Shown here one piece after another: positions 1-64,000 of a stretch of DNA of 64,000 bases. Source of the DNA: an uncultured Candidatus Marinamargulisbacteria bacterium (GTDB lineage: Bacteria > Margulisbacteria > Riflemargulisbacteria > GWF2-35-9 > DYQY01); NCBI GenBank assembly GCA_964643725.1, contig CAZXTL010000004.1, positions 27,874 through 91,873 of the forward strand, in the 5' to 3' direction. Every line of letters begins with the position of its first letter. Positions within the stretch are counted from its first letter, which is position 1. The notes under the pieces are model-generated. The model ran no database searches and was not told the origin of the DNA. It saw only the letters and a list, made by a program, of their open reading frames with translations. The position numbers were made by a program, and so were the translations under genes.

Positions 1-73
1 CGGGTTAGTAGTTTCTAAGAAAATCTTAAAAGTACTTTTTTTATCAAATGTTGGGTCAGAGAATGGCTTACCA

Positions 74-1702
74 ATGTTAAAGGTAGCTCCAAATCTTGGG
101 TCACAAAGACTTGCTCAACATTTACGAATCAGTTTGCCGTGTGATGCTGTAGTTTATGATGCAAATTTAGATAGGTACATAATCGGTGCCAATAAAGAAA
201 TATTTGGTGCTAAATGGGATATTGTGGCTCATGGATATATGGACCACGTCATACATAATGATATACAAGTGTTAAATATTTTATATAGAAAAAATCCTAA
301 TGCTCTATTTGTAGCAGGTGGGCCTGAGATATCAAGAAACTCTATTCAAGCAAATACTATTGTTTTTAAATCTATTCCATATGACATTGGAGTTCTAGGT
401 TCATCATTTGAAGTTATGCGATCTTTAGCAAATACAATGATAGAAAACTATGAAGAACCTAAAGATAAATTATTGGTAAGTATGAAAAATGCCAGTAATA
501 CTTTTGTTCTTTCAGATGGGAATTTAGAGTTTGGAAATAAAACAAATGATCGTACATCTTTCGATGAAAACTTGTTATCGAGGGCTTATGAACCGATCTT
601 AGGTAGAGATATATTTCATAGAATAACATATAGTGAGATGAATACAGCTATAAATATGGGAGGAACTCCCTTAGATAATATTGGAAGAAATGCACTTAAA
701 GTTTTGATATCAAATAAGTGTACTGCTAGATGTATATTTTGTGGAAGTAGAAACTTTATAACAGATGAATTTTCTGTAAGGGGTGCTTTTCAGTTTATAC
801 GTGAAGAATTAGCAAGTGGGCGAAAGTATGATTCTATTTCTTTTCGTGATAATGATTTATTTAATACACCCAAAAAAGCATTGGATGTTTTGGATGGGAT
901 GGATAAGTTATGGTCGGAGACTGGTTTAATCCTTCCTATTAAAGCTCAAGCAAAAGTAAGATCTATTCTAGATTTAATGAAGATAGATAAAGGGATATTG
1001 CAAACTTTTAATAGGTTAGGATTTAGAATTATATCTTTTGGTATTGAAAGTTTTTATGCGCCAACATTAGATTTTTTTGGTGGAAAAACAACAGTTGAAG
1101 AAAATCATGAGGCTATTAATGCATTATCTGATGCTGGCATTAGGGTGGGGATGTTTATGATTCTTGCTTCACCAGTAGACACAATTGATAGCATAATTTT
1201 TTCTGTTAAAGAAACAATAAAGTATTTGAAAACTAAAAATGTTTTTGTTCAAGTAGCTTCTAAAATTAATCTAGCAAGTTCCTCCTTATTAGAAACTAAC
1301 GAAAGATTAAGGTCACAGATAAGAGAGAATCATTATGGTTTTTTGAATGAAAATTTACGATATCCATTTTTGAAAAATCCGTTAATAAGGGAAGCTACAA
1401 TTGGATTGAATCCAAAAGTCTCAGACTTATTTAGCAAGATACAAGGTGGAAGTTTGATAAGAGTACTTCCGGATTCTTTATATTATAAAACGTATGATGA
1501 ATTAAAAGATAAATATGGATTAGGTTTGATTAATCAGTTCTCTGTGAATTTATCTGCAATAGTGTATTTAATTACATTTGTTAAAGGTGTTGCAGAATAT
1601 TATCCAGAGTATTTGTCTGTATCTAATTCTGATTCAATGTTGGTTGATTTGTATGATGTTTTCGACAAGATGTTTATTGCAGAGCATGCTAATCATGATT
1701 AG
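74..1702 (+). CDS. Radical SAM domain protein, possibly 5'-incomplete: the frame is open from nt 2 up to the first ATG at 74
   Basis: The CxxxCxxC motif (CTARCIFC) sits about 220 aa into the ORF. A HemN/class-B-like 'RIISFGIESF' (GxES) motif lies about 95 aa further downstream. The ORF is long and uninterrupted in AT-rich DNA. No stop occurs in-frame upstream within the window, so the true start may be before nt 1. Confidence 0.6.
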   Translation: MLKVAPNLGSQRLAQHLRISLPCDAVVYDANLDRYIIGANKEIFGAKWDIVAHGYMDHVIHNDIQVLNILYRKNPNALFVAGGPEISRNSIQANTIVFKSIPYDIGVLGSSFEVMRSLANTMIENYEEPKDKLLVSMKNASNTFVLSDGNLEFGNKTNDRTSFDENLLSRAYEPILGRDIFHRITYSEMNTAINMGGTPLDNIGRNALKVLISNKCTARCIFCGSRNFITDEFSVRGAFQFIREELASGRKYDSISFRDNDLFNTPKKALDVLDGMDKLWSETGLILPIKAQAKVRSILDLMKIDKGILQTFNRLGFRIISFGIESFYAPTLDFFGGKTTVEENHEAINALSDAGIRVGMFMILASPVDTIDSIIFSVKETIKYLKTKNVFVQVASKINLASSSLLETNERLRSQIRENHYGFLNENLRYPFLKNPLIREATIGLNPKVSDLFSKIQGGSLIRVLPDSLYYKTYDELKDKYGLGLINQFSVNLSAIVYLITFVKGVAEYYPEYLSVSNSDSMLVDLYDVFDKMFIAEHANHD

Positions 1703-2648
1703 AAATAAAGTTATTAGTTTGAATGTGTATTCATTTAATCTAGATGCATATATTGCAAAAACACACGGCCCTATTTTTATGAAGAATATTAAAGATTCTA
1801 AAGTAGTTCTGCTTTATCTTCCATTGAAGGAGATAGCTGAACTTAGAAGAAGTTTAATAACTATTAATAGATGTGTTTTATATGATGAAGGTGCTAATAC
1901 GTTTTATATTGTCGGAGCAAAGTATCCTAATCATAAAGAGAAATATTTAAATATACTTAGACATTTTGGGGTGACAAATATTGAGGAACAAGGCGATAAG
2001 AATATAGTATTTAACGAATTGAGGGGATTAGCAAAAGTTATTGCAAATCTTGCCCCAAAAACAATTAGTTTTTCTTTTTTAAATAATCTAACTGAAGCTA
2101 CTAGATTAACTTCGCATTTATTTATTAATGAGTTAAAGGGTTTTCCAGTTGGTCTATCTCAAAGGAATAATAATGTATTTTTAGATATTTCAAGTGTTTA
2201 TGGTTCAACAATTAATTGTTTTTTAATGGAGTTATTAAAAGAACATTCGCCAGAGAGGATTGTATATTATGGTCTTGCCGGTGGATTATCGTCTGCTTCA
2301 TTATATACAGCGTTTGATGTTGGGATAGGCAGGGGAATTAATAATGAAGAAGTAGTAAGGGATAATAAGGGAGCTACTTGTATGAGTGTTAATTCTGTTT
2401 TTGATGAGACAGATGACAATGTTAGGAAATGGTCTAAAGAAGGTGTGACATTAGTTGAACAGGAAATATTTCATCTATTTTCTGCAATTAGAGATAGTAA
2501 TTATAACGGTAAGGTTAATGCTTCAGTTGTTGTCTCAGATGTTTTTGGAGGAAGAGACATATCAAGATTAAATCAAGATAAGGTTAATGCAACGGTTAAT
2601 AAGGGGTTTCTCAACATATTTCGCAATATCGATGGATTTTCTGAGTAA
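1686..2648 (+). CDS. Hypothetical protein with a C-terminal PNP/UDP-phosphorylase-fold region resembling an MTA/SAH nucleosidase. The start is uncertain (ATG at 1686 or 1695), and the 1578 start in the ORF track is probably an over-extension.
   Basis: YYGLAGGL aligns to INTGSAGGL, VEQEIFHLFSAIR to VEMEATAIAHVCH, and VVVSDV to VRAISDV of Pfs-type nucleosidases, read by eye. The ATG at 1695 overlaps the ORF1 stop as ATGATTAG. The ORF is 320 aa in AT-rich DNA. Confidence 0.4.
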   Translation: MLIMIRNKVISLNVYSFNLDAYIAKTHGPIFMKNIKDSKVVLLYLPLKEIAELRRSLITINRCVLYDEGANTFYIVGAKYPNHKEKYLNILRHFGVTNIEEQGDKNIVFNELRGLAKVIANLAPKTISFSFLNNLTEATRLTSHLFINELKGFPVGLSQRNNNVFLDISSVYGSTINCFLMELLKEHSPERIVYYGLAGGLSSASLYTAFDVGIGRGINNEEVVRDNKGATCMSVNSVFDETDDNVRKWSKEGVTLVEQEIFHLFSAIRDSNYNGKVNASVVVSDVFGGRDISRLNQDKVNATVNKGFLNIFRNIDGFSE

Positions 2649-2688
2649 CTACTCGATATATTACAGGAATACAATATAGGAGTAGATA

Positions 2689-4536
2689 ATGGCAGAAAGT
2701 ATTAATCAAAAAATGAATGCAACATTAACACCATACACAAGCATAGTAAAAGGTGTTAAGAATAAAGAAATTAAAGCAGTTGGGACTGATCTTGCAACAA
2801 TAGATAGAACAGTATCCAGTATTGCAACTAATAGTGTTTCCTATAATATTTTGGAGCTAAATCCATCATTATTAGAATTAGTTGATCTTTTCCAAGATAG
2901 GTCAAAGTTAGAAGACTATACGGAGCCAACATCTAAAATGTATACAACAATCGATGGTCTTAAGATGGTTAAGTATGAAGATAGCGAGACAATACATACA
3001 GAAGGAAATGCTTATGCAATGTATCTGTTGTCTACATTAACAGATAGGACTTTATCAGAGGTTGATTATAAGGCAGTTGAGTCTTCGCAGAAATTATTCG
3101 ATGAACTATATTTAAATGGTAAAAAATATTTTGGGAGTTTGAATAATACATCTCTTATGCCTTGGGTTAAAGGTAGTAAAGATACTGCGACCGATGCAGA
3201 AGTTTATAGGTTGATGTCCTTGGTAATGGCGCAAAAAAACATAAACAAAGGACTGTGGTCTGCAGGTAAGGTTGATTATAAAGAAGAAATACAAAAGTTA
3301 TCTAAGGATATTCTTGATAATTCAGTGATATATATCACTACCAAAGATGGCACTAAACTAGCAGTGCCAGTATCTGGAACTAATTTTAGTGTGCCAAATA
3401 AAAGTAATTTTGTTAAAGAAACTGATTCTGAATATATTTTTCATTATAATATTTCCTATTCATTTGCATATGTGGCTAATTTGTTGTCTACTGTTGATGA
3501 ACGTTGGGCTTTGGTAAAGAATACTCAAAAAATGATAAATACGATTGTTTTACCTCAACATGGGCTGAGAGATTGGAATGCAGTAAAGATAAACAAATCT
3601 TCTGGAGAGATAATCTCAATACGTGATGCTAGTGAGTGTTTCCCTGAAGCGCAAAAAAATACTTTAATAGATAAAAGTATAGAATGGCCAAGGTTTTTAT
3701 TGGATCATGCATTTAATTATAGAGATTTTAAAGATAAAGATTCATTAGAGTTTTTAAAGATAGTTGGTGAAAGGTATAGATATAATCTAGGTTCTTTGCC
3801 TTATGGAGGGATTGTAAGTGGTTCAAGGAATGCAATAACAATAGCACAAAGCATGATTCCAACTTTATTAAATAATAAGTTAAGTTATGATAGTACCGTT
3901 GAATATAGAAATGAGGTTTTTCAATTCACTGGTTATGATAGGTCTCTCCGATTACATACTTTTAATCAATTGATTGTCGCTATGACTATGAATGTTGTTG
4001 AGAGCATGGTTGCTGATGAATTTAAAAAGGATGTCATAGGGAGTGCAACGGAACATAAAGAGATGAATGAGTCTTTGATTATTACGTTCCCTCGACCTGA
4101 TAGGATTTGGAATAAAAACATAGTTACAAGATTTGATCGTGATGGGATTTTGGTTGTAGAAGGTAGGCAGTTTGCTGATAATGACTTTGAACAAGTGCTC
4201 TTTGGTTCAATTACTATTCCAGAAGGTTATACAAAGTTAGACGTAGAAGTGCTTGATATAGGAAGTAAAAGGATATGGGGAGATAAAGCTTTTTCTGTTT
4301 TCTTAAATGAAGAAGAATTTAAAAGGTATGATTTAAATTCCTTGTATAAAATTGCTAAATTTCCTGCTCCTGAAGGTAGAGAGGTTGATGCTGAGAATAA
4401 GATGATTAAAGGTGGGATTAAGAAAGGCGACGTGTTTAGGTATGGCGTTAAACCAGGTCAGAACTATCAGTTGGGTATAATAACTTTTTGTAATCATGAA
4501 AATAATATGATTTTAAGGTTTAGTCTTAAAAAATAA
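2689..4536 (+). CDS. Hypothetical protein (615 aa)
   Basis: Long ORF with an AGGAG 7 nt upstream of the ATG. No recognisable motif. Same strand as, and directly upstream of, the first giant gene. Confidence 0.6.
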   Translation: MAESINQKMNATLTPYTSIVKGVKNKEIKAVGTDLATIDRTVSSIATNSVSYNILELNPSLLELVDLFQDRSKLEDYTEPTSKMYTTIDGLKMVKYEDSETIHTEGNAYAMYLLSTLTDRTLSEVDYKAVESSQKLFDELYLNGKKYFGSLNNTSLMPWVKGSKDTATDAEVYRLMSLVMAQKNINKGLWSAGKVDYKEEIQKLSKDILDNSVIYITTKDGTKLAVPVSGTNFSVPNKSNFVKETDSEYIFHYNISYSFAYVANLLSTVDERWALVKNTQKMINTIVLPQHGLRDWNAVKINKSSGEIISIRDASECFPEAQKNTLIDKSIEWPRFLLDHAFNYRDFKDKDSLEFLKIVGERYRYNLGSLPYGGIVSGSRNAITIAQSMIPTLLNNKLSYDSTVEYRNEVFQFTGYDRSLRLHTFNQLIVAMTMNVVESMVADEFKKDVIGSATEHKEMNESLIITFPRPDRIWNKNIVTRFDRDGILVVEGRQFADNDFEQVLFGSITIPEGYTKLDVEVLDIGSKRIWGDKAFSVFLNEEEFKRYDLNSLYKIAKFPAPEGREVDAENKMIKGGIKKGDVFRYGVKPGQNYQLGIITFCNHENNMILRFSLKK

Positions 4537-4611
4537 TGGGTATATCTCTTTAAGTAAGTGGGATTTTTATAAAGTTTGAACGATAAATTAATAACAGATG
4601 AAAGGATAATC

Positions 4612-7600
4612 ATGAAGAGTACATACTCTTATTTGCATAATATCCAAGGGTTAAGATACAAAGTGGCTTCTTTGGTAGAGACAGATATCCCCTCTTCCGT
4701 AGGAACACCAGACGTGTCTGGTTGTGCTAACACGCCTTTGGCACTTCCTTCTCCAGCAATAAATACAACAGATGCTAATCTAGCAATAGATGCTCCTATT
4801 GAACCAGAAAGACCTGATAATATAAATATAGAGCATGCAAATAATGCACAAAGAGCTATGAATGATAGTACTGTTCCTCCAAAAACTCCACCTGCTGTTA
4901 ACCTAAGCAATTCTTGGTCAAATTATCGAAGAAGTTTTGAAGTTATAAAACAGTTTATGATAAATAACTGGCAGTTAGTTGCTATGTTAGGAACTAATAT
5001 AGGACTTGAAGCTACATATAACTTATCTGATTATGGTCCTGCAGTCGGTGGCATAATAAGAGGGATAGATGCTACTTTATTCATGCATTGGGTTAGCATG
5101 AAGAGCGCTCAGGCATATGTTAAAGGTAAAATTATTGGTTTTAATGGCGGGTTAAGAAAAGAACTAGATAGAGTTTATAAAACATTTATTAATGGAAAAG
5201 ACCTTTCTTCTATTGAACAATTCCAAGTAGCTAATAATATGAAACTGTATTTTACGGTTTCATCTTTAGTTGCAGGAATCGGTGAGTTGAGAAGTAGAAT
5301 TCAACTAGAAGGTAACGTAAGTAATCTTACGGGTGTAAACAATCCTGCTGTTTTAAGTGACCTTATTAACTATTTAGATTCAGGTATTATTGAATTGACT
5401 GCTTTATTGCAAGACGCTAAAGCTCCTCAAGAGGTCAAAAATGCAGTTGCTAGACTTGCAGCATTTACGCCTGAAGAGGGAGACAATGCTTTGGTTGAGG
5501 CTTGGTTGAAAAACAGTGTTTTGCCAGCATTTAGCAATTCAGAAGACCAAAATGTCCAGATAATATCAACGTTTTTCCAGAAGAGGATGAATGATCCTAA
5601 TATTCAAATAGAGGAGAGTTTCCTTATTGCTTTTGATAAATTTTTGCAGGAAGATAATTCCCAGTTTCAATCAAAAATTAAATCCTTACAGAGAAGGCTT
5701 CTTCTAACACAGGCAACTCAGGTGATTATGGCAGTTAGCTTGCTTGGCATTTTAGGATTTAACACATTCACTCAAGATGTTAGCGCTATTCAAAAGATAA
5801 TGACTGTTTATTGCTTTTTAGCTTCTATTTTGTATTATGCGGTAGATGGTGCGACTAATTTTTATAATCAACTAAGAACATTTTTTGATAAGAATTTGCC
5901 AGATTTTGGCGTTCCATTAACTAATAAATTAGATAACCCAATGATGAGTGCGATTCGCTATCCCTTTGCTCATAACAACATGGAGTGGGTGTTTCAAGAC
6001 CTTATTTCCAACGTGCTGTTGGATGGAAATTTCGTAGGTACGGAGAATATATTTAGTAGCGCTAGTATGTTAAGAAGACAGTCTTATGGAATAGTAACTA
6101 TACTTAATGCAGCAAAAGCTAGATATGAGTTATTAAAACCACAGTTTAGTGATTTGCTTAAAGGGTTTAGTGAGAATGCCAAAAGATTGCTGCCTCTTTT
6201 ATTAAGTGTAGACAAATATCACCCAGTTGCTACCGAGATAAGCATTCAGAGAGCAGTTAATAATGTTTTCTCAGGGTATAAAGATAATAAGACAGGTTAT
6301 TTGACAACATTTGAAACATTATTATTAGGTTTCCCACAACAGGATGCCGGTAGACATAGAACAGAGCAGGGCAGATTAATTGTAGAAGCTGTTCTTTTTA
6401 GAATGAAGGGTGAACTTAATAAGGCAGGTTTATCAGATGACGCTATACGTATTTTGGTAGAGAGATTTAATATTGGTGATTTCAATCATTATGATTTTAA
6501 GAATATGATGGAAGATGCTTTAGTAAATGACTTGGGGATGGATAGTACAACTGAGAATTTTAAAACTATAGTAAAGACAATAATTGATAACAAAACCCAA
6601 TATCAAAATGAAGCTGTTATAGCTTATACCAGTAAAGAGGGAATCCCAGCACAGCAGGCAGCAGCTATTATGCATCAAATGCAGGTTGTATTTCAACAAG
6701 AATCAATGTTTGAAAGAATAGCAGAGATAGCTAATCTTTTAAGAAAAGGGATTACTATTGATGAAGAAGGTAACGCAGTTAATCAGGACGCTTTGAAAGA
6801 AGAGTTGCAAGGATTGTTAGCTAAAGCTTTCTTGGGAACAGATGTAGTTAATCAAAACATAGTAGAAATGGTCAATATTTTAGTAGCCAGTGGGGAACAA
6901 ATCACTCAAACATCTTATGATGCATTTACTTTAAAAGATCCAATGTCAGATGTTTCTATGGATGTTAATAAGTTTTCTCATCTAGTGAATGTCCGAAGAA
7001 GAATTGGAATTATGGGACTTAACGAAAAGAAGCTTAGAGGAGAGAACTTCGAAGCTAATCAGGTATTAACTTTATTTTACTCAATTAAAAATATGGTGGC
7101 CGATAAAAACAGTGGTAATCAGGCTGGATATAGAACTAAACTTGCAAATTTATATTTTATTTTAACCGGAGAACAATTAACAGCTACAACTGATGAAGAT
7201 ATTCAGAAAGCTTTTGAAAAAGTTGTGCAATCTTATAAGAGTTTATTAACAGATACACTTACAGATTTTAATGGTAAGTCTACTACAAAAAATATTACCA
7301 AATATAATGATTTAAGTTCAGAACAGAAGAATAATATTGATAATTTTCTAAGTGATAATCAATTTTCAAGAAAGTATACATATAATAAACAAACGGGAGC
7401 ACTTACTGTTATTGGACAAATGACTAAGGCTGAGATTAATATATTAAAAACAATTTTTCCAACAAAGATAGACATAAAAACTTTATATGATATGGAAAAT
7501 GATTCTCTTGGTAAAAACGAAGAGCATTTTAATATAATTAAAGACTTTGATGTAACATCTGCTCAAGCAGAGCAACATATGTTTGATATTGTCACTAGAC

Positions 7601-10600
7601 TTAATCTGATTGGTGTTGTGGATACTGGTCGGTTGATATTAGAAAATGGTGGACTTCCTGGAACAGCTCCAGGTGAGCAGAATTCATTAACTTTAGCTGT
7701 AGCTACTAGAGCAGCTATGCTTGCTGGACAAGCCGAAGCAAACTTTTATGACGATGAATCGCAAGTTAATAATGTTTTAGCTAATAGTGCTAGGTTTGGT
7801 AGATACGATGCTTATTTTAATATGGCTTTTAAACAAGCAGAAGAAGGAATTAGGCAAGGGCTTGGAAGCCAAGAAAGTTTGGATATGATAACAACAAAGA
7901 TCCCATCTTTAAGAACTTTATCAATGCATGTTATTGAGAAAGCGGTAGATGCCTTTCTGCCTTCATATGAAGAGAATCAACTCAAAATTGGACAAATGTA
8001 CCTTGGTATGGGCAGTGGATTAGCAAGAGACACCAGAATACTAAAGAATTTTGTAGAGTCATACAGAGATGATAGTTTAGGGCTAAGAACACATTTAGAC
8101 CCAAAGATTGATGCGGTAGCAGTGGCAAATGCAGAGCTTGTAGCCAAAGGTTCAGAGTTGCCACCTAAGCTTAAAGAACTAATTGACTTTCTATATCTTA
8201 ATTATATGTTTCAAGGTGATGCTAGAGGTAATATAAGACTTTTTGGTAAAACAACAGGTTCATTAACTTATGATCAGCTAGCTGAGTTAGTAATATCCAG
8301 TCTTGAGAATGGACAGATGGACGTTAGATTTAGACATGCAGCACGTGATTTTTATATTGATTTAGGTGGAAAAGATATAGCTTTATTAAAGGAAGCATTA
8401 GGTTCAGGATTTTTAACAGCAGGAGATGGGAAGAAAGCACAGATAAAAGATGCAGTTAGAGCATATTTAAAAGCAAGAGAAACTCAGGTTCAGAAACTAT
8501 CTGACTTAGAAGAAGTAGTTATGAATCATGAGATAAAAGGTGGAAATGTTCTGGGAGACAAGATGTTGTCTCTTTACAATGAACCAATTTTTAGACTTAT
8601 TTATATGAAACTTGCAGGAGTTTCTTATGAACAAGATGTGGCTCCAATGAATGTAGTTGATGGTTATAGTTCTGCTGGCGTTAAGAGTTGGCTAAGTACA
8701 CTTAATGCAAAAAGTGCGACAGAGGGTGAATATAAAAAGTATAATAAGATGTCTAACAATATTGTATTAGATGCATATAGTGATACATCTACAACTACTA
8801 GTCCAGAGTTAGAAGAGTTGAGAAGAAAACCAGCTAAGTTGCCTGCATTTATTACTGGCGGTAAAGCCGACCAGACGAATATCAATTCCTCACATTATGG
8901 TAGAGGCAGAATTGCTAATCAGATGAGAGGAACAAGGTTGTATGAGTATATTGCTCAAAGATTACAGATAATAAGTGGCAATTCAACTTTAACAAATATT
9001 GAGATTCCTCCTATGGTACTAAATAGATTTGAGTATGAAGTAACAAGTACTCTTCATAAGTCACAATCAGAAATGATGAAAAGTAATGCCATTTATTCAA
9101 CAGCATTACAGTTTATGGTGGATCAACTAATTGCTGGTAAAACACCGCAACAAGCGGGAGCTGCTTTGGTTACATATTGGAAGGATAACTTAGGGTTAAC
9201 TGATGCTGATGTTGTTGGTGGTTCTCTTAAAGGGTTAGCTAAGACGTGCGTTAGTTTTGCGAAAGTGCTTAAAGTTAATATGGCGATACCTAATTTGACT
9301 GGAGGGATAAGTGCTATTTATGCGATTAGTCAGGGGCAGAATCTAAACAATGTAGACAGTGCATATAGTGGTTATATTAATGGTATAGCTTTAGATGTTC
9401 CTATTAGTAGTGCAGATGTATCTGCGAAAATTGATGAATATATTAATAAATATATAACTGAAGGAAAGTTTTCATCTAAAGAAGCAACTGAACTTAGAAG
9501 TGTCGCAGAAAGAATGAAGAGAAATATCCTTATTAATGAGAAGATAAAGGATTTCACTGGACAGTTGTTAGCTACTAAAGATGATGCAGCTGCTTTTGCC
9601 GAAAAGGTTAAAGAGACAGCGCAGAAGATAGCAGAGGATGATCTTTTAGATCAAAGTTCCAAAAGATATCTGATTTATTATATGCAAGAAGTATATAGAA
9701 ACATAGCTGTGGGTAAGGGTCTTAGTGTTAATGATTGGTTGATTTTAAAAGGAGAATGGTATACGTTCCCAGCACAATTCTTGTATAGAACTCCTGGAGA
9801 TATGAATAAGGAAGGACCTTCTGGAAGAAGGTTGTTAGATTACTTGTTGCCATGGAAAAGCACTCAAACAATGTATCAGTCCTTTTTATTTACCAGACCA
9901 ATGACCATGGAAGAAGTTAATGCGCTAAATTCTAGTGCTCAAGGTCAGTTTGTGGGACTTACCAAGCAAGTTCCTGAAGTAGAGAACTTTAGAGGATTAC
10001 AAATCCCTGTTGGAAATATATTAAGGACATTTGCTGATTTTTTTGATAAGCAGGTTGCAGAAGAAGCAAATGTGATAATCGGAGAATATAGTAAATTTCA
10101 GAAGATGATTAGAGAAGCATCAAACAATGTTACCACTGCTGATACAGCTGAAAGTTTAATAAGTATCAGTTTAGCAGATATGGCTGTTAATAAGCCTAAT
10201 GATTTAATTAACATGGCAAAGGCTATTACAGGAGATAGTAGTATTAACAATGTTAGTGATGCGATAGATGCATTATTAGCTATTTATGATGCAAGAGAAT
10301 TTACTATAGACTTTATTCAGAAAAGACTAGATGCTTTGATTCGCTCTAAGCTTAGCATTAATACAAATCCAGAATATACACAGCTAAATGATTATTTCGA
10401 TGAGAATGTTATGCCTGGTTCAATGCTTGTATTGTACGAAAAAATGTTTGGTTTAAGAAAACCATCAACACACACTAATCAAGATGTAGATAATTTTAAT
10501 TTTGTAAATATCTTTTTAAAAGTATTTTATTTTTCTTATGATTGGGTTACCGGACTTTTTCAGAAAACTAGACATGGGATGATTCAGGGCTCACAGAATA

Positions 10601-13179
10601 TAGCAGAGAAGAGCCAGCCAGTAACAACACCGTTTGCGAATTTGGACCAAATATGGAATGAAGTTTTATTAAAGCATAAAGGTCTTACTGGTGGACTTTA
10701 CGCTAATGGTTGTTTCTTTATCCAGCGAACAGATATTATGAATAAGAGTCAGATGCATTGGCAAGACGTTGAGCAAGTTAATGCTGCAATGACTAGTGAT
10801 TCTAGAATTTCAAGAATGTATAATAATAATAAGAAGTTTTGGTCAGACTTAAAACAGAATAGTCCTATGGTTTATAATCTGGCCAGAGCTGGATTACTTG
10901 CTGCTGCTGTTATTGGTATTCCATCAGCTATTATCTTGTGGGCTGGAGCTTCTTCTCTCGGCGTTCTTTCTATAGCAGCAATGGTTTCTATTGCTGTCTC
11001 CTTAATGGCACTAACGGTTACATCAGTTGACGTAAAAGGAAACAAAGCGAGTGATATTAACAGTGATATTAAAAAGAACTTTATGTATAGTTTCTTGGCT
11101 ACTTCCTTGGGTGGCACAATGGTTGCTACTGCAATGCTGGCAATGTCCTTTGCACAAAGTGGTTTGGATAAAATGGGTCAGTATGGCCACCAGTTTACTG
11201 AGTTAGGGTTAATTGCTTTTATAGCCTTATTTGCAGCAGGGATAACCACTTGGGTAACACAGAATGTAGGGTTTGCTAAGATAAGAGAGAAAATTACTAT
11301 AAATGCTTTAGGTAGAACAATCCAAGGGCTTAATAATAATTTAGAAAGTTTAGTTGATAAGAATCTTATTAATGTTGCTGGCTTAAGTGATGAGCAAAAG
11401 TCAGAATTTAGAGCAATGCTAGAAATTTATGCAAATTGCAAAGTTGATGAAAACTACGTCAATAGAAATAGATTTTTTGCTGGGTATGTTCGTTTTTTTA
11501 ATGATTTGTTTGATGTTAATACTACAGATGCACAAAAGAAAAGTGCATTTGATATTCTTACTAAGAGTAATGGAGCGATAACAGTAGATGGCTTAAAGAA
11601 TCATGGATTAGGAATGGATGAGGATGCGGCAAAAGGTTTGGTGAAAGAATTAACCAGATTATCATTAGTAAGTGCTACTGGTGAACTTAGTGAGTCATCA
11701 TTAACTTCGACTGAACTTCAGGATTATCTAACAGCTAAATTTAGTGCAGAGCAAACTGAAAACATAAATCATTATTTAAATTTAAATTTTTATAGAAACT
11801 TAATGAAGAAGACCGATTCAAAGGACTTTGTAAAACAGATTTATGAAATGCTGAAAAAACAAAGTGGTTCAAATAATAATGTTAATGAAATGTTGAATGA
11901 TTTTTGTAAAATGATGGGTAAGGATGAAAAAGGGAATCAATTTTTAACTAGAGACGACTTAGATAAATTATTTAATCCAGATTCTAAGGCAACACCTGAA
12001 GAGAAGGAAAACATTGCCAAAGAAATTCAAAAACGTTTTTATGCAACTTACACATCAGCAGATGCAGTGGTTCCAGGTGAAGTTCCAGTAGCTTGTAAGA
12101 AGTTTATCAGTAGGTTTGAAGATTACAAAACAACTAGTGCAACAGAAGATGCCTTTTCCTGGATAACTAATTATTTTATGGGTTGGAATACACAAGCTAT
12201 GCCTGGCGGAATGCCATTAGGTCAGGCAGGGGCAAATACTAGCTTTGATGTTGTTGTTCCACAAAGAGGTGGAAGATGGTATAGTTCAACCTCTGCGTTT
12301 TTATCATACGCATTGATAAATGACGTTTATCAGAATTGGCAGACAAGACCAGCAAGTACAGCTTCTGGAACAGTATCTACTTTATTGTATGGATATTCAG
12401 GTTTAGCTAAAATGCAACTGTTAATGGGAGTTCCTTTAGTAGCTTTAGGTGTAATTAATCCATTCTATTTCTTAACAACCATGGGATTAACAGTATTTAC
12501 AGCGTTTTCATACGCAAATTATTCTGCAGCTATGCAGACTGGCAGACTAGCTAGAGTAACCACTGGAGCATGGTCTTATGGTGTCGATTTGGCATTATAT
12601 GCAGAAAGTAAGATTCATATGCCAACAGCTCTTAAAGAGACGTTAGCTAGAGGTGGCATAAAACCAGAACAAACTGTGCAGATAATGAATATGTCTTGGT
12701 TAGATATACTCAAGAAACCTTTGGATCCCTATAGTTGGTTGATGGTGATGGATAAGTTAACCAATCCAGTAACAAGTCCATTACATAATGCAGGTTTTAA
12801 TATTACTGTAGAAATGGCTGGATCAACTCAACCAAAATTCCATATGAGCTTTGAATCAGTTGTTTCAATTGTATATTCAATTACTTCAGGGTTATTGTTT
12901 ATGAAAATGATGGACTCTTTAGCTGCCGGGGACTTCATGCAATTCCCATATTTTGCAGCTTTTTTGTTTTGGTCTTATGTCCAGTTAAAAAATGCACTTG
13001 GAACAGAACAAATGTCTAGATTGGGAGCTAACTTTTTGATAGAAGGAAAGAAACAGAGCAGAGGAAAGACTAATAACGAAGCTAGTAACAATGAGACAGG
13101 TAAGATTTTGCAGGGTGCTGGAGAAAATACAGGAGAGTATAGGAAAATTTTAACAAATGAATTGTTTAAGAAACCATAA
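4612..13179 (+). CDS. Giant protein (~2855 aa) with a C-terminal multi-pass hydrophobic region. The ORF track starts at TTG 4576, but ATG 4612 with AAAGGA 6 nt upstream is preferred.
   Basis: An 8.6-kb uninterrupted ORF in AT-rich DNA. The last ~700 aa contain several 20-25-residue hydrophobic stretches, for example LLAAAVIGIPSAIILWAGASSLGVLSIAAMVSIAVSLMALTV, LGLIAFIALFAAGITTWV and VPLVALGVINPFYFLTTMGLTVFTAF. No catalytic motif was recognised. Confidence 0.8.
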   Translation: MKSTYSYLHNIQGLRYKVASLVETDIPSSVGTPDVSGCANTPLALPSPAINTTDANLAIDAPIEPERPDNINIEHANNAQRAMNDSTVPPKTPPAVNLSNSWSNYRRSFEVIKQFMINNWQLVAMLGTNIGLEATYNLSDYGPAVGGIIRGIDATLFMHWVSMKSAQAYVKGKIIGFNGGLRKELDRVYKTFINGKDLSSIEQFQVANNMKLYFTVSSLVAGIGELRSRIQLEGNVSNLTGVNNPAVLSDLINYLDSGIIELTALLQDAKAPQEVKNAVARLAAFTPEEGDNALVEAWLKNSVLPAFSNSEDQNVQIISTFFQKRMNDPNIQIEESFLIAFDKFLQEDNSQFQSKIKSLQRRLLLTQATQVIMAVSLLGILGFNTFTQDVSAIQKIMTVYCFLASILYYAVDGATNFYNQLRTFFDKNLPDFGVPLTNKLDNPMMSAIRYPFAHNNMEWVFQDLISNVLLDGNFVGTENIFSSASMLRRQSYGIVTILNAAKARYELLKPQFSDLLKGFSENAKRLLPLLLSVDKYHPVATEISIQRAVNNVFSGYKDNKTGYLTTFETLLLGFPQQDAGRHRTEQGRLIVEAVLFRMKGELNKAGLSDDAIRILVERFNIGDFNHYDFKNMMEDALVNDLGMDSTTENFKTIVKTIIDNKTQYQNEAVIAYTSKEGIPAQQAAAIMHQMQVVFQQESMFERIAEIANLLRKGITIDEEGNAVNQDALKEELQGLLAKAFLGTDVVNQNIVEMVNILVASGEQITQTSYDAFTLKDPMSDVSMDVNKFSHLVNVRRRIGIMGLNEKKLRGENFEANQVLTLFYSIKNMVADKNSGNQAGYRTKLANLYFILTGEQLTATTDEDIQKAFEKVVQSYKSLLTDTLTDFNGKSTTKNITKYNDLSSEQKNNIDNFLSDNQFSRKYTYNKQTGALTVIGQMTKAEINILKTIFPTKIDIKTLYDMENDSLGKNEEHFNIIKDFDVTSAQAEQHMFDIVTRLNLIGVVDTGRLILENGGLPGTAPGEQNSLTLAVATRAAMLAGQAEANFYDDESQVNNVLANSARFGRYDAYFNMAFKQAEEGIRQGLGSQESLDMITTKIPSLRTLSMHVIEKAVDAFLPSYEENQLKIGQMYLGMGSGLARDTRILKNFVESYRDDSLGLRTHLDPKIDAVAVANAELVAKGSELPPKLKELIDFLYLNYMFQGDARGNIRLFGKTTGSLTYDQLAELVISSLENGQMDVRFRHAARDFYIDLGGKDIALLKEALGSGFLTAGDGKKAQIKDAVRAYLKARETQVQKLSDLEEVVMNHEIKGGNVLGDKMLSLYNEPIFRLIYMKLAGVSYEQDVAPMNVVDGYSSAGVKSWLSTLNAKSATEGEYKKYNKMSNNIVLDAYSDTSTTTSPELEELRRKPAKLPAFITGGKADQTNINSSHYGRGRIANQMRGTRLYEYIAQRLQIISGNSTLTNIEIPPMVLNRFEYEVTSTLHKSQSEMMKSNAIYSTALQFMVDQLIAGKTPQQAGAALVTYWKDNLGLTDADVVGGSLKGLAKTCVSFAKVLKVNMAIPNLTGGISAIYAISQGQNLNNVDSAYSGYINGIALDVPISSADVSAKIDEYINKYITEGKFSSKEATELRSVAERMKRNILINEKIKDFTGQLLATKDDAAAFAEKVKETAQKIAEDDLLDQSSKRYLIYYMQEVYRNIAVGKGLSVNDWLILKGEWYTFPAQFLYRTPGDMNKEGPSGRRLLDYLLPWKSTQTMYQSFLFTRPMTMEEVNALNSSAQGQFVGLTKQVPEVENFRGLQIPVGNILRTFADFFDKQVAEEANVIIGEYSKFQKMIREASNNVTTADTAESLISISLADMAVNKPNDLINMAKAITGDSSINNVSDAIDALLAIYDAREFTIDFIQKRLDALIRSKLSINTNPEYTQLNDYFDENVMPGSMLVLYEKMFGLRKPSTHTNQDVDNFNFVNIFLKVFYFSYDWVTGLFQKTRHGMIQGSQNIAEKSQPVTTPFANLDQIWNEVLLKHKGLTGGLYANGCFFIQRTDIMNKSQMHWQDVEQVNAAMTSDSRISRMYNNNKKFWSDLKQNSPMVYNLARAGLLAAAVIGIPSAIILWAGASSLGVLSIAAMVSIAVSLMALTVTSVDVKGNKASDINSDIKKNFMYSFLATSLGGTMVATAMLAMSFAQSGLDKMGQYGHQFTELGLIAFIALFAAGITTWVTQNVGFAKIREKITINALGRTIQGLNNNLESLVDKNLINVAGLSDEQKSEFRAMLEIYANCKVDENYVNRNRFFAGYVRFFNDLFDVNTTDAQKKSAFDILTKSNGAITVDGLKNHGLGMDEDAAKGLVKELTRLSLVSATGELSESSLTSTELQDYLTAKFSAEQTENINHYLNLNFYRNLMKKTDSKDFVKQIYEMLKKQSGSNNNVNEMLNDFCKMMGKDEKGNQFLTRDDLDKLFNPDSKATPEEKENIAKEIQKRFYATYTSADAVVPGEVPVACKKFISRFEDYKTTSATEDAFSWITNYFMGWNTQAMPGGMPLGQAGANTSFDVVVPQRGGRWYSSTSAFLSYALINDVYQNWQTRPASTASGTVSTLLYGYSGLAKMQLLMGVPLVALGVINPFYFLTTMGLTVFTAFSYANYSAAMQTGRLARVTTGAWSYGVDLALYAESKIHMPTALKETLARGGIKPEQTVQIMNMSWLDILKKPLDPYSWLMVMDKLTNPVTSPLHNAGFNITVEMAGSTQPKFHMSFESVVSIVYSITSGLLFMKMMDSLAAGDFMQFPYFAAFLFWSYVQLKNALGTEQMSRLGANFLIEGKKQSRGKTNNEASNNETGKILQGAGENTGEYRKILTNELFKKP
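10866..13000 (+). other. C-terminal multi-pass hydrophobic (putative transmembrane) region of giant ORF4
   Basis: Two clusters of 20-25-residue hydrophobic segments, at nt ~10866-11290 and ~12370-12990, read directly from the translation. Confidence 0.55.
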
Positions 13180-13206
13180 TGTGTGGCATAAGAGAAGGTA
13201 AGTAAT

Positions 13207-16200
13207 ATGAGTGAAGTAAATAGTGTAAAAACAAATCAAGCGACAACAGTTGTTTCACCTAATGTTAGTGAGCCGAAGAAGCCTGCAGCAAAAGCTGAAG
13301 AACCAGCAGTTATTGGAACACAGTTTCAGTCTAGTGTTAATGAATTAGCTGTTCGTAGTTCTATATCAACTGTTAATACTGGAGATATGTTTGATTCCTT
13401 TCTTAAAGCCAGTAATATAAATGAGAAATTGGAATTAGCAGTTTATCTTTTAAGCTCTGAACATAGTGGAGAAGTTAAAGCTTATTTAGAACAATTAGTG
13501 AAAAAGCCAGAAGGTAAACAAGCATTACGTTTGTTCGTAGAAGACATGACTGTTGAAAAAAGAGATTTTTATTTAAGAAGAGTTCTTGGTGCTAGTTATA
13601 GGGTTGAAGAATTGGTAGCAATTATTAAAAAAGAAACAGAGATCAGTAATAGATCAGGTGATATAAAAGATTTAGAGAAGAAACTAGGTGTTAGCTTAGC
13701 TGTTGTTACTGAACTTATTTCTTCTATTGCTAACAGAAAAGAAATTAATATTTCTATGTTGGAGCTTGTGAAAATCGCTTTATTGGAGAAGTTATCATAT
13801 GCTGATGCTAATAAGATTAGTAGTCTGCTATCAAAATATGCAAAAGGCGAAAGTATCTCAGTTGAAGATATGAGAAATGTTGTTACAAAGGCTTTGGAAG
13901 TCATTAAGAATGACAAATCATTAAGCGAATCCTGTAAAATGATAGTTGTAATTTTGGAAAAGTATTTGGATAAGAAAACAACTTATAATGATTTTGCATC
14001 TCTTGTTAAAAGTTCTTTAGGTGAGAATATTAAGGTTGGAGAAAGTTCTTTTGCTCTTATTGAAGGAGCTCTTAAATGTGTAGTAGCTGAATATGGTTTA
14101 TATGATGCAAGTTCTTTTAGTGTGATTATGAATCAATTATTAAGTTCCTTAAATGAAAAAGGGATTGTTGATATTTCTTATAAACTTAAGTTCCCTTTTA
14201 ATAAATCATATAGTTTTATTGATGAAGCAATTAAAGTTGATAATAGTTTGTCAACTATTCCTGACATAAATAGATTTAGAGTTGCATCTGATGTTAATAC
14301 TGAAAAGTTACAGGCGTCTGTTTATGATGATTTAATGCGTATTTTTTCTGACAAACAAAAAGAGGTATTAAATATTAATGGTGGTATTCTTTTAAGAAAC
14401 AATGCTCAACATCAGCAAATAGCCATTATTGACCAGGTTACAGCTTTAAATGTTTTGATAGAGGTTAGAGGTAGTAATAAATTAACTGAAGAACAGAATA
14501 AGCAAGTAGATGGATTGATTGATAAGTTACTCATAGGTATTGGTTTAATGCACGATAAAACTAAGATATTTCCTGGATCAAGGTATTTTTATGATGGTAT
14601 TTTAAGAACAAGGGAAGCAAAAGATAGAAATTCAGCTACAGATGCTAATTTTCTTTTAACAAAAGCTTATCTTTCTTTGTATAGGATACGTAGGGAAGAA
14701 AAATATCTTACTGCGGCAAAGAAATACATGGATGAGATAAGATTCCATGGTTTTGCTAATATTTTCGATGGCAATGTGCAACGTTTACTTGTGAAGGTTA
14801 GTCCTGATATTGAAGATTTAGATGATTCAAGAACCTTTGGTTTTAATTCCAGTGGTCTTGTTTTTGAAAGTTTATTGTTATTTATGCAAGACGATAAAGA
14901 AAATAGAGGTTTTTGGGAGAAGGCAATTAAAGATAACTTTAGTGTAATGAAAGAGTTATTAAAAAATGGTTTTTTAAAGGAAGTTTCTTCTATTCGTTTT
15001 GAGAATGGTGGAATAAAGGAATATGATACTTACAATAAATTTTCACCTATTATAAATGGTGTAAATTATAGCTATATTCCTTCAGCTATGTCTCTTTACA
15101 AATATGACCAACAACATGGATTTAATTTATTAAGTGAAGATAGCTATAAAGAATTTTTTGCTTTATTAGATAAGCATAGTACTCCTTATAATAAGTTTTT
15201 CTTATCTCCTTCAACAGAACAAGTTAATATGCTTTTTTATTTAGGGAATAAGGATAATATGGGACAAAAAATGAAGTTACCTGATACTAGTACAATTATT
15301 TCAGGTGATAAGGAAATAAGACTTTTTGAGTCGTTGAGGTTTAGTTATAACAAGTTGTTATTAGGTGGAGAGTCTTTATCTGAAAAGGAGATTAATTTTC
15401 CTTCATCTGATGATTTTTATTTTAAATATAGATCTGACCTTTTCAGGTCATTTAGTGAAAACATAAAGGCAATATCGTCTTTATTGGGAAATGAGTCTCC
15501 TGATTTACATGATCTTGCAATTAATTTCCATGAGCTTTTATATAATTTTTCTAGATTTGATAAAGGGTTATGTAAAGAGTTAATGAATAGTTTTAAAGAT
15601 GGTAAGAAGTTGGGTTCAATACTAGAACAACTTAGCAAAAATGGGTTTATGGAATTTAATGCAAACGTCAATGTTTCTAAAAAATATGAGGATATCGCTA
15701 ACAAGCTGATTTCAGAAATGGGAACAGCAGAGTTTAAGAGTATTAGAGAGAATCTTGAGTTAAAACTTTTTATGAGTATTTCTCAGGCAGATGAGGTGAA
15801 AGCTTCCTGGACAGGGAGCCATCCACCTGGAATGTTGAAAGCAATTATTGAGCTAAGTAGAGACTTAGATGGAGTTTCAGAAACTCAAATGAATAGTTAT
15901 GGAAACGATGCTGTTTCAAGAAGACTTAAGCTTATTGTAGCGACAGGAAGTCCTTATTATAAAATTCACCCTGTTGTAGAGAGATCATTTTTTACTGCTA
16001 GGTATCCTCAAGATATTCAACAGTTGGATAGTACTATAAGTATGCTTGAGTCAGGTTATTCTTCTTTGGATAGGTATCTTGAGTATGTACAGCGATTAGA
16101 AACAGTATCTGTGCAACTTAAGGAAAAAGGCCTTATGGATAATTACTTTTATGTTAGAACAAAATATCTTGAAGCCGTAAATAATATTGCAGAAGAGGAT

Positions 16201-19200
16201 ATGAATACCGATCAGAGAGAAAGCTATTTAAGGACAGTAATTTATTTGGGTATTAATTCTTTGGATGATATAAAAGCAAGACTTGATAAGGGTGGAGCTG
16301 ATAATCGTTTCTTACAGGAATTATATAGAAATGCATTAGTGGAAGTTTTAAGAAGTTATGCAATCCTTGGTAAATATGATGTTGTAAAATCTGTATTAAA
16401 GGATCTTGTTGGTTATAATTTGTCTGATTCAAACTATCACGACAAACGCGATAGACTGTATGAACCATATTCTTTTGAGAAATTTTCTTCACATGATAAC
16501 TATATGATTACTGATGTATCAAATAAGTTTATGGATAGTTCACATCGAGGATATATGAGTCAGTTTTTAGAAGGTGAGGAAAGAAAACTTTTTCTTTTTG
16601 ATGTGCTTTCAAATGTTAGAGGATGTTATCAGAAAGGTTTTTATAGTAATGGATTAGGAGAATATTCAAGAAATGTTATTGACCTTAGTAATAAAGAAAT
16701 TGGAAGCTTAATTGAGACAAAGGCTCGTGTTCCTTATGGCAACATAGGGACAAAAGCTGCAAATTTAGTTCCTTTTGTGAATCTACAAGAAAATAAAGCT
16801 TATGACCATGATGACTTTTTTAAAACTGTTACTGATATCGCACTTCAGGAGTCTTTTGCTCTTGTAGATATAGGATTTAGTAATTCAAGTCGTAGAGCTG
16901 ATAAAAATAATGATAAAGTTAGCCCACAGGACAAACTAACCACTGAGCAACATGAAGGAAATGTTAGAACGTATGTTGGTAGTTTGCAGAAAATGATAGA
17001 TCAGTTGAATAATATATTAAAAGATTACAATAATGCACCAGATCAGTCAAAGCCTGAGAATAGACAACCAGTGAAAAAAGAATACAGAGGTGCATATTCT
17101 TCACTTTATGGATCAGCAAAGAATTTATTTAGAAAAGAGACAATAGATGCAGCGAAAACAGCAGGTAGAGAAGTTTATGAGTTGTTTGATGACAAAGCTC
17201 TTTCCAGAATTAATGAAAGACAGTATAGCTTTGAAGTAAAATTAACTTTGGTTAAATTATATTTTGCTAAATTATATTTATTAAGAAGTACCTTTGGGAA
17301 TACAGTTGAGACAAATACTGTATTAGATGAATTGAAAACCAAGATAAATGAACTGGAAAATTTTGGGTTTAATGTTCAAACAGAAGATTCTTTTTATTAT
17401 ATTAAGAAGATTCAAATAGATGTAAGACAATTGAGAATAGCTCTACGTTTTGAAGAACTAGCTGTGAAGAATGTTGCAAAATCAGAAGAACTAGAATTAG
17501 TGGTTGATAAGTGTTTTACAGATATTGATACTTTATTGAATGATAAGAGTATATCTCAAACTTTATCTTTCAGACATGAAAAGAATATTAGGGCTAGGTT
17601 TTATCAACAAGTTTTAGATTCTCTATACCGTTTTCTTATGGATAATCCTTCATCTTTTTCAACTAATAATTTAAGAAAGATAGAGAAAATAATGCAGAAT
17701 CTTATTTCTGACAGCGTATCAGATCAACACAAGGATGTTTGGTTAAGAGGATATATGCAAAAGCTACTGTATGGATTGGTTAGTAAATTGGAAAATGTAG
17801 ATAAAGTTGCAAATAAAAAATATATTGATGAATTGAGAGGCTTAATAAGCAAGGTTAGAAGTATAGGTTACATGGATGGAGAGGTAGTAAAAAGTACTCT
17901 TGATATAAATGTTAATAATACAAATAGAAGCTATTTTGAGCAGTTTCATTATGAGCAGAGTGATCAGATTAATAAAAGAACAGTTGAAAATGTGCCTAAG
18001 GTAATGGAAAATAATGTTTTCTTGAAAACATTTTTTTCTAATGAAATACAAACCCATAGTTTTTTTAATGAGGCAGATGTTCATCTTGAGTATAAGGATA
18101 GCAAATTAGGTGTTTTAGCTGTTAATTCTTTTTCTGATGAGAAAAGTGTTTTTTGGACTAAGTTTAAAGAAACTATAAGTGAAATGGACGATACTCAGGC
18201 AATTGCGTTTGTAAATGATTTTAAAAGTATAGCAAATGCTGGAAAAGACAACCCACCTCTATATGAACTTAGGAAATCATTATTTAATGGCAATCATAGT
18301 CTTGATGATCAAGTAAATGTTAAGGCAAGAGTTAATATGATGAAAATACTTCTTAGTATTGATCGAGCAAGTGTAGTAAAACAGGTTTTTGCTTCAATTT
18401 TTAATATAGTTCCTATTGGTAAGAAAGAAAATGAATCTTTTTCTTATTCGGATCAGTTAAGTTTTTATCCGATAAGTAATTATATTTTGGATCAAGATAT
18501 GGTTTCAGAAATATATAATATAAAGAATAGTATTATTTTAAGTGGGCAAAAGCCATCTGTTGCTGCATTATTGTATGTTGGTAATGATATTCTTCAAAAC
18601 ATTGATGGTCTTTTACCTTCTGTAACCTACTCATTACCTCAAAATAATACGGAGAATAGTGTTTTGAATAGTTTATCCGATGCACCCTCTCCATATTCTT
18701 TTGTGTCAGAAAATATAGGATTATATGATACTCCAAGTGTAAGGTATGTAAATTATATTGACAGTATTCCTTTGCCTACCGCTATTTCTTCTTTAACTGG
18801 TAGTTTAGAATATGATTTTAATAAGCAGATGGTTTCATGTAGAAATACAATTGATTTAGTCCTTAAGTATTTTGGAGGTGTTGAGAAGAATGGTTCTTAT
18901 AACATACAATTTAATGAATCCATTAAAGGAATCATCCAAAAGATTAATGATAGTGGATTGTTTGCTGATGCTGATAGAGCAGTCCAGTTGTTTGGTTTTG
19001 ATGCATATAAAATGGTTCTATATGTTAATTACTTTAAACAAAAACTGTCGTTAGATGAAACTGTTACTGCAAATATTATATCAAATGTTGATGTGTTAAA
19101 TATTGATGCAAAAACGCTTGGTAAACCAACTGATGAACAGCTAAAAGCGTTTAAAGAGTTTCAGTTATTAAATTCATTAAAAGGATTAACTTATGATAAG

Positions 19201-19974
19201 ATACTTCCTCTATTGAAAAACGAAACAACTAGACGAGATGTTTTGGCTTTTATTTTAAGGCCAGATGTTTTGCCTAATGTTTCAAGAGAAATGTATGTTA
19301 AATTATTACAGAAGAATCATTATAAAGACACTAACTCTACAGTGCAGTCTGGAATCGACGTTAGTAATCCAAATAACAGCATATATGAATTAGCACAGAA
19401 TAATGGAATTATAAATCAATTGAATGTTTTAATGAGCTTGGATGAGGTGAAAGGTATGAATAATGAGCAGTTGGCTACAACGTATTTAGCTGCAGTGCTT
19501 TCAAAACTCTCTAAAATAAGTTCATTTTCTGGTTATATTTCTGATAATAGTATAGATGTTAATAAAATAGATACTAGGATTAGTCAAATACAACCACCAA
19601 TTAGTTCAATGTCTGCATATATTTATTCTCCTCAGATTAAAGAAGGCAGAAGCAGATTAGCAGTTGAAGTGGGAAAAAAAGTATTTGATTACGATAACTT
19701 TAATGGAGATGCAAAAAGTAAACTATACGATGATAGAGTTTGTTTTATGCCTTTTATGTTTGAGCATAATTCATATGAAGACAGAGGTAGTTTTTTTAGG
19801 GTAGCGCAAATTGAAACGCAATTGTTAGATTTAAGGTTAAAGGTATTAAGTGAAAAAGAGGAAGGTAAGAAAAATATACTTTATTTAGAAACTAATAAAT
19901 TGATTGATGAGTATAATGAACTGATTAAAAAACATAGCGAATTTAATAGAACACCAATAACTAGGAGCAAGTAA
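13207..19974 (+). CDS. Giant protein (2255 aa), hypothetical
   Basis: A 6.8-kb uninterrupted ORF with GAAGG 8 nt upstream of the ATG, starting 27 nt after the ORF4 stop. Its stop overlaps the next start (TAATG). No recognisable domain. Confidence 0.8.
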   Translation: MSEVNSVKTNQATTVVSPNVSEPKKPAAKAEEPAVIGTQFQSSVNELAVRSSISTVNTGDMFDSFLKASNINEKLELAVYLLSSEHSGEVKAYLEQLVKKPEGKQALRLFVEDMTVEKRDFYLRRVLGASYRVEELVAIIKKETEISNRSGDIKDLEKKLGVSLAVVTELISSIANRKEINISMLELVKIALLEKLSYADANKISSLLSKYAKGESISVEDMRNVVTKALEVIKNDKSLSESCKMIVVILEKYLDKKTTYNDFASLVKSSLGENIKVGESSFALIEGALKCVVAEYGLYDASSFSVIMNQLLSSLNEKGIVDISYKLKFPFNKSYSFIDEAIKVDNSLSTIPDINRFRVASDVNTEKLQASVYDDLMRIFSDKQKEVLNINGGILLRNNAQHQQIAIIDQVTALNVLIEVRGSNKLTEEQNKQVDGLIDKLLIGIGLMHDKTKIFPGSRYFYDGILRTREAKDRNSATDANFLLTKAYLSLYRIRREEKYLTAAKKYMDEIRFHGFANIFDGNVQRLLVKVSPDIEDLDDSRTFGFNSSGLVFESLLLFMQDDKENRGFWEKAIKDNFSVMKELLKNGFLKEVSSIRFENGGIKEYDTYNKFSPIINGVNYSYIPSAMSLYKYDQQHGFNLLSEDSYKEFFALLDKHSTPYNKFFLSPSTEQVNMLFYLGNKDNMGQKMKLPDTSTIISGDKEIRLFESLRFSYNKLLLGGESLSEKEINFPSSDDFYFKYRSDLFRSFSENIKAISSLLGNESPDLHDLAINFHELLYNFSRFDKGLCKELMNSFKDGKKLGSILEQLSKNGFMEFNANVNVSKKYEDIANKLISEMGTAEFKSIRENLELKLFMSISQADEVKASWTGSHPPGMLKAIIELSRDLDGVSETQMNSYGNDAVSRRLKLIVATGSPYYKIHPVVERSFFTARYPQDIQQLDSTISMLESGYSSLDRYLEYVQRLETVSVQLKEKGLMDNYFYVRTKYLEAVNNIAEEDMNTDQRESYLRTVIYLGINSLDDIKARLDKGGADNRFLQELYRNALVEVLRSYAILGKYDVVKSVLKDLVGYNLSDSNYHDKRDRLYEPYSFEKFSSHDNYMITDVSNKFMDSSHRGYMSQFLEGEERKLFLFDVLSNVRGCYQKGFYSNGLGEYSRNVIDLSNKEIGSLIETKARVPYGNIGTKAANLVPFVNLQENKAYDHDDFFKTVTDIALQESFALVDIGFSNSSRRADKNNDKVSPQDKLTTEQHEGNVRTYVGSLQKMIDQLNNILKDYNNAPDQSKPENRQPVKKEYRGAYSSLYGSAKNLFRKETIDAAKTAGREVYELFDDKALSRINERQYSFEVKLTLVKLYFAKLYLLRSTFGNTVETNTVLDELKTKINELENFGFNVQTEDSFYYIKKIQIDVRQLRIALRFEELAVKNVAKSEELELVVDKCFTDIDTLLNDKSISQTLSFRHEKNIRARFYQQVLDSLYRFLMDNPSSFSTNNLRKIEKIMQNLISDSVSDQHKDVWLRGYMQKLLYGLVSKLENVDKVANKKYIDELRGLISKVRSIGYMDGEVVKSTLDINVNNTNRSYFEQFHYEQSDQINKRTVENVPKVMENNVFLKTFFSNEIQTHSFFNEADVHLEYKDSKLGVLAVNSFSDEKSVFWTKFKETISEMDDTQAIAFVNDFKSIANAGKDNPPLYELRKSLFNGNHSLDDQVNVKARVNMMKILLSIDRASVVKQVFASIFNIVPIGKKENESFSYSDQLSFYPISNYILDQDMVSEIYNIKNSIILSGQKPSVAALLYVGNDILQNIDGLLPSVTYSLPQNNTENSVLNSLSDAPSPYSFVSENIGLYDTPSVRYVNYIDSIPLPTAISSLTGSLEYDFNKQMVSCRNTIDLVLKYFGGVEKNGSYNIQFNESIKGIIQKINDSGLFADADRAVQLFGFDAYKMVLYVNYFKQKLSLDETVTANIISNVDVLNIDAKTLGKPTDEQLKAFKEFQLLNSLKGLTYDKILPLLKNETTRRDVLAFILRPDVLPNVSREMYVKLLQKNHYKDTNSTVQSGIDVSNPNNSIYELAQNNGIINQLNVLMSLDEVKGMNNEQLATTYLAAVLSKLSKISSFSGYISDNSIDVNKIDTRISQIQPPISSMSAYIYSPQIKEGRSRLAVEVGKKVFDYDNFNGDAKSKLYDDRVCFMPFMFEHNSYEDRGSFFRVAQIETQLLDLRLKVLSEKEEGKKNILYLETNKLIDEYNELIKKHSEFNRTPITRSK

Positions 19975-22900
19975 TGGTTGAAGATGTCAAGGTTAGAAAT
20001 ACAACCTTAGGGAATATCAGAATAAATGACAATGTAGACCCTTTTGCTCGCGCTGCGGCTGAGTCAAAGTATTCACAAGGGAGAATAGACTTATCGGTTC
20101 CTCTTTTAGAGAAACTAGGCCTTTCAACATATCAAGGTGAAAATAAGGGTATTTGTGTTTATTATTGGGAGAATGCTAGAAAGAGTGTAGAAGGAAGAGC
20201 TAGTGTTTATAGGTCTATAGATGAAGCACTTAATAAATTCTTTAACGATAAGGATATAAAGGTAGAACCAAAGGATATTACTACCAAATTTATGCCTGAG
20301 GTTATAGACAGTATTTTAGAGCTTATGATGTTAATGGCTGACTTAGAAAAGATTAATGTTCAATCTGGTAGTAATGATACAAGAGTAGGAACAAAATATA
20401 CAGATTTACTTATTAATAACAAAACAAAATTAATAAATGAATACTTCAATACTAAGATGTCTGATGGGTTACCGCTTGTTGTGGAACCAATGATGAAGGC
20501 ACCGTATCTGTTTTTTTTAGCAGAAAATGCTATAAGTACAGGTAAAGCTTCAGAACAATTAGAAGAACTTAAACTGTTAGATGAGTTGAAGGTTGAGATT
20601 GATAAGAATGTTCCTGACTCTAAGAAGAATCAGTTTAATTTGAGGTTGAATTTAATAAAAGCAGCAAATAATAGTGCTTTATTAGAAAAGTTATCAGCTG
20701 ACAAAGATGAGGATAAACAAACTATTGAAAAATATAAAACAAATATAAGAAATTGCGTTGAAGCTATTCCTGATCCTTATGCTAATGCTTCTTCTTTGAC
20801 AGAAAAAGAAAAATATGAGGCTTTAGTGTTGTATGCTTATTCTAAGTTGACTCTTTTTGGAATAGATAAAAGTGATGCAAATAAAGTTGTATTAATTCAG
20901 TTATTGTCAGATTCAAAGTTACAAAATGATGTTTCTTTACTTGATGATTTGCGTTTGGCTTTAGCCGAATATTATGTTGACCAGAAACCTGTTAATACAA
21001 AAGATGCAAATATAGTTTTAAGTCAAATAACTAATCAACAGGGGCCAAGATTTAAACTGGCTAAATCTAATTCTATGCTTTCTCAGATTAGAGAAAATTT
21101 TAATTCTGGAAAAGAATATAGAAATGATATATCTGTATTAAAATCAATAATTGGAACAAACTTAACTGAAGATTATTTTAACAGAATAGATAGCCCTAAA
21201 ATTAGGTTTTATTTAAAACAGAATCAATTAGAGATGTTAAAGATAAATGGAGATAAAATATCACCAAAAGATTTAGCTAATCTTGTGACTTATGCAGCTG
21301 ACGATAAAACACTTTTATCTTTAGCTCATCTATTCTCTGCTAACTATCATTTAGACCAAGTGGTTGATGAAAATGATGCTGTTAATTTGAATGCAACAAC
21401 TGTGTCCTTAAGGGCAGTGCCTGAAGATTTTCAGAAAGAAACTGATTATAAATTAGCACATATTAGTATGATGTTAAAAGCAAAATCTGATCATTCAGCA
21501 ATAGCGATAATTAAGACTTTTAAGTATGCTGATCTCACTGAGAGACAGAAGCTTTCTTTTAATCTTGTAGTATTAGAGTTGGCAAATTTATTAAAGGTAG
21601 AACCTAATGATAGTAAGTTTTTGGATAAACTTAAAGATGACACTGGTCAATTAATTCCACCACCAGAAGTAGTAACTACCCTTGAAGTACAAGCTAAGAG
21701 TAGCTCAAAAGACCAAATAACTGTTAATGTTTTAAGGGCAGTTAACTTATTGAACAGAAAATTAACCAAGGATGATGACGTTAAAGCTACTGAATTGAAT
21801 TTTAATACTCTTTTAGCACAGGCAGAAGTATTATTAACGAATATTTCTGATAGTAAGGATAAAGCAAAAGAACAAAATAATATCGACCTTCTTCGTGGTT
21901 TGGGTCACTTCCAGAGAAGAGAGTATGGGCATGCAAGTGAGAAATTTATGAAAGTTATTAATTTTTATTTTGAAGATAATGATAATAATAAGACAATTAA
22001 ACAGATGAATGATAAAGAACGTAATGAATATTTAAGGACATTAGGCGTGTATATTGCAACTTACCTAAAGGCTAATAAAGCTCCTGGTAGTTCACTTAAA
22101 CTTGATGATATTAAATTAGATACATTGCTTCCATCAACTTTTGTTGGTCAAGATTCTGATTTAAAGAATATTAAGCTTAGTTACGAGTTAGATTTAATGT
22201 TCGCCAAGAGAGAATATAAGACGATTATTAATGATGAGAAATTTTCAGATAAGTTTAAATCTGCAGATGAAAAAGTTAAGCAAAAGTTACAACTAATTAA
22301 AGGATTTGCGCATTTATATGCAGTAAGTGGTGAACCAGACATAAAAGAAGCTAAAGAAAATTCTGATATAGTAGCAGGGGCAGATATTGCAGATGTAGAT
22401 AACAAGATACTTCTTTTATCATTAGACCAGGAAATTAAATATGCAGATAAGTCAGATAAGCCAGATGCCGATGTAGAAGGTCTAACCAAAGCATTAAATT
22501 CTAGAATAGAAGGTACATTTAAAGATATTAAACTAAATGATCATCAAATTACTCAACTTGTAGCAATATATAGAAAGTATTTACAGAGAACAGGTCAAGA
22601 TACAAAGACGTTTGATGAACTGATAGGTAGTGATAGTAAACTGCCAAATAATGCTCCGTTTATTTACCAATTAGCAGTAAAAGCTGATAAATATGATATT
22701 GAGATGAAGAGCAATGTTGTGGATATGAAAGATTTTATAAAGAATTTTCCAGCACAAGCTAAAGATAGATTAGATGAAGTAGGTAAATTAGATTTAGTTA
22801 TTACTGATAAGACTACTGCTTCAGATGTTTCTGAAAACGTAAGTTCATTAAGACAAGTTCAAAGGTTTGATAGAGCTTTGGCGTTAATAATAGAGGCTTT

Positions 22901-25900
22901 AAAAAAGTTAAATGAACAACCAAATGCAAATTTAAATAAAGAGCGACTTAATACAAAAAAAGAATTACTTAAGCTACAGATAGAAATTAAGTTAGATTTA
23001 ATACAACTTAAGAAACCTGCTGAACGTGAAACTGATGTTAAAGACATTGAAAGATTAATTAGTGATTATAGTAAAATTTCAGATGATTCAGAAGTTAAAG
23101 TAGAGGTAGTTTTACAAAGCATGGCACTTGCTACTGCTGAAGGGAAATCAGTGATTGGTAGCAATGGTAAATTATTATCAGAGTTTTCAATAGCAAATTT
23201 CCCTCAACGTAATCAAAATGTATTTAAGTTTCGTTATCAGATGATGCTTGCTTATAACAAGATGGCGCAAAAGGGTTTTTCAGATTATGCGACAGTTAAG
23301 CGAGATATTGATAAGGCGTTTATTGAAATGCCAATTGTAGACCAAACCGATTATAAAGAAGCTAAGATGGGTGTTTATGTAAGAATGGTTGATAGTGCTA
23401 AGGGAGATTATAAAGTTGCAAGACTAACAGAAAAGGACGTTACTCTAATGTCTTGGGATCAGGCAGCAACGTTGCTTTCTGTGACTAAGTCTGATGAGGC
23501 ATTAACATTATTGGATAAGCTGACTAAGGCTACTCCTGTTACTTCTTTTGTTAGAATAAAAGCAACTTTAGCAGGATATAGTGGTGATAATAGTTGGGTT
23601 TATGTTGATTATAGTTATGTTGCACCACCAGGAAAAGAATCTCAATTCGATAATGAACCGAAAATGGGTTTGGAGTTACAACCAGGTAGCGCTAGAGTGG
23701 TTGCGCCACCAGAAGAAAACAAGCGGAACATTCCTCTTGCTTCTCCTGCATCTAGGGTGTCAAATTCCACATTAGAAGTTGCAAATGGCTTAAGTGTTGA
23801 GGCAAATTCATCTCAAGCAGTGTTTGGTTTTGGAACAGCAGATGAGATGTTCTCATATCTCGGAAAAAACAATGTTTTAATTGAAGGAATAAATGCACAA
23901 AGAGAAACTGTTACAAAAACCGGAACTTGGACAGAAGAAATACCTATTTATGAAGAGATTGTTGTTGAAAATGAGACGGGAACAGGTACTCATATTGTAC
24001 GTCGTCAAACTGGGACAAGAACAGAAAGCGGAACATATACTTGGAATGAGGAAGTTTTAACTCCTCATGATTTTGGTAAGAAAGCCTTTGATAAAGATGC
24101 TCAATACTTAAAATCTGTACAAGAGATTATTGCTAAACAACAGATTACCAAAGAGGTTGGAGTTTACGCTTTTTATCGTGAAACAAAGGACATAAAGGTT
24201 GGAGATAATCCTTTTGAAGTAAAGAAAATTAATAAAGGTGATATAGGAAATATGTATGACACTCAAGAAATGGGGGCTGGTGTTACCTTTGATGATAATG
24301 GGAATATAATCAAACTTGAGTTTAAGCACTATGAAAAAGATGTAGAAGCAGGTAATTTTGTTGCCGGTAATGGCAAGTATTATTTAATTCATAAGCCACC
24401 AGTTGAGAATCAATTGAATGGATACATATCTAAGGAGTTGTCCGAAAAGATTAAACTTGTCGGGGCTTTTCAAGTAGATGATATCGGGCAGCATTATGGA
24501 AAAGTTGGTTTTGTTTATGAAGATAAAAAGACAGGAAAGATAAGTGTTTTCTTTACTACTGGAGAATATGCATATTTTAATAATAAGGGAACTTATGATT
24601 CTGTTAAATCAAATGGGGTAAATGTATCTTGGGAAAAGATGTGGGAAACCAAAAGTGGGGCAAAATTTTTAGCTTACTTAAATGCAGGATATAATGTAAG
24701 TTCAAGCAGTAATCCAGCTGATAGTGGTGCTTCTTTAGAGGCTGGTCTTAAACAGATAGTAGATTTAGGAGAAGGAGCTTCTGTTACAACAGGAGTTGTA
24801 GCAACAGTACAGCAGACAGATGAGGGGTTACCAGTTAATCTTAGTGCTGGGATTCTTTATCGTGATAACCTAAAGAGATTTGTTGAGAATAATATCCTTG
24901 GAACAAATGTTTCTGTTCCTTTGTCATCAACAGACAAAACAGAATTGGAAACATTACTCGGACTAACTGGTAAACGTGCACAGCTAGGAATTTTTAATGC
25001 TGAGAGATATAAGGGTGCATTCAAGTTTGAAGTGGTTGGTAGTGCAGATGGGGGGAAAATATATACCTTAATTTGTAAAGACAGAAAGTCATTTAACGAA
25101 ATGATTGCTGAGATTGGCAAAACTGGTAATTACCAATTAGCTAGTACATTGCTTGAAGCTAATCTGAGAAGTAAATTAGAAGTATTTAAACAAAGTAATT
25201 TCGATGGTGTTAGTACTAAGGAAGTAGCTGAATATGAAATTTTGTTGGGCAATTTAAATAACATAGACAAAATATATAAGAATGCAGAGGATAAAGCAGC
25301 AGCGAGATACGGGTTGTTAAAGTCTATTGATCCACTAGCAAATACATTATTAGCAAAGATATCTTATCAGATTTCCGTACAGTATATTTTGGCTCAAGCA
25401 TTTGTTTTAAAAAATGGTGGAGATACTGAGAAATCTAATTTTGACATAAAGCAACTTGAGCAATTAATGGCTAATGTTAAGCTTTCTGTTGATGACCTTA
25501 ATATATTAGGTTTTGATACACAGATTAAAGTTGGTTCATCCTTGGTTAATATTCTTACACATCCAGAAGCTTTATTAAACGTAGGAGTTGAGTGTATTCA
25601 AGATTTTAGGATTAATGAGAATAATAAGTTTAGACTTGGCGGAGAGCTTTCTACCTTTGATCCTCATTTGCATGCAGAATTGCTAATGGAATTTAATAAT
25701 AAATTTACTGTTTCGTTAGGGAATAATTTGGGAGTTGAAGTATTAGATAAGACCGGCGCAGCTGTTAAGGCTGGAGTGAAGGTAGATTTGTTAGGTTTAT
25801 TTGGGTACGGAAGAGCAGCTTTTGGTTTGACTTATGGTAATGCTCCAGGTAGTGCATTACATGGTGGAGAAGTTACTTGGGCTATGGTTGGTGTTACTGG

Positions 25901-28823
25901 GTTAATCATTCGTAAGGAAAAGAATCCTGGACATCAGTTTAGATTTGCTGATGGGGAGATAGTATCAGCTGTAGATTATTTTGGTAAAACAAATTATAAG
26001 ATGCTTGCTGCAACCGTAGGAAGTGAACATTTTAATTACCTTAAGAATTGGGCTCAGGAAGTTTGTAAAGCACAAAGGGGATTAGCCAAAATTAGTATTT
26101 TCTATGATCAAGAAGATGCAGCGAAGCTATATTCAGATCAAAGAGTTCCAGAATTAGAATTATTTAAGAAGCTTGTAACTGAATTATATAAACGTAAAGC
26201 AAACGGTAATGATAGTTTTAAGGCACTAAATGCTGTTTTTCTTAATTGGGATGTAAATAAATTTGAAGGCGATACTTTTGCCGTAGATATGGATAGTCTT
26301 AAGAAAATGGTTCGGGATATATCAAAAGGAAAAGGAACAGCAGATGCATTAATTAATGAATATTTAAATAATATAGTTCACACAGAAAGAGTAAATGCGA
26401 AGGATAAGTTAATAAAAGCAGTTTTGTCATCCAATGCTTCAAACGACTTAAAAAAGAGCATTGAGAAATTGATAAATGATTTATCAAGTAGAGGTTTGGA
26501 ATTTAATGTTAGAGATGAAATTATAAATAAGATAGCAAATAATAATGATGCCTTAGTTGGGTTAAATAAGATGCTTTCAGTGTTTGAAAATGAATTAGAA
26601 ATAAGAATTCCTGATATGGTTTTAACTTTAGATGATAGTGGTTTCTTGGGATTTTTTAGAAATAGTAAAATATCACAATATTATATTGAAATGGCTTATG
26701 AAAATTTAAAAAGCGTGGGTAAAGATAAAGATGATATTTCAGAAAATGACATTTTAAATAAGCTTAGAGGTGAAGTAGGCAGAATTAATTATGTTGATAA
26801 GAATTTGGCAAGCTTAATGGCAATGCTTGAGAAGAAGAGAATAGATGCTGATTTGTCATATATCGGTAGAAAAGATAATCAACATGTTTTCTTAATTAAC
26901 ATGAGAGGTGCTGGTAAGAACGGTACAGAAACTCAGGACTATGAGTTTCGTGTCACTGATAAAGGAGCAATTACATTATTTCAAATTTTTTCAAATGGAG
27001 TTGAAATACAAGAACAGATTGACTCACAGAAGAATGTGTTCCATCGAGCACTTTATTTGATGTGTCAAGGTGGAGGGATTGTTCCATCTGCTATAGAGAA
27101 GATGTTCAAGACGGCTAAGATTAATGCTATTGAAAACAGCAAAGTAGAGCAATCTGTCTCTGGTCAAGTTATTGACCAAGATGCTATTGATAGAGCTAAT
27201 GCAACTTTAGCTACAAAGACTACTGAACTAGAAAACAAATCTATAGCTCTTGCTGCTTTGCGACAATCAATTATTAATTTAACTGCTAGGTTGGGAGAAG
27301 TAAATGCTGATTTAGATGCATTGAGACCAGAATTAGCAAAACTAGAACAAGAGGTAGCGGATTTGACCGCTGAACTTGAGTCTATGAAAGAAGACGCTAA
27401 AAAGAAGCAAGAAGCCTTAGATCTAGCAAAACAAAAGGTTGCTGCTTTGCAACCAGAAGTTGATAAGCTGATAAGAGACATAGCTGCGGAAGAAGCTACT
27501 CTTGATGTAGGGAATAAAAAGATTCCAGAATTTAATGCAGAAATTAAGAAGAAACAAGATGCTTCAAGTGCGCTTAATGTTGTAGCAGAAAAGCTAGAAG
27601 GGAACAACAAAGCAGTTATTAGATTAGAAGGATTACTTAAAACAACTAGAGATCAGATTGGAGTAGAGAAAGCTAAATTTAATGACTGGAAGCCTTTTAA
27701 TGAAGATCAAGATAAAGTTGATAGATTAGAAAGAGAAGAAAGAGCAATTATTGCAACTCTAAGTGCGAAAAGAGAAGATGTTAAGATTTCTATAAAAGCA
27801 AAAGATGATGTGGCTGCTTTGCAAATTGTCATTGATGGACTTAATAAACAAGTCTCAGCCCAAGTTGAAGCAAATATTGCTTCACAAAAAAGTTTAGATG
27901 CCTTAAATATAGATCTTAAATCAAAACAGCCAGAGTTAACATCTGCTCAAGAGAGTGTTGCTAAGTTAGGATTAGAAGTGCCAACATTAAATGCTAAAGC
28001 TCTTGATCTTGGTAAACAGGTAGAACAAAAGCAAGCATTAGTTGCAGATGCGCAGAATCGTATAGAGGACAAAGAAAAGATTAAAGAAGGTATTGAGCAA
28101 GAACTAGCAAAAGCTAAATTAGATTTGCCAGGATTAATCGATAGTGTTAAAAAGGCAGAGGCACAAGTTGCTGCTGCAAGAAAGGCTGTTTCATTAGCAG
28201 AGGGTAAATCAATAACAATCTCACAACCTACAACAAAAGCTCTTCCAGTTGCTGCTAAAGCAGTTACAACTGCATCTTCCACGTCAAAAGCTATTCCTGT
28301 TGCTGCTAACACTAGCAGTCAGGTTCAAAGTATAAGAACTCAACTTGGTGGCATATCAACCCCTAGCGTTTTCAACAGATCAATGGATATAGCTTCAGAT
28401 AGACCATGGACAGATTTAGATAAATTAGAGGACGTAACAGATATTGAGTTTATTCAAGCTGTTGTTTATCTCACTAGAAACCAGAAGAACCCACTGGAAG
28501 CAAATATAGCTAATGCCGAAGCAATTAAGCAAGGTACACTTAATTGGAACGTTAATTTTGCTAAGCTAATGAAACATTATAACGTAAGCGATAAGAAAGA
28601 GTTAGTGTATATAGCTGTTGCGAAGAAGATGAAGGATATGAGAGTAACTGAGAATAAAGAAGAATTAAAAAAGGAATTAGATAAGATTAGTGATAGAGAA
28701 GTTAGAAAGAAGTTAGTTGATATATTGGTTCATAAGTTTAAGGTTAATGTTGATATTCCTAAAGTAGAAACTGAAATAAAACCAAGCAGAAGAAGTCCAT
28801 CGTTGCCACCTCATAGAAGGTAA
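19974..28823 (+). CDS. Giant protein (2949 aa) with a long C-proximal coiled-coil region
   Basis: An 8.85-kb ORF with AGGAG 5 nt upstream. Its ATG overlaps the ORF5 stop. A heptad-like A/L/E/K/Q-rich region of ~350 aa (nt ~27140-28210, e.g. LAKLEQEVADLTAELESMKEDAKKKQEALDLAKQKVAALQPEVDKL) is followed by short direct repeats KALPVAAKAVTT / KAIPVAANTSS. Confidence 0.8.
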   Translation: MVEDVKVRNTTLGNIRINDNVDPFARAAAESKYSQGRIDLSVPLLEKLGLSTYQGENKGICVYYWENARKSVEGRASVYRSIDEALNKFFNDKDIKVEPKDITTKFMPEVIDSILELMMLMADLEKINVQSGSNDTRVGTKYTDLLINNKTKLINEYFNTKMSDGLPLVVEPMMKAPYLFFLAENAISTGKASEQLEELKLLDELKVEIDKNVPDSKKNQFNLRLNLIKAANNSALLEKLSADKDEDKQTIEKYKTNIRNCVEAIPDPYANASSLTEKEKYEALVLYAYSKLTLFGIDKSDANKVVLIQLLSDSKLQNDVSLLDDLRLALAEYYVDQKPVNTKDANIVLSQITNQQGPRFKLAKSNSMLSQIRENFNSGKEYRNDISVLKSIIGTNLTEDYFNRIDSPKIRFYLKQNQLEMLKINGDKISPKDLANLVTYAADDKTLLSLAHLFSANYHLDQVVDENDAVNLNATTVSLRAVPEDFQKETDYKLAHISMMLKAKSDHSAIAIIKTFKYADLTERQKLSFNLVVLELANLLKVEPNDSKFLDKLKDDTGQLIPPPEVVTTLEVQAKSSSKDQITVNVLRAVNLLNRKLTKDDDVKATELNFNTLLAQAEVLLTNISDSKDKAKEQNNIDLLRGLGHFQRREYGHASEKFMKVINFYFEDNDNNKTIKQMNDKERNEYLRTLGVYIATYLKANKAPGSSLKLDDIKLDTLLPSTFVGQDSDLKNIKLSYELDLMFAKREYKTIINDEKFSDKFKSADEKVKQKLQLIKGFAHLYAVSGEPDIKEAKENSDIVAGADIADVDNKILLLSLDQEIKYADKSDKPDADVEGLTKALNSRIEGTFKDIKLNDHQITQLVAIYRKYLQRTGQDTKTFDELIGSDSKLPNNAPFIYQLAVKADKYDIEMKSNVVDMKDFIKNFPAQAKDRLDEVGKLDLVITDKTTASDVSENVSSLRQVQRFDRALALIIEALKKLNEQPNANLNKERLNTKKELLKLQIEIKLDLIQLKKPAERETDVKDIERLISDYSKISDDSEVKVEVVLQSMALATAEGKSVIGSNGKLLSEFSIANFPQRNQNVFKFRYQMMLAYNKMAQKGFSDYATVKRDIDKAFIEMPIVDQTDYKEAKMGVYVRMVDSAKGDYKVARLTEKDVTLMSWDQAATLLSVTKSDEALTLLDKLTKATPVTSFVRIKATLAGYSGDNSWVYVDYSYVAPPGKESQFDNEPKMGLELQPGSARVVAPPEENKRNIPLASPASRVSNSTLEVANGLSVEANSSQAVFGFGTADEMFSYLGKNNVLIEGINAQRETVTKTGTWTEEIPIYEEIVVENETGTGTHIVRRQTGTRTESGTYTWNEEVLTPHDFGKKAFDKDAQYLKSVQEIIAKQQITKEVGVYAFYRETKDIKVGDNPFEVKKINKGDIGNMYDTQEMGAGVTFDDNGNIIKLEFKHYEKDVEAGNFVAGNGKYYLIHKPPVENQLNGYISKELSEKIKLVGAFQVDDIGQHYGKVGFVYEDKKTGKISVFFTTGEYAYFNNKGTYDSVKSNGVNVSWEKMWETKSGAKFLAYLNAGYNVSSSSNPADSGASLEAGLKQIVDLGEGASVTTGVVATVQQTDEGLPVNLSAGILYRDNLKRFVENNILGTNVSVPLSSTDKTELETLLGLTGKRAQLGIFNAERYKGAFKFEVVGSADGGKIYTLICKDRKSFNEMIAEIGKTGNYQLASTLLEANLRSKLEVFKQSNFDGVSTKEVAEYEILLGNLNNIDKIYKNAEDKAAARYGLLKSIDPLANTLLAKISYQISVQYILAQAFVLKNGGDTEKSNFDIKQLEQLMANVKLSVDDLNILGFDTQIKVGSSLVNILTHPEALLNVGVECIQDFRINENNKFRLGGELSTFDPHLHAELLMEFNNKFTVSLGNNLGVEVLDKTGAAVKAGVKVDLLGLFGYGRAAFGLTYGNAPGSALHGGEVTWAMVGVTGLIIRKEKNPGHQFRFADGEIVSAVDYFGKTNYKMLAATVGSEHFNYLKNWAQEVCKAQRGLAKISIFYDQEDAAKLYSDQRVPELELFKKLVTELYKRKANGNDSFKALNAVFLNWDVNKFEGDTFAVDMDSLKKMVRDISKGKGTADALINEYLNNIVHTERVNAKDKLIKAVLSSNASNDLKKSIEKLINDLSSRGLEFNVRDEIINKIANNNDALVGLNKMLSVFENELEIRIPDMVLTLDDSGFLGFFRNSKISQYYIEMAYENLKSVGKDKDDISENDILNKLRGEVGRINYVDKNLASLMAMLEKKRIDADLSYIGRKDNQHVFLINMRGAGKNGTETQDYEFRVTDKGAITLFQIFSNGVEIQEQIDSQKNVFHRALYLMCQGGGIVPSAIEKMFKTAKINAIENSKVEQSVSGQVIDQDAIDRANATLATKTTELENKSIALAALRQSIINLTARLGEVNADLDALRPELAKLEQEVADLTAELESMKEDAKKKQEALDLAKQKVAALQPEVDKLIRDIAAEEATLDVGNKKIPEFNAEIKKKQDASSALNVVAEKLEGNNKAVIRLEGLLKTTRDQIGVEKAKFNDWKPFNEDQDKVDRLEREERAIIATLSAKREDVKISIKAKDDVAALQIVIDGLNKQVSAQVEANIASQKSLDALNIDLKSKQPELTSAQESVAKLGLEVPTLNAKALDLGKQVEQKQALVADAQNRIEDKEKIKEGIEQELAKAKLDLPGLIDSVKKAEAQVAAARKAVSLAEGKSITISQPTTKALPVAAKAVTTASSTSKAIPVAANTSSQVQSIRTQLGGISTPSVFNRSMDIASDRPWTDLDKLEDVTDIEFIQAVVYLTRNQKNPLEANIANAEAIKQGTLNWNVNFAKLMKHYNVSDKKELVYIAVAKKMKDMRVTENKEELKKELDKISDREVRKKLVDILVHKFKVNVDIPKVETEIKPSRRSPSLPPHRR

Positions 28824-28847
28824 GTCATCTCGGCTACGTTCAGTGAC

Positions 28848-29618
28848 CTACATAAAGTTAACGACTAGAAACCCTACGATTAAACAGTAGTATCCAAATA
28901 GGTGAAATTTACCTTCGCTAATTAGTTTGATTAGAAATTTAATTGTAAATAATCCAGCCAGAAAACTACAGAGCATTCCAATTAGATATTCAGGAGCAAG
29001 CATTATGCTTGTGTCTAACTCCACAACTGTTGCTGCTAGTATCGCAGGGATTGATAGAATAAAAGAGAATTCAGCTGCTTGTTTTTTTGATATGCCTGTC
29101 ATAAGGGCCACTGCAATAGTGCTGCCAGAGCGCGATAACCCAGGGATTACGGCAATCCCTTGTCCAATACCAATCAAGATACTTCTGAAAAGATTTAAAG
29201 GTTTGCTGGTTTTCTGTTTTCTTTGAATAATATTAGAAGTAAATAGTAATAGCGCAGTAAAGATAAGTGCGGTCCCTACCAGATTAAGTTGGTTCTTATT
29301 TGCCTTGAGAGTTTCTCTTAATGCTAATCCAATAATGCCTGTTGGTATCATAGCTATTATTACGTATAAGGAGAACAGTCTACTAGTATGTTTCTCTTTG
29401 TCCTTAAAGTTTATTAAAGCATCAATTAATGACCAGATTTGTTTGCGGAAATATACGAAAACAGCCAATAGTGTTCCTAAGTGTAATATTAGCTCTAGAC
29501 TAAGATCAGAGAAAGAAACCCCAAGTAAGTGTTCTGCAATAACTAAGTGACCAGAGCTACTGATAGGTAAAAACTCTGTAAATCCTTGGATGATTCCTAG
29601 TAAAGCGATTTTTAGCAT
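28848..29618 (-). CDS. uppP: Undecaprenyl-diphosphate phosphatase (UppP/BacA)
   Basis: N-terminus MLKIALLGIIQGFTEFLPISSSGHL is the classic UppP signature. A 256-aa polytopic membrane protein with the SRSG motif region. Confidence 0.9.
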   Translation of the reverse strand: MLKIALLGIIQGFTEFLPISSSGHLVIAEHLLGVSFSDLSLELILHLGTLLAVFVYFRKQIWSLIDALINFKDKEKHTSRLFSLYVIIAMIPTGIIGLALRETLKANKNQLNLVGTALIFTALLLFTSNIIQRKQKTSKPLNLFRSILIGIGQGIAVIPGLSRSGSTIAVALMTGISKKQAAEFSFILSIPAILAATVVELDTSIMLAPEYLIGMLCSFLAGLFTIKFLIKLISEGKFHLFGYYCLIVGFLVVNFM

Positions 29619-29705
29619 GAAATTATTATACTGTTTATTCGTTGATTTGTTTATATGTTTATTTGTTTAAGAAAGAGTATTTTTAGTTAATATGATTATA
29701 TTTAC

Positions 29706-29790
29706 TGAACCCTCTCCGTCGCGTAAGCAATGGAGAGGGTGGCGATATCGAAATGTTTTACAAGCTCTCGCCTGATTACGCCGGGTGAGG
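29706..29790 (+). repeat. Structured repeat element, copy A (solo): hairpin CCCTCTCC-(14-nt loop)-GGAGAGGG, then GGTGGCGATATCG...TTACGCCGGG
   Basis: Lies between the secF 3' end and the uppP 5' end. The stem sequence differs from copy B, yet pairing is preserved by compensatory changes (CTCTCC/GGAGAG versus CTTCTT/AAGAAG). Confidence 0.7.
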
Positions 29791-29791
29791 T

Positions 29792-30706
29792 TTACTGATT
29801 CAATTTTTTAAATCTATACAATAGTGGGCTTGCTATAAAGATAGATGAATATGCTCCAGCACTGATACCAATTATTAGCGCAAGCGAAAAATCTTTTATA
29901 GATGCTCCACCCCAGAAGTAAATAGCAATTAATGTTAATAGTGTTGTGAACGATGTATAGATGGATCTGGTCATCGTTTGGGCAAGACTATTGTTAATAA
30001 TATCAAAGATTTCTTCTTTGCTTTCTTTTAGGTTTTCTCTCACTCTGTCAAAGATAACAATAGTATCATTGATGGAATACCCCATTACGGTCAGAAAGGC
30101 AGCTACATAGGAAGTATTTACTTCTATGTGAAGTAAAGCTGTCATTCCAATCAAAATCATTCCATCATGAACTAAGGCAAGTATAGCTGCAATAGCTGCC
30201 CAGAACTCGAAACGGAAGGTAATGTATATTAGTAAAAGTAGCATAGCAATACCAGTGATAGCGAATGCTTGTTTTTGAAGTTCGTTACCAACAGTTGGGC
30301 CAATGAAGTCAGTAGATAATATAGTTGCTCCTTCTATTTCAGAAGTTATTTTTTTAGATAATTCTTCAATAGAAAGATTTGTTTTTTGAAATTTCAAGGA
30401 GAATAGATATTTATCAATTGTAGTAAGCTGTGTGTTTTCAACTCCTGCTTTTTCCATTGTTCCTCTGATTAAACTAGTAAGTTCACTTCTAGTTTTTTCT
30501 GACAAAACACCAGTAGAGTTAAATTCTTTAGTTGCTTTATCAATACCTACTGTATATGAAATTCCCCCAGTAAAATCTATTCCAAGATTGAAGGGGGTTC
30601 CAGTTGATAGGAAGTTGTTGAACATAGAATATATACCAATGCTGATAATAATAGTAGATAGTCCGAACCAATATTTAGTCTTGTCTAAAAAATATATTTT
30701 TCCCAT
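29792..30706 (-). CDS. secF: Protein translocase subunit SecF
   Basis: LGIDFTGG motif, a 304-aa membrane protein, immediately downstream of secD on the same strand. Confidence 0.9.
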   Translation of the reverse strand: MGKIYFLDKTKYWFGLSTIIISIGIYSMFNNFLSTGTPFNLGIDFTGGISYTVGIDKATKEFNSTGVLSEKTRSELTSLIRGTMEKAGVENTQLTTIDKYLFSLKFQKTNLSIEELSKKITSEIEGATILSTDFIGPTVGNELQKQAFAITGIAMLLLLIYITFRFEFWAAIAAILALVHDGMILIGMTALLHIEVNTSYVAAFLTVMGYSINDTIVIFDRVRENLKESKEEIFDIINNSLAQTMTRSIYTSFTTLLTLIAIYFWGGASIKDFSLALIIGISAGAYSSIFIASPLLYRFKKLNQ

Positions 30707-30716
30707 TTTTAACTCC

Positions 30717-32045
30717 TTATTTAAACCTAATTAGGTTACTTTCTCTTATTTTTGTAATATTAAGACTGCTGAACAAAAAGAATTTTGTTAGCGAAATAGC
30801 AGTAAACATACTGATGATGATACCTATTGATAGGGTAACAGCAAATCCTTTAATAGTTCCAGTGCCAAGCCAGAAAAGTACAAAGGCAGTTAAGAGTGTT
30901 GTAACGTTAGAGTCTACAATAGTAACAATGGCTCTTTGGAATCCACCTTCAATTGCATTTTTAATAGTCTTACCATTACGTAGTTCTTCTTTGTATCTTT
31001 CAAAGATAAGAACGTTAGCGTCAACTGCCATACCTATAGAAAGTATGATACCTGCAAGTCCTGGTAAGGTTAAAGTAACATGTAGCAGTCTAAAAGCTGT
31101 CATAGAAAGGAAGAAATAAAAGATAAGAGATAGGATGGAAATAAATCCTAGAAATTTATAGATAATTAGCATAAATACTGCGACTAAGATAAAACCAATT
31201 ATTCCAGCCTTAATACTTTGATCAATGGATGCTTTTCCTAAGCTAGGTCCAATTTCTTTTTTCTCAATAATGATAACTGGTACTGGTAGTGAGCCAGCTT
31301 TTAATTTAATGACCATATCTTGAACTTCTCTTATTGAGAAAGAACCAGATATCTGTGCTTTCCCTCCAGGGATTGGTCCGTTAATCCTAGGAGCTGAAAT
31401 AACAATTCCATCAAGTAGAATAGCTAATGGTTTTCCCACATTGAGTCTTGTAACATCGGCAAATTTCTTTGTGCCTTCAGCAGTAAATTCTATATTTATA
31501 ATAGGTTTGCCAAATTGGTCTACGCTTGGTCCAGCAAAACTAAGGTCATTACCTGTCATTACTGTTTTTCCAAGGAAGATAGGAGTCTCTTGTACTACGT
31601 TACCGACATTATCTTTTATAGACATTTTGTCTAACCTCATACCTTCGCCAGCAATTATTTTAACTTCTTCGGTGCTTAAGGTTGCGGCATCCTGCGGGGC
31701 AAATTCAGCTTCAACAAATTCTAATAGAGCTGTATCACCAATTAATTTTTCAGCTCTTGTAGGGTCAGTAATTCCAGGAAGCTCAACAACTATTTGTCTT
31801 TTTCCTTTTCTTTGGATAACAGGCTCAGATACTCCTAGTCCATCTATTCTGTTCTGAATAATTGCTAGTGCGCCTAATACCGCGTCATCGTTAACTTTTA
31901 CTTGTTCAGTGTCTTGAGCCTCTAGGACTAGAAGCATCCCACCCTGTAAATCAAGTCCTAGACTGATAGGGATTGTCTTTCCAATAAAGATAATTAAGGC
32001 GATACCAATAACGAGATAAAAGAATTTTAGTTTATCTGTGAACAT
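30717..32045 (-). CDS. secD: Protein translocase subunit SecD (short form)
   Basis: GLDLQGGMLLVLEA motif, a periplasmic domain, and a C-terminal 6-TM SecD/SecF-type region. Synteny tgt-secD-secF. Confidence 0.9.
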   Translation of the reverse strand: MFTDKLKFFYLVIGIALIIFIGKTIPISLGLDLQGGMLLVLEAQDTEQVKVNDDAVLGALAIIQNRIDGLGVSEPVIQRKGKRQIVVELPGITDPTRAEKLIGDTALLEFVEAEFAPQDAATLSTEEVKIIAGEGMRLDKMSIKDNVGNVVQETPIFLGKTVMTGNDLSFAGPSVDQFGKPIINIEFTAEGTKKFADVTRLNVGKPLAILLDGIVISAPRINGPIPGGKAQISGSFSIREVQDMVIKLKAGSLPVPVIIIEKKEIGPSLGKASIDQSIKAGIIGFILVAVFMLIIYKFLGFISILSLIFYFFLSMTAFRLLHVTLTLPGLAGIILSIGMAVDANVLIFERYKEELRNGKTIKNAIEGGFQRAIVTIVDSNVTTLLTAFVLFWLGTGTIKGFAVTLSIGIIISMFTAISLTKFFLFSSLNITKIRESNLIRFK

Positions 32046-32051
32046 TTAAGT

Positions 32052-35508
<3,457 letters not shown>

Positions 35509-35518
<10 letters not shown>

Positions 35519-35545
35519 TGGTTCAATTGTTCATTAGTTCAATCG
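35509..35545. repeat. Left arm of an imperfect inverted repeat (GTTCATTGGTTCAATTGTTCATTAGTTCAATCGTT) spanning the GH57 start codon and the four-helix-bundle gene stop
   Basis: A 13-nt perfect complement (GTTCATTGGTTCA / TGAACCAATGAAC), plus further imperfect GTTCA(A)T-type repeats, to the arm at 36021-36058. Confidence 0.75.
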
Positions 35546-35922
35546 TTAATCTTATTCAGTTGTTTAAGATATTTGATAAAACTATTCACCTTTCTTGATA
35601 ATATATTGATTTGTTCTTCTATTACTATACTATCCTCTTTTTTAATATATCCAAGATTATTAGCTATTATTATTTGTGTTTCTATTTCAGAAAGAGAGCC
35701 AAGAGCAATATATAAATGTTTTAAATACTCCTTATCTGATTGCTTTGCGGCACCTTCAGCAATATTTGATGGTACAGACACACTTGCTCTTTGTATTTGA
35801 GAGCAAAGTGCAAATTTTTCAGACTCAGGAAATTGTTTAGTGATTTTGTAAATAGCTGTAACAAATTCTATAGATTCTTTCCAGATATCTAAATCTTTAT
35901 GTGTTCCCATTTTTTTCTCCAT
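35539..35922 (-). CDS. Four-helix-bundle protein (the family formerly called '23S rRNA intervening sequence protein'). The likely true start is the MGTHKDL Met, 12 nt inside the ORF.
   Basis: Strong family signature read by eye: ...QFPESEKFALCSQIQRASVSVPSNIAEGAAKQSDKEYLKHLYIALGSLSEIETQIIIA..LGYI. Confidence 0.8.
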   Translation of the reverse strand: MEKKMGTHKDLDIWKESIEFVTAIYKITKQFPESEKFALCSQIQRASVSVPSNIAEGAAKQSDKEYLKHLYIALGSLSEIETQIIIANNLGYIKKEDSIVIEEQINILSRKVNSFIKYLKQLNKIND

Positions 35923-36020
35923 TTATAATTTTTAAATAAATAATTGAGTCCTGCAATATTATAGTATATAAATAGCAATTAACTAATAGTTATGCTTTTT
36001 TTAGTTATGATTTAATTTTT

Positions 36021-36058
36021 CCCAATGAACCATTGAACGAGTGAACCAATGAACCGTT
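36021..36058. repeat. Right arm of the inverted repeat (CCCAATGAACCATTGAACGAGTGAACCAATGAACCGTT), abutting the hom stop codon
   Basis: Reverse complement of the left arm. Together the two arms bracket the four-helix-bundle gene and its upstream region (35539-36020). Confidence 0.75.
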
Positions 36059-37307
36059 ATATCCCTACTCTTATAATACTAGCCACGTCTTTGATGCAAG
36101 ACAATGCTTTTATCTTTTCAATGGCTTTGTTTTTAATTCCTTCTTTGATGGAATGTGTAACAATCACTAGTTCTGCATCTTCGTCAGCACCTTTTTGGAT
36201 AGCTTCTTTGATACTGATATTAAGTTTAGCAAAGATACCACTAATTTCTGCAAGTACACCAGGTTTGTCTTCAACGAGTAACCTTATGTAGTACTTGGAG
36301 ACTATTTCTTCTTTAGGTAGTATATTCACTTTTAGCTTTTTCTCTGTAACGTAAGCTGTGCCGTTGATGATATTTAGTATATCTGCCCAAACAGAACCTG
36401 CGGTTGGAATACTTCCAGCTCCACGTCCATAGAACATGCTTTCTCCTGTAGCATCTCCATCTACGTAGATAGCGTTGAATACATCGTTGACCGAAGCAAG
36501 TGGGTGACTGTTTTTTAGAATAACAGGATGTACTCTTAGTTCTAGTCCTTTATCAGTGTTTCTTGCAATGGCTAATAGTTTAATGCTGGCATCAAGGTTT
36601 TTTGCATAATTAATGTCTTTAGCAGATATTTTAGTAATGCCTTCCATTAAAATCTGTTCAATATTTATATCAGCATGAAAAGCTATAGAAGCTAGGATAG
36701 AAAGTTTGTACCTGCTGTCCATACCTTCAACATCTGATGAAGGATCAGCCTCGGCATAACCTAGTTTTTGTGCTTCTTTTAATACAACTGCATAATCAGC
36801 GCCTTCTTTTTGCATCTTGGTAAGGATAAAGTTAGTTGTTCCGTTAAGAATACCAACCATTTCCTTAAAGTTATTTGGTGATAATGAATCTTTTAGGTTA
36901 TTAATGATAGGAATTGCACCACCAACCGAAGCTTCATAAAGTAAGGATACGTTGTTATCTTCAGCTAGCTTAAGTAGATCTTTGCCGTATTTTGCAAGAA
37001 CAAGTTTATTAGCAGTAACAACGTGTTTTTTTGCTTTTAATGCAGATTCAATAATGGTTCTAGCAGGCTCATCTCCACCAATAAGTTCAATTATTATGTT
37101 TATTTCTGGGTCTGCAATAAGTTCTTTGAAGCTGTTAGTTTTTTGAAAAGATGATAGGTCGTAAGGGCATTTGCTAAAGTCTAAATCGCAAATAGTTTTT
37201 AGTTTAAAAGGGGTTTTCGCATGTGAGCTTAATTTGGCAAAATTGCTTTGGTATAAGTGGATAACGCCTGAGCCGATTGTTCCTGTGCCGATTAATCCAA
37301 TGTTCAT
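36057..37307 (-). CDS. hom: Homoserine dehydrogenase
   Basis: N-terminal NAD(P)-binding GLIGTGTIGSGV motif, a central catalytic region, and a C-terminal ACT-like regulatory domain. 416 aa. Confidence 0.9.
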   Translation of the reverse strand: MNIGLIGTGTIGSGVIHLYQSNFAKLSSHAKTPFKLKTICDLDFSKCPYDLSSFQKTNSFKELIADPEINIIIELIGGDEPARTIIESALKAKKHVVTANKLVLAKYGKDLLKLAEDNNVSLLYEASVGGAIPIINNLKDSLSPNNFKEMVGILNGTTNFILTKMQKEGADYAVVLKEAQKLGYAEADPSSDVEGMDSRYKLSILASIAFHADINIEQILMEGITKISAKDINYAKNLDASIKLLAIARNTDKGLELRVHPVILKNSHPLASVNDVFNAIYVDGDATGESMFYGRGAGSIPTAGSVWADILNIINGTAYVTEKKLKVNILPKEEIVSKYYIRLLVEDKPGVLAEISGIFAKLNISIKEAIQKGADEDAELVIVTHSIKEGIKNKAIEKIKALSCIKDVASIIRVGI

Positions 37308-37325
37308 AAAGTTATTATAACGGTG

Positions 37326-37350
37326 AAAGGGAAAAGGGAAAAGGGAAAAA
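37326..37350. repeat. (GGGAAAA)x3 direct repeat in the hom 5' leader, read as CCCUUUU repeats on the coding (minus) strand
   Basis: aaagggaaaagggaaaagggaaaaa, read directly. Located 19-43 nt upstream of the hom start codon on the minus strand. Confidence 0.8.
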
Positions 37351-37365
37351 GTATAAGGTGAAAAG

Positions 37366-38598
37366 TTAGCTGGTATGTTTTTTTAAGTCACTTATGTCTG
37401 TTGTTCTTAATTCTGTAAAATTACTAATAAAAACAGCTAGAGGAATCCTAAGAATTCCATCACGTGTGTCATGTGGATTTATAAGAACTATTTCGTCAGT
37501 TTCTTCTTGATATGATTGAACAAAGTAAGCGTGTTTTGGGTAAATTCGAGTATTTGGTGGTTTAATAGTACTACCAGCAACCATTAATTGATTACTTATA
37601 AAAGCTGAATAGTCTTTTATTCTAGACCTCAGCTTGTCAATGTCTTTAGAGTATATGTTTTGTGATTTTTTACCTAATAATATTTCTATCGCACTTTTCA
37701 TTGAACCAAGAGTTGTTAGTTCCATTGTGTTTGGTTCATAAGAGTCAGTATCTTCGTCATCAAAGGACCCCAAGTCAGACCTTCGTGCTTCTATTTCTAC
37801 TATGGCTTTCCCAAAAGTTCTTTCCATAATTAGGTCGCCGATTCTGCCTTTGTTAAGCTTATTGTTGATGCTAAGTAGGTCTTCAATATTTATTGTTGTA
37901 GTAATTTTCCCCATATTGCCATTTTTATCAGAATGTCTTGGGTCGTAGTAAGTTACTGACCAAGTAAATGGCGAGATTTCCTCAATCATTTTGGGAATTA
38001 CTTTTTGTGCAATGTATGTTCTTAATATTCCTTCGTAGACTGCTAAAAAATAACAATTTCCAACAATTCCTTGTTTTATAGCACCTTCTTGTAATCCCCT
38101 AGGAAATAGATGATGGATATTATGAAATGAAGGGTTCCATTCCATTAATTTGGACATTGATACATCTTTATATTTATTGTCATTATCCCAAGCAACGGTG
38201 TATTTGTTGTTTTCTCTGGCTTTTATGGTCCCTTCATGAAAACTTTGTGTTGTTTTACTGAAAACTCTAATTTTACTTTGTCCAATTCTAAAAGGGTTAT
38301 GGTATTCAAGTTCTAGTGAATGAAACCATTTTTTCCCTTTGGGAGTATCAATAAGATGCATTCCGTCTTCTGTTTTGAGTATTTCTTTAGGAATATACTT
38401 GCCATTATCCTTAATAAATACCGTATCTCCAGCATAGAACGTTCTTTCAGATATTTTTCTTGATATAGCAATAACTTTCTTCTTCATACTTACTATTAAG
38501 CCCAGAAAACAAGACAAATAAACATTTCGGAAATCCATCCGCTCAAATGTACTTAAGGCTTCATAAGGTAGAAACTTGTGAGCACCTTCCTTTATCAA
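37366..38598 (-). CDS. Calpain-like (clan CA, C2-type) cysteine peptidase homologue. The start is uncertain: the track start is TTG, and Met21 or Met38 are alternatives.
   Basis: QGIVGNCYFLAV matches the calpain active-site Cys block QGxLGDCWLLAA (Cys182, codon 38053-38055). KHAYFV matches GHAYSV (His356). VLINPHD matches RLRNPWG (Asn374). Cys-His-Asn spacing of 174/18 aa compares with ~157/24 aa in calpain. Confidence 0.6.
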   Translation of the reverse strand: MIKEGAHKFLPYEALSTFERMDFRNVYLSCFLGLIVSMKKKVIAISRKISERTFYAGDTVFIKDNGKYIPKEILKTEDGMHLIDTPKGKKWFHSLELEYHNPFRIGQSKIRVFSKTTQSFHEGTIKARENNKYTVAWDNDNKYKDVSMSKLMEWNPSFHNIHHLFPRGLQEGAIKQGIVGNCYFLAVYEGILRTYIAQKVIPKMIEEISPFTWSVTYYDPRHSDKNGNMGKITTTINIEDLLSINNKLNKGRIGDLIMERTFGKAIVEIEARRSDLGSFDDEDTDSYEPNTMELTTLGSMKSAIEILLGKKSQNIYSKDIDKLRSRIKDYSAFISNQLMVAGSTIKPPNTRIYPKHAYFVQSYQEETDEIVLINPHDTRDGILRIPLAVFISNFTELRTTDISDLKKHTS

Positions 38599-38621
38599 GG
38601 AAGGTTTAGGTGGGCGAATGG
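38585..38621 (+). repeat. Partial, diverged copy C of the same element: hairpin CCTTCC-TTTATCAA-GGAAGG, then TTTAGGTGGGCGAATGG. It lies upstream of the DUF559 gene.
   Basis: The loop TTTATCAA is the reverse complement of the copy-B loop region TTGATAAA. GGTGGGCGA matches GGTGGCGA. Together with copy B it brackets DUF559 at 38669..39049. Confidence 0.5.
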
Positions 38622-38668
38622 CATTATAGTAACTTTAAATACGTTGCGTTGTTTAGTAAAATGGGACT

Positions 38669-39049
38669 ATGCGAGATCAGATTCCGTTTGTCCCTTATGA
38701 AAAAAGATTGTTGGTTTTTTCGCGGAGGAATAGGATGAATCCTACGCTTGGTGAAGCGAGGATGTGGGATATTTTGAAGAATGATTGTTTTAAAGAATAT
38801 AGATTTTTAAGGCAGAAACCATTATATAAGTTTATTGCTGATTTTTACTGTAGTGCCTATTTATTAGTCATCGAGGTTGACGGAGATTACCATGATTCTG
38901 TCAAAGAATACGACCAACTAAGGGAAGATATCCTTAAAGAAAACTTTGGAATAGAGATTATCCGTTTCACCAATGAAGAAATCATAGAATGCCCCGACTT
39001 CGTCATTAATAAGCTACTAGAAAGATTACACTCACTAAACCCTTCTTGA
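38669..39049 (+). CDS. DUF559 endonuclease-domain protein (Vsr-like fold)
   Basis: Matches the DUF559 consensus: ...ARMWDILKN..FKEYRFLRQKPLYKFIADFYCSAYLLVIEVDGDYH....YD..R...L...GIEIIRFTNEEI. Confidence 0.8.
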   Translation: MRDQIPFVPYEKRLLVFSRRNRMNPTLGEARMWDILKNDCFKEYRFLRQKPLYKFIADFYCSAYLLVIEVDGDYHDSVKEYDQLREDILKENFGIEIIRFTNEEIIECPDFVINKLLERLHSLNPS

Positions 39050-39121
39050 TAAAGAAGGGTGGCGACACCGTAGTGCTTCAGGATTTGTCGATACCTTACG
39101 CCGGGAAGATTGGTGTTTTTT
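39036..39121 (+). repeat. ~85-nt structured repeat element, copy B: hairpin CCCTTCTT-GATA-AAGAAGGG overlapping the DUF559 stop, then GGTGGCGACACCG...TTACGCCGGG..., ending in a T6 run. It may also act as the DUF559 terminator.
   Basis: An 8-bp perfect stem at 39040-39059. A 51-nt gap-free alignment to copy A at 29738-29788. The T-run is at 39116-39121. Confidence 0.7.
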
Positions 39122-39163
39122 CAAGAAAGTATGTTTAAGTTCGTATTTTTTGGGCAGAATATA

Positions 39164-39226
39164 AATAGTGAATAGTGAATAGTGAATAGTGAATAGTGAA
39201 TAGTGAATAGTGAATAGTGAATAGCG
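39164..39226. repeat. Perfect heptanucleotide tandem repeat (AATAGTG) x8 plus one AATAGCG unit, ending 12 nt before the ORF7 start codon
   Basis: Read directly from the sequence: aatagtg x8 at 39164-39219, then aatagcg at 39220-39226, followed by aaAGGTGAagtaATG. Confidence 0.95.
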
Positions 39227-39238
39227 AAAGGTGAAGTA

Positions 39239-42200
39239 ATGGTTGACCCAGTTAGTATTAAATTGTCAGATATTAAATTCGAAACAGGCATTCGAAAGGA
39301 TGCTAGTTTGGTTTTTGTAGTTTTGCAAAAAAATGATAAATTACCAGACGGTTTAACAGCAAAAAATATAGAAACAGCATTAATTAAATTAAAAAATACA
39401 AATGAGTCAGCTTATAGATTATTAATGCAAGCAGTAACTGCTCATACCAATGACAACCTTAATGCTTCGCAAAATGAACTTGGTAAAATAGCTGAGGCTT
39501 TAAAATCATTCGATGTGTCTAAATTTACTTTAGATGATAAAAAAGTAAAGTTAACTATAGATGCTGAATTAATTGATGGTATTGATGTTTCAGGGGGAAC
39601 TGTTCAGTCTGACGCAAAGTTGGCTGAAGTAACTGGTGATTACGATGCTTTTGCGAAAGAGATGCTTAATATTCAACCACCACCAAACGCACCACCAAAA
39701 GTTGAAGCTGAAGAGAAGATTATAAGTCCTGCCAAGAAGAAAATTGCCTTAAGTGACTTATTTGAAAAGGCATTCAAGGGCACACTGACGGTTGCAGATA
39801 TAGATAAAACTCCATTGCCAAAAGATGTAGAAGATATTTTTGTTTCAATTCAAGGCGAAACAAATACTGAAATTTCAGCTGAACAAAAAGTAGCTATACT
39901 TAAAGAACTTGGGAGCCAAGGATTCTTAGGAACTGCTGATGATTATAAAAATGATAAGAGCGGTGTTTTTTCTGAACGTGGGACTGAGTTAGGAAATAAA
40001 CCAACAATTGCTTTTGCAACTGAGTTTTTTAATAGGCCTGGTACAAAACTGCAAGTAAATCAATCGGATTTACAAGCTGCTGTGCATTCTCTTTGTCGGT
40101 CTTTTGAGATAAATAAGAAGTTGGGTAGGGGTATTGGCGAGTTTGCTGTTTATGCAAAAGAATTTATTAGTGCGTCTGCTTATTCCGTCACCAAGATTAG
40201 TAAAACTACAGAGGGAGCAGCAACAAATCTTTCTGAGAAATTAAGCGGAAGTGGACGACCTGGTTTAAATTCAGGGCAATTAAAAGGTTTAGCTACTGCA
40301 TATGCTGGAGCTACTTTTAATCAGCAAACTAATTTGCCAATAAGTAATGGTAGTGGGGCACAGATAACCATAGATCCAAAGGATGATAAGAAAGTAGTGT
40401 TGTCTGTGAAGGTTGGTGACGCTTTTAAGCCAGTAATGAGCTTTGCTAAAGCTGATTTGGATCAGATTGTTGAAGGGACGAAAGATGAACGGGAAGGAAA
40501 AGATTTATGGTTCTTGAATTTCTTGGAGTTTATGACTCAGGAAAAAGATGACAAGGTTCAAACGTGGGGAAACAAGAAGATAACGGATAAAACATATATT
40601 AAAGATGGAAAAACTATTGAGATAAAGGACGTTAATAAGCCATTTCAAGAGGCAGTTAATGGGATAACTGGTGGAGAAGTAGAGTCAATAGGTTTTAAGG
40701 ATTCTCAAGATAAAGAAACACAAATAAGTTGTCTTAAATTAAATGGATTTACTATGTCCGGCATAGAAAGAGGGAGTAATGGCATTGTAAGGGATATGAC
40801 GGTAAATGTAGAAACTAAGCAATTTTTTGTTATTGCAAGAGGTGAGGATAAAGGTCCTTTTAAGTTTTATTTAGCTGAAAAGAGTCCAGCAGGAGGAATA
40901 CAACCTTCTACATTGCCTAATGGAAATAATAAATTAACTTTCACTATAGGTGGTGTGAGTGTGAGTAAAGAAGTTAATGTTGGGGCTTCGGCTGATACAT
41001 CAAAACCTGTAACAGATCCATCAAGAAAGACACCACTAGAATTAGGATCACCTCCTGCACTTAGATCTGGTGTTGCTATGCCAAAAATAGTTCCTGGAAT
41101 GAGTATTAAGTTAGATGAAGTATATGGAGAGTCAAAAGATTTAGCATATAGTTTAGATATTGGTTCTAAAAGTATTTATCCTGTAAGTAATGGAAGAATT
41201 ATTATTCCAGAAGTTGGACAGAGTTTGACTAGTGACCCAAAAGGAGAAACGTTAACCGTTAATGAATCACAACTTGTTATTTCTAGAATTGCAAATCAAA
41301 AATTAGTTCCTAATACAAATACAACTCCAATTAAAATTATTGATCCAGGTAGCTTAACATTCGAGGATTTAAAGGCACTTATTCTTTCTCCACTTGGGAC
41401 AGAGGAGAATATTTCAATATATTTATCTGGCAATAATAGTATGATAACTAAAGGAAATATTGGAGAAATTGTTGGTTTACTAAAGGGTAAACCACAAATT
41501 TTGGCAAAGTTGCTTGAATGGCTAAGCACAGCTCCTGCAATACCTCCCACCTCTCCATCATTAAATTTGGTGAAAATCGAGAACAATATAGTAGTAGACG
41601 TTGTTGCGAACTCTGGAATAGCTGATGGCGTAAAAGGAGCAATTAATAAATTAACACCAGATGAGATTTCTGCTGTTTTTAAAAATGGTAGCGACAATCC
41701 TTCGGTTATTCTTTTAGTTAAGGGATGGTTTGATAATGCAACTGACCCTCAGAAGAGCGCTTTCATTAATATATCCCATCAATTATTAGGTAAGTTAAAA
41801 ATAGATTCAAAAGTGTTGGCTGGATTAGCAAAGGAAGATCCTTCACTGGCTTCTCTTAGTGGTATGGAAGATGATACTGCAAAGATAGTTATTTCTGGAT
41901 TATTAAAGGAAACAACACCACCAGCTGATTACTCAAAACTTATCAAGTTGATTAAATCTGATACAGGTAGATTTACAGGGTTACTACAGCAGTTACAGAA
42001 AGAACAACCTGATTTAAAAGTAAGTTTAAATTGTACGAAAGCATTAGTTGCTGGTCTTAGTGCTGATGAATTAAAAGTAGAAAAAGATGGTTCCACAACA
42101 TTAGCGTCATTAATTTTAAAGGATTTAAAGAGTGCAGATGTTATATCTATATCAAAAGACCTTGATAATGCTAAATTAACAGTAGTTTTAATTGTAGCTA

Positions 42201-42682
42201 AAGAGGGTAGAGCAGAGGTAATGAAGGAAATTTTAGATGCTGGAAGTGATAAGAAATATTCAAAGTTTTTAGCGTTTTATAAAGCTGATCCTAAAAATGC
42301 TGTACTTGTTTTGTCTATGATAAAAGACGATAAAGGTGCAATGGGTGCGTTAGAGAATGCTTTAAAAAACATTGATTCGGCATATTTGAAGGATTTACTT
42401 GACGTAAATTCGAAGTCTATTGCTGAGTTGTTTAGTTTAGTAAAGGATAAGAAGGAAGTAATGGAAAAACTTAAAAAGAATATAGCTGAGCTTAGTAAAG
42501 TTTCAGCAAATCATTTGTTATTGATAAGTTTCCTAAAAGAGATGAAGACTGCTGACTATGATAAAAGTTTTGTGGCTAGCTTAAATAGTTTTCTTGATTT
42601 AACCTTTAAAGCTGAAATTAAAAAAATATCAGCTGTTGGAGCAAGTGGTCTTTTGGGGGCGATTAGATCGTTACAATCATAG
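39239..42682 (+). CDS. Large hypothetical protein (1147 aa), the first gene of the second giant-gene cluster
   Basis: A 3.4-kb ORF with AGGTGA 6 nt upstream of the ATG and a heptamer tandem repeat immediately upstream. No recognisable domain. Confidence 0.75.
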   Translation: MVDPVSIKLSDIKFETGIRKDASLVFVVLQKNDKLPDGLTAKNIETALIKLKNTNESAYRLLMQAVTAHTNDNLNASQNELGKIAEALKSFDVSKFTLDDKKVKLTIDAELIDGIDVSGGTVQSDAKLAEVTGDYDAFAKEMLNIQPPPNAPPKVEAEEKIISPAKKKIALSDLFEKAFKGTLTVADIDKTPLPKDVEDIFVSIQGETNTEISAEQKVAILKELGSQGFLGTADDYKNDKSGVFSERGTELGNKPTIAFATEFFNRPGTKLQVNQSDLQAAVHSLCRSFEINKKLGRGIGEFAVYAKEFISASAYSVTKISKTTEGAATNLSEKLSGSGRPGLNSGQLKGLATAYAGATFNQQTNLPISNGSGAQITIDPKDDKKVVLSVKVGDAFKPVMSFAKADLDQIVEGTKDEREGKDLWFLNFLEFMTQEKDDKVQTWGNKKITDKTYIKDGKTIEIKDVNKPFQEAVNGITGGEVESIGFKDSQDKETQISCLKLNGFTMSGIERGSNGIVRDMTVNVETKQFFVIARGEDKGPFKFYLAEKSPAGGIQPSTLPNGNNKLTFTIGGVSVSKEVNVGASADTSKPVTDPSRKTPLELGSPPALRSGVAMPKIVPGMSIKLDEVYGESKDLAYSLDIGSKSIYPVSNGRIIIPEVGQSLTSDPKGETLTVNESQLVISRIANQKLVPNTNTTPIKIIDPGSLTFEDLKALILSPLGTEENISIYLSGNNSMITKGNIGEIVGLLKGKPQILAKLLEWLSTAPAIPPTSPSLNLVKIENNIVVDVVANSGIADGVKGAINKLTPDEISAVFKNGSDNPSVILLVKGWFDNATDPQKSAFINISHQLLGKLKIDSKVLAGLAKEDPSLASLSGMEDDTAKIVISGLLKETTPPADYSKLIKLIKSDTGRFTGLLQQLQKEQPDLKVSLNCTKALVAGLSADELKVEKDGSTTLASLILKDLKSADVISISKDLDNAKLTVVLIVAKEGRAEVMKEILDAGSDKKYSKFLAFYKADPKNAVLVLSMIKDDKGAMGALENALKNIDSAYLKDLLDVNSKSIAELFSLVKDKKEVMEKLKKNIAELSKVSANHLLLISFLKEMKTADYDKSFVASLNSFLDLTFKAEIKKISAVGASGLLGAIRSLQS

Positions 42683-42724
42683 AGTTTTTTTAGTTTTACT
42701 AAATTTTCCTTTTTTGTTTAAATA

Positions 42725-42755
42725 TTTAAGGTTTGGGCATACTAGTATGTATAAT
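42725..42755 (+). promoter_or_regulatory. Candidate sigma70-like promoter for giant ORF8: TTTAAG, then 19 nt, then TGTATAAT (perfect TATAAT at 42750-42755)
   Basis: By-eye hexamer match in the 169-nt ORF7-ORF8 intergenic region. The spacer is longer than optimal, so the call is weak. Confidence 0.25.
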
Positions 42756-42851
42756 AATGCTATTTTCGTGTATCTTAAAATAAGAGGGAATTTGTGAGAA
42801 ATATTTCGATATATTTATGTGAAGGATTTATAAGATGAGGAGTTGTTTAGT

Positions 42852-45800
42852 ATGACCATAGATATATTGGGAGGACCAGCATCTTCAACTAATATTAACG
42901 GAACTTCCGCTCCCCATAATGGTAATAAAAAATCATATGATTTTAGTGTAGTTCCTGATCCTAAGATAAATTCCGATGGGTCTGTTTCTCTTTCCATTAA
43001 AGTTCCTAAAGATCTGAATATCCAAATTAAAAGAATAGATACTGTAGGAAATATTAAAACTATTATAGTTGGTGAAAATTCCAATATTGATCAGACAAGA
43101 AATAGTGAGCAAGAAATAATAAAGTTTGGACAGGCTATTTATGGAGAAGTTTATGAGGTATCTTTTTATAAAGATGGTTATGCAGACCATACTGTTAAAG
43201 TTGCTCCATCTTGGCCGTTCACAATTGGTGAAGCTGCTTTTCCTTGTGTGAAATTAATCAATGGTAAAATTGTATTGTCAGTTGTTATGCCAAAAGGGGT
43301 AAAAGCAAAAGGAGAGTTGTTATTAAATAGAGAAAATAATAGTAATGATAAAGCAACTGTAGTTGATGGCAAAGTAATTTTAGATAATGTTGGATTAAAC
43401 GACAATCTTAGGTTTGTATATACTGATGAAATAGGCGGGAAAATAGTTGTTCCAGTATCGATACTCAGTAAAGATAGTTATTTTGATGTGGTTCTTAAAA
43501 GAGATGCTATAGAGCATGGAGTTTCTGTTTCTGATATTAATATAGAGGCGGAAGATTTAAGGGATTTTTATCGTGGTGAGCAAGGGCTTAATGCATATTT
43601 ACTTGGCGACAATACCAGAAGTATTGTTTCTTATTTGGTTGATAATGATGCACTTATTGTTGCAATAAGAGAAAAGATTAAAGGTAAACAAGACTTAACT
43701 CCTGATGAAAAGATTTTCTTTTTGGATTTAATAACATTTGGCGGGAAAGTAAGCGCTGATAGTGTAGCAGAAAAGGGGTTAGGAGCAGTTGAACCATATA
43801 TTCTTGAATACCTAGTAGGTAGTGGCATAGTTGATTTTAATATTGAAAGGTGTGTCGTTTCAAAAGAAGCTTTGGCTAAATTAAAGCAGACCAAAGATGA
43901 CCTGATAACTTTTTTTGGTGAAAATTTTTCTGTATTGTCTCCAGCAAATATACGTTTTTATTATGAGTTTTTAGCTAAAACTGAACTTAAGGTAGATTTT
44001 GAGCCACAGACAGCAAAGGAAGTTGTTTTTGGTGAAAATTTCAGCAAGATATTTGATGTTATAAATAAGGCAGAAAGTAGAGAGATGGTATTTGATGTTT
44101 CTGAGTTTCATGATGCATCATTAGGGTTAAAAGATTTTTTAATTTCAAAAGGGTTAAGTATTGAAAGTGTTTCTGATACTGAATTAAGTGTTGTATTAGA
44201 TGAATATTTGAAAAACAATATTAGACAATGGAGAAATCCTGTATTTCTTTTAGATATTTTGCAATATAAGCAAGTTCTTCAGACAAAATTATTTGAAGAG
44301 TTGAATGGTAATGATGATAAAAGTAAGAAGATTAAGTTGGAGATGCTTAATGTAAGCAAAAAAGCAGCTGATATTTTTGATATGTGCACTTCAATACCAA
44401 ATGGTAAAAGCTTGGTGTATCAAAATATTGCTAGTAATTTTGTTAATTCATATCAAAAAATTGATTTTTCTAATATTAAAGCAGACGACTACCAATTATT
44501 TATGGATAAGATGCCTAAATTAGAAGATTTGAAGATTAAAAGTGTCTTTGAATTATTGGATTTTATTAATGAAAATAAAAACAAACAAAACAGCCCTTAT
44601 TTTTATTTATATATTTCTCATTGTTTAACAAATATTAAAAAACAAGATTTGTTTGTTCAGGTTAACTATTTTGCTAAAGGTGCGGTTCCTTTTGCAAAAA
44701 TTGATATTAGTTTGCGTAATATTTATGAGAAACCAGTAGTAATACCTGATTTAAATAAAATTGATTTTGGGATAGTTAATATAAATACAGTTAAAGATTT
44801 TTTTAAAAATCCTTCAAATAAATTAAATTTATCTAGTGAGTTATCTCGTGCTGACGTCCAGCAAATGGTTTTGCAATATTTGAGTGGTAATAACAATGAA
44901 CAGTTGGCAATTAAATTACCTTACATTGCGGCATTAGCAACTGTTGATTATAGGTTAAGTGGATTAGTAGAGAGATATGTTGGTAAATTTAATGACAAAC
45001 AAAAACTTGACTTTAAAACAGTGACAGTGAGTATAAGTATGTTATTGGATAAAACATATGATGCGTTAACAACAGATGGTCTTTTTTTAGTAAAAAACTC
45101 TCAAGTATCAGGACAAGAAACGGCTTTTTATAGCAACGAAACAATTACGAAAGAAATCAACGAGCTTGTGACTTTGAATCAGATATCTGATCAATCTCAA
45201 CCTTATAATAGTGATGACAAAAAGTATTTAAGAAATTTATTTAGAGAGAATGTTGAACCATTTAATGCTGCAGAAAAAATCAATCAGTATAAGGCGATGT
45301 TGGTTTCTTTAGGGAATAATATTGCACCTGATATAAAAAGTGGTATTGAGGCTAGAATTAAATTCTATGAGAATTTTCTAGCTGTTAATGGAGATAGTCA
45401 GTATTTATGTGCAAGTTGGAGTGATATAAGAGCGGAGAAAACCATAACTGTTAATTCTGAGATTTTTGATAAGTATAAGGGTTCTGGTGTGAAGTTAAGT
45501 CAGGTATTTGCTCAGACTGACTTGTATGTAAAGCTTCAAAGAAAAGCACAAGAGATGGGAGTAAGAGACCCAGACAAGATTTTATTAGCTTTAGTTAAAA
45601 TATATAATAGCAAGAGTGGATCAAATGTTTCTGTTGAAGAAATATTTGCGTTTATTAAAGAAGGGATTATTCCTGCTAATTCAATGAAGTTTATAGTAGA
45701 TATAAAAAGGGTTTTAACTGAAAATAAGATTGATATAGAAAAGGAATTGTCTACAAGCGAAGGCTTGGTTAAGTGTTTACGTATAATAGATAATTATAAT

Positions 45801-48800
45801 AAAAATGCCCCTGAAAATAAGAAAATACCCATGGATAAGTTTATGTATTATTTACAGACAAATGGTAAGTTGCCTCCTGATTCTATTGCTTTTTTTACTG
45901 ATTTTCTTGCTCTAGCTTGTAATGATAATATTGATAAATATTTGAATCAGATAACAATAGACGATGTTAAAGATATCCAAAGCAAAAATAAGGAAGCAGA
46001 TTTAATAGATGTAAAAAGTACTTTTAAGGATTTATATAAGGAGAAACCATTAGCATTTCTGGATTTAGTTTATAAATTGTCAGTTTTTGGAAGAGTGGAT
46101 AGTAATCTTGTTTTAAATAATTCATCAACATTAATTCAATTATTAAAGATTCAAAGTATTTTGTCTGATCCAAAAAATGCCAATTGTAAAGAATTAACAT
46201 CATTTATTAATCCAACTGTTTTAAATGAGCTGATAAAAATTATGAGTTCAAACGGTGATTCAACTATCGACAAGAATTTCGTTCAGAGGAATCCTGATTT
46301 ATTTTCTAGACTATTTGCAACAAAATTTTCTATTACTGATGTTGAAGCAAAGTTTCCTGCAATTACTAAGGAGGTTACTGATTGGTTTACTCGTAGACCA
46401 GAATTAACTGGAGGTGAGGGTTATCTTAATGATACACAGATTAAGTCTTTGATTAGTGATTTTAGAAAAGAATTTAAAGATAAACCATATTACTTTGGTA
46501 TAGGTAATTTTTTAATTAAATCTTTTGTTTCTTCAGGGATAGAAGGTTATTTACAAGGGAAAATCGATCTTGGGAATGATGTATGGTTACAGCAACGTGT
46601 AAATGGTTTTGTCGGTGGGTTAAAAGGTGCTTTTTCTTCTCAGAATAAGGCATTTGATGCAACTGACCTTCAAATGTCTACAATGGCAAAGCTGCGTTTT
46701 TTATATTTAAAAGAAATGCATCCAGAGAAAATTACTGAGTATGAACAAATGAAGAAGGTATTTAGTCAGTCGTCAAATAAAGAGGAAAGAGTTAAAGCAG
46801 AACAGTGGTTAGAAAAGTTTTACTATGGTAATAAGTTTCAATCAATTAGTAATGATAGTGTGACATCTTTGGATGTTTTTGATGCTGGTTTTTTAAATTG
46901 GTTTTTTAAATCATTTTTTGAGAATGGGTTTAATGATAAATCTTTAAAGAGTAAGGCTATAAGCTTCCTTTCTGAGTTTGTAATTAAATCAGTTTTTTTT
47001 AGCACACAAGATTTTTATGATCCAAACGGAAGAAGGTATACGACAGAGGAGATGCCAGAAGTTATATATCGAGGGTTACAACAATTGCAGTCTTCTGGAA
47101 ATGAATCATTTTTATCTGTTCAAAAGAATGATAAGCCAGAAACTTTAGCTGCAAAAGCTGCGATATATTATTTTTTAATGTATGTAGATAACAATTTAGA
47201 TCTACATAAAGATATTCCTTTTGATCAACTTACACCTGAGCAGTTAAAAGAAGGATTTCATCCTTTTGCAGCACAAACAAATAAGTTTATGGATAGTTTC
47301 TTTGTTGCTAAAAAAGCGAGAGATGCTTTTAATGAAAGTGTTTTTGGGTTGGAAAGATCTATCGCTGGAAATTTAGTAAATGATTTTTTATTTGCATCAA
47401 ATAATAAACAAGATGTAGCAATTAATATTCAACAACTTCAGATTCCTCCTAAGAAAATAAACGATGAGATGGTTGACGTGATGGTAGAAATAACAGAGGG
47501 ACTTTTGGATAAAGCGACACTCACTGAAAAAGAAAAATTAGATAGTAATGTTATTCGTAAGTATTTAACACATTGGAGAAAGATTAAGGAACAGTTTAAA
47601 GGTGATTCTGTTTATGGGGATGGAAAGGCCTATGGTATTTATGAAGATAAAATAACAGAAAATATTAAAACTTTGTATATTTTTAAGCTTCATCAATTGT
47701 TTGCTTTACTTAATAAGCCAAGGCAAGACGTGAAAGGTGTTTATGTAAACGAAAATGGTGGGGATATTGTTGCTGATTTAGATATTACACAGAATATAGT
47801 TGTTCAGCAGTCAACTTTAGGCAATGTGGCAAGTAATATTGGAACAGTTGCTAAAAGTTGGTGGGTTCCTGATAAAAAGGGAATAGTATTATCGCCTGCA
47901 GATAAAGCAGGAATGGATGCATTACAGAATACAGTTGGGGTTGATTTAAGTTTTCTTCTTCTTAGTTATAAATTTTGTTTTGATAAACCAATAGAGGTTG
48001 TTTCAAACAGTATTAAGACAGCTCTTTATAATGATCCTACATTGATGACTAATTTAAACCAACAGTTAGAATTTGTTGTTGGGTTTAATCCAGAAAAACA
48101 AAAAGTTTCAGATATTGAAGAAATTTCAAAACAGTCAGCCTTAGATAAGTTTGGCAATATATCAGGTGGGTTAGTTGATATGCATTTGGGTATATATATG
48201 TTTACCCATAATGCTTTGATGTTTTTAGGGATGATAGGTTTCTTTGATGATGTTGATAATGGGCTTTATGGAAGGGCGGCTCTTAAATTATGGTGGGCGC
48301 AATCTTATTTGATGCCAAAAGAGGGTATGCCTTTTCATAAGTCATGGTGGGGAAAGACATTAGCTGTAGGTACAGGTCAACCTATTTTTAAGTATGCGAT
48401 TAATTCTTGGGCAGACGGGGTTTTATCTTATGCAATAAGGCAAAAACAGCAAGAGAACAAAATAGGGATGGATAAATTGTTTGAGTTTTTTCCTACTAAG
48501 AACAACGAGGCGACAAATAAATCAAAGATAAGTAACTTTATAGAGGAGTCACTTAATAATAAATATATTACTAAACTTGAGGATGGGTCATATCGTATAG
48601 AAGAGGGAAGCAAAGATGCTTTTTTAAGTGAATTAGCAAATAAACATCCTGGACTTAAGGAACAGTTGGAAAAGGGCTTAGGGTTTAAAGAAGTTGATAT
48701 TAAAGAATATTTTGAAAACAAGGAGTTTAGAGATTTCAGAAAACAAATAGCTTCTTTTGGTGATTTTGATCATGAAGGAAGATTTGTTATTAATCCTGAA

Positions 48801-51800
48801 CGATCAACACAGCTGATGGAGTTTTTAACTAAAGAATATCCTGGCAAAAAACAGCTTCATTCTTTGTTTATGGAAAGAGGAGAAACCTTAGTTAAGTTAA
48901 GACAGTATATTAATGAATTGGCAGAAAAGGGAGTTGTGAGTACTCTTTCTGATAATGTTGCAGGAGGTGTAGTTTCAAGTACCTTTAGAGAAGCTCTTTA
49001 TGGAAATATGGATGCTCCACAAAAGATGTATGGAGTTGAGTTACAGAAGAAAATTTTCGGTGATAATATTTTTACTGCAACACATAGAGAGATTATTGAA
49101 CAGATAGATGCAAATCCTGACAAAGGTCTTGTTCTTAGTGCTGTCAGGTATTTATTAAATACTTATGATGTTCAGTTGTTGCGTATGAGAATTACCCATG
49201 GTCCAGATGGGTTGTTGGAACAGATGGACAGAGACCTTGAACAATTAGGTAAAAAACCAATAGAAGATCAGAGCACAGCGGAAAGATTGACTGGTTGGGG
49301 ATTATCAGATTATGCAGCCTTTAATGGGAGCAAAGTTAAACTTAATCCATTAAGGTTGCTTGGTTGGGTTGGTACTCCTGGACATATGGCGAAAGCTCGA
49401 AAGGAATTAAATAAATATAGTGGATGGCAAGTACTTTACGAGCTGCAGAAAAAAGTAGCAACAACGGAAGTTATTAGAAACGCAGTATCCAAGATAGATA
49501 CCAGCAATCAGTCAGCTCATGTGCAAAAACAAATAAAAGAAATATTAGAAGCAACCGCGAGTGTTTCTGCCACTGCTGAAGAAGTTAAGCGTGCGATTTA
49601 TTTAGGTTTGACGAAGTATCCTGTCTCTAATGGGAAACCAGGCAGTTTTGAAGCATATGTTAGAGCTGGTATTTCCGAAGTTAGTTTTCAGGATGGCCAA
49701 TATGTGCCTAAAGAGCTTAATGTAGCTACAGCAAAGCCTTTATTTGAGCAATTTGTGGCTTTAGAGAATTATATGAAACAATCTGGAGCAGTTATTCGTG
49801 AATCCAAGGATAATACTTTTGAGGTAGTTACTAAAGAACAAAACGCGGCAGGAGCTTCAATTGACAAAGTCGAAAGTTTTACTAGTAAATCTGCAGCAGA
49901 ATTGTCCATACAAGAAAAAAACGTATTGTTTCGGTTTGATGAAAGCAATAAACAATGGGAAATGCGATTTACAGAAGATAGAGCAGACGGGGCTCCTACT
50001 AGATGGCTTCCAGTTGTATCTGTAACTTATGGTGATCCCAGAGCTATTCGTCCAGTAGTTGAGTTCAAGAGTAATCCAGGTGCTCCAGTAAGCGGTGTCG
50101 CAATTCTTATTCCAAGTGGTTTTGATATGGAGAACCCTTTACATAAAAATTCTTTTGATATGCTTAGTAATACCGTTAGGACAAGCACTTATGAGTTGGA
50201 TGCAGGTCACAAAAAGGCAATAGTACAGGTAACAAGTGGTGCTGATGATGAATCAAAGGTTAAGCCTTTAATAGATATTTCTGAGAAAGTTATTGAAAAT
50301 GCTAATCAAGAAAGAAGGCAAATTGCTATTAATGGAACTAATGAAATAGCTTTAGAAAATCCTTTAAAACTTTTTAATACTACGGATATTAAAGTACTTA
50401 GTGGTGTCTTTAATTATGAAGACTATTGTAAATTCATAAATTGGTTAGCTACGGAAGTTAAGGGTGGGGTAAATGGTAAGAAGTTAAGTGAATATGTCCA
50501 AACATATCTTTCAACAGAAAAGTATGCTGATGTTTCTGCTGTTGATTATAGAAAAGCAGCTGATTTGTTGCATGAAATAACAGGTAAATATATTGGTCAG
50601 GTAGATGCCGAAGAGTTAAAGAAGGGTCATAGTAATATTGCCATTAAGAAAATGTTAGAAGGAAAAAGAACAGAGATAGATGAATATATTGACACGAAAA
50701 CTCAAGTTTTAAATCTTTCAGATAAAGAAAGAGGTCTTTTTAAGAGTTTTGTTGACACTAAAATTGAAATATATATGGAAGCAAAACTTGAGACACAAAG
50801 AATGGAAAGCATCTTGTTTAATGAGTTGAAAGCTCGTTTTGCAGCAGCAGGCATAGATGGTGTTAAAGCTGATGGAGAAAAATATACTGAAGATGGGATT
50901 AGATACCTGTTGTCTATAAAGGGAGACAAGGCAAAAGCAGTAAAAGAGGAATTGTTTAAAGAAAAACAAGCAGCAGTTGATACATATTTTAATGGGTTAA
51001 AAAGTAATCCTGATTATTTGAAAAACGGAGTCTTAGATATTAGTAAGCTAAGAAATAATCCTGAATATCAAAAAATGACAAGATTGGCGATACAGACTTG
51101 GGCTTTGGCAATGAATTCAAAGTCCGGATTTAAACCATTTTTTAATCAGGCAATGACCAGTTATCTATCAATGATGCAAAGTGATCTTGTTGTAAATATT
51201 AATCCAGGTGGTGGAAAAACTGATCTTTTGACTGGTATGGCCTATATGCGATATTTGCTTGGATATAAGACTGTAATTGGCGTATCAAACAGTACCGATC
51301 AAAGAGCAGGAGTAAATAGTACAGAGGCGATTTTTAAGAAGCTTGGTATGCGTTCTGGTAGTTATTTTGAGGGTTCAACTGAGGGCGCAAGAAAAGTTTT
51401 TGCAGACAATAATGTCATATATGTTACTAACTCTGCTTTTATGTTTAGGATATTAAAAGACAGATTGGATCCTAGCAACAGTGTTTTGCCCCATAATGCT
51501 AATGAGATAATTACTTATGCAATCGATGAAGCTGATAAAAATTTTGTTTTTGATGGTTCTAATCCTGCGATTATGAGTAGTGGTTCAGATAGGCATTTGA
51601 TAGGTAGAGACAGAGAAATGTTCAAACATGCTGTTCAGGCTATTGAAGAGTTTAAAGAGAAGTGTAAAGGGGATGAATATTTTCATAATGTTAGTGGAGA
51701 AGTTAGCTTTACTACTAAGGGAGAGTTAGCATTTCAATCAATTGTTGATGAGCATTTAGCAAATGTTTCTCCTGAAGATAAGGCATGGTTTAAGGAAAGG

Positions 51801-54800
51801 ATTATAAAACTTCAGAAACGACTTCTTAATGTTGCGTTAAATGTTCACTTGGGACAAGAATACGAGATTATTGGTAAGAAAGTTAGGCTAATTAATATGG
51901 GGATGAGAAGAGTTGACTGGAATAGTGTTCAGCAAGAATCTCATCAGATAGTAGAAGCAATGCATATGTTTGGTAGTAGAAAAACATTATATGCCTTAGA
52001 TAATATATCTGAGAGTTCCTTTTCTAGTTCTTCTGTTACCGCTAGACAAACTGCAGAAGATAATGTTGCCGCTATAGCAGCTGTTTCAGGTACGAATATT
52101 GATATAGAAAACTTATATGCAAGGATGCTTTATCAACAGATACCAATGGAGGATCACGTAGCTCAGACACTAAAAATATCTGGTGAATTTGTTTGTTTAG
52201 ATAGAAATACTCAATTACAGAATGTTGTTATCACTGCTGTTAATAAGTTGTTAGAAGGTAAATCGGTAGTAATCCATATTCCAATCGGAAGGACAACACC
52301 AGCCAATAATCAATTAACTATTGATATGGCTCAAAAACAAACACAGTTATTATTTGCATATATTGATTGTGTTATAAAAGGGGGAGACCCTACTAAAAAT
52401 GAAGCCTTGAAAAAACTTATAAGTAAATATCATGCAGAATATAAAGAGTTGTATAAGATTGATTTTAATATGTTTAGTATGGGGGCTTTAACAGAAATAT
52501 ACACAAAATTATGTGGAGAAGATGAAGCTAGTTTTAAGGGGAAATATATGCATTCTTTAGCTTTTAATGCTGCTCTTGGTGAGAAAGGGTTTGGAATAGG
52601 ATTAATTAAAGAGTTCACTGAGGGTGCGCCAGAAGACAAAGAACTTAAAAATTTTAGATTGAAAGGTTCCTTGAGATTATTATTTACAGCTAACTCAAAT
52701 AGGGCAGTCGACTTTCAGCCGCGTTCGGATGAAGCCTATAAAAAAATGCGTCAGCGATATGGTTTTGGTGATTGTGTTTTTAGTGGCATTATGACTGAGT
52801 ATAAAAGAGACATGGCTTTTTGGATACAAGAAGCCTTTAGGTTGGGACGTGCAGCTGGTCCAAGCAGAGAGACTGGAGAAATAGTTGTTATTTGTTCAGC
52901 TCAAGATAAGACTCTTGCACAAGAAGCTACAGCAGTAAATTTATTAAGATCACTTTGTAGTTTAAGTAACGAAAATCCAGTAATAATGATGAATGCTGGT
53001 GGTTTTCCTTCAAATGCTAGATATCTTATTCCTTATGATGATTTTTCGAAAAAACTGGAGCCAAACGAAAAAACATTATTGAATTCTTTATTGGACAGTG
53101 CATTTGATGAAAAAGGCGACTTAAGAATTAATTCTTTGAAAAAGTCAGGAGTAGACGTAAAGGCGATAGAGTTACTATATAAATATTTTTTTAAGAATGG
53201 CAATGTGTTAAGTCCGGATGCAGAGAAGAATATTGTTGAAATGCTAGTTAATAGAGGAGTTCTTAAAGCTGGAGATAAACTTGAAGCAGGTATGCCAGAA
53301 GAAAATAAACAGTTAATTATTAGAACCATATTGCTTGATAATATGCGAAGGTCAGATTTTGAGGAATTAGCTAAAGCACACTTCTGTAAGCAAGAAGCAG
53401 ATAAAGTATTGTCAGGTAATTATTTGGATTTGATTAAGGGTTTAAATGGTTTGGACAAAAAATTTGAGCAACTATTTGATGAAAGCTTAATGAGAAAAGT
53501 GAAAGAAGATAGCTATGTGAAAAGTTTAGAAGCGTTTTTTAAGGATAAGATTAGGCCGACGAATGAAGCAGATATAGTGCTTTTTTTGAAAGAAACAGGG
53601 ATTATGACAATTACAGATTTAACAAGAATTAAGGATGACCCTGAAAATATAAGTAAGATTTTAAAAATGGTTGGTTATATGCGTCTAACCCCAGAGGCAA
53701 GAAAAGAAATGGTGGTGGATATTTTAAATGGCAGTAGTAGTCCTTTGTTTATTGAGAAGGGATTAACTGATATAGGTTTTAGGGTTATTGAACAAAAAGC
53801 GCAAAGGTATGAATCAGCAAGATTTTTAGAAAGCATAGGTGCTTTTAATAAAAAGCAGGCTGCTTTGTATATTAAATATGGGTTAACGGATGAGGGAGTA
53901 CCTCAAAACATTAAAAATGACAGTAATTTTGTAAAAATGAGAAAGGTTGCCAGTGAAGCTAGTTTAGAGGTTCAGAATATGATTAGGAATAATATTCAGA
54001 ACCAACATCGTGAAGGGGTTATGAGTACTAGAGATAATCAACAACAGCAAACTGACCGGCAGTTATCAGTAACAAAAGCATTGGATATTATCAGAAAAGG
54101 TAGAACAGCTTGGAAAACTAGTAGTAAGCTTTATGAGTCAAGAGGGTTAGTAGGATTGAAGGATGTTAAGGATATGCCTACTTTGCTTACTATAATGTTT
54201 GAAACGGCTTTAGGTAGTTATGTAGATGAATTTAAGTCAACTTTGCCTGCAGATAAACAAGCGAATTGGTATTCTGATAAAGAAACTGTAAAGAAATTTT
54301 ATGATTACTTTAAAACTAAAACAGGAATTGATATTACATTTGATCAGACTAATTCAAAACTTGTTTCTGAACAGCATTTCTCATCAACAATAGTACAGTC
54401 TTTTTATTCTCAATTACTTAATAAAGATACCTTTGATACAAAAACTATTGCCCGTATAGTTAAGAATAAGCTGTCTTTATACAACGGGTGGGTTTCTTCA
54501 ATGGAGGAATATTTGAAGAGCCAAGATGAAACTTCAAGATTATTAGGAGCAAATTCTGCAAGTATAAGTGACCTTCGTAATAAGGCTCCTGTTCTGCTTC
54601 TTCAAGAGGTTGCCTGTTCCTTATTTGAAGGAAGAACTATAAAGAAAAACGTAGGGTTATGGGTTGCGAATAAGCTAGGTCAGATAACATTTGTTAAAAG
54701 AATGGTTGACTCAGGCATGGTTTTTGGAAAACAGAGGGCTGATGGTTTAGATGTTGTAGATGCAACAGTAAAAGAGAAAACACCACTTGCTGGTGAACTA

Positions 54801-57800
54801 TTGCCAGGCAAATTAGCCCCCAGATTGACAGTTGAGGTTACACAGGTTGGATTGTTGGGTGCTTATGAAAATACTATTGCTTTAGCTTTAAAAGATAAAC
54901 GTACAACGGTAACAATTGAGGAAATTCCCTATAATTTAGATAATGCTGAAGGTATTTATAAACTTAATAAGCGATTAAGGGAATTAGCAACTTCAAATAA
55001 TAGTGATCCAAGTCAATTGATAAGAGATGGAAATGATTATTTGTTTTTTAGAAGCAATATTACATCACAAACTGTTGATGGTATTCAATATCGAATAGTA
55101 GCTTTTAAAGATATTTTGTTTGGTGATCAGAATTTTCATGGTGCTGTTTTTAATGATCAAAATAGTAAGTATTTTGGTGAAAGTGGTACTCATGAGATTT
55201 TGTTAAATGATTCATCTATTAAGGAATGGTCAGAAAAGGTTGTTAAGTTTGCTAAAGAAGGAGCATCAACAATTCAAGGAACATTTGCTAAACAGATAGT
55301 TGAGTTGGTAAGAAGCTTGGCCGAGGAAGAAGGAACAACTCCAAAAGGTAAGGTTTTGTCTGATGTAGATCTTTCTTCAAGAATACTTGTTATGTTAAGA
55401 GATACTGTTTTGGCTCATGAAAAAGGCCATGTATCAGATTTTCTTAAAGAAATTACCAAAGATTTACCACCTCACATAACTGATCATGTATTTATTCATG
55501 ACCTTTCTGAAATAAAGGCATTGTTATCTTCACAAAACGATAAATCAGTTTTGAGTTTAATATTAAATAACCTAAAGCCTGAATGTACTGACGCACAAAT
55601 TAAAAGAGGGTTGGTCTATCTGCAAGCTCAGCTTTATTATTATTCTTCTTCCTTAAAAGAAGGAAGTGTTGAGTATATGGTTTTAAATGAGAGCTTGAAG
55701 TCTGCAGTGAAGGAAGCAGGTGAAATAATTGGAGTAGATGGGAAAATAAACAGAGCATCGATTGAGAAGTTGTCTGGATTATTAAACAAAAATAGTGAGT
55801 ATGTTCTAAAGCATCTAGAACAATGTCGTCAGGAAATTATTGCTAGAGGGAATAATGGTCAATTAACAGCAATATCTATAAAAAATTTACAGAATTGGTT
55901 TCACAGGATGACCAATACTACAGCTGCCAAAGATTTTTATTCTACTGGTGATACTAGTAAGATGGAAACACAGGAGAAATTTAGTCCAAGTAGAGTACAA
56001 TCTGTTCCAACGGATGTTCCAGTAATAATAGATAATTCAGGAATTGGAAAGATTGATAGTCATTTAGCATTGAGAACGGCTGTGGGAGATAAAGTTTCTA
56101 GGCTGGAAAGTCCTAACGAAGCAACTGTGAATCTGAGTGAATCAGAGATTCAGAAGATAAAAACGTTAAAGAAAGAATCTGGGGACCTAATGGCTAAGTT
56201 TGAGAAGGCAATAAGTGATAGCCCAAGTTTATCTTCTTTGGGTGAACAAGACAAGAAAGCATTATTAGTGCAAATTCTTGCAGAGATTAAAGCTAGCGAT
56301 GATTCTTTAAAGGTTTTAGAGTTATTTAAGAAAGCAAGCATTCAAGGGGTTTCAGCGGCAGATATAGGTGGGTTAAAGGCTAATATGATGGCCATAGAGT
56401 CAATTTATCAAAAAGTTTTCGAGAATTCAGAAATATTTATTGGTTCAAAAATAATGCCTCATACAGGTAAGTATTCTGGATTTCCTCTTACTTTTATTTA
56501 TGACATAGTTGATAGAGCAATAGAAAAAATAGATCAAAAAGGTGGAGCCGTTAACGTTCCAGTTATTGTTTTGGAAGGTAATCCAGCTGAAGTTAAGAAA
56601 ATGTTTCGTGTGCTTGCTTCTTTGTTTGAAAATAGAACTCTTTCCGTCGATGTCCCTGGTATACAATCTGCTTTATTTCAATACAATGCATTAAGGGCAA
56701 CAGCAGAAGTAGGTTTGTTAATAGCAGCAAATAATCCATCCTATTATACCGCTTTGGCTGGAGATACATCATCTGGATTACTCGCGGTAGATATAAATTC
56801 TCCTTTCTCACATAATTATGTTTTTACTGACAAAGGATTGGTTAGAATTGAGCAACAAAAAGTTGCAGGTGTTTATTATTCTATTCAGCAATCATTAATG
56901 GAAAAGATGTCGGAGTTGAGGTCTGCACAAGGTAACTCAATGTTAAGTAATAATGATATAAAAGCAGCAATTAATCAGGCTATCAATTCAGTTGAAATGA
57001 CTGACAAAGAAGCTAAAATAATTAGAAAGTATTTCTTAAGTAAATTCATAAACGAAAACGGTGCAAAAGATGATTATTTTATGATTATTAATCAGTTGCA
57101 ACGTTTCGGTGTGCAAGTAAATCCTCAAATGTTTTTGGAGGAGTTTAATAAACAATATAATGTTGATTTTATGACAATGGCTAAGAATGGACAGCTGACG
57201 CCTGATAAAATGAGAAGTTTATTTTATAAACCAAATGGGGAATTCGATCAATTTAAGTTTGAATCATTTATGGAAAAGGTATTAACTCCTAATAATAGAA
57301 AACTATTAGGAATACCAGTAGGTCAATTATCAGAAGGTTTAATGGAGAATGCTTTCCAGGCAGTGTTTGTTATGTTAACTGTTGCAGCTTATAAGATAGC
57401 AGCAGGAGAGGATTGTAAATGGGAGGATATTTGGGAGTTCGGTTGGAATGAGTTAAGTGCAACAACTTCATTATTAAAGATGACTTGGGCCTCAATGGCT
57501 TTAGGCTATAAGTATAAGGCTACATCTGCCCCACTTATGATGACTTTAGTTTGGTCTCAGATTCGATCTGTTGCAACTGCTAAGAACAATGTAGTAGATG
57601 GGTTAGTAAAGATGGAATTAAAATCAGGAACAGATGTACAAAGGATGAAGTCAATGGATGCTTACTTGCAAGAACAGATTTCAACTGTTTCACAAACAGT
57701 TACATCTGATGGCAAATTAAGTTTTAATTACAAAGGAGAAAGCACAGACGTTGCTGGATTAAATGATTTAGTTAGAAAATCAGCTGGAGCATCTCCATTA

Positions 57801-60800
57801 TTAACTATAAGTGATTCTTCTGGAGTAGTTTCATCTGCTGGTTTTTCTTATATGAATGTAGGAGTTATGACTGATACTGGAGATAAAGTCCTTAAGGAGT
57901 TAGAAAGATTAGGATATGTTAAGAAAACCGTTAGAGGTTATGAAATGATGGATAAATTTCGGCAAGACCTAGCTGAAGAGAAATTCAACGTAAATTCTTT
58001 GTTAGAAACGATTTATGGGGACATGATAGTGTCTGTATTGGATGCTAATAAATGGGTATGCACTATGCCAAAGTTATTAGAGAAGTTTACTTCTGAAGAG
58101 ATAAATAAATTAATAGAAATGGGATATATAAGTAAAACTGGAGCTACAGTATCTAGCATCGAAGGAAAAGCAATATTTGTTCCTCAATACATTTTTAATC
58201 AAAAGCTTTTTGCTAATAGGTTGATTGAGGCGAAAGTTATTACTGATATTACTGAGTCCGGTCATAAGATTGATAAAAAAGCATTAGAGGACAATCCAGA
58301 TGTATTTCTTTTGGGAGGAAGCGATTTTAATAATAAGTTTATAGAATTATATGGAGAACTTCAGCAAGGATTAAGTGGTCGGATGGTAAAATATTTATCA
58401 GAAAAATACAATGAGAAAGTTTTTTTACAAGAAACTTCTTCTGTTTGGGCAAGAAGTGTTGAGCAAAAACAATTAGAATCTAAATATGTAGAAGTAGAAC
58501 CAGACAATAAATATGTATACACATATTTAACAGAACAAAGAGCAATGTATAGATATATTGCATATTCAGTTGTTAATTTTGCTAAGGCTGATAGTTTTTT
58601 TAAGGATATTGATGCTCAAACTCTTATGCAATATTTTTCAATGGGGAAAGAAGAGCTTTCTGAAGAGTTGTCGAAAGGTAAATTTGATAAAAGTATTTCT
58701 GAGAAAATAATGTCTTTAAGAAACTTAATGGAAGAGTTATCTTTTGAAGCAGGTAAAGAGTTGGGTAAAATCAAGAGAAGCACCCATGAAGTTGATAAAG
58801 TTTTACAAACAATTAATGATATAATTTTTCAAAAATCCAAAGGTAATATAAGTAATGCTTTAAGTCTTGATGTAATTAAAAGTGATGCGAAACAGCATTA
58901 TTTAAGAGGGAAAATGTTTAAAGAACAGTTTGTCCCTAGGTATCATACTCCCACTGTTGAGCAAATAAAGAAGTTTTTGTCTGAAAAGGTTCCTGCAAAT
59001 GTTTTAGCTACTGAGTCGTATAGTAATATTACTGATGAGAAAGAAATGTTCTCATTTTTAGAAAAACAGTTAGATTCTATCTATGATTTTGGAGAGTATT
59101 TTTCAACAAAACAATTAAAATCCGTTGATACATTTCTTTATGCAGTTGCCAGATTTCACAAAGAAAAAGAACTTTTAGATGGATATAAAGAAAAGGATAA
59201 GCCCATACGAATATACGTTTATTTTAGGCAAGAAATAGAAGATATTAAAAGAACTAATATTGAAGAATTCGCAGGATATGCTCGTCAAATGACTGGTTCT
59301 GATTATGGTGTTGGAATGGGTATAGCTCAATCAGCTGCTTCCTTGTCTGCATTTATGACTACAAATAGAAAAATGCAACAGTTTACCGACAAGATTATGA
59401 GGGGACAAATAACAAAGATGGGGCAACTAGCACCTGAGGTTTTGACTACTACTATATTTAGAGGGAAAGATATTGGGGTTAAACATATTTTTAACGGAAG
59501 AAATCTTGCAGGACATTATATCCCAATGGGTATATCATCTTTAGCTTGTATTGGTGCAGGCCTTGCATTGCAGCTGACATATGAGCAGGAATGGGCTAGA
59601 CCTTATATGGATGTTGTAATGAGAGATACACTAGCTCCTTTTGCTTCAGAGTTTGCCTTTATGTACCCAGTTATGCCAAGTACTTGGGTAACTAAAATAA
59701 TAAAACAACAAGGATATGACATTACAACTTTAGATCATATTGATGAAGGATGGGGTAAAAGATTTGCTTTGTTAGGAATAGATACAGGCTTAGCTGCTGC
59801 TGATTTTTATTTGCTTTCACAGGCAAAGAAAGGTGCAATGAAATTAGGGGTATATCAAAATAATAGTGTTTTTAATCTTACTCCAACACAAAAATTAGCA
59901 TCAGAGACTTTGGATCGAATTTATAAGCAATCAAGCGCTGTTGATTCGAAAGTTGCTTCACCGAGTTTAAAGATATTAACTGACTCACAACAAAAGTTAA
60001 TAAATCAAATGCAAGATGGATTTTGTGAGAAAGCATATGTATTGGAAGACGGAAATACTATTAGATATCGGGTTAAAGGTGGTAAATTTCAAGATATACC
60101 TTTTGAAAAAGCAGAAAAAGCAATTGCCGAATATTCAGAAAAATATGCTACTGCAAGCTTAGATGACATTATTCGTGATGCAGGGCAAGGGATTTTTTTA
60201 GATATTAAGATAACAGGCCCAGATAAGTATAAGATTACACTTGCAAATGGTGTTACCAAGGAATTTACTACTGAAGAGTTAAAGGCTGCCCTTAAGAATA
60301 AGCAAGGTGATTTATCTAATATTTTTTTCAAAAGAGATAAAACTGGAAAAGTAACAGGTATGAATATGAAAGCAATAGGTGCTTTAACTTCTATGTTGGC
60401 TTTAAAAGGAATTATAGTTGCAGCACTTAAGGCAGGCAAGTCTGATTCAGAAATATCTGATGTTTTAAAGGAAGCGATTAGTAGTACTTCACGTGACTTA
60501 GGACAAGTTGCAGCGTTTACAGCTACTGAAACAATCCTTACAAAGCTCGGAGTTAAAGGTGTTTTGCCTGGTTCAGGAATAATAGCTGGAGGAGCTGGAA
60601 AGGCAGCTTTGGTTTCTATTTCAACTGCGACAGTTATTGCAGCTATTATAGTTGAGACAGGTAACTATATATATGAAAATTGGGATGAAATTAAATATGG
60701 AGCTGATGCTAATGATTTCGCAAAGAGTCAAGCAAGATTAGGCATAGCATTCACAGCTGGTAAAGCAGCTGCTACAACCTATGCTGCTCTTTTTGCTGCA

Positions 60801-63764
60801 GGGGCGGCTGCTAGCCTAGGAACTGGAGGAGCTGCTCTTATTGGGATCGCTGCAGCGGTTGCAGTTTATGGGGCAATTGAATTGATACAGTGGGGCTTAT
60901 ATGAGAAAACTGGTTGGAGAGAGTCAGATGATAGAAAAGATATGATAAGTGAATTTTCTTATAGAACTAGTAATAAAACACAATTATCTTTTAGTTATGG
61001 TGTTAATGATGATAGAAAATATAGTAGATCTAGTGGAAGTTCTGTTATTAAAGAAGAGTATCCTGGAGTAAAAATATTAAAGAACTTGTTTAATCAAGTT
61101 TCTGAAGGTGTCAATGTTTGGGCAATTATGAAAGAGTTAAATGTTAGTAAAGTTGATATTGAGGATTTGTATGATTTAGACCCAAATTTATTTATTCAAT
61201 TATATATTAAAGTTCAAGAACTAAAAAAGAGAGGACTGATAAAGGAAGATGCCTTTAGTTCTCCATCAACTATTCAAATAAAGTTAAATAAGATAACTAG
61301 AATAGTAGACGGTTTCGCTGAGTATAAGGTTCTTCTGAATATTAATGGGGTGAAAGATCCCATAGAAGTAACTTATAAACGTCCACTTAAAGGAGATTAT
61401 TCTGATGCTCAGGTAGATGATTCAACTTACAAAGAGATTCTTGCTTCTGGTCAGATTGTTATTAATGGGAATAATGTTGTGAAAAGTATCCCAAAGGGAG
61501 GATGGCTGTATGAAAATTTTCTTTGGGAAAAAGGTGCTCCACAGCAGAGTGGTATTGAGTTTATGTATTATTTGCTAAGAGCTAATGAAAAACATGAAGG
61601 TAAAGATGTTTTGCGTAATAAATTAAAAACATTAGGTGGTGGTGATGAGTTTAGTGCTTTTTTTGATGAAGTAATAAACATTATTGATGGGAATGAAAAA
61701 GAAGGTTTTGTTAGTTTTTTAAGTAAAACTAGTTTTTGGGCTGGAAATTCTGTAAATAAAGATAATTATTTTAAGTTAGTAAATTTTTTGTATTTGATTT
61801 ATGTTTCAGATAAGAAAAAGAATGGCGGTTTATTTGAGAATAAGGATTTAAATTTATATAACGAATCAGATTTTCGTAATGCATTTGTTGAGTTTAATAA
61901 AACTCTAGGGAGTAGAAGAATTGAATCAGCTGAAGACTTGAAGGGATTAACTAAAATGAGTTTTGTTAATTATGTAGAGGAATTATTGAAGATGGAGATG
62001 GGGGCAATAAATACTGAAGATTTCTTTAAAGGACAAATTGTTGTTCTAAATGGGATATTTAATACAAGGGCTCGTTTTTCAAATGCTCAGTCTACTATTT
62101 CCTGCCATACTCCCGTTAATCGTTCTTATGTAAAAGAAACACCTGACCCTCAAATAGCAGGATTGAAGGTGTTGCTTGATAAAGATGATGTTAAGTCCTT
62201 TATGATAGATCATGAATTTATTATTCCATATCCAGGAATAGAAGGTGAATATATGGTAAATCCTAAAAAGTCTAAGGAAGAGTTTAAAGGTCTATTTATG
62301 AAGAGATTTTTTCCGTTAAGTTCTTTTATACCTTTAGAGTTTAGACATGAGTCTCCTGATGAAATGTTAAATTATTTATCACGACTTAAGTCGCCAGAGA
62401 CAGCGCCGAATCATACAAAATATGAGTCTCCATGGTTTGTTCCAGAACAATCATTAAGGGGATTGCGAAGTTCTGAGGACAGTGTATTTTTTGCAAGGGG
62501 ATTAAGGAAGGCATTAGTAGAAGTTGGACTTCTTGATAGTAACTTTTGTATAAAAAGTGACATCGATTACAATAGTGTTGGTGAAGAGTATTTTAGAGAT
62601 AAACTTAAGGGGACAAATTATTCTGAGTTATATAGAAGGATAGCTAATTTTTTTATTAATTATAATAATTTAGTGCCAAATGTGCTAAGGCCAGAGCTTA
62701 ATTCTGAAATAATCAAGTTGTATCTTCCTTCTATTTCAGGCGAAGAAGCAAGGAAATCATATGATTTTTTAGTTAAAGCAGGTGTTTTGGAATTAGTTGT
62801 AGATGGAAATAAAGTTAATCATTATTTTGTTAAAGATATCTCTAAGTTTGATGATGTTGATGTTATGGATGCAGCCGTACTTAAATATAAAAATCAATGG
62901 TATCAATTACTTTTAAGAACTAAAAGAGATGCATTAACAGAACTAGAAGTTTCTTCTATTAATTTACCTTCTTTACAGAATGTATCAAGTTCTTGGCAAT
63001 ATGAAAATATTGAGTATGTTAATCGGTTAGTAGGTTTGTTTGGTAGAGGTCAAACTTCTGTTGCTCCAGAAGTTAATAAAGCAATTAGTGCTGATAAATC
63101 TATAAATGAAGTTACAGAAGTAGTTAAAAATTCATTAGAGGGTAGGAGAACTGCCTTTCAGTCTGGTCAGCAATTCAGATTAGCATATTTTGAGCAAGTA
63201 AGTGCTAAGAATAGAAAAAAAGAAGCTGGAGAAATAACAGGTGGGCTTAGTTCAACAGCAATCATTACAGATTTTCGAAATAATTTAGGAAGACAATATT
63301 ATGGTTCTGATGGGAAAGTTTATTTGACTAAGGTTTTTACAGAATATTTAGACCCGAATCAAAGAAAACGGTTTGCGGATTTACTTGAAAAGACGTACTC
63401 AGTCAAAATGGAATCTTTGACTCAAGAACAGATGATTGCAAAATATATGGAGTATCGACAGAATAGGTTTAGACCGAATATGGGTCAGATTAGAGTGCAG
63501 AGTATTCCTTGGGATAACTTTGAGCAGTATTTGCCTAGCATAATTGACAAGACTGCTTTTTTTGAAAGGTTTTTAGTTGAAGAGAAATATCGAGAATTGG
63601 AGGAGAAGTATGGTGGTGCACTTACAATAGACACTCTTTCCCCAGAGCAAAGAAGTTTATTAGAGGTTTATATGAATACTAATCATAAAGGTCAAAGGCA
63701 AAGTTATAATGGTTTGATAACTCCAGCAATTCTGGAGCAAATTTATCAGGATTTTATTAAATAA
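42852..63764 (+). CDS. Giant protein (~6970 aa) with an embedded SecA-like motor ATPase region. The ORF track starts at TTG 42843, but ATG 42852 with GAGGAG 9 nt upstream is preferred.
   Basis: A 20.9-kb uninterrupted ORF. Residues ~2745-3360 align by eye to SecA NBD1, the PPXD-like segment and NBD2 (see the separate feature). An HEKGH motif lies at 55416-55430. A Gly/Ala-rich hydrophobic segment lies near the C-terminus (nt ~60360-60900). The N-terminus looks beta-rich. Confidence 0.85.
   Translation: [6970 protein letters not shown]
51080..52920 (+). other. SecA-type ATPase motor region (NBD1, PPXD-like insertion, NBD2) embedded in giant ORF8
   Basis: [45 protein letters not shown] aligns to SecA ...[41 protein letters not shown] (Walker A). 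[13 protein letters not shown] aligns to [31 protein letters not shown] aligns to [41 protein letters not shown] aligns to [23 protein letters not shown] (DEAD/Walker B). [35 protein letters not shown] aligns to [53 protein letters not shown] aligns to [39 protein letters not shown] aligns to LRGRSGRQGDAGSSRFYLS (motif VI region). Confidence 0.7.
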
Positions 63765-63908
63765 GTGGGAATTATTTAGTTTCCTTTCGATATATTAATG
63801 AGTTAAATAAATTTATAATATAGGAAAGGGGCGTGGTCGCTCTAAATATTAGCGGAAAAAGTAAAAGTAAAATAGTAATAAAAATATAATAAAATAAAGG
63901 AGATTAAC

Positions 63909-64000
63909 ATGAGTGGTGGAATGGCAATTAGAGAGACACAGGCAGGACAACAACTAGGACAAGGAGTAAATGGAGCAGGACCAAAGGCAAACGGTCCAGT
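63909..64000 (+). CDS. 5' end of a further ORF (MSGGMAIRETQAGQQLGQGVNGAGPKANGP...) that runs off the window edge
   Basis: ATG at 63909 with AGGAG 6 nt upstream. The frame is open to the window end and has a Gly/Gln-rich low-complexity start. Confidence 0.3.
   Translation, partial: MSGGMAIRETQAGQQLGQGVNGAGPKANGP

Follow-up and report, generated by a model that had tools for sequence, protein, structure and literature searches.

Two operons of giant, rapidly diverging genes in a Margulisbacteria contig, one encoding a protein with an embedded SecA-like module

Five giant open reading frames, which together fill most of a 64-kb stretch of DNA (the whole of which we call the window), are confirmed here as real genes under selection, with very few relatives. 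They resolve into two defined, conserved operons. The second is organised around ORF8, which combines a divergent SecA-type motor with a second conserved domain, a putative metal site, and whose companions we identify as ORF7 and three downstream genes (d1-d3). Arguing by analogy, we tentatively read ORF8 as a membrane-anchored machine whose SecA motor would handle polypeptide towards an envelope or surface structure; taken as a whole, we hold this to be a possible explanation. Huge bacterial proteins have been counted in surveys: two of these that place Margulisbacteria among the phyla enriched in huge proteins give them no function (PMC11573180; bioRxiv 10.1101/2023.11.21.568195).

Results

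Five giant genes on a Margulisbacteria chromosome

ORF4 to ORF8 are uninterrupted frames of 2855, 2255, 2949, 1147 and 6970 aa on the + strand that together span 48,543 nt (75.8% of the window). Spacers are 27 nt between ORF4 and ORF5 and -1 nt between ORF5 and ORF6, and ORF6 and ORF7 lie 10.4 kb apart. These recomputed coordinates match the lengths, order, strand, spacers and coverage of about 76% reported in a first-pass annotation, which had also argued that such long frames do not arise by chance. Indeed, with a stop probability per codon of 0.084 (from the base composition of the window), the probability of encountering no stop ranges from 1e-43 to 1e-264 per ORF, which excludes a chance origin. 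The remaining five frames of each giant ORF contain 25-1015 stops, and the giant ORFs show the codon-position pattern GC1>GC2>GC3 that is also seen in neighbouring housekeeping genes.

Homologues at 24-59% identity keep full-length open frames in six or more independent assemblies, drawn from four archives (ENA, JGI, NCBI, Logan), and an identical copy of ORF5 with its flanks occurs in two other samples (JGI 3300045131, Logan SRR35365923). Since intact homologues recur in the same gene order in independent assemblies, ORF4-8 are neither misassemblies nor fused annotations of small genes; the first-pass annotation had named both as possible errors and had called for just such a comparison of conservation and synteny. 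We detected no internal repeats in ORF4-8 (BLAST; no tandem repeat of period >21 nt inside the ORFs), no sequence relationship among the giant proteins or between the two operons (BLAST, hhalign), and no adhesin Pfam domain. By inspection, the N-termini of all five are polar and lack a hydrophobic core, with no signal peptide apparent.

Judged by its sequence, the window belongs to a Margulisbacteria chromosome: its Tgt is 96, 90 and 83% identical to that of Riflemargulis-, Termititenax- and Marinamargulisbacteria MAGs, with the next best matches at 53% or less, and all relatives found stand in contexts that are attributable to Margulisbacteria or unassigned. A block of housekeeping genes (uppP, secF, secD, tgt, GH57, hom) separates the two operons. 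The location between these genes is kept in several Margulisbacteria lineages, and both operons are co-located, intervening genes included, in the related locus L006 and on the 189-kb contig Ga0307929_1000014. GC content and codon pattern of the giant genes match those of host genes.

Coordinates of the features discussed in the text (positions in the window)
Feature	Position	Strand	Remarks
ORFC, 615 aa	2689..4536	+	conserved upstream partner of ORF4; no Pfam match
ORF4, giant orphan with membrane segments, 2855 aa	4612..13179	+	ATG at 4612 with GAAAGG ribosome-binding site
ORF4 hydrophobic cluster, aa 2093-2215	10888..11256	+	Kyte-Doolittle profile
ORF4 C-terminal block, aa 2500-2800	12109..13011	+	best-conserved part, 71-93% identity to the L035 homologue
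ORF5, giant orphan, 2255 aa	13207..19974	+	no transmembrane segment, motif or domain found
ORF6, giant orphan, 2949 aa	19974..28823	+	start overlaps ORF5 stop by 1 nt
ORF6 coiled coil, ~aa 2405-2650	27186..27923	+	crude heptad scan and direct sequence reading agree
Small DUF559-type ORF, 104 aa	38735..39049	+	5' of ORF7, in relatives too
Perfect heptanucleotide tandem repeat (AATAGTG) x9.3	39164..39228	.	TRF score 123, 98% matches
ORF7, orphan, 1147 aa	39239..42682	+	conserved core aa 1-750
ORF8, giant multidomain, 6970 aa	42852..63764	+	ATG with ribosome-binding site; TTG at 42843
ORF8 SecA-type module, aa ~2700-3400	50949..53051	+	Walker A (GGGKT), DEAD-type box (IDEAD), preprotein-binding domain, NBD2-like motifs
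ORF8 putative metal-site domain, aa ~4000-4350	54849..55901	+	invariant H-E-x-x-H at 55416-55430
ORF8 hydrophobic Gly/Ala-rich region, aa 5841-6015	60372..60896	+	three hydrophobic helices
Small Gly/Gln/Ala-rich gene start (MSGGMAIRETQAGQQLGQG...), probably d1	63909..64000	+	cut by window end; AAGGAG ribosome-binding site, open frame

Operon 1

The first operon is ORFC-ORF4-ORF5-ORF6, and neither a recognisable domain nor a catalytic motif was found in it, its only discernible features being the membrane segments of ORF4 and a coiled coil of about 250 aa in ORF6. A 614-aa homologue of ORFC (65% identity) lies directly 5' of the ORF4 homologue in L035/L036/L037. ORF4, for which an alternative TTG start exists at 4576, matches nothing in Pfam, NCBIfam, PDB, PHROG or PADLOC; its homologue in L035 is intact (2967 aa) and 59% identical. 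The polytopic membrane region with which ORF4 was first thought to end does contain membrane segments, split, however, into two groups (aa 2093-2215 and 2590-2640) by a soluble insert of about 370 aa. On the Kyte-Doolittle profile the first group comprises a tight transmembrane hairpin (aa 2093-2136) and one or two more segments, with equivalents in the L035 homologue. The second, at about aa 2590-2640 with a weaker stretch at 2750-2795, falls in the C-terminal block, to which the fragment P0020 is 68% identical.

For ORF5 there is a 58% identical homologue of 2258 aa (P0019) in conserved synteny. ORF6 homologues adjoin uppP in L035 (40% identity), L005 (41%), L006 (47%) and L004 (33%, C-terminal part). 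The long coiled coil ascribed to ORF6 in the first-pass annotation could be located, and weak Pfam and NCBIfam matches to coiled-coil families at aa 2381-2582 agree with its placement. Note that homologues of ORF4-6 turned up in few genomes only, in searches that are insensitive for long, divergent queries.

Operon 2

The second operon is (DUF559)-ORF7-ORF8-d1-d2-d3. Its five-gene module ORF7-ORF8-d1-d2-d3 is conserved in five other genomes and recurs in L040, L041, L042/L043 and L044, and L045 holds an ORF7 homologue followed by a giant gene that runs past the end of the locus. The small DUF559-type ORF is 91% and 81% identical to genes of L040 and L041, respectively, that carry a precomputed PF04480 match. 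Between it and ORF7 lies the AATAGTG repeat, which ends 10 nt 5' of the ORF7 start codon, recurs in degenerate form at the corresponding place in L040 and L041, and marks the point where DNA similarity between the window and L041 stops; a repeated 70-nt hairpin element is also found just 5' of ORF7. Homologues of ORF7 (640-1087 aa) directly precede every ORF8 homologue, and ORF7 itself has one marginal PHROG match of unknown function (E 5e-4).

Immediately after the giant gene, relatives encode d1 (116-159 aa, low complexity), d2 (558-569 aa, with an invariant HExxH) and d3 (434-554 aa), and the gene that starts at 63909 is probably d1; in L042 a transposase-like gene lies 3' of the module. 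The five giant genes, originally taken as one set, are better divided into ORFC with ORF4-6 on the one hand and, on the other, ORF7 and ORF8 with three downstream genes that lie mostly beyond the window. Nor do we find grounds to call the two clusters co-functioning: they have no sequence relationship, operon 2 occurs in other genomic contexts in L042 and L044, and co-location is the sole link between them.

ORF8 is collinear with its homologues P0002-P0005 (5313-7185 aa) from about aa 1000 to aa 6130, and the family is poorly conserved outside four or five blocks. These include aa 1600-1850, the SecA-type module (2700-3400), the metal-site domain (4000-4350) and the hydrophobic anchor (5841-6015). 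Apart from the SecA block, none matches a known free-standing protein family in Pfam or NCBIfam.

A divergent SecA-type module

The SecA-like module recognised in the first-pass annotation is genuine. ORF8 matches Pfam SecA_DEAD with an E-value of 5.7e-14 (52.5 bits, the cut-off being 24.6) and, as a single sequence, PDB SecA at 6e-6; a profile of the ORF8 family reaches 3e-19, spanning residues 82-463 of E. coli SecA and running without interruption through the preprotein-binding domain (~220-377). The homologues P0004 and P0005 have just a faint precomputed PF01043 match. The module is the most conserved block of ORF8. The HMMER alignment ends at the start of NBD2, where invariant 'NxNRAV' and 'QExxRLxRxxG', read by eye and not aligned to SecA by HMMER, resemble motifs V and VI; in our reading of the alignment, the corresponding stretches run 'SANTNRAVDVQ' and 'FRLGRTxGxxRxxG'. 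Beyond aa 3400 conservation collapses: SecA_SW, the helical scaffold/wing, finds no match in ORF8, no PDB SecA alignment extends past residue 463-479, and the TIGR00963 score, 32.4 bits, falls far below the cut-off of 800. Taken together, the alignments support the presence of NBD1, a preprotein-binding domain and the start of NBD2.

A putative metal site and a hydrophobic anchor

No enzymatic domain other than the SecA-like module had been noted before. The module stands, but it is not alone, as ORF8 also has an enzyme-like HExxH...E domain. The family motif is HE[KERT][GS]H, with a single invariant Glu 26 residues past the second His, in 'E..AD'. A confident structure model of the domain matches the two-lobe fold of DPP III, and the best Foldseek match is DUF6421/PolE (prob 1.00, TM 0.43-0.46, E 5e-3). 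Sequence identity to DPP III (MEROPS M49) and to DUF6421/PolE is 10-12%, and searches returned no Peptidase_M49 Pfam match even at E<=5, no DUF6421 Pfam match and no PDB sequence match. DPP III has a hexapeptide HExxGH and a downstream EExxAE/D (PMC12614342), whereas the ORF8 family has the pentapeptide HExxH-X26-E followed by 'ADF'; the PolE family carries HE/DxxH-X21-23-E on a DPP III-like fold (PMC12614342), compared with X26 in ORF8. The domain could be a PolE-like oxidase instead of a protease, the X26 spacing fitting neither family exactly.

The hydrophobic Gly/Ala-rich region, which was first described as the end of ORF8, lies about 960 aa short of the C-terminus. Its position is conserved in all full-length homologues, and the last of its three helices is the strongest transmembrane candidate, although the helices contain charges. 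About 950 variable residues follow. One long AlphaFold2 model is mostly helical and of low confidence (pLDDT 42).

Giant genes diverge faster than their neighbours

Giant genes are close to sequence saturation even though flanking genes are 80-92% identical between the same genomes. Between the window and L041, Hom is 92% and GH57 80% identical, compared with 27% for ORF7 and 24-26% for ORF8. Between L040 and L041, the neighbouring AspRS and QueC are 92% and 86% identical; within the module, identity declines from 81% (d2) and 62% (d3) to 38% (d1), 25% (the ORF7 homologues) and 24% (the ORF8 homologues). ORF8 homologues are 22-27% identical in every pair. The same holds for operon 1: window and L004 share 96% identity in Tgt and Hom and 33% in the C-terminus of ORF6. 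The giant genes, in other words, diverge far faster than ordinary genes beside them. The ORF8 family is also very small, an exhaustive search of 1.84 billion representatives having returned just seven relatives, followed by SecA proteins of ordinary length (174-998 aa).

Such star-like, extreme divergence of ORF7, ORF8 and ORF6, next to neighbours and a d2 that are conserved, is compatible with an exposed interface on which partner cells, hosts, prey or phages exert diversifying selection. Alternatively, it could reflect relaxed constraint on long linker-like regions.

Discussion

What might these proteins do? In the reading that we tentatively put forward, ORF8 would be anchored in the inner membrane with its large N-terminal part in the cytoplasm, where the SecA-like motor would use ATP. 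If the analogy with SecA holds, unfolded polypeptide would be gripped and threaded by this motor together with the preprotein-binding domain; as substrates one may consider parts of ORF8 itself, ORF7, d1, or the giants of operon 1, which lack signal peptides. Processing or modification of the substrate would then fall to the metal domain in cis and to the conserved HExxH protein d2, yielding a large structure of the envelope or cell surface. A bolder version, in which a self-contained, Margulisbacteria-specific apparatus allows ORF8 to export and process itself and/or ORF4-6, ORF7 and d1, independently of SecYEG signal peptides, and so to build a hypervariable surface for meeting partner, host or prey cells, by an export route not described before, strikes us as unlikely. 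A surface or secreted system as the first-pass annotation imagined it is not supported here: the proteins lack signal peptides (by inspection) and adhesin-type repeats, and the ATPase domain implies that the greater part of ORF8 has access to ATP and hence lies in a cytoplasm.

That same ATP dependence would also suit an intracellular scaffold that organises cytoskeleton or membrane, with the SecA-like ATPase as a remodelling motor and no export at all. ORF4-6, which show no signal peptides, repeats or conserved enzymatic motif, the long coiled coil of ORF6 and the mostly helical, low-confidence model all agree with this. Housekeeping scaffolds are normally conserved, however, and the giants are 24-45% identical where housekeeping proteins are 80-92% identical. 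Moreover, the retained preprotein-binding domain points to polypeptide handling, and the membrane anchors together with the variable region past the ORF8 anchor suggest a part exposed in the envelope. We regard an intracellular scaffold as improbable.

If divergence speaks against a scaffold, it is what arms-race proteins would show, and one might suppose that the giants enter a host, prey or partner cell as effectors or toxins, their hairpins inserting in its membrane and the ATPase and metal domain acting in its cytoplasm. Margulisbacteria include ecto- and endosymbionts, as in the Trichoplax symbiosis. The five proteins show no Sec signal peptide on inspection, and the tight hairpin of ORF4 and the hydrophobic helices of ORF8, which lie far from both termini, would suit insertion. 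Yet a protein of 7,000 residues has no established delivery route, and neither the window nor the 10-kb flanks of six related loci carry genes for type III, IV or VI secretion or for contractile injection. ORF4-8 contain no eukaryote-like or toxin domain that we could find, and the close relatives of the window come from metagenomes of a free-living type. Delivery as effectors is, in our estimate, unlikely.

A similarly low probability attaches to the idea that ORF8 is a polyprotein, cut by its own metal domain and/or d2 into many proteins of ordinary size. It is prompted by the invariant HExxH...E inside ORF8 and the second conserved HExxH protein in the operon, and the same has been proposed for peptidase-bearing giants of Omnitrophota. 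Fold and motif of the metal domain, though, also suit a non-proteolytic Fe/pterin oxidase; and the homologues, while collinear, are poorly conserved outside their few blocks, only one of which, SecA, matches a known free-standing family.

More remote still is the notion that a mobile element, phage or plasmid carries the clusters as cargo, or that they form an anti-phage defence island. A DUF559 endonuclease-type ORF, the repeated hairpin and the tandem repeat do crowd the region just 5' of ORF7, a transposase-like gene follows the module in L042, and gene content is hypervariable. Set against this, a search of 50,697 phage records, 72,556 plasmids and 2.9 million viral contigs turned up no relatives, PHROG and PADLOC gave no matches except the marginal one for ORF7, the location between the same housekeeping genes is kept in several Margulisbacteria lineages, and GC content and codon pattern are host-like. 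Finally, an origin of the ORFs as chimeric assemblies or as small genes fused by annotation or missing stops, prompted by the metagenomic source and by an exact Tgt protein found elsewhere only on short contigs, has next to no probability given the identical ORF5 in two other samples, homologues with full-length frames in at least six assemblies, collinearity of homologues over ~5,000 residues, and the lack of any tandem duplication or repeat able to mislead an assembler.

If the embedded SecA motor of ORF8 does handle the giants themselves, it would represent a signal-peptide-independent route of export or assembly. If it does not, the region still defines several large families without a known fold, well suited to structural and proteomic study in Margulisbacteria enrichments.

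Comparison with known systems

Giant extracellular adhesins are typically repetitive and carry export signals, unlike ORF4-8, which lack detectable internal repeats, N-terminal signal peptides and adhesin domains; the window and the flanks of related loci contain no ABC, MFP, TolC or TpsB genes, and no channel-like domain, secretin or component of type I, II or V secretion. Apilactobacillus kunkeei Giant1-5 are described as clustered giant extracellular proteins resembling surface or virulence factors (PMC12863079), and so are the giant haemagglutinin/RTX-like proteins of Chlorochromatium epibionts (bioRxiv 10.64898/2026.03.19.712371). What our genes have in common with these is a run of several consecutive genes for proteins of 2-8 kaa, occupying an appreciable part of a small genome; the bacteria in those cases live attached to other cells.

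With canonical SecA, ORF8 shares an alignable Walker A, DEAD-type motif II, motif III and inserted preprotein-binding domain. It differs in that the module is embedded in 6,970 aa, that scaffold, wing and C-terminal linker were not detected, and that its NBD2 has a large insert and is recognisable by motif reading only.

The closest parallels are giants of Omnitrophota and some Actinobacteria, which carry divergent SecA_DEAD and preprotein-binding domains without scaffold/wing, along with transmembrane segments and peptidases, and which have been proposed to export and process themselves (West-Roberts et al. 2023, bioRxiv 10.1101/2023.11.21.568195; Nielsen & Lui 2026, bioRxiv 10.64898/2026.06.07.730766). 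Like them, ORF8 is a very long single ORF in which a highly divergent SecA DEAD/preprotein-binding module without scaffold or wing is embedded; it also has transmembrane segments and a peptidase-like domain, and long parts of it show no recognisable domain. In both cases the hosts are small-celled, uncultivated bacteria. Unlike them, it belongs to Margulisbacteria and measures 7 kaa rather than 30-147 kaa, below the '>30,000 aa' class; its SecA module lies some 2,500 residues ahead of the anchor, the reverse of the order described for the Dockerin and Archaeovorin types, where it follows the anchor. ORF4-8 contain no glycosyl hydrolase, dockerin or C39 peptidase domains (Pfam, NCBIfam), and neither the window nor six related loci have type II secretion or sugar-import neighbours. 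Because the exhaustive search yielded only seven relatives and then SecA proteins of ordinary length, we detect no specific kinship with the Omnitrophota giants, which we compare here by their description; ORF8 matches their kind, giant proteins with a SecA domain, but appears to belong to a separate and very rare family. Conceivably, the SecA motor entered giant proteins independently in Margulisbacteria and Omnitrophota. ORF8, being much smaller, would perhaps be the more tractable case if its motor does handle the giant proteins.

Five giant genes in a Margulisbacteria chromosome

ORFs were called from a six-frame list and their starts chosen by RBS support: the longest possible frames begin at TTG 4576 (ORF4) and TTG 42843 (ORF8), and an RBS lies at the proper distance before ATG 4612 (GAAAGG) and ATG 42852 (GAGGAG), respectively. 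The five giant ORFs, the tight spacers and the coverage of about 76% described in the first-pass annotation are all recovered. ORF4 to ORF8 take up 48,543 nt (75.8% of the window), with spacers of 27 nt between ORF4 and ORF5 and -1 nt between ORF5 and ORF6, and a gap of 10.4 kb between ORF6 and ORF7. That such frames lie beyond chance is also borne out: given a stop probability of 0.084 per random codon, the chance of frames this long being open is 1e-43 to 1e-264, and the other five frames of each giant ORF contain 25-1015 stops. In the giant ORFs GC1>GC2>GC3, as in the flanking housekeeping genes. Mis-assembly or the fusion of many small genes, which the same annotation had named as grounds for abandoning its reading, can be ruled out, since an identical ORF5 with the same neighbours is found in a JGI metagenome as well as in the Logan assembly of a different run, and since intact, syntenic homologues exist. 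The population is represented in JGI samples 3300045131 and 3300044991 and in runs SRR35365870 and SRR35365923. ORF4 to ORF8 are real genes, not assembly artefacts.

The window has a G+C content of 33%, and its coding strand is strongly skewed towards G over C (G 20.2% and C 13.0% over the whole length of the window). GC skew is +0.2 to +0.35 across plus-strand genes and about 0 in the minus-strand block; because it is high only where genes lie on the plus strand, it tracks the coding strand and not only replication direction.

When Tgt was scanned against one genome per GTDB species, the best matches came from a Candidatus Riflemargulisbacteria MAG (96%), a Candidatus Termititenax MAG (90% identity) and a Marinamargulisbacteria MAG (83%), with all further matches at 53% or below. 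Three close matches followed by such a drop identify the window as Margulisbacteria chromosomal DNA. Two surveys of protein length place Margulisbacteria among the phyla enriched in huge proteins but leave these proteins uncharacterised (PMC11573180; bioRxiv 10.1101/2023.11.21.568195).

The 10 kb between the two clusters encode, on the minus strand, uppP/BacA, secF, secD, tgt, a GH57 enzyme and homoserine dehydrogenase (Hom). The same block encodes a weakly calpain-like protein, which is 56-57% identical to its counterparts on two Margulisbacteria MAG contigs (L004 and L006), compared to 90-96% for adjacent housekeeping genes; at another related locus, L041, its position is occupied by a different 188-aa gene. 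The giants are preceded on the plus strand by genes for a radical-SAM protein and a PNP_UDP_1-like protein and by the 615-aa orphan ORFC. The pairing of the first two is reminiscent of the futalosine-pathway menaquinone genes (MqnE/C and MqnB). The listed TTG start of the PNP_UDP_1-like ORF (1578) gives a 125-nt overlap with the radical-SAM ORF; the true start probably lies further downstream. Searches of the window for Rfam families and for tRNA genes were negative.

Features of the window and of related loci (L040, L041, L042, L044) from other assemblies. Coordinates refer to the window unless a locus is named.
Feature	Coordinates	Strand	Length	Remarks
Radical-SAM protein and adjoining PNP_UDP_1-like protein	74-2648	+	542 aa (radical-SAM)	
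ORF4	4612-13179	+	2855 aa	RBS-backed start
ORF5	13207-19974	+	2255 aa	
ORF6	19974-28823	+	2949 aa	
Weakly calpain-like protein	37366-38598	-	410 aa	Peptidase_C2 E 2e-4, below cut-off
DUF559-type ORF (endonuclease-like)	38735-39049	+	104 aa	
Conserved element	39040-39115; L040 533-600; L041 within 6279-6600		~70 nt	three copies in L041; variant in L006
Perfect heptanucleotide tandem repeat, (AATAGTG) x9.3	39164-39228			stops 10 nt before ORF7 start codon
ORF7	39239-42682	+	1147 aa	
ORF8	42852-63764	+	6970 aa	RBS-backed start
Candidate d1 start	63909-64000	+		AAGGAG RBS; begins MSGGMAIRETQAGQQLGQGVNGAGPKANGP...; cut by window end
ORF7 homologues			640-1087 aa	first gene of module in four ORF8-relative contigs
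d1			116-159 aa	low-complexity protein directly after giant gene
d2	L040 24441-26117; L041 32188-33864; L042 29547-31235; L044 18744-20453		558-569 aa	invariant YHExxH; after d1
d3			434-554 aa	after d2

ORF8 combines a SecA-type motor with a predicted metal centre

Among five full-length members of its family, ORF8 has conserved blocks at aa 1600-1850, 2700-3400, 3700-3800, 4000-4250, 4800-4950 and 5400-6000, and it is collinear with its full-length relatives between roughly aa 1000 and aa 6130. The block at aa 2700-3400 is a SecA-type motor: its match to Pfam SecA_DEAD (E 5.7e-14) exceeds the gathering score. When seven family members were combined into a profile and compared with E. coli SecA structures (E 3e-19), the alignment ran over SecA residues 82-463, which comprise NBD1 (Walker A GGGKT, DEAD-type box), the preprotein-binding domain, motif III and the start of NBD2. 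Past a large insert the family has two further invariant motifs, 'SANTNRAVDVQ' and 'QEIFRLGRTxGxxRxxG', whose appearance suggests helicase motifs V and VI. No counterpart of the SecA helical scaffold, wing or C-tail was detected in ORF8, and the TIGR00963 and SecA2 models score only 28-32 bits against curated cut-offs of 725-800; ORF8 is therefore not a canonical SecA.

At aa 4000-4350 ORF8 contains a metal-site domain in which H, E, H and a Glu 26 residues on are invariant in six sequences. The AlphaFold2 model derived from the six-sequence alignment has a pLDDT of 81.5 and a pTM of 0.81, and a Foldseek search with it places SnPolE at the top (prob 1.00, TM 0.43-0.46), followed by B. thetaiotaomicron DPP III (prob 0.77). 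PolE is a DUF6421 Fe/pterin-dependent oxidase with a DPP III-like fold and the motif HE/DxxH-X21-23-E (PMC12614342). Model and ranking together point to a DPP III/PolE-fold metal centre, a putative peptidase or oxidase. A PDB profile search with the HExxH region returned nothing significant, and Pfam at E<=5 gave only noise across the members of the HExxH alignment.

Three hydrophobic, Gly/Ala-rich helices at aa 5841-6015, conserved in position, provide candidate membrane anchors, the third being the strongest transmembrane candidate. They are followed by some 950 poorly conserved residues that are absent from the shortest members. An AlphaFold2 model of aa 4830-6029 reached a pLDDT of 42 and was left out of the fold search. 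By hydropathy and inspection, on which all signal-peptide and topology statements on the giant proteins rest, none of the giants has a signal peptide; nor do they contain internal repeats, and no further domain was found in ORF8.

ORF8 belongs to a conserved gene module

A 1,200-residue stretch of ORF8 that includes its SecA-like part was searched exhaustively with HMMER against a set of 1.84 billion representative proteins and yielded 17 matches. Of these, seven are true relatives (E 4e-91 to 9e-29); four of the seven are full-length (5313-7185 aa), with the matching region similarly positioned. The remaining ten matches are ordinary SecA proteins (E 2e-7 or worse). Nothing was found by a word-index search with 1,500 aa of ORF8, using a tool that is insensitive to long divergent queries, or by scanning one genome per GTDB species for relatives of ORF7.

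One gene arrangement recurs at four loci of ORF8 relatives: an ORF7 homologue, the giant gene, d1, d2 and d3, all without a Pfam match at these loci. At a fifth locus, found by metagenome scan, the ORF7 homologue measures 664 aa and the frame after it stays open for more than 6,643 aa; this locus shares its 189-kb contig with an ORF5 homologue, P0019. At L041 the module follows tgt-GH57-hom-DUF559, exactly the order of the window. The genes d1-d3 are known from relatives only, plus a 92-nt gene start in the window, which ends 236 nt past the ORF8 stop; this start encodes a d1-like Gly/Gln/Ala-rich N-terminus and agrees in position and composition with d1 in all relatives. The repeated module and the d1-like start argue for a functional unit [DUF559]-ORF7-ORF8-d1-d2-d3, the tail of which would lie mostly beyond the window.

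Within the module, d2 is much the best-conserved gene (36-81% identity, 142 invariant columns); in its product H302-E303-x-x-H306 and E330 are invariant (spacing X23), and there is a 'WFLDTDT' block. PDB profile searches with d2 and d3 gave nothing significant. Because hhalign found no relationship between d2 and the metal domain of ORF8, we rejected d2 as a free-standing copy of that domain.

A DUF559-type ORF always lies directly upstream of ORF7, and is 91% identical to its counterpart at the related locus L040 and 81% to that at L041, though ORF7 and ORF8 are only 24-45% identical. Degenerate versions of the (AATAGTG) repeat that precedes ORF7 are found at the same place in L040 and L041, and nucleotide similarity between the window and L041 ends at this repeat. 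The tract may be a slipped-strand phase-variation tract or a binding-site array controlling the ORF7-ORF8 operon. The last part of the DUF559-type ORF is overlapped by the conserved ~70-nt element, which L041 has in several copies. This element begins with a hairpin (CCCTTCTT GATA AAGAAGGG), continues with TGGCGACA...TTACGCCGGGAAGATT and has no Rfam match; it may be a small RNA, a terminator or a REP-like repeat.

Operon 1 encodes three giant orphan proteins

The operon formed by ORFC and ORF4 to ORF6 is also conserved. P0019, 58% identical to ORF5, is present in ENA and JGI assemblies, and its locus encodes, in order, a 614-aa ORFC homologue, giants of 2967, 2258 and 3008 aa (59, 58 and 40% identical to ORF4, ORF5 and ORF6) and BacA, with all frames open. 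ORF6 homologues are likewise next after uppP on Termititenax, Marinamargulis and Riflemargulis MAG contigs, and on the Termititenax contig an ORF7 homologue lies at the other side of the housekeeping block from the ORF6 homologue.

Pfam, NCBIfam, PHROG and PADLOC scans of ORF4-6 and a Pfam scan of ORFC returned nothing significant; the only matches across operon 1 were weak ones to coiled-coil families in ORF6, where the coiled coil covers about 250 residues around aa 2405-2650. In ORF4, a tight hydrophobic hairpin (aa 2093-2136) and more hydrophobic segments up to aa 2215 are separated by a soluble insert from a second hydrophobic part at aa 2590-2640, which falls within the protein's best-conserved stretch (71-93% identity to the Marinamargulis homologue). 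A motif scan of ORF4-6 revealed no conserved Walker A, HExxH, DExD/H, CxxC or GxSxG, and single-sequence PDB searches with ORF4, ORF5, ORF6 and ORF7 gave nothing significant. Neither BLAST nor profile-profile comparison detected a relationship between any of the five giant proteins. Given membrane segments, a coiled coil and no conserved catalytic motif, operon 1 looks structural and membrane-associated.

We also rejected operon 1 as a split paralogue of ORF8, hhalign having found no relationship of the ORF8 family to ORF4, 5, 6 or 7. A word-index homology search with the ORF4 C-terminus found one fragment only, and since this tool is insensitive to long divergent queries, that ORF4-6 have few homologues is a weak statement. 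The three are giant orphan proteins that fit no named known kind.

Giant genes diverge faster than their neighbours

Comparisons of protein identity reveal that the giant genes diverge far faster than the genes around them. Between the window and L041, Hom, GH57 and Tgt are 92, 80 and 82% identical, whereas ORF7 is at 27% and ORF8 at 24-26%. Between the window and L040, ORF7 is at 45% and ORF8 at 24-28%, against 91% for the DUF559-type ORF. Between L040 and L041, the conserved genes for AspRS and QueC are at 92 and 86%, and the module spans d2 (81%), d3 (62%), d1 (38%) and the homologues of ORF7 (25%) and ORF8 (24%). All ten pairs of full-length ORF8 homologues share 22-27% identity, irrespective of host relatedness. 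Star-like, near-saturated divergence around a constrained motor, metal site and anchor is what would be expected of an interface that is exposed and under antagonistic selection; the long spacer regions may also diverge through relaxed constraint.

Along contig L004 (JBAXBT010000010), compared with window positions 28848-37307, identity drops toward the giant gene: Hom 96, GH57 94, Tgt 96, SecD 85, SecF 75, UppP 81 and ORF6 C-terminus 33%; between secF and uppP, L004 has a further ORF of 385 aa. The gradient may reflect recombination or hitch-hiking around a hypervariable gene.

Possible function and relation to known systems

How might the system work? ORF8 would be membrane-anchored, with its ATPase on the cytoplasmic side, and its motor would handle unfolded polypeptide, for which ORF7, d1, the operon-1 giants and ORF8 itself are candidates. 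The motor's substrate would then be processed by the metal domain and d2 to yield an envelope or surface structure. We put this forward tentatively, as a chain that is possible as a whole but short of probable; the same proposal of export and processing has previously been made for Omnitrophota giants. The giants might alternatively constitute an intracellular scaffold, which seems unlikely to us, and we regard it as more doubtful still that they are delivered effectors or, to the same degree, a polyprotein. A mobile or defence element is highly improbable: no search of phages, plasmids, viral contigs, PHROG or PADLOC was positive, the position on the chromosome is conserved, and the composition is host-like. 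The chance of an artefact is negligible. The co-functioning surface or attachment system envisaged in the first-pass annotation is partly supported at best.

If export and processing are indeed what ORF8 does, it would resemble the giant SecA_DEAD proteins of Omnitrophota and Actinobacteria (bioRxiv 10.1101/2023.11.21.568195; bioRxiv 10.64898/2026.06.07.730766) in its working as it does in its organisation. However, its domain order differs from theirs, and it comes without carbohydrate-active, dockerin and C39 domains and without a type II secretion neighbourhood. Because of these differences, and because the search found seven relatives only and then SecA proteins of ordinary length, ORF8 is not demonstrably kin of these giants. 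Its metal domain, as modelled, shares the fold of M49 and DUF6421 but departs from the motif that defines either, and the giant genes do not belong with classical repetitive adhesins. Overall, we rate ORF8 as a further case of giant SecA-motor proteins, alongside the three giant orphans ORF4-6.

What the first reader, a model, noticed from the sequence alone, without database searches (positions are those of the whole stretch)
35509..36058. Four-helix-bundle ('rRNA-IVS protein') gene bracketed by complementary repeats within an mRNA operon, resembling an intervening-sequence cassette
The four-helix-bundle protein family is named for its occurrence inside 23S rRNA intervening sequences. Those sequences are excised by RNase III at a stem formed by flanking complementary sequences. 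Here the gene sits between hom and the GH57 gene, all on the minus strand and apparently co-oriented. Imperfect inverted repeats with a 13-nt perfect core (GTTCATTGGTTCA / TGAACCAATGAAC, embedded in ~35-nt GTTCA-repeat arms) flank it exactly. One arm abuts the hom stop and the other overlaps the GH57 start codon. On a hom-to-GH57 read-through transcript the arms could pair into a long-range stem that loops out the whole cassette. That could be an RNase III processing site, a regulatory switch occluding the GH57 start and its leader, or the scar of a mobile cassette.
Basis: partly seen in the sequence, partly recalled or inferred. Interest (0 to 1): 0.6.

Follow-up and report, generated by a model that had tools for sequence, protein, structure and literature searches.

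The report
Stem-bracketed selfish gene inside an operon
A small, conserved four-helix-bundle gene sits between two housekeeping genes of a Margulisbacteria genome. It is bracketed by mirror-image arrays of 8-base repeats, the same build as the intervening sequences cut out of ribosomal RNA. The same build surrounds this gene family in protein-coding operons of many bacterial phyla.

Summary
A 123-aa PF05635/TIGR02436 four-helix-bundle (4HB) gene (35539-35910, minus) lies between hom and a GH57/DUF3536 gene. It is flanked by two inverted arms, each four 8-nt GTTCAnnn units. One arm starts 2 nt after the hom stop; the other contains the GH57 ATG.

It is not a scar. An orthologous cassette exists in a relative (dN/dS 0.09, dS 1.5). 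Closer relatives lack it, and outgroups have overlapping hom/GH57 stop-start codons.

The main result is that this is a family-wide architecture. Of 76 4HB loci, 64% have inverted 7-8-nt tandem-array arms, against 1.4% of shifted controls. In 76% the gene is co-oriented with both neighbours. The arms abut the host stop and start codons.

The Coxiella 23S rRNA IVS has the same parts, including tandem heptamers, and is cut by RNase III in its stem.

Best reading: an IVS-type cassette resident in an mRNA operon, whose arms close a long-range RNA stem. Processing or translational coupling is inferred, not shown. Counter-evidence: arm mismatches favour the antisense strand, and solo and direct arrays exist, so a DNA-level role remains a serious rival.

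The parts
36023..36056 (-). 5' arm on the transcript: CG + four 8-nt units GTTCATTG GTTCACTC GTTCAATG GTTCATTG. It begins 2 nt after the hom stop codon.
35911..36022 (-). AT-rich internal spacer with GGAG 8 nt before the 4HB ATG and one perfect TATAAT. It is absent from the orthologous cassette in L009, where the spacer is 16 nt, so it is dispensable.
   Evidence: no consensus promoter in this spacer and no terminator found
35539..35910 (-). Four-helix-bundle protein gene (123 aa; an alternative upstream ATG at 35922 gives 127 aa). Family PF05635 / TIGR02436.
   Evidence: dN/dS 0.088 against the L009 orthologue
35513..35545 (-). 3' arm on the transcript: CGATTGAAC TAATGAAC AATTGAAC CAATGAAC. 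The innermost unit holds the 4HB stop TGA (35539-35541). The outermost unit holds the GH57 start ATG (35516-35518).
36057..37307 (-). Upstream host gene hom (homoserine dehydrogenase, 416 aa).
33140..35518 (-). Downstream host gene, GH57 + DUF3536 (792 aa). Its native N-terminus [13 protein letters not shown] is shared with cassette-free orthologues. The Shine-Dalgarno run present in empty sites is missing here.

Best explanation
This is an IVS-type four-helix-bundle gene cassette living in a protein-coding operon instead of a 23S rRNA gene. A small, functional 4HB gene was inserted into what was originally a translationally coupled hom/GH57 junction.

It carries two inverted arms, each four 8-nt GTTCAnnn repeats, placed exactly at the host stop codon and the host start codon.

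Proposed mechanism:
- hom, the 4HB gene and GH57 are transcribed together.
- On that transcript the arms pair into an imperfect stem of about 34 bp whose base is a perfect 13-bp helix. This loops out the roughly 480-nt cassette and brings the hom stop and the GH57 start back together.
- By analogy with ORF-bearing rRNA IVSs, the stem is a likely RNase III substrate. Cleavage would release the 4HB mRNA from the host message.
- While uncut, the base helix hides the GH57 AUG until a ribosome terminating at the hom UAA, 2 nt upstream of the helix, melts it. That would re-create the hom-to-GH57 coupling the insertion would otherwise destroy.

Shown: the parts, their placement, their conservation, family-wide recurrence, and thermodynamic feasibility.
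Inferred: co-transcription, stem formation in vivo, RNase III cleavage, and coupling.
For: Identity and anatomy.

Predicted stem: it closes the cassette in both MFE and centroid structures, z = -5.2, with 0 of 100 shuffles as stable. No terminator-like site lies between the genes.

Ancestral junction: outgroup Margulisbacteria have overlapping hom/GH57 stop-start codons, TAATG and TAGTG. Empty sites in closer relatives carry a GGGGG Shine-Dalgarno that is absent in both filled sites.

Age and function: an orthologous cassette in L009/L010 has GTTCA arms at the same stop and start positions. 4HB dN/dS is 0.088 with dS 1.5, similar to hom at dS 1.9. All GTTCA cores are retained although the internal spacers are remodelled.

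Family-wide pattern:
- 76 4HB loci from about 15 phyla have a median inverted-flank score of 33.5, against 18 for direct, 17.5 for reversed and 17 for shifted controls.
- 64% score at least 28, against 1.4% of shifted controls; Mann-Whitney p = 3e-25.
- The period is 7 or 8, the median is 4.2-4.4 units per arm, and both arms share the same period in 45 of 52 loci.
- 58 of 76 genes are co-oriented with both neighbours, and the 5' arm lies within 20 nt of the upstream stop in 31 of 35.
- The downstream start lies within -13 to +30 nt of the 3' arm end in 27 of 35.
- The arm-arm stem appears in the MFE of the whole cassette RNA in 39 of 49 loci.

Experimental precedent: the Coxiella IVS has a 4HB ORF, a 28-bp terminal stem, tandem GACAGAT heptamers whose copy number varies between strains, and RNase III cuts mapped in the stem (PMC4990558).
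Against: - No RNA data exist for this organism. Co-transcription, folding across a 480-nt loop while ribosomes translate the 4HB ORF, and RNase III cleavage are all unverified.
- Across the family, arm mismatches are A.C rather than G.U on the sense strand: 76 vs 37 overall (p = 3e-4), and 52 vs 23 in co-oriented loci. The arm hairpin is more stable on the antisense strand in 33 of 45 loci. This is the opposite of what selection for a sense-RNA helix predicts.
- A simple stem does not need tandem-repeat arms.
- Arrays of the same kind exist solo. There are three in this window, and a CAATGAAC x5 array in L001.
- A few cassettes have direct rather than inverted arrays (L014; L216).
- No RNase III gene lies in the 64-kb window. 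This is uninformative about the rest of the genome.
Confidence: 0.5

Rival explanations
1. The arms act on DNA. They are the ends or landing pads of a mobile or recombining cassette, used for homologous or structure-specific recombination between short tandem arrays. Pairing in RNA is incidental or even selected against.
For: - The cassette is present or absent at the same junction among relatives.
- Non-orthologous loci with similar 4HB proteins tend to have similar arm units: L022/L028, L045/L071, L056/L061; Spearman rho 0.10, p = 7e-4.
- An array at one site is swapped between strains, CTATTCA x10 versus CAATGAAC x5, the latter being the cassette's own arm unit.
- Unit variants move between the two arms in orthologous loci L036/L062.
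- The sense-strand A.C bias fits counter-selection of the sense fold.
- Direct-array exceptions look like insertion into a pre-existing solo array (L014, L216).
- Convergent heptamer array pairs without any reported gene are abundant in Xanthomonas (PMC4692102).
Against: - No transposase or recombinase is associated, and no target-site duplication is visible.
- Arm sequence differs from locus to locus, so no sequence-specific enzyme can recognise all of them.
- The cassette has stayed at this site with arms intact over dS of about 1.5.
- The strong bias to sit co-oriented inside operons, exactly between host stop and start, is not predicted by DNA transposition alone.
- There are no hits in 50,697 phage records.
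Confidence: 0.27
2. The arrays are binding sites for a protein acting on RNA or single-stranded DNA. This could be the pentameric 4HB protein itself, or a general factor such as S1 or CsrA as proposed for TAACTGA repeats. It would control translation of the flanking genes, and complementarity between the arms would be secondary.
For: - Solo arrays in this window sit directly upstream of start codons: 39164-39228 before ATG 39239, 37326-37365 before the hom ATG, and 29632-29669.
- The same placement was reported for TAACTGA repeats (PMC4679880).
- The median of 4.2-4.4 units per arm is close to the five subunits of the 2GSC homopentamer (structure described in PMC4990558).
- The homologue Avd is the accessory protein of diversity-generating retroelements. 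That it binds nucleic acid is from my own knowledge, not from a tool result.
Against: - Unit sequences are very diverse while the protein's invariant residues are the same.
- The property conserved across loci is complementarity between the two arms.
- The window protein is not basic: pI 6.7, with 16 K+R against 16 D+E.
Confidence: 0.13
3. A decaying insertion scar, or chance simple-sequence repeats with no function.
For: Simple repeats arise readily by slippage. Coxiella's own IVS ORF is reported to be decaying.
Against: dN/dS is 0.088. The arm cores are retained although synonymous sites are saturated. Shuffles and shifted controls exclude chance. The architecture recurs in about 15 phyla.
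Confidence: 0.03

Closest known systems
ORF-bearing 23S rRNA intervening sequences (Coxiella burnetii helix-45 IVS; Leptospira IVS)
   Same: Same protein family in the loop. The element is about 430-590 nt long, and the ORF is sense to the host transcript. Terminal inverted repeats form a closing stem (28 bp in Coxiella). Tandem 7-nt repeats sit at the 5' end, with copy number varying between strains. It sits in a host RNA whose two halves must keep working (PMC4990558).
   Different: The host RNA here is an mRNA operon (hom-GH57), not rRNA, and Rfam finds no rRNA in the window. The units are 8 nt. The arms touch a stop codon and contain a start codon, so translation is involved. The ORF is under strong purifying selection here, whereas it is reported as decaying and untranslated in Coxiella. 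RNase III cleavage is not demonstrated here.
Intergenic heptamer tandem arrays: cyanobacterial STRR, Xanthomonas GGGAATC (70-75 convergent pairs), Beggiatoaceae/Bacteroidetes TAACTGA
   Same: Short 7-8-nt units in intergenic arrays of a few to tens of copies, often immediately upstream of start codons. Convergent (inverted) pairs have been described. The taxa involved are the same ones rich in 4HB genes: 29 of 36 plasmid hits are cyanobacterial, and L048 is a Pseudoxanthomonas cassette with GGGAATR arms.
   Different: In the passages I searched, those papers treat the arrays as stand-alone repeats (G-quadruplex formers, or translational regulator sites). Searches of them for 'four helix' and 'S23' found nothing. 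Here the arrays are the two arms of a gene cassette.
Avd, the accessory protein of diversity-generating retroelements
   Same: Homologous four-helix-bundle fold; the query matches PF22296 bAvd at E 4e-8.
   Different: It scores 34 bits against the 80-bit cutoff of NF033474. No reverse transcriptase gene is adjacent; the neighbours are hom and GH57.
MITEs and REP/BIME-type extragenic palindromes
   Same: Small intergenic elements with inverted ends, variable presence between strains, and the capacity to form hairpins in transcripts.
   Different: This element carries a conserved protein gene. Its arms are locus-specific tandem arrays rather than a genome-wide consensus terminal inverted repeat. 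No target-site duplication is visible, and the element is strongly co-oriented with host operons.

Membership tests
23S rRNA intervening sequence (IVS) element | Inserted in a helix of a 23S rRNA gene | tested here: not met
   The cassette lies between hom and GH57. There is no Rfam hit in the window. None of 20 other 4HB loci tested is in rRNA.
23S rRNA intervening sequence (IVS) element | Terminal complementary sequences that close the element in a stem-loop | tested here: met
   Inverted arms found. The closing stem appears in MFE and centroid structures, z = -5.2.
23S rRNA intervening sequence (IVS) element | Loop ORF of the S23p / PF05635 family (ORF-bearing subclass), sense to the host transcript | tested here: met
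   PF05635 E 2.4e-38. Same strand as hom and GH57.
23S rRNA intervening sequence (IVS) element | Excision from the host RNA by RNase III | not testable with these tools
   Needs RNA end-mapping or an in vitro cleavage assay. The only precedent is in Coxiella.
Four helix bundle protein family (TIGR02436 / PF05635) | Scores above the curated HMM cutoffs and is related to solved four-helix-bundle structures | tested here: met
   PF05635 131 bits vs 33.8. TIGR02436 124 bits vs 24. PDB 2GSC E 1.3e-29 and 2RLD E 5e-6.
DGR accessory protein Avd | Passes the Avd equivalog model and sits next to a reverse transcriptase | tested here: not met
   NF033474 34 bits vs cutoff 80. PF22296 34 bits vs 40. The neighbours are hom and GH57.
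Transposable element (IS / MITE) | Target-site duplication, and terminal inverted repeats shared by multiple copies | tested here: inconclusive
   No duplication is visible when filled and empty junctions are compared. The arms are unique to this locus within the 64-kb window. However, the same unit forms a solo array in L001.
Short tandem intergenic repeats (STRR / LSSR heptamer class) | Tandem 7-nt (here 8-nt) units in intergenic DNA, several copies | tested here: met
   TRF reports period 8 with 4.2-4.6 copies in both arms. The family-wide period is 7 in two thirds of loci and 8 in one third.

The most novel reading that the evidence does not exclude
The 7-8-nt tandem arrays found in intergenic regions of cyanobacteria (STRR), Xanthomonas, Beggiatoaceae, Bacteroidota and Margulisbacteria, and the stand-alone Avd-like 4HB genes, may be two halves of one selfish system spanning many phyla.

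In this reading, the gene-bearing cassettes in operons and in rRNA (the classical IVS) are the autonomous form. Solo or paired arrays are their gene-less derivatives or landing pads. The pentameric 4HB protein would act on the arrays by binding about five units of RNA or single-stranded DNA. It might promote array copying, cassette spread (possibly through an RNA intermediate, given its kinship with a retroelement cofactor), or processing.

This would explain why cassettes sit sense-oriented in well-transcribed host RNAs.
Probability: 0.15. Interest if true: 0.85.

Novelty: new variant of a known kind. Interest (0 to 1): 0.66.

Why it matters
Three things have been treated as unrelated and are all of unknown function:
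- rRNA intervening sequences and their 'S23p' ORFs.
- Short heptamer arrays (cyanobacterial STRR, Xanthomonas GGGAATC, Beggiatoaceae TAACTGA).
- The very abundant stand-alone four-helix-bundle (Avd-like) proteins.

This window, together with the 76-locus survey it prompted, shows they share one architecture. Most members of that architecture live in ordinary mRNA operons, wedged exactly between a host stop codon and a host start codon.

This turns the question of what IVSs and these proteins are for into testable experiments in culturable bacteria: an rnc mutant, arm-compensation reporters, and protein-array binding.

It also explains spurious 'associations' of this domain with other systems, for example the cas6-4HB-cas4 arrangement seen here.

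Practically, it flags a class of insertions that may reshape operon expression without disrupting genes.

Tried and rejected
1. **Chance.** Rejected by shuffles and by direct, reversed and shifted-window controls.
2. **rRNA context.** No Rfam hit in the window or in 20 other 4HB loci.
3. **Decaying scar.** Rejected by dN/dS of 0.088.
4. **DGR membership.** Avd model below cutoff, and no reverse transcriptase gene adjacent to the cassette.
5. **L005 spacer as arm remnant.** I first read the 58-nt spacer of the 'empty' L005 junction as a remnant of a GTTCA arm. It is instead a REP-like element, CACTGAGCCTGTCGAAGTG, also present in L007, so I dropped that claim.
6. **Arm unit copied from the target.** The GH57 start ATGAAC is native, as empty sites also begin ATGAACAA. 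That fits the idea, but I could not test it at other loci because no other filled/empty pairs were available.
7. **Wobble asymmetry as support for a sense-RNA stem.** It came out the opposite way. It is reported as counter-evidence.
8. **Internal promoter.** The consensus scan found none in the 5' spacer. That spacer holds only an isolated TATAAT (read from the sequence). The spacer is also absent in L009.
9. **Other copies of the arms in the same genome.** Even so, 5 of 80 arrays lay directly beside a 4HB gene, always as 5'-GTTCA..gene..TGAAC-3'.
10. **Phage carriage.** None found.
11. **RNase III gene in the window.** None found by signature motif; uninformative.
12. **Literature.** In the library searched I found no paper linking 4HB genes outside rRNA to flanking inverted tandem arrays. 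Subscription-only papers and database family notes were not searchable.

Full report
**1.

The ORF at 35539-35922 (minus strand) is a four-helix-bundle (4HB) protein.
- It matches PF05635 at E 2.4e-38 and TIGR02436 at 124 bits against a cutoff of 24.
- Its closest solved structure is XCC0516 of Xanthomonas, PDB 2GSC, at E 1.3e-29.
- The likely start is ATG 35910, preceded by GGAG. This gives the 123-aa protein on record as P0121.

On the transcript strand the layout is:
- hom ...TAA CG
- [GTTCATTG GTTCACTC GTTCAATG GTTCATTG] GG
- a spacer of about 110 nt that is AT-rich
- the 4HB ORF
- [CGATTGAAC TAATGAAC AATTGAAC CAATGAAC] AAG..., where the last ATG-AAC is the start of GH57.

The arms are therefore four 8-nt units each (TRF period 8), inverted relative to each other. 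The perfect 13-bp match lies at the outer ends, next to the hom stop, and includes the GH57 start codon. GTTCAnnnGTTCA occurs six times in 64 kb, all in the two arms, against 0.08 expected.

**2. Organism and history of the site**

GH57 homologues name the lineage as Candidatus Margulisbacteria. The identical cassette is found on four metagenome contigs. Orthologous hom-GH57 junctions differ as follows.

| Locus | GH57 identity | State of the junction |
|---|---|---|
| L212, L213 (outgroups) | 54-56% | stop and start overlap (TAATG, TAGTG); a translationally coupled pair |
| L011 | 70% | 25-nt spacer with a Shine-Dalgarno run |
| L005, L006 | 82% | 58-nt spacer with a REP-like hairpin |
| L007, L008 | 80% | about 300 nt of GC-rich hairpins |
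| L009, L010 | 73% | orthologous 120-aa 4HB gene |

In L009/L010 the 4HB protein is 78% identical to the window's. The arms are GTTCAYTT x4 and nnATGAAC x3, starting 2 nt after the hom stop and again containing the GH57 ATG.

Identities across three genes give the tree ((window, L005, L007), L009), L011. The cassette was therefore most simply gained once and later lost or replaced in the L005 and L007 lines.

Between the window and L009, the 4HB gene has dN/dS 0.088 with dS 1.5. The values for hom are 0.070 and 1.9. So the gene is functional and about as old as the split. Every GTTCA core survived saturation of silent sites, while the internal spacers changed from 115 to 16 nt on the 5' side and from -3 to 73 nt on the 3' side. 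Both filled sites have lost the Shine-Dalgarno run that precedes GH57 in empty sites.

**3. The architecture is family-wide**

This is the main result. I fetched 80 4HB loci from one-genome-per-species contigs and analysed 76 loci with adequate flanks: 74 of those 80 plus the window and L009. For each, the 200-nt upstream flank was compared with the reverse complement of the 200-nt downstream flank.
- The median local-alignment score is 33.5. The direct control gives 18, the reversed control 17.5, and pseudo-genes shifted by 450 nt give 17.
- 64% of real loci score at least 28, against 1.4% of shifted controls (p = 3e-25).
- The arms are tandem arrays of period 7 (two thirds) or 8 (one third), with a median length of 32 nt. 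The median is 4.2-4.4 units per arm, and both arms share the same period in 45 of 52 loci.
- The unit differs from locus to locus (AGTGAAT, CAGATGC, AAGGTRCT, GGGTTCAT, TTAGATT, GGGAATG and others), but the two arms of a locus are complementary.
- The strand reading inward is C-poor on each side: the 5' arm has 500 G and 166 C, and the 3' arm has 149 G and 514 C.
- 58 of 76 genes are co-oriented with both neighbours. The 5' arm starts within 20 nt of the upstream ORF's stop in 31 of 35 co-oriented loci.
- The downstream ORF's first start codon lies -13 to +30 nt from the 3' arm end in 27 of 35.
- None of 20 loci tested is in rRNA.
- Carriers come from Bacteroidota, Bacillota, Chloroflexota, Nitrospirota, Acidobacteriota, Desulfobacterota, Verrucomicrobiota, Omnitrophota, Cloacimonadota, Calditrichota, Ignavibacteriota, Bipolaricaulota, Pseudomonadota, Melainabacteria and others.
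- Plasmid hits are mostly cyanobacterial (29 of 36). They show the same build, for example N. punctiforme with CAGGAGT arrays and Riemerella with AAGGTTYA arrays.
- In the reverse direction, 5 of 80 random (GTTCAnnn)x4 arrays from metagenomes lie directly beside a 4HB gene, always oriented as in the window.

**4. Link to true IVSs**

The Coxiella burnetii helix-45 IVS has been characterised experimentally (PMC4990558).
- It is 428 nt long and carries a 4HB ('S23p') ORF sense to the rRNA.
- It has two to three tandem GACAGAT heptamers at its 5' end, and the copy number varies between strains.
- RNase III cuts map within the stem, at the start of the first repeat.

These are the same parts as here. 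What differs is the host RNA, which here is an mRNA operon.

**5. How it probably works**

The 581-nt transcript folds with the arm-arm stem closing the cassette in both the MFE and the centroid structures (-117.6 kcal/mol; z = -5.2). The same closing stem appears in 39 of 49 cassettes elsewhere. No terminator-like site separates the genes. In L009 there is no room for a promoter between hom and the 4HB gene.

I therefore propose co-transcription and a long-range stem that loops out the 4HB message and re-juxtaposes the host stop and start. Two consequences are plausible and not exclusive:
- RNase III excision, as in rRNA IVSs.
- Termination-dependent unmasking of the GH57 AUG. The hom UAA lies 2 nt from a 13-bp perfect helix that contains that AUG, so a terminating ribosome would melt it. 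This would restore the ancestral coupling despite the loss of the Shine-Dalgarno run.

Both are inferences.

**6. What argues against a purely RNA reading**

- Mismatches between arms are biased toward A.C on the sense strand: 76 against 37 G.U overall (p = 3e-4), and 52 against 23 in co-oriented loci.
- The arm hairpin is more stable on the antisense strand in 33 of 45 loci. In the window itself the sense strand is marginally better, -35.1 against -33.7 kcal/mol.
- Arrays also exist without genes. The window has three solo arrays, each just upstream of a start codon.
- A sister strain (L001) has a solo CAATGAAC x5 array, the cassette's own arm unit, exactly where the window has CTATTCA x10.
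- A few cassettes have direct arrays (L014, L216).
- Similar proteins at non-orthologous sites tend to carry similar arm units.

Together these keep a DNA-level role as a serious rival. That role could be recombination between arrays, cassette mobility, or concerted evolution of the arms. They may also mean the sense fold is tolerated rather than optimised.

**7. Novelty**

Published work describes IVS ORFs in rRNA and, separately, heptamer arrays: STRR, TAACTGA, and Xanthomonas GGGAATC with 70-75 convergent pairs.

In the searchable library I found nothing connecting 4HB genes outside rRNA with flanking inverted tandem arrays, or with operon junctions. That library omits most subscription papers and all database family notes, so the absence is not proof.

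I class the finding as a new variant of a known kind. The window locus is an ordinary member of what appears to be a large class not described in the literature I could search.

Noticed in passing
window 38583-39061: The DUF559 (Vsr-like endonuclease) gene at 38669-39049(+) is bracketed by two copies of a palindromic hairpin (CCTTCCTTTATCAAGGAAGG / CCCTTCTTGATAAAGAAGGG). The whole block of about 590 bp is absent in sister contig L001 and present in L002. The empty site reads ...CTTTCTTGAAA|TGTTTATTTG. This looks like a second kind of small bracketed selfish-gene cassette.
   Followed up: partly
window 39164-39228; L001:3311-3347: A solo (AATAGTG)x9 array ends 10 nt before the ATG (39239) of a 1147-aa ORF. 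AGTGAAT is also the arm unit of 4HB cassettes in unrelated taxa (L034, L035, L043, L085). In L001 the same site instead carries (CAATGAAC)x5, the arm unit of this window's 4HB cassette. Arrays are therefore exchanged between strains.
   Followed up: partly
window 37326-37365 and 29632-29669: Two more solo short tandem arrays. (TCCCTTT)x5 on the minus strand lies just upstream of the hom start codon. (TGTTTATT)x4.8 lies next to another minus-strand gene start. Their placement resembles the TAACTGA repeats described upstream of start codons in Beggiatoaceae.
   Followed up: no
L007:6390-6750 (also L008): A small GIY-YIG nuclease gene is inserted between GH57 and tgt. It is flanked by two TTCCCGC-loop-GCGGGAA hairpins and is absent from the window and from L005.
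   Followed up: no
L216 (Pseudanabaena galeata plasmid NZ_CP112875.1, 45068-47824): A 4HB gene sits between cas6 and cas4, co-oriented with both. It is flanked by direct rather than inverted arrays: (CTAAAAG)x15 upstream and (CCAAAAG)x9 downstream. Hitch-hiking of this kind may explain the published 'CRISPR association' of the 23S_rRNA_IVP domain.
   Followed up: partly
window 37366-38598 (minus): The 410-aa ORF listed from a TTG start is probably 373 aa, starting at MKKKVIAIS as called on L001 and L002. The extension runs into the DUF559 cassette's flank. The protein has only a weak, sub-threshold calpain-like hit.
   Followed up: no
L005:3944-3975; L007:6978-7001: A REP-like element, CACTGAGCC(T/A)GTCGAAGTG, recurs in related genomes, including at the 'empty' hom-GH57 junction of L005. 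The junction appears to be a hotspot for several kinds of small insertion.
   Followed up: no
L136:1884-3220: In a GC-rich metagenome contig, GTTCA/TGAAC arrays lie 1.25 kb apart and enclose both a 4HB gene and a Sir2-family gene. Arm pairs can therefore span more than the 4HB ORF. L033 and L038 also have extra local inverted arrays on each side of the cassette.
   Followed up: no

Follow-up and report, generated by a model that had tools for sequence, protein, structure and literature searches.

The question raised by this locus is why a small gene for a DUF559 protein, a very common domain of unknown function, should lie between structured repeats, and why a similar repeat should stand alone between secF and uppP elsewhere in the same window (the whole 64-kb stretch of DNA analysed here). 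A previous sequence-only reading had offered three interpretations, that is, a REP/MITE-like element linked to the DUF559 protein, a family of structured 3' terminators, or the remnant of a second DUF559 3' end; as discussed below, the evidence favours the first of them. The repeats represent a small family of ~85-nt non-coding structured elements of the Margulisbacteria, previously undescribed; indeed, no prior description was found in the literature on DUF559 with repeats or on Margulisbacteria repeats.

Anatomy and covariation of the repeat family

The family comprises 21 copies in nine loci of at least five Margulisbacteria genomes, falling into three subtypes (A, B, and L). Each non-coding unit of ~85 bases folds into two conserved stems: a 9-bp hairpin, whose 5' arm is pyrimidine-rich and whose 3' arm is purine-rich, is stacked directly on a helix of 4-5 bp (helix 2), which in turn encloses a variable, fast-evolving loop of ~34 nt, and the unit ends with a purine-rich tail (GGGAAGATT, GGGTGAGG, or GGATGGATT).

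Two of the copies had been recognized from the letters alone and are present where they had been placed, both on the forward strand. The type-A copy (39038-39121, 88 bits with the covariance model) forms the right inverted repeat of the DUF559 cassette; its hairpin (39039-39060) has perfectly paired arms (CCCTTCTT/AAGAAGGG), helix 2 is formed by GGCG (39061-39064) and CGCC (39099-39102), and the tail GGGAAGATTGG is followed by a T-run. The type-B copy (29708-29790, 76.8 bits with the covariance model, fold z-score -4.2) is a solo element in the space that separates secF from uppP, antisense to both and immediately after the stop codon of secF; it has a perfectly paired hairpin (CCCTCTCC/GGAGAGGG, 14-nt loop), a helix 2 of GGCG (29741-29744) and CGCC (29779-29782), and the tail GGGTGAGG. 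Both copies carry exact GGGTGGCGA and TTACGCCGGG blocks, 30 nt apart in each, which occur nowhere else in the 64-kb window; the chance of a second copy, estimated from base composition, is ~3e-8. As had been observed, the 3' 51 nt of the two copies align without gaps (33/51 identical), and their hairpin stems differ in sequence and yet stay perfectly paired.

The third copy differs from its earlier description as a direct partial copy at 38585-38621. Indeed, the hairpin plus GGTGGGCGA reaches only 15.4 bits (E 0.07) on the forward strand, and the segment corresponds to the inner hairpin of a full-length, diverged type-L copy on the minus strand (38522-38606, 37 bits with the covariance model, E 1e-7), that is, the left inverted repeat of the cassette. 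Its hairpin (38584-38605, CCTTCCTT/AAGGAAGG, loop GATA on the minus strand) and its helix 2 (38579-38583 pairing with 38541-38545, GCTCA/TGAGC) are both reproduced by the single-sequence MFE, and its tail is GGATGGATT. The type-L blocks are conserved in four species, and full-length matches were also found in the related loci L002, L004, L005, L008, and L056.

Across the copies, double (compensatory) changes affect 8 of the 13 base pairs, and 98.2% of the pair cells are paired versus 82.7% in shuffles (a value of 98.2% was reached in 0/500 of them), the corresponding figure in slid controls being 44-63%. The covariation reaches the second helix too: copies A and B have GGCG/CGCC at this place, the minus-strand copy has GCTC/GAGC, and a single degenerate copy has GACG/CGTC. 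The idea that selection acts on the structure of the element, originally based on the hairpin stems, is supported. The hairpin loop (4, 3-4, 9, 14, or 28 nt among the copies) tolerates insertions of up to 28 nt, with a nested stem. A conserved structure in the central ~34 nt was rejected, since the candidate stems (CAGCA/TGCTG and GAGAA/TTCTC) are not common to the copies. The fold is equally good on both strands, so that folding does not pick one of them, and the cases of G-U wobble asymmetry are too few to serve as a clue to the functional strand. Among type-A orthologues, the hairpin plus helix-2 block, as well as the first 27 nt, are 100% identical, even though the adjacent gene has a dS of 0.5-1.2.

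This degree of conservation bears on the interpretation according to which copy B and the sequence following the DUF559 stop would be the remains of a longer DUF559 3' end (...GGD(I/T)VV..YAG). All five type-B copies keep the frame open and end it with TGA, the 20 nt 5' of copy B match the DUF559 3' end at 16/20 positions, and the type-A tandem copies and L027 do include ~35 nt of true coding sequence from the DUF559 3' end. However, the GGD..YAG frame is interrupted by internal stops in 4/7 type-A copies, most of the type-L ones contain stops as well, the differences in hairpin loop length are not multiples of 3 and break the frame, and the blocks GGTGGCGA and TACGCCGGG are invariant at third positions over a dS of ~1. 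Moreover, such a C-terminus is present in 0/24 DUF559 homologues, the likeness of the left flank at copy B comes largely from the duplication of the secF stop region, and no coding remnant could account for a copy on the minus strand whose helices show compensating changes. The existence of a remnant of a second DUF559 3' end is therefore rejected as extremely improbable.

Nor is it supported that the repeats are a family of 3' structured terminators, in which the units would work as intrinsic terminators of transcription, acting in both directions at the ends of the cassette. The element does lie at the 3' end of the gene, and in the window copy A a scan reports ACGCCGG-GAAGA-TTGGTGT followed by TTTTTC, but after the conserved hairpin comes GGCG instead of a T-run. 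This weak alternative stem exists only in the window/L007 version of copy A and is missing in the type-A copies of L005 and L056 and in all the type-B and type-L ones, which makes a terminator function very unlikely for the family.

The search of the window with Rfam 15 gave no match at the gathering score, and that of the elements, at E-values up to 10, gave none except a chance match to a snoRNA (E-value 7.5); a tRNA/tmRNA scan, addressing an origin from a tRNA fragment or an attachment site, found nothing. A promoter inside the element was discarded because the loop TTGAYA is devoid of an acceptable -10 at 16-18 nt and the consensus scan found none, and a leader peptide in type B because no in-frame start codon follows the hairpin. 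The copy number appears low, with three copies in the 64-kb window and few by exact-pattern scans. The exact two-block patterns retrieved only two relevant loci from 185,579 species genomes, where 44 of the 46 matches were due to chance in GC-rich genomes and had no hairpin, and three contigs from a metagenome collection, scanned with a stricter pattern than the genome collection; the element had no match by blastn in a plasmid collection or by pattern scan in viral contigs.

The DUF559 cassette and its inverted ends

The gene enclosed by copies A and L (38669-39049, forward strand) codes for a 126-aa putative endonuclease of the Vsr-like PD-(D/E)XK type, which matches PF04480 (E 1e-25) with 90.2 bits against a cut-off of 20.6; the invariant columns D58, E69, D71, H75, R85, and R99 are present, and the closest solved structure is 3hrl (E 2e-13). 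Compared with its orthologues, it exhibits a dN/dS of 0.10-0.14 with a dS of 0.5-1.2; the gene is intact and under purifying selection. Its TGA stop falls inside the loop of hairpin A, and a promoter-like site predicted by a consensus scan (TTTAAA-17-TAAAAT, 38634-38662, forward strand) is located within the cassette, immediately 5' of the ATG, and is nearly invariant in the orthologues.

The cassette (~600 bp, 38522-39121) contains DUF559 as its sole gene and ends in two diverged units. DUF559 is thus bracketed by the element, as previously suggested, whereas the direct-repeat geometry does not hold, the copies being inverted: the hairpins are directed towards the gene, and the GC-rich 3' blocks and tails outwards. 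The two hairpin loops (TATC and GATA) are reverse complements, the inner arms of 27 nt are 85% complementary, and opposite-strand covariance-model matches flank DUF559 in all five cassette-carrying loci. The ends differ in their conserved blocks (GGTGGCGA..ACGCCGGG versus GGTGCTCA..TGAGCGGATGG), which would be awkward if one sequence-specific protein recognised both. A long stem of the intervening-sequence type formed by the two ends was rejected, because these differ at 3/4 helix-2 pairs and only their 27-nt hairpin parts are complementary. Hence, even though 23S rRNA intervening sequences (PF05635) also consist of a small, variably present ORF between inverted repeats, the ends of the DUF559 cassette fold separately, the difference at helix 2 making one long stem impossible.

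The cassette appears to lie between the divergent promoters, themselves predicted, of the neighbouring genes. On its right, the alignment revealed a conserved segment (GTATGTTTAAG..TTGGGCAGAATAT, 39129-39162, forward strand), promoter-like for the gene encoding a 1147-aa protein, which Termititenax has as well, although it lacks the cassette, and which adjoins the deleted cassette of L027. A promoter-bearing segment between inverted repeats, beside very large genes, might recall an invertible DNA switch, the repeats being recombination sites next to giant surface-protein genes, and predicted targets of programmed inversion are indeed enriched in DUF559 genes (PMC9881135). Nevertheless, the two repeats belong to different subtypes in all species, which implies that no recombination has homogenised them, the cassette has the same orientation in all five loci, no recombinase gene was found among the ORFs scanned next to it, and the predicted promoters of the neighbours lie outside the segment, so that we consider a switch hardly credible.

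As for a transposition partner, the gene flanked by the repeats, that is DUF559, gave no match to the Y1 transposase family, no TnpA or TnpB was found at the cassette, and no transposase family was detected among the genes called in the related loci or among the scanned ORFs of the window, a set that left out the four giant ones.

Gain, loss, and duplication among relatives

DUF559 is syntenic in four relatives, and the cassette has been kept at one syntenic site over a dS > 1, which implies that it has not been recently mobile. The whole cassette is missing in Termititenax (L047), between ATAAACATT and AGTATGTTTAAG. In L005 and L047, but not in the window, L004, or L007, a type-B unit precedes the large gene. 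Unit A has undergone tandem duplication together with the last ~35 nt of DUF559 in L005, L056, and L004; a type III toxin-antitoxin reading of these tandem copies was dropped, because the repeats lie 3' of the gene and DUF559 has a DNA-nuclease fold. Moreover, a second site of genome GCA_037141875.1 (L027) harbors an L-A pair 128 nt apart, without DUF559; this copy carries ~45 nt of right-flank sequence along and looks more like a segmental duplication than a clean transposition.

Copy B is directly abutted at both ends by a 7-bp direct repeat, TTTACTG (29701-29707 and 29791-29797, forward strand; 7/7 identical and the longest word shared by the flanks), whose right copy overlaps the secF stop codon on the minus strand, and the empty site, once reconstructed, can be aligned with L002 and L005. 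A solo insertion with a 7-bp target duplication is the best explanation of this copy. Flanking duplications also exist at L057B (AAAACAAAA, 9 bp, p 0.0007) and at the L008 cassette (TTTCAAGA, 8 bp), and are absent at L005B, L047B, and L055B.

Based on the inverted bracket, the dispersed solo copies, the presence/absence between relatives, the 7-bp duplication at copy B, and the internally deleted cassette at the second locus, we suggest that this is a family of REP/RAYT-like or MITE-like structured repeats tied to a DUF559 nuclease cassette, a reading for and against which the probabilities are about evenly balanced.

A serious, though rather less likely, rival is that the units are instead cis-acting RNA modules, unconnected with mobility or with the nuclease. 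They would then be stem-loops of the 5' or 3' UTR that serve to stabilise, insulate, or process the transcript, or else portable modules for ribosome binding. This idea is in agreement with the compensatory changes in both helices, with the location of copy A in the DUF559 3' UTR, and with the purine-rich, Shine-Dalgarno-like tails; furthermore, in CPR loci the equivalent G-tail precedes the ATG of DUF559, and likewise that of dnaG, by 6-10 nt. REP elements, which affect mRNA stability (PMC3184786), offer a precedent. The type-B sites upstream of start codons, in sense orientation, fit an RNA role too: 3/4 independent ones (L005 and L047 being counted as one) end 23-32 nt before an ATG. However, copy B of the window lies antisense to the transcript of secF-uppP, with no gene following it, and the type-L unit lies 5' of both consensus-predicted divergent promoters and is therefore probably not transcribed. 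Folding is equal on both strands, no Rfam match exists even at E up to 10, and the downstream genes are mutually unrelated; the inverted bracket, the flanking duplication, and the deleted cassette would also be left unexplained.

Known systems and the possible role of the nuclease

The organization of the cassette recalls that of REP/RAYT loci, in which the gene is flanked by inverted structured palindromic repeats (PMC3184786). As in the REP/RAYT systems of Enterobacteria, Pseudomonas, and Stenotrophomonas, a single-copy, vertically inherited nuclease-type gene lies between inverted structured repeats, related repeats are dispersed in intergenic regions, and the hairpins are kept through compensatory change. 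The enzyme, however, is here DUF559 (Vsr-like PD-(D/E)XK) and there a HUH/Y1 transposase, the unit has ~85 nt and two helices whereas REP is a 20-40-nt palindrome, and the GTAG found in many type-A and type-B loops is not at the REP position. In addition, the copy number appears low here, whereas REP/RAYT (REPIN) systems reach tens to hundreds of dispersed copies per genome.

Like bacterial MITEs (Correia, ERIC, RUP, Nezha), the units are small, non-coding, intergenic, foldable, and often located by gene starts; one copy has a clean target duplication, presence/absence is observed between relatives, and there is a full cassette with terminal inverted repeats, from which a deleted derivative exists. 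However, these terminal inverted repeats belong to the ~600-bp cassette and to the L027 pair, whereas the solo 83-nt unit has none of its own (AACCCTCTCC versus ..GGGTGAGG), no DDE transposase partner was found among the scanned window ORFs and the related loci, and the flanking duplications are inconsistent (7, 9, and 8 bp, and none at three sites). IS200/IS605-type elements possess same-strand sub-terminal hairpins, no inverted ends, and a TnpA(Y1) or TnpB gene, and differ from the cassette, whose ends are inverted and which has neither TnpA nor TnpB. To our knowledge, structured inverted repeats do not usually surround homing genes; free-standing ones, such as that of I-Bth0305I, share with the cassette a small, selfish-looking gene whose presence varies at a fixed position between conserved genes, but the DUF559 gene, a candidate nuclease judging from its sequence, is old and selected at its site. 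The Vsr/EDxHD homing endonucleases (I-Bth0305I) belong to the same nuclease clade (PMC3424549).

When other DUF559 genes were checked for an association with the element, as had been proposed, similar C-rich/G-rich hairpins were found to bracket close homologues in 6/7 cellular loci, that is, two Paceibacterota, Shapirobacteria (with a perfect 20-nt inverted pair), L074, Leptospiraceae (upstream only), and the window itself; hairpins on both sides occur in 0/20 distant viral homologues. According to the covariance model, the CPR DUF559 genes have mini-units in inverted positions around them, consisting of the hairpin and a GGGTGGG/GGATGGG tail, without helix 2.

In E. coli, a hairpin covers the start of the DUF559 gene ycjD, whose ORF terminates inside the loop of a C-rich/G-rich hairpin (..SPSP* versus ..NPS*), and a degenerate tandem duplicate of its 3' end follows the gene; start hairpin, stop in a hairpin loop, and 3'-end tandem duplicate are features shared with the cassette. 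Beyond the duplicate lies CCCTCT-GGGG-AGAGGG-TTA-GGGTGAGGGG, a segment dispersed at a median of 17 places per genome, which resembles the type-B hairpin together with its GGGTGAGG tail. This likeness (CCCTCT..AGAGGG plus GGGTGAGG) stays at the level of short motifs; the ycjD locus has no helix-2 domain, and the covariance model gave no significant match there. The dispersed repeat presumably belongs to the BoxC family. BoxC is 56 bp long, with 33 copies (PMC5172473).

A physical coupling of small DUF559 genes with structured repeats appears conserved, being seen in the Margulisbacteria and the CPR bacteria and, it seems, at ycjD of E. coli. We can tentatively speculate, although we regard it as somewhat unlikely on balance, that the units act as folded DNA, either cruciform or single-stranded, and that DUF559 binds or nicks them, which would explain their spread, tandem duplication, and maintenance; the outward-facing units may also supply expression signals to the flanking genes. 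A wider proposal, which appears quite doubtful at present, is that one class of repeats, defined by a hairpin plus a G-rich tail, extends across phyla and has small DUF559 nucleases as its cognate enzymes. Its candidate members would be the A/B/L units of the Margulisbacteria, the mini-units of the CPR bacteria, and perhaps BoxC by ycjD; a PD-(D/E)XK nuclease would then underlie a second host-repeat system of the REP/RAYT kind, with the ~600-bp cassette as its autonomous or domesticated core.

We know of no cognate enzyme identified for most small bacterial repeat families except REP, BoxC included. If YcjD binds or nicks the flanking hairpins or BoxC, then DUF559 would gain a function and this repeat class an origin. 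If it does not, the elements would still represent a new and well-supported structured motif with two-helix covariation; they would also illustrate how small cassettes between hairpins (DUF559, GIY-YIG, 23S-IVP) populate the intergenic regions of genomes that are otherwise syntenic. Small 23S-rRNA-IVP and GIY-YIG cassettes of these genomes are also bracketed by inverted repeats or hairpins, and one of them encodes no nuclease, so that such brackets need no cognate nuclease; one cassette of the 23S rRNA intervening-sequence type (PF05635) is located 3 kb away in the window.

Subtypes of the element and an inverted bracket around DUF559

The copy of the ~85-nt structured repeat that follows the DUF559 gene (copy A, 39036-39121, plus strand) and the solo copy between secF and uppP (copy B, 29706-29790) are as the sequence-only reading described them; both contain the blocks GGGTGGCGA and TTACGCCGGG without mismatch, at a spacing of 30 nt, and neither block has a further occurrence within the 64-kb window. 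Orthologous loci were fetched from four related genomes, and in all four the element lies directly 3' of the DUF559 stop codon. Two type-A copies stand in tandem in each of the loci L005 and L056, every one including the last ~35 nt of DUF559, and L004 has two degenerate copies. Pattern scans of public genome and metagenome collections led to five more relevant loci, that is, a solo type-A copy (L027, genome GCA_037141875.1), a type-B copy in Candidatus Termititenax (L047) and three metagenome contigs (L055-L057); the other 44 genome matches were due to chance, in GC-rich genomes. The search pattern also matched a conserved ~100-nt stretch common to 11 Amycolatopsis genomes (L012, L016, L021, L026, L033, L034, L037, L039, L045, L046, and L050), which ends in a T-run (..TTACGCCGGGTGGCTTTTTTTGCCATGC) without an upstream hairpin; it looks unrelated to the element and is clearly a conserved feature of the genus.

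Type A reads CCCTTCTT-GATA-AAGAAGGG followed by TGGCGACA.. ..TTACGCCGGGAAGATT, and type B reads CCCTCTCY-loop-RGAGAGGG, where the loop measures 3-28 nt, followed by TGGCGATA.. ..TTACGCCGGGTGAGG. A covariance model trained on 12 copies of these two types matched the minus strand over its full length at 38522-38606 (37 bits, E 1e-7), where a diverged copy lies, and gave the same match at the equivalent position in every orthologous locus. This copy represents a third subtype (type L), and what had been taken for a partial direct copy is really its inner hairpin; scored as a direct copy, the site reaches 15 bits only. The idea that DUF559 is bracketed therefore holds in that units occur on both sides of the gene, but they are inverted rather than direct, with the hairpins toward the gene and the tails outward.

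In L055 and L005 there is a fourth variant, whose helix 2 has 10 bp. More two-stem units of the same plan and different sequences lie at L055 6881-6945, L005 201-250, and L005 974-1020; among these, CCTTCCCTTTTTAAGGGAAGG followed by T and a second stem of 8-10 bp is found in both L055 and L005. Another nested hairpin (CCCCCTCCTTTGCCTGTTGCAAAGG ... AGGGGG) lies in the Termititenax spacer (L047 1820-1890, minus strand), between a promoter-like segment and the type-B unit.

Folding of the units and constraint on the gene

In a 21-copy alignment, fitted by the covariance model itself, 98.2% of the pair cells are paired, versus 82.7% in column shuffles (none of 500 attains the observed figure) and 44-63% in slid controls; in eight of the 13 pairs both partners have changed, and the changes boil down to a few evolutionary events. 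According to the subtype, hairpin 1 is formed by CCCTTCTT, CCCTCTCY or CCTTCCTT, while helix 2, stacked on it, is GGCG/CGCC in types A and B, GCTC/GAGC in type L and GACG/CGTC in copy L004-A1, with a G-T intermediate in L057-2. Single-sequence folding recovered both helices for types A and L, and no structure common to the copies was found in the central ~34 nt.

The possibility that the element is a remnant of a DUF559 3' end is contradicted by internal stops in the GGD..YAG frame of four of the seven type-A copies. Moreover, this frame is broken by the hairpin loop lengths, the third positions of the conserved blocks never vary, and no DUF559 homologue has a C-terminal tail of the GGD..YAG kind. 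An Rfam search returned nothing for the element, and the proposed family of terminators is reduced to a weak terminator-like alternative stem in copy A only. The element is not coding, not a known RNA and not a terminator.

The ORF at 38669-39049 clearly encodes a DUF559/Vsr-like PD-(D/E)XK protein (PF04480, E 1e-25), whose nearest solved structure is 3hrl and which keeps all the family-invariant residues. Its nearest relatives belong to Candidatus Riflemargulisbacteria (84% identity) and to Margulisbacteria MAGs (79%), and the GC content of the window is low (33%), as in a Margulisbacteria-type genome. With a dN/dS of 0.10-0.14 versus its orthologues (dS 0.5-1.2), the gene is under purifying selection; over this distance, identity is 100% in the first 27 nt of type A and 88-100% in its 3' block. 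Thus, both the gene and the end blocks of the cassette (38522-39121) are constrained, and they are old residents of the site.

As for the surroundings, the calpain-like neighbour (37366-38484, minus strand) has a weak, sub-threshold match to calpain-type cysteine peptidases (PF00648, E 2e-4); the 410-aa ORF listed for it runs too far, across the type-L element, and the start that is conserved (MKKKVIA..) lies near 38484. Four giant ORFs (2867, 2255, 2949, and 6973 aa) occupy 4576-28823 and 42843-63764, and Pfam gave no match for the 1147-aa ORF listed with them. In L005 and L007, the DUF559 cassette is followed by orthologues of the last two of these listed large ORFs.

Gain, loss and insertion sites

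In Termititenax the whole cassette is missing, and ATAAACATT and AGTATGTTTAAG, the sequences that flank it elsewhere, nearly adjoin each other. One genome has, at a second locus (L027), a type-L and a type-A unit only 128 nt apart without the DUF559 gene; since this copy also bears ~45 nt of the right flank of the cassette, it is equally likely to have arisen by segmental duplication or by transposition. Copy B is flanked by an exact duplication of TTTACTG, the right copy of which overlaps the secF stop, and the presence of one lineage-specific synonymous C in both copies of the heptamer suggests a fairly recent insertion. A flanking repeat of 9 bp was detected at L057B (p 0.0007) and none at the other copies examined. 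A shortened unit occurs in L005 at the same secF-downstream site as copy B, which suggests either that insertions have recurred there or that an old element has decayed in different ways in the separate lineages.

Upstream of the large gene, a type-B unit is present in L005 and L047 and absent in the window, where the same position, directly upstream of the 1147-aa gene, is occupied by a perfect heptamer array (AATAGTG, 9.3 repeats, 39164-39228); in the relatives, AATAGTR repeats are only degenerate. Of the four independent sites with type-B units (L005 and L047 counting as one), three have the end of the unit 23-32 nt upstream of a start codon, in sense orientation. According to the main rival explanation, which is compatible with the sequence alone, the units would be UTR or RBS modules that work at the RNA level. 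Consensus prediction would place the cassette, with a promoter of its own, between the promoters of the calpain-like and 1147-aa genes; on that reading, the type-L unit would be untranscribed, which would favour a role at the DNA level for this unit.

Two other small cassettes are variably present and bracketed by inverted repeats or hairpins. The 23S-rRNA-intervening-sequence protein gene (127 aa, 35539-35922, minus strand; PF05635, E 2e-38) has the GH57 gene on one side and the homoserine dehydrogenase gene on the other, and it is flanked at 35500-35540 and 36030-36065 by the inverted repeats GGTTCATTGG... and ...CCAATGAACC; it is not found in the same intergenic region of L002 and L005, so that it represents another variably present cassette. 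The GIY-YIG gene (93 aa, L005 4676-5018), not found in the window, is an insertion that separates tgt from the GH57 gene, and it is bracketed by the hairpins TTCCCGCGAAGGCGGGAA and TTCCCGCCTGCGCGGGAA.

Likeness to other systems and DUF559 homologues elsewhere

The nearest known organization to the cassette and its dispersed units is REP/RAYT, in which a single-copy inherited nuclease gene has inverted structured repeats on its flanks and dispersed relatives (PMC3184786). The enzyme here is DUF559, unlike that of REP/RAYT, and the cassette is therefore not a member of that family. Of the suggested REP/MITE-like element, the REP/RAYT-like layout stands, and the features of MITEs are found only in part. 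Literature searches retrieved no published description of an association between DUF559 and structured repeats. We infer that the DUF559 protein may recognise or nick the folded units; against this, the conserved blocks differ between the two ends of the cassette, the copies are few, the cassette is stable across long times, and a non-nuclease cassette has similar brackets.

Outside the clade, close DUF559 homologues occupy the same position between rpoC and dnaG in two Paceibacterota genomes (L058, L066-L068) with an identity of only about 50% in DUF559, a close homologue in Shapirobacteria has a perfect 20-nt inverted hairpin pair, and C-rich/G-rich hairpins occur at the homologue of an unassigned contig (L074) and, upstream only, at a Leptospiraceae locus. 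All these loci have C-rich/G-rich hairpins 14-64 nt upstream of the start, and most have them over the stop codon as well; hairpins on both sides are absent in 20 distant homologues on viral contigs. According to the covariance model, the CPR DUF559 genes are surrounded by mini-units on opposite strands, consisting of a hairpin and a GGGTGGG or GGATGGG tail, without helix 2. In the two Paceibacterota genomes, a hairpin plus a GGGGG tract apparently serves DUF559 as well as dnaG as ribosome-binding region.

The same plan is shared by the DUF559 gene ycjD of E. coli K-12, which we viewed together with the ycjD-fabI spacer (L097, NC_000913.3 1351000-1352300). A 17-bp hairpin covers its RBS and GTG start, and a C-rich/G-rich hairpin (CCCTCTC..GCGAGGG) has the stop codon in its loop; a degenerate tandem duplicate of the last ~60 nt of the gene follows, and then CCCTCT-GGGG-AGAGGG-TTA-GGGTGAGGGG, within a 76-nt stretch. 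This stretch, which we take to be probably BoxC, fits a G-quadruplex-type pattern and is present in 5426 of 5426 E. coli genomes, dispersed at a median of 17 places per genome. BoxC has been described as a 56-bp sequence with 33 copies (PMC5172473).

Follow-up and report, generated by a model that had tools for sequence, protein, structure and literature searches.

Divergent SecA domains of the DEAD-helicase and the preprotein-binding type that lack the scaffold/wing part have been found on giant proteins of Omnitrophota and Actinobacteriota, which contain many transmembrane helices, and export of the giant protein itself has been proposed as their role (West-Roberts et al. 2023, bioRxiv 10.1101/2023.11.21.568195). 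A 20-protein architecture cluster labelled by PF07517 has also been reported (Nielsen & Lui 2026, bioRxiv 10.64898/2026.06.07.730766). Canonical SecA, as known from E. coli or B. subtilis (PDB 2fsf, 1tf5, 3bxz), is a free-standing protein of 800-1,000 aa that has, besides NBD1, PPXD and NBD2, a helical scaffold, a two-helix finger, a wing, and a C-terminal Zn/SecB-binding tail. Accessory SecA2 ATPases are known from Mycobacterium, Clostridioides and Gram-positive accessory Sec systems (PDB 4uaq, 6sxh); in such systems, SecA2 is encoded together with SecY2/Asp partners.

Here we analyze a window, i.e. the whole 64-kb stretch of DNA, from an uncultured Candidatus Marinamargulisbacteria bacterium. 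The original prediction regarded a SecA-like motor in the middle of a giant protein as an undescribed architecture, which has to be corrected in view of the Omnitrophota and Actinobacteriota giants reported by West-Roberts et al. 2023. On balance, the best overall explanation is in our view a SecA-type motor that has kept conserved catalytic motifs but has no scaffold, finger, wing or C-terminal tail, and that forms part of a ~7,000-aa protein for which membrane-anchoring helices are predicted, encoded at a syntenic Candidatus Margulisbacteria locus.

The giant open reading frame and its relatives

The mechanical ORF call spans positions 42843..63764 (plus strand, as all features described here), with a TTG start and 6973 aa. 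More likely, translation starts at the ATG at 42852, upstream of which there is a GAGGAG ribosome-binding site; the giant ORF would then extend over 42852..63764 and encode ~6,970 aa, and it has collinear giant homologues. The protein has no N-terminal signal peptide, and no recognizable domain other than the SecA-like module was found in it. The module comprises residues 2741-3401 and is thus embedded rather than free-standing: as predicted, ~2,740 aa precede and ~3,570 aa follow the motor within a single ORF. Post-translational cleavage of the giant protein into pieces may occur.

Ten rare relatives of the module are known, five of them encoded by complete ORFs of 4,907-7,185 aa. All named family members belong to Candidatus Margulisbacteria; relatives are found in Marinamargulisbacteria MAGs and also include MDD4526477.1 and MDD5455776.1. 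That Margulisbacteria are the host also agrees with the best named match of Tgt. The search for further giants with an internal SecA module was successful, as at least three of them (P0002, P0003 and P0005, 6,304-7,185 aa) are collinear with the giant protein over its whole length, and P0004 (5,313 aa) is collinear over roughly residues 1208-4241. At locus L012, the module sits in an ORF that runs beyond the 22 kb of that locus. In the conservation profile of the giant protein, identity is highest in the module, with 27-36% versus a background of ~15%, and no other part is as constrained.

Could this arrangement be an artefact, in which a chimeric assembly or several genes run together merely make the motor look like part of one 7,000-aa polypeptide? 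The sequence is of metagenomic origin, the relatives P0001, P0006 and P0007 are fragmentary, L005 lacks the module's N-terminal half, and the ORF at L004 stops before the region equivalent to the transmembrane cluster described below. Nevertheless, the ORF is open without interruption over 20.9 kb in a genome with 33% GC, complete proteins of 5,313-7,185 aa are encoded in four independent assemblies, where the module lies at ~2,350-3,440, and two of these four assemblies share the flanking genes, which makes such an artefact highly improbable.

Relationship of the module to SecA

The motor module with its conserved C-terminal extension occupies positions 51063..53045 (residues ~2741-3401), as judged by Pfam, phmmer, hhalign, profile searches against PDB, and Foldseek; the interval 51080-52920 that had been flagged originally translates to residues 2747-3360. 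As had been anticipated, Pfam SecA_DEAD (PF07517) matched the window protein, with 54.2 bits and E=1.7e-14 at a cut-off of 24.6. With phmmer, the PDB matches were solely SecA/SecA2 chains (best 2.3e-6), and with the family profile ten PDB matches were below E=1e-4, each of them a SecA/SecA2-containing chain; the best (2e-18) extended over SecA residues 82-459, from NBD1 across the PPXD (preprotein cross-linking domain) into the beginning of NBD2. Alignment of the family with a SecA alignment by hhalign gave a probability of 99.8% and E=4.4e-28 over 552 columns, and in Foldseek searches of the predicted model against PDB, SecA/SecA2 provided the top 36 matches (best E=1.2e-20), as expected from the original prediction. 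NCBIfam secA (TIGR00963) matched partially, with 34 bits versus an equivalog cut-off of 800, and the identity to SecA is 11-17%. The predicted block-by-block similarity to SecA holds for every named block at its position, and it is far above chance and SecA-specific. A SecA derivation of the module is very likely, and we lean towards viewing it as a diverged SecA-type SF2 ATPase motor with an NBD1, a PPXD-like substrate clamp and an NBD2-like domain.

The first part of NBD1 (51063..51584), identified by Pfam SecA_DEAD, hhalign columns and the motif table, is a DEAD-like motor domain with GGGKT and DEAD sequences. Walker A (NINPGGGKT, 51195-51224) is followed there by motif Ia (VIGVSNSTDQRAG, 51273-51311) and motif Ib (VIYVTNSAFMFRILKDRL, 51414-51467), and then by Walker B together with the SecA-type "PLIIS" segment (YAIDEADKNFVFDGSNPAIMSSG, i.e. 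YAIDEADKNF...NPAIMSSG, 51516-51584). Between motifs II and III follows a PPXD-like insertion (51585..52076, residues 2915-3078), supported by hhalign, by the profile match to PDB and by the AF2 model; both alignments run through the PPXD (SecA residues ~220-375). The model predicts two beta-hairpins in the insertion (..VSGEVSFTTKG.. and ..YEIIGKKVRLIN..). Among the blocks named originally is the one that ends in MRRVDWNSVQQESHQIVEAMHMFG (51861-51974), and the closing block GMRRVDWNSVQQESHQIVEAMH aligns with SecA GRR.SDGLHQA.EAKE. The predicted match to SecA_PP_bind (PF01043) was obtained in three of eight family members (best 7.8e-6), whereas the window protein itself remained below match level.

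In the second half of the motor, motif III (AAVSGTNID, 52077..52103) aligns with SecA GMTGTA and has S[GA]T in ten of ten members. It precedes an NBD2-like second RecA-like domain (52140..52898, residues ~3100-3352) with six predicted strands, which harbors a family-specific four-helix insertion of ~95 aa (52305-52580) that is not present in canonical SecA, motif V (LRLLFTANSNRAVDFQ, 52671-52718), and motif VI (WIQEAFRLGRAAGPSRETG, containing FRLGRAAG, 52821-52898). By sequence, hhalign aligned the first half of NBD2, and the C-terminal half was not significant alone; neither the window protein nor the module stretches from eight family members matched PF21090 (P-loop_SecA). The family motif table shows NRAVD and QE.FRLGR to be invariant, and hhalign favors another register for NRAVDVQ. 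Predicted structure, motif spacing and family conservation suggest that the C-terminal half belongs to NBD2, with the AF2 model being built from only eight sequences and weakest at the motif V/VI loops, where pLDDT is below 50.

In principle, the module might be a nucleic-acid-dependent SF2 helicase or translocase that merely resembles SecA and acts on DNA or RNA instead of polypeptides. However, all significant sequence and profile matches are SecA, with eIF4A as next protein at E=0.18 only, and Foldseek parts SecA (1e-20) from other helicases (~1e-8). The module has the PPXD insertion that is specific to SecA, as well as the ...NP.I.S and GMRR...H..vEA.H blocks, relatives match PF01043, and domain searches detected no nucleic-acid-binding accessory domain over the entire giant protein. 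We therefore regard a helicase function as unlikely.

Conservation of the ATPase motifs

A further question is whether the SecA-type motor can still hydrolyze ATP. The original prediction considered a degenerate, non-hydrolyzing scaffold, as several normally invariant residues looked altered, such as GRQGD, which appeared to have become GPSRE. This apparent loss is due to a shifted register: QEAFRLGR aligns with SecA QLRGRSGR, or with the general SF2 QxxGRxGR, so that neither of the two RxGR arginines has been lost. Walker A GxGKT is found in eight of eight covering members and Walker B DE in nine of nine, and motif V (R..D/N) and motif VI (Q..R.GR/AR) are, like motif III, present in all ten. 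Among the 8-10 covering members, with an overall identity of only 27-33%, GxGKT, DE, S[GA]T, NRAV[DN] and QE..RL[GA]R show no or almost no variation, and the invariant columns of the family alignment include Q641, E642, R645, R648, N598, R599, S394 and T396.

A pseudo-ATPase that retains the SecA fold as structural scaffold would be compatible with the very low identity to SecA, with the fact that SecA motif VI (LRGRSGRQGD) has its first arginine and its QGD replaced, and with the loss of the motif V glycines (TNMAGRGTD to TANSNRAVD). Such a degeneration is nevertheless improbable, as the catalytic motifs are kept throughout the covering members at ~30% overall identity, and as the module is the best-conserved part of the giant protein. 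Judged from these motifs, the module probably is an active ATPase.

Membrane association and possible function

The predicted absence of the SecA scaffold and wing domains could be corroborated. PF07516, which represents the scaffold, two-helix finger and wing, matched neither the window protein nor the module stretches from eight family members at E<=1, and PF02810 had no match in the same set. The AF2 model shows no long helix after NBD2, with low model confidence in this region. Scaffold and two-helix finger, with which SecA docks on SecY and pushes its substrate, are thus absent from the giant protein, and the canonical SecA mechanism therefore cannot operate unchanged.

Downstream of the motor, there is a second family-conserved block (53790..54362, residues ~3650-3840), and about 2,200 residues beyond the motor, Kyte-Doolittle scans indicate a cluster of four to six Gly/Ala-rich hydrophobic putative transmembrane helices (59520..60887, residues ~5560-6015). 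By hydropathy, P0002, P0003 and P0005 also have predicted segments of this kind in their C-terminal quarter.

Two giant homologues share the gene neighborhood of the window's giant gene. The conserved partner is an upstream ORF (39239..42682) that encodes 1,147 aa without known domain and has 44% identity to a 1,001-aa ORF upstream of P0003 (L010) and 27% identity to a 1,087-aa ORF upstream of P0002 (L011). Downstream ORFs of 117-125, 558 and 486-489 aa are conserved at the loci of the relatives. Several neighboring giant ORFs of the window are without signal peptides. Within the 64-kb window, secD and secF are present, and secA and secY were not seen among its genes.

These neighbors raise the possibility that the motor acts in trans, as a SecA2-like accessory export motor for other dedicated cargo, with the giant polypeptide mainly being a membrane-anchored platform. 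Candidate cargo would be the co-encoded partner of ~1,000-1,150 aa, the small proteins encoded downstream, or further giants of the window without signal peptides. The conserved flanking genes would fit this idea, as would the signal-peptide-less giants and a word-filtered search with 8,000 scored candidates, in which all ten family-profile matches were SecA-type and the single named top match was an accessory SecA2. However, SecA2 was not consistently favored over SecA1, the best PDB match is E. coli SecA, there is no accessory SecY2/Asp-type gene within the window, and the window's other giant ORFs were not found at the relatives' loci. A trans-acting motor is therefore rather doubtful.

As most likely function, we infer a membrane-tethered, ATP-driven polypeptide clamp or translocation motor; that the module serves polypeptide translocation or export at all is a tentative proposal. 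The motor would reside on the cytoplasmic face of the membrane, covalently tethered by the C-terminal transmembrane helices of the protein itself, whereas SecA uses scaffold-mediated docking. Driven by ATP, the PPXD/NBD2 clamp would open and close and so grip and move unfolded polypeptide, which could be segments of the own chain or neighboring signal-peptide-less giant proteins, and the substrate might be handed on to a membrane channel or moved through it, the channel being either SecYEG or the giant protein's own helices. Self-export or polymer translocation is inferred here as in the literature. West-Roberts et al. 2023 is a precedent for the self-export idea.

Comparison with known systems

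With canonical SecA, the module shares the order of NBD1, PPXD and a probable NBD2, Walker A/B, motifs Ia, Ib and III and probably V and VI, as well as the SecA-specific segment after Walker B and the PPXD closing block, and canonical SecA is its top structural and sequence match. The SecA2-type matches P0018-P0026, in contrast, are free-standing with ~770-780 aa and carry the wing-and-scaffold PF07516 that the giant protein lacks. By description, the giant-protein SecA class (West-Roberts et al. 2023; Nielsen & Lui 2026) is similar in that SecA_DEAD and PPXD occur in a very long ORF without scaffold/wing domain, few or no further domains are recognizable, sequences diverge fast, and transmembrane helices are found elsewhere in the polypeptide, here by hydropathy and fewer than in the Omnitrophota examples. 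The two also agree in the speculative role, namely that the giant protein would export itself.

There are also differences. The papers focus on 10,000-147,000 aa, and the class of West-Roberts et al. 2023 comprises proteins of at least 10,000-30,000 aa from Omnitrophota or Actinobacteriota, whereas the protein described here has ~6,970 aa and is from Margulisbacteria. Glycosyl-hydrolase, dockerin, peptidase and methyltransferase domains occur there but not here, and at least in the dockerin type the TM anchors are followed by the SecA domains, while here the motor precedes the TM cluster. Unlike that class, the Margulisbacteria family occurs in synteny with a constant set of neighbors. The exhaustive HMMER search recovered only seven family members, all Margulisbacteria-type, and then ordinary SecA-type sequences; the family and the Omnitrophota modules may thus be independent, or their kinship may be too remote to detect. 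The architecture as such is already known from giant proteins of other bacteria, and what is new here is its occurrence in another phylum, the Margulisbacteria.

A SecA-derived module within a giant protein

The giant ORF (42843..63764, + strand) comprises 6,973 aa as listed and probably starts at an ATG, 42852, which sits behind a GAGGAG site. As residue n of the listed ORF begins at 42843+3(n-1), the stretch 51080-52920 encodes residues 2747-3360, for which the original prediction had claimed a resemblance to SecA. Pfam, phmmer, hhalign and Foldseek all point to SecA. When the whole protein was scanned, Pfam SecA_DEAD was the sole significant domain (54.2 bits versus a cut-off of 24.6, E=1.7e-14, residues ~2734-2941), NCBIfam secA and SecA2 were matched partially, and phmmer against all PDB chains returned SecA and SecA2 alone. 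A word-indexed search with the module as query found no homologues, and with the family profile (8,000 candidates scored) it returned SecA-type proteins alone, mostly of ~776 aa. Family members were reached solely when 1.84 billion representative proteins were searched exhaustively with HMMER, a search that yielded seven true relatives (E=1e-91 to 3e-29, identity 27-33%), four of which have 5,313-7,185 aa and carry the module near residues 2,350-3,440; the other matches were all weak (E=1.7e-7 to 9e-4), and those scanned with Pfam are ordinary SecA or fragments thereof.

An hhalign comparison of the eight aligned family modules with eight aligned SecAs gave a probability of 99.8% (E=4.4e-28, 552 columns). 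Against the PDB, the family profile matched E. coli SecA at 2e-18 over SecA residues 82-459, i.e. NBD1, the preprotein cross-linking domain (PPXD) and the start of NBD2, whereas the top non-SecA protein, eIF4A, reached only E=0.18. AF2 gave an unusable model from the single sequence (pLDDT 36) and a usable one from the family alignment (pLDDT 68.4), and the first 36 PDB matches of the latter in Foldseek were all SecA or SecA2 (best E=1.2e-20). Other SF2 helicases followed at ~1e-8; with this ranking and the eIF4A value we regard a nucleic-acid helicase function of the module as very unlikely. Descent of the module from SecA is therefore highly probable.

The elements of the motor, all on the + strand, follow the order known from SecA. 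NBD1 has the Walker A motif NINPGGGKT (51195-51224), followed by motif Ia VIGVSNSTDQRAG and motif Ib VIYVTNSAFMFRILKDRL, and contains a Walker B motif with a SecA-specific follow-on, YAIDEADKNFVFDGSNPAIMSSG (51516-51584; compare SecA DEVDSILIDEARTPLIISG). The PPXD-like insertion (about 51585-52076) has two predicted hairpins at the same positions as in SecA, and its closing block GMRRVDWNSVQQESHQIVEAMH aligns with GRR.SDGLHQA.EAKE of SecA; PF01043 (SecA_PP_bind) was matched by three of the eight family members, and the window protein alone gave no match. Motif III, SGT (52077-52103), leads to NBD2 (52140-52898), for which six strands are predicted and which carries a four-helix insertion (~95 aa, 52305-52580) specific to the family. 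Its motif V, LLFTANSNRAVDF, is spaced like SecA TNMAGRGTD (T-x4-R-x2-D), and its motif VI is IQEAFRLGRAAG. Pfam matches to the scaffold/wing domain SecA_SW, SEC-C and P-loop_SecA were absent from the window protein and from the module stretches of its relatives.

In case of NBD2, the annotated register of motifs V and VI is our inference. The NBD2 region alone had zero matches in the PDB, and in hhalign the C-terminal half by itself did not reach significance against SecA, with NRAVDVQ placed preferentially on RRIDNQL of SecA; sequence-level proof of these two motifs is thus not claimed. We favor the annotated register because the model then shows the canonical strand/helix order of RecA-like domain 2, because GIMTEYKRDMAFWIQEAFRLGR aligns to its counterpart without gaps, and because it fits the general SF2 consensus QxxGRxGR.

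Conservation of the ATPase motifs

Each position is covered by 8-10 family members: GxGKT is present in eight of eight, the Walker B DE in nine of nine, and S[GA]T, NRAV[D/N] and QE..RL[G/A]R each in ten of ten; invariant columns in MAFFT are Q641, E642, R645, R648, N598, R599, S394 and T396. When the protein is aligned end to end with its three longest homologues, identity is maximal at the module (27-36% over residues 2700-3400, versus a background of ~15%). Motif conservation together with this identity peak is the signature of a working enzyme; purifying selection on the ATPase motifs is clear, and the module probably has ATPase activity. This bears on the proposal that the domain is a degenerate, non-hydrolysing scaffold, for which altered residues, for example GRQGD becoming GPSRE, had been cited: that reading arose because the register had slipped, and RxGR keeps its two arginines. 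A pseudo-enzyme, to which the very low identity to SecA might have pointed, is therefore very improbable.

The remainder of the protein, its relatives and their loci

Beyond the module, Pfam, NCBIfam and PHROGs found nothing in the whole protein, nor did phmmer against the PDB in the stretches flanking the module, and PADLOC on a stretch of 1,500 aa around it gave nothing beyond the SecA module itself. The giant protein has no N-terminal signal peptide. Hydropathy indicates 4-6 Gly/Ala-rich hydrophobic helices at residues ~5560-6015, and, likewise by hydropathy only, comparable segments in the C-terminal quarter of the giant relatives P0002, P0003 and P0005. These three are collinear with the window protein over the full length, and a fourth giant, P0004, over roughly residues 1208-4241. 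An artefact, which shorter ORFs at two Marinamargulisbacteria MAG loci might suggest, is with such collinearity most improbable. At one of these loci, L005, the ORF (2166-9221) begins inside the PPXD and a Walker A region was not found upstream; at the other, L004, an ORF of 4,907 aa (2014-16737) ends before the region that matches the transmembrane cluster. Split genes, pseudogenes or assembly problems could account for their shortness.

The gene neighbourhood is common to the loci of two homologues, L011 (GCA_028706105.1, with P0002) and L010 (with P0003). L011 has the order tgt, GH57, hom, a 1,087-aa ORF, the 7,185-aa giant and ORFs of 125, 558 and 489 aa, and L010 keeps its core. The 1,147-aa ORF upstream of the window's giant gene is 44% identical to its counterpart in L010 and 27% to that in L011. 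The three ORFs after the orthologous giants (L010 24008-27581, L011 31732-35337; 117-125, 558 and 486-489 aa) have no known domains, and between the two loci the 558-aa proteins, like those of 486-489 aa, are far more similar at their N-termini than the giant proteins are. In a more distant relative, L008 (Tgt 65% identical), the block hom, GH57, tgt, secD, secF, bacA has no giant genes alongside and has ordinary neighbours (ftsK, amylase, radical SAM/YcaO), which makes the giant genes appear as lineage-specific additions to a stable housekeeping core. An origin from a phage, a defence system or a polyvalent protein was discarded on account of the chromosomal context, which includes housekeeping genes.

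Margulisbacteria are a sister lineage of Cyanobacteria and include animal-associated symbionts. Among 185,579 GTDB species genomes there were two relatives, both in 'uncultured Candidatus Marinamargulisbacteria' MAGs, and a JGI metagenome scan added two further loci only, in one of which (L012) the module ORF runs past the 22-kb locus. P0002 (MDD4526477.1) and P0004 (MDD5455776.1) are listed at NCBI as 'hypothetical protein [Candidatus Margulisbacteria bacterium]', and the best named match of the window's Tgt is Candidatus Margulisbacteria (62% identity). On this evidence an Omnitrophota source, which the literature had first suggested, gave way to Margulisbacteria. The family is thus rare, and all organism-named members are Margulisbacteria.

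Organization of the window

The window is a low-GC (~33%) bacterial chromosome segment in which five very long ORFs (4576-28823 and 39239-63764, all +) occupy ~76% of the 64 kb; given the genomes of 0.5-2 Mb reported for this lineage (PMC6784892), they take a large share of the coding capacity. These are ORFs of 2,867 aa (4576-13179), 2,255 aa (13207-19974), 2,949 aa (19974-28823) and 1,147 aa (39239 onward, just upstream of the giant ORF), and the giant ORF itself. Other than the SecA module, none has a significant Pfam domain, and neither paralogy among the window's giant ORFs nor internal repeats were detected. The 2,867-aa ORF may encode another membrane-anchored giant protein, as it has strong hydrophobic helix clusters of its own (residues ~2105-2228 and ~2609-2633); the 2,255-aa and 2,949-aa ORFs have no such clusters, and their one-base overlap suggests translational coupling. 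Between the giant-gene arrays lies a minus-strand housekeeping block (28848-37307) with uppP/BacA, secF, secD, tgt, a GH57/DUF3536 enzyme and homoserine dehydrogenase (hom). GC skew is +0.19 to +0.36 over the long + strand ORFs and ~0 across this block; on their coding strand, the giant genes have markedly more G than C.

Between hom and the giant-gene pair, a 410-aa ORF (37366-38598, -) has a sub-threshold match to calpain-family cysteine proteases (PF00648, E=2e-4, 20.8 bits versus a cut-off of 23.8); peptidase cleavage of giant proteins has been raised as a possibility (West-Roberts et al., 10.1101/2023.11.21.568195). At the other end, a radical SAM gene (74-1702, +) is overlapped by a 356-aa ORF that starts at a TTG (1578-2648, +) and matches the phosphorylase superfamily only weakly; the start listed for this ORF is probably set too far upstream. 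No tRNA or Rfam matches of use for taxonomy were found. A new gene begins at ~63909, and the window stops at 64000.

Possible mechanism and implications

The architecture had been thought undescribed, but such modules are already in preprints. West-Roberts et al. (10.1101/2023.11.21.568195) reported divergent SecA DEAD-helicase and preprotein-binding domains, lacking scaffold and wing, in giant proteins of Omnitrophota and of some Actinobacteriota, as a long-branched clade separate from housekeeping SecA, and proposed that adjoining transmembrane regions may anchor them and that they may export their own giant protein; Margulisbacteria appear there as one of the phyla with many very large genes, without a description of their domains. 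Nielsen & Lui 2026 (10.64898/2026.06.07.730766) labelled a 20-protein architecture cluster PF07517, and in a huge-protein survey the Margulisbacteria proteins had no COG assignment. Set side by side by description, those giants and the window protein are alike in architecture; new here are the phylum, the smaller size, the fixed syntenic context and a motor that precedes the membrane anchor in the chain. The feature itself is confirmed; its first interpretation is supported in part.

One polypeptide carries both the distal hydrophobic helices and a motor of SecA descent, whose catalytic motifs are intact and which has a PPXD-like clamp but no scaffold, finger or wing. The motor would be cytoplasmic and tethered to the membrane through its own chain, and would grip unfolded polypeptide and move it at the expense of ATP, the substrate being its own chain or co-encoded proteins. 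Such a translocation role is a tentative proposal. That the module acts in trans as a SecA2-like motor, as its SecA2 matches might suggest, is unlikely. Returning to the translocation role, its most far-reaching form is doubtful still more: the family would be an independently evolved, self-contained autotranslocator whose own transmembrane tether replaces the SecY docking of the scaffold, and which threads thousands of residues across the membrane, of its own signal-peptide-less chain or of co-encoded giant proteins, without the canonical SecA cycle. If true, an autotranslocator of ~7,000 aa with one recognisable domain and a fixed gene neighbourhood would offer the smallest model of giant bacterial protein export, and the most tractable one.

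The question behind these proteins is by what means bacteria whose genomes are very small export or assemble chains that lack signal peptides and run from thousands to tens of thousands of residues, and the SecA-derived motor that recurs inside them is the main clue so far to their export. The window carries this pattern into Margulisbacteria. With ~700 aa, the module lends itself realistically to expression, ATPase assays and structure determination, and through these the idea that giant proteins export themselves, at present based on domain annotation alone, could be tested.
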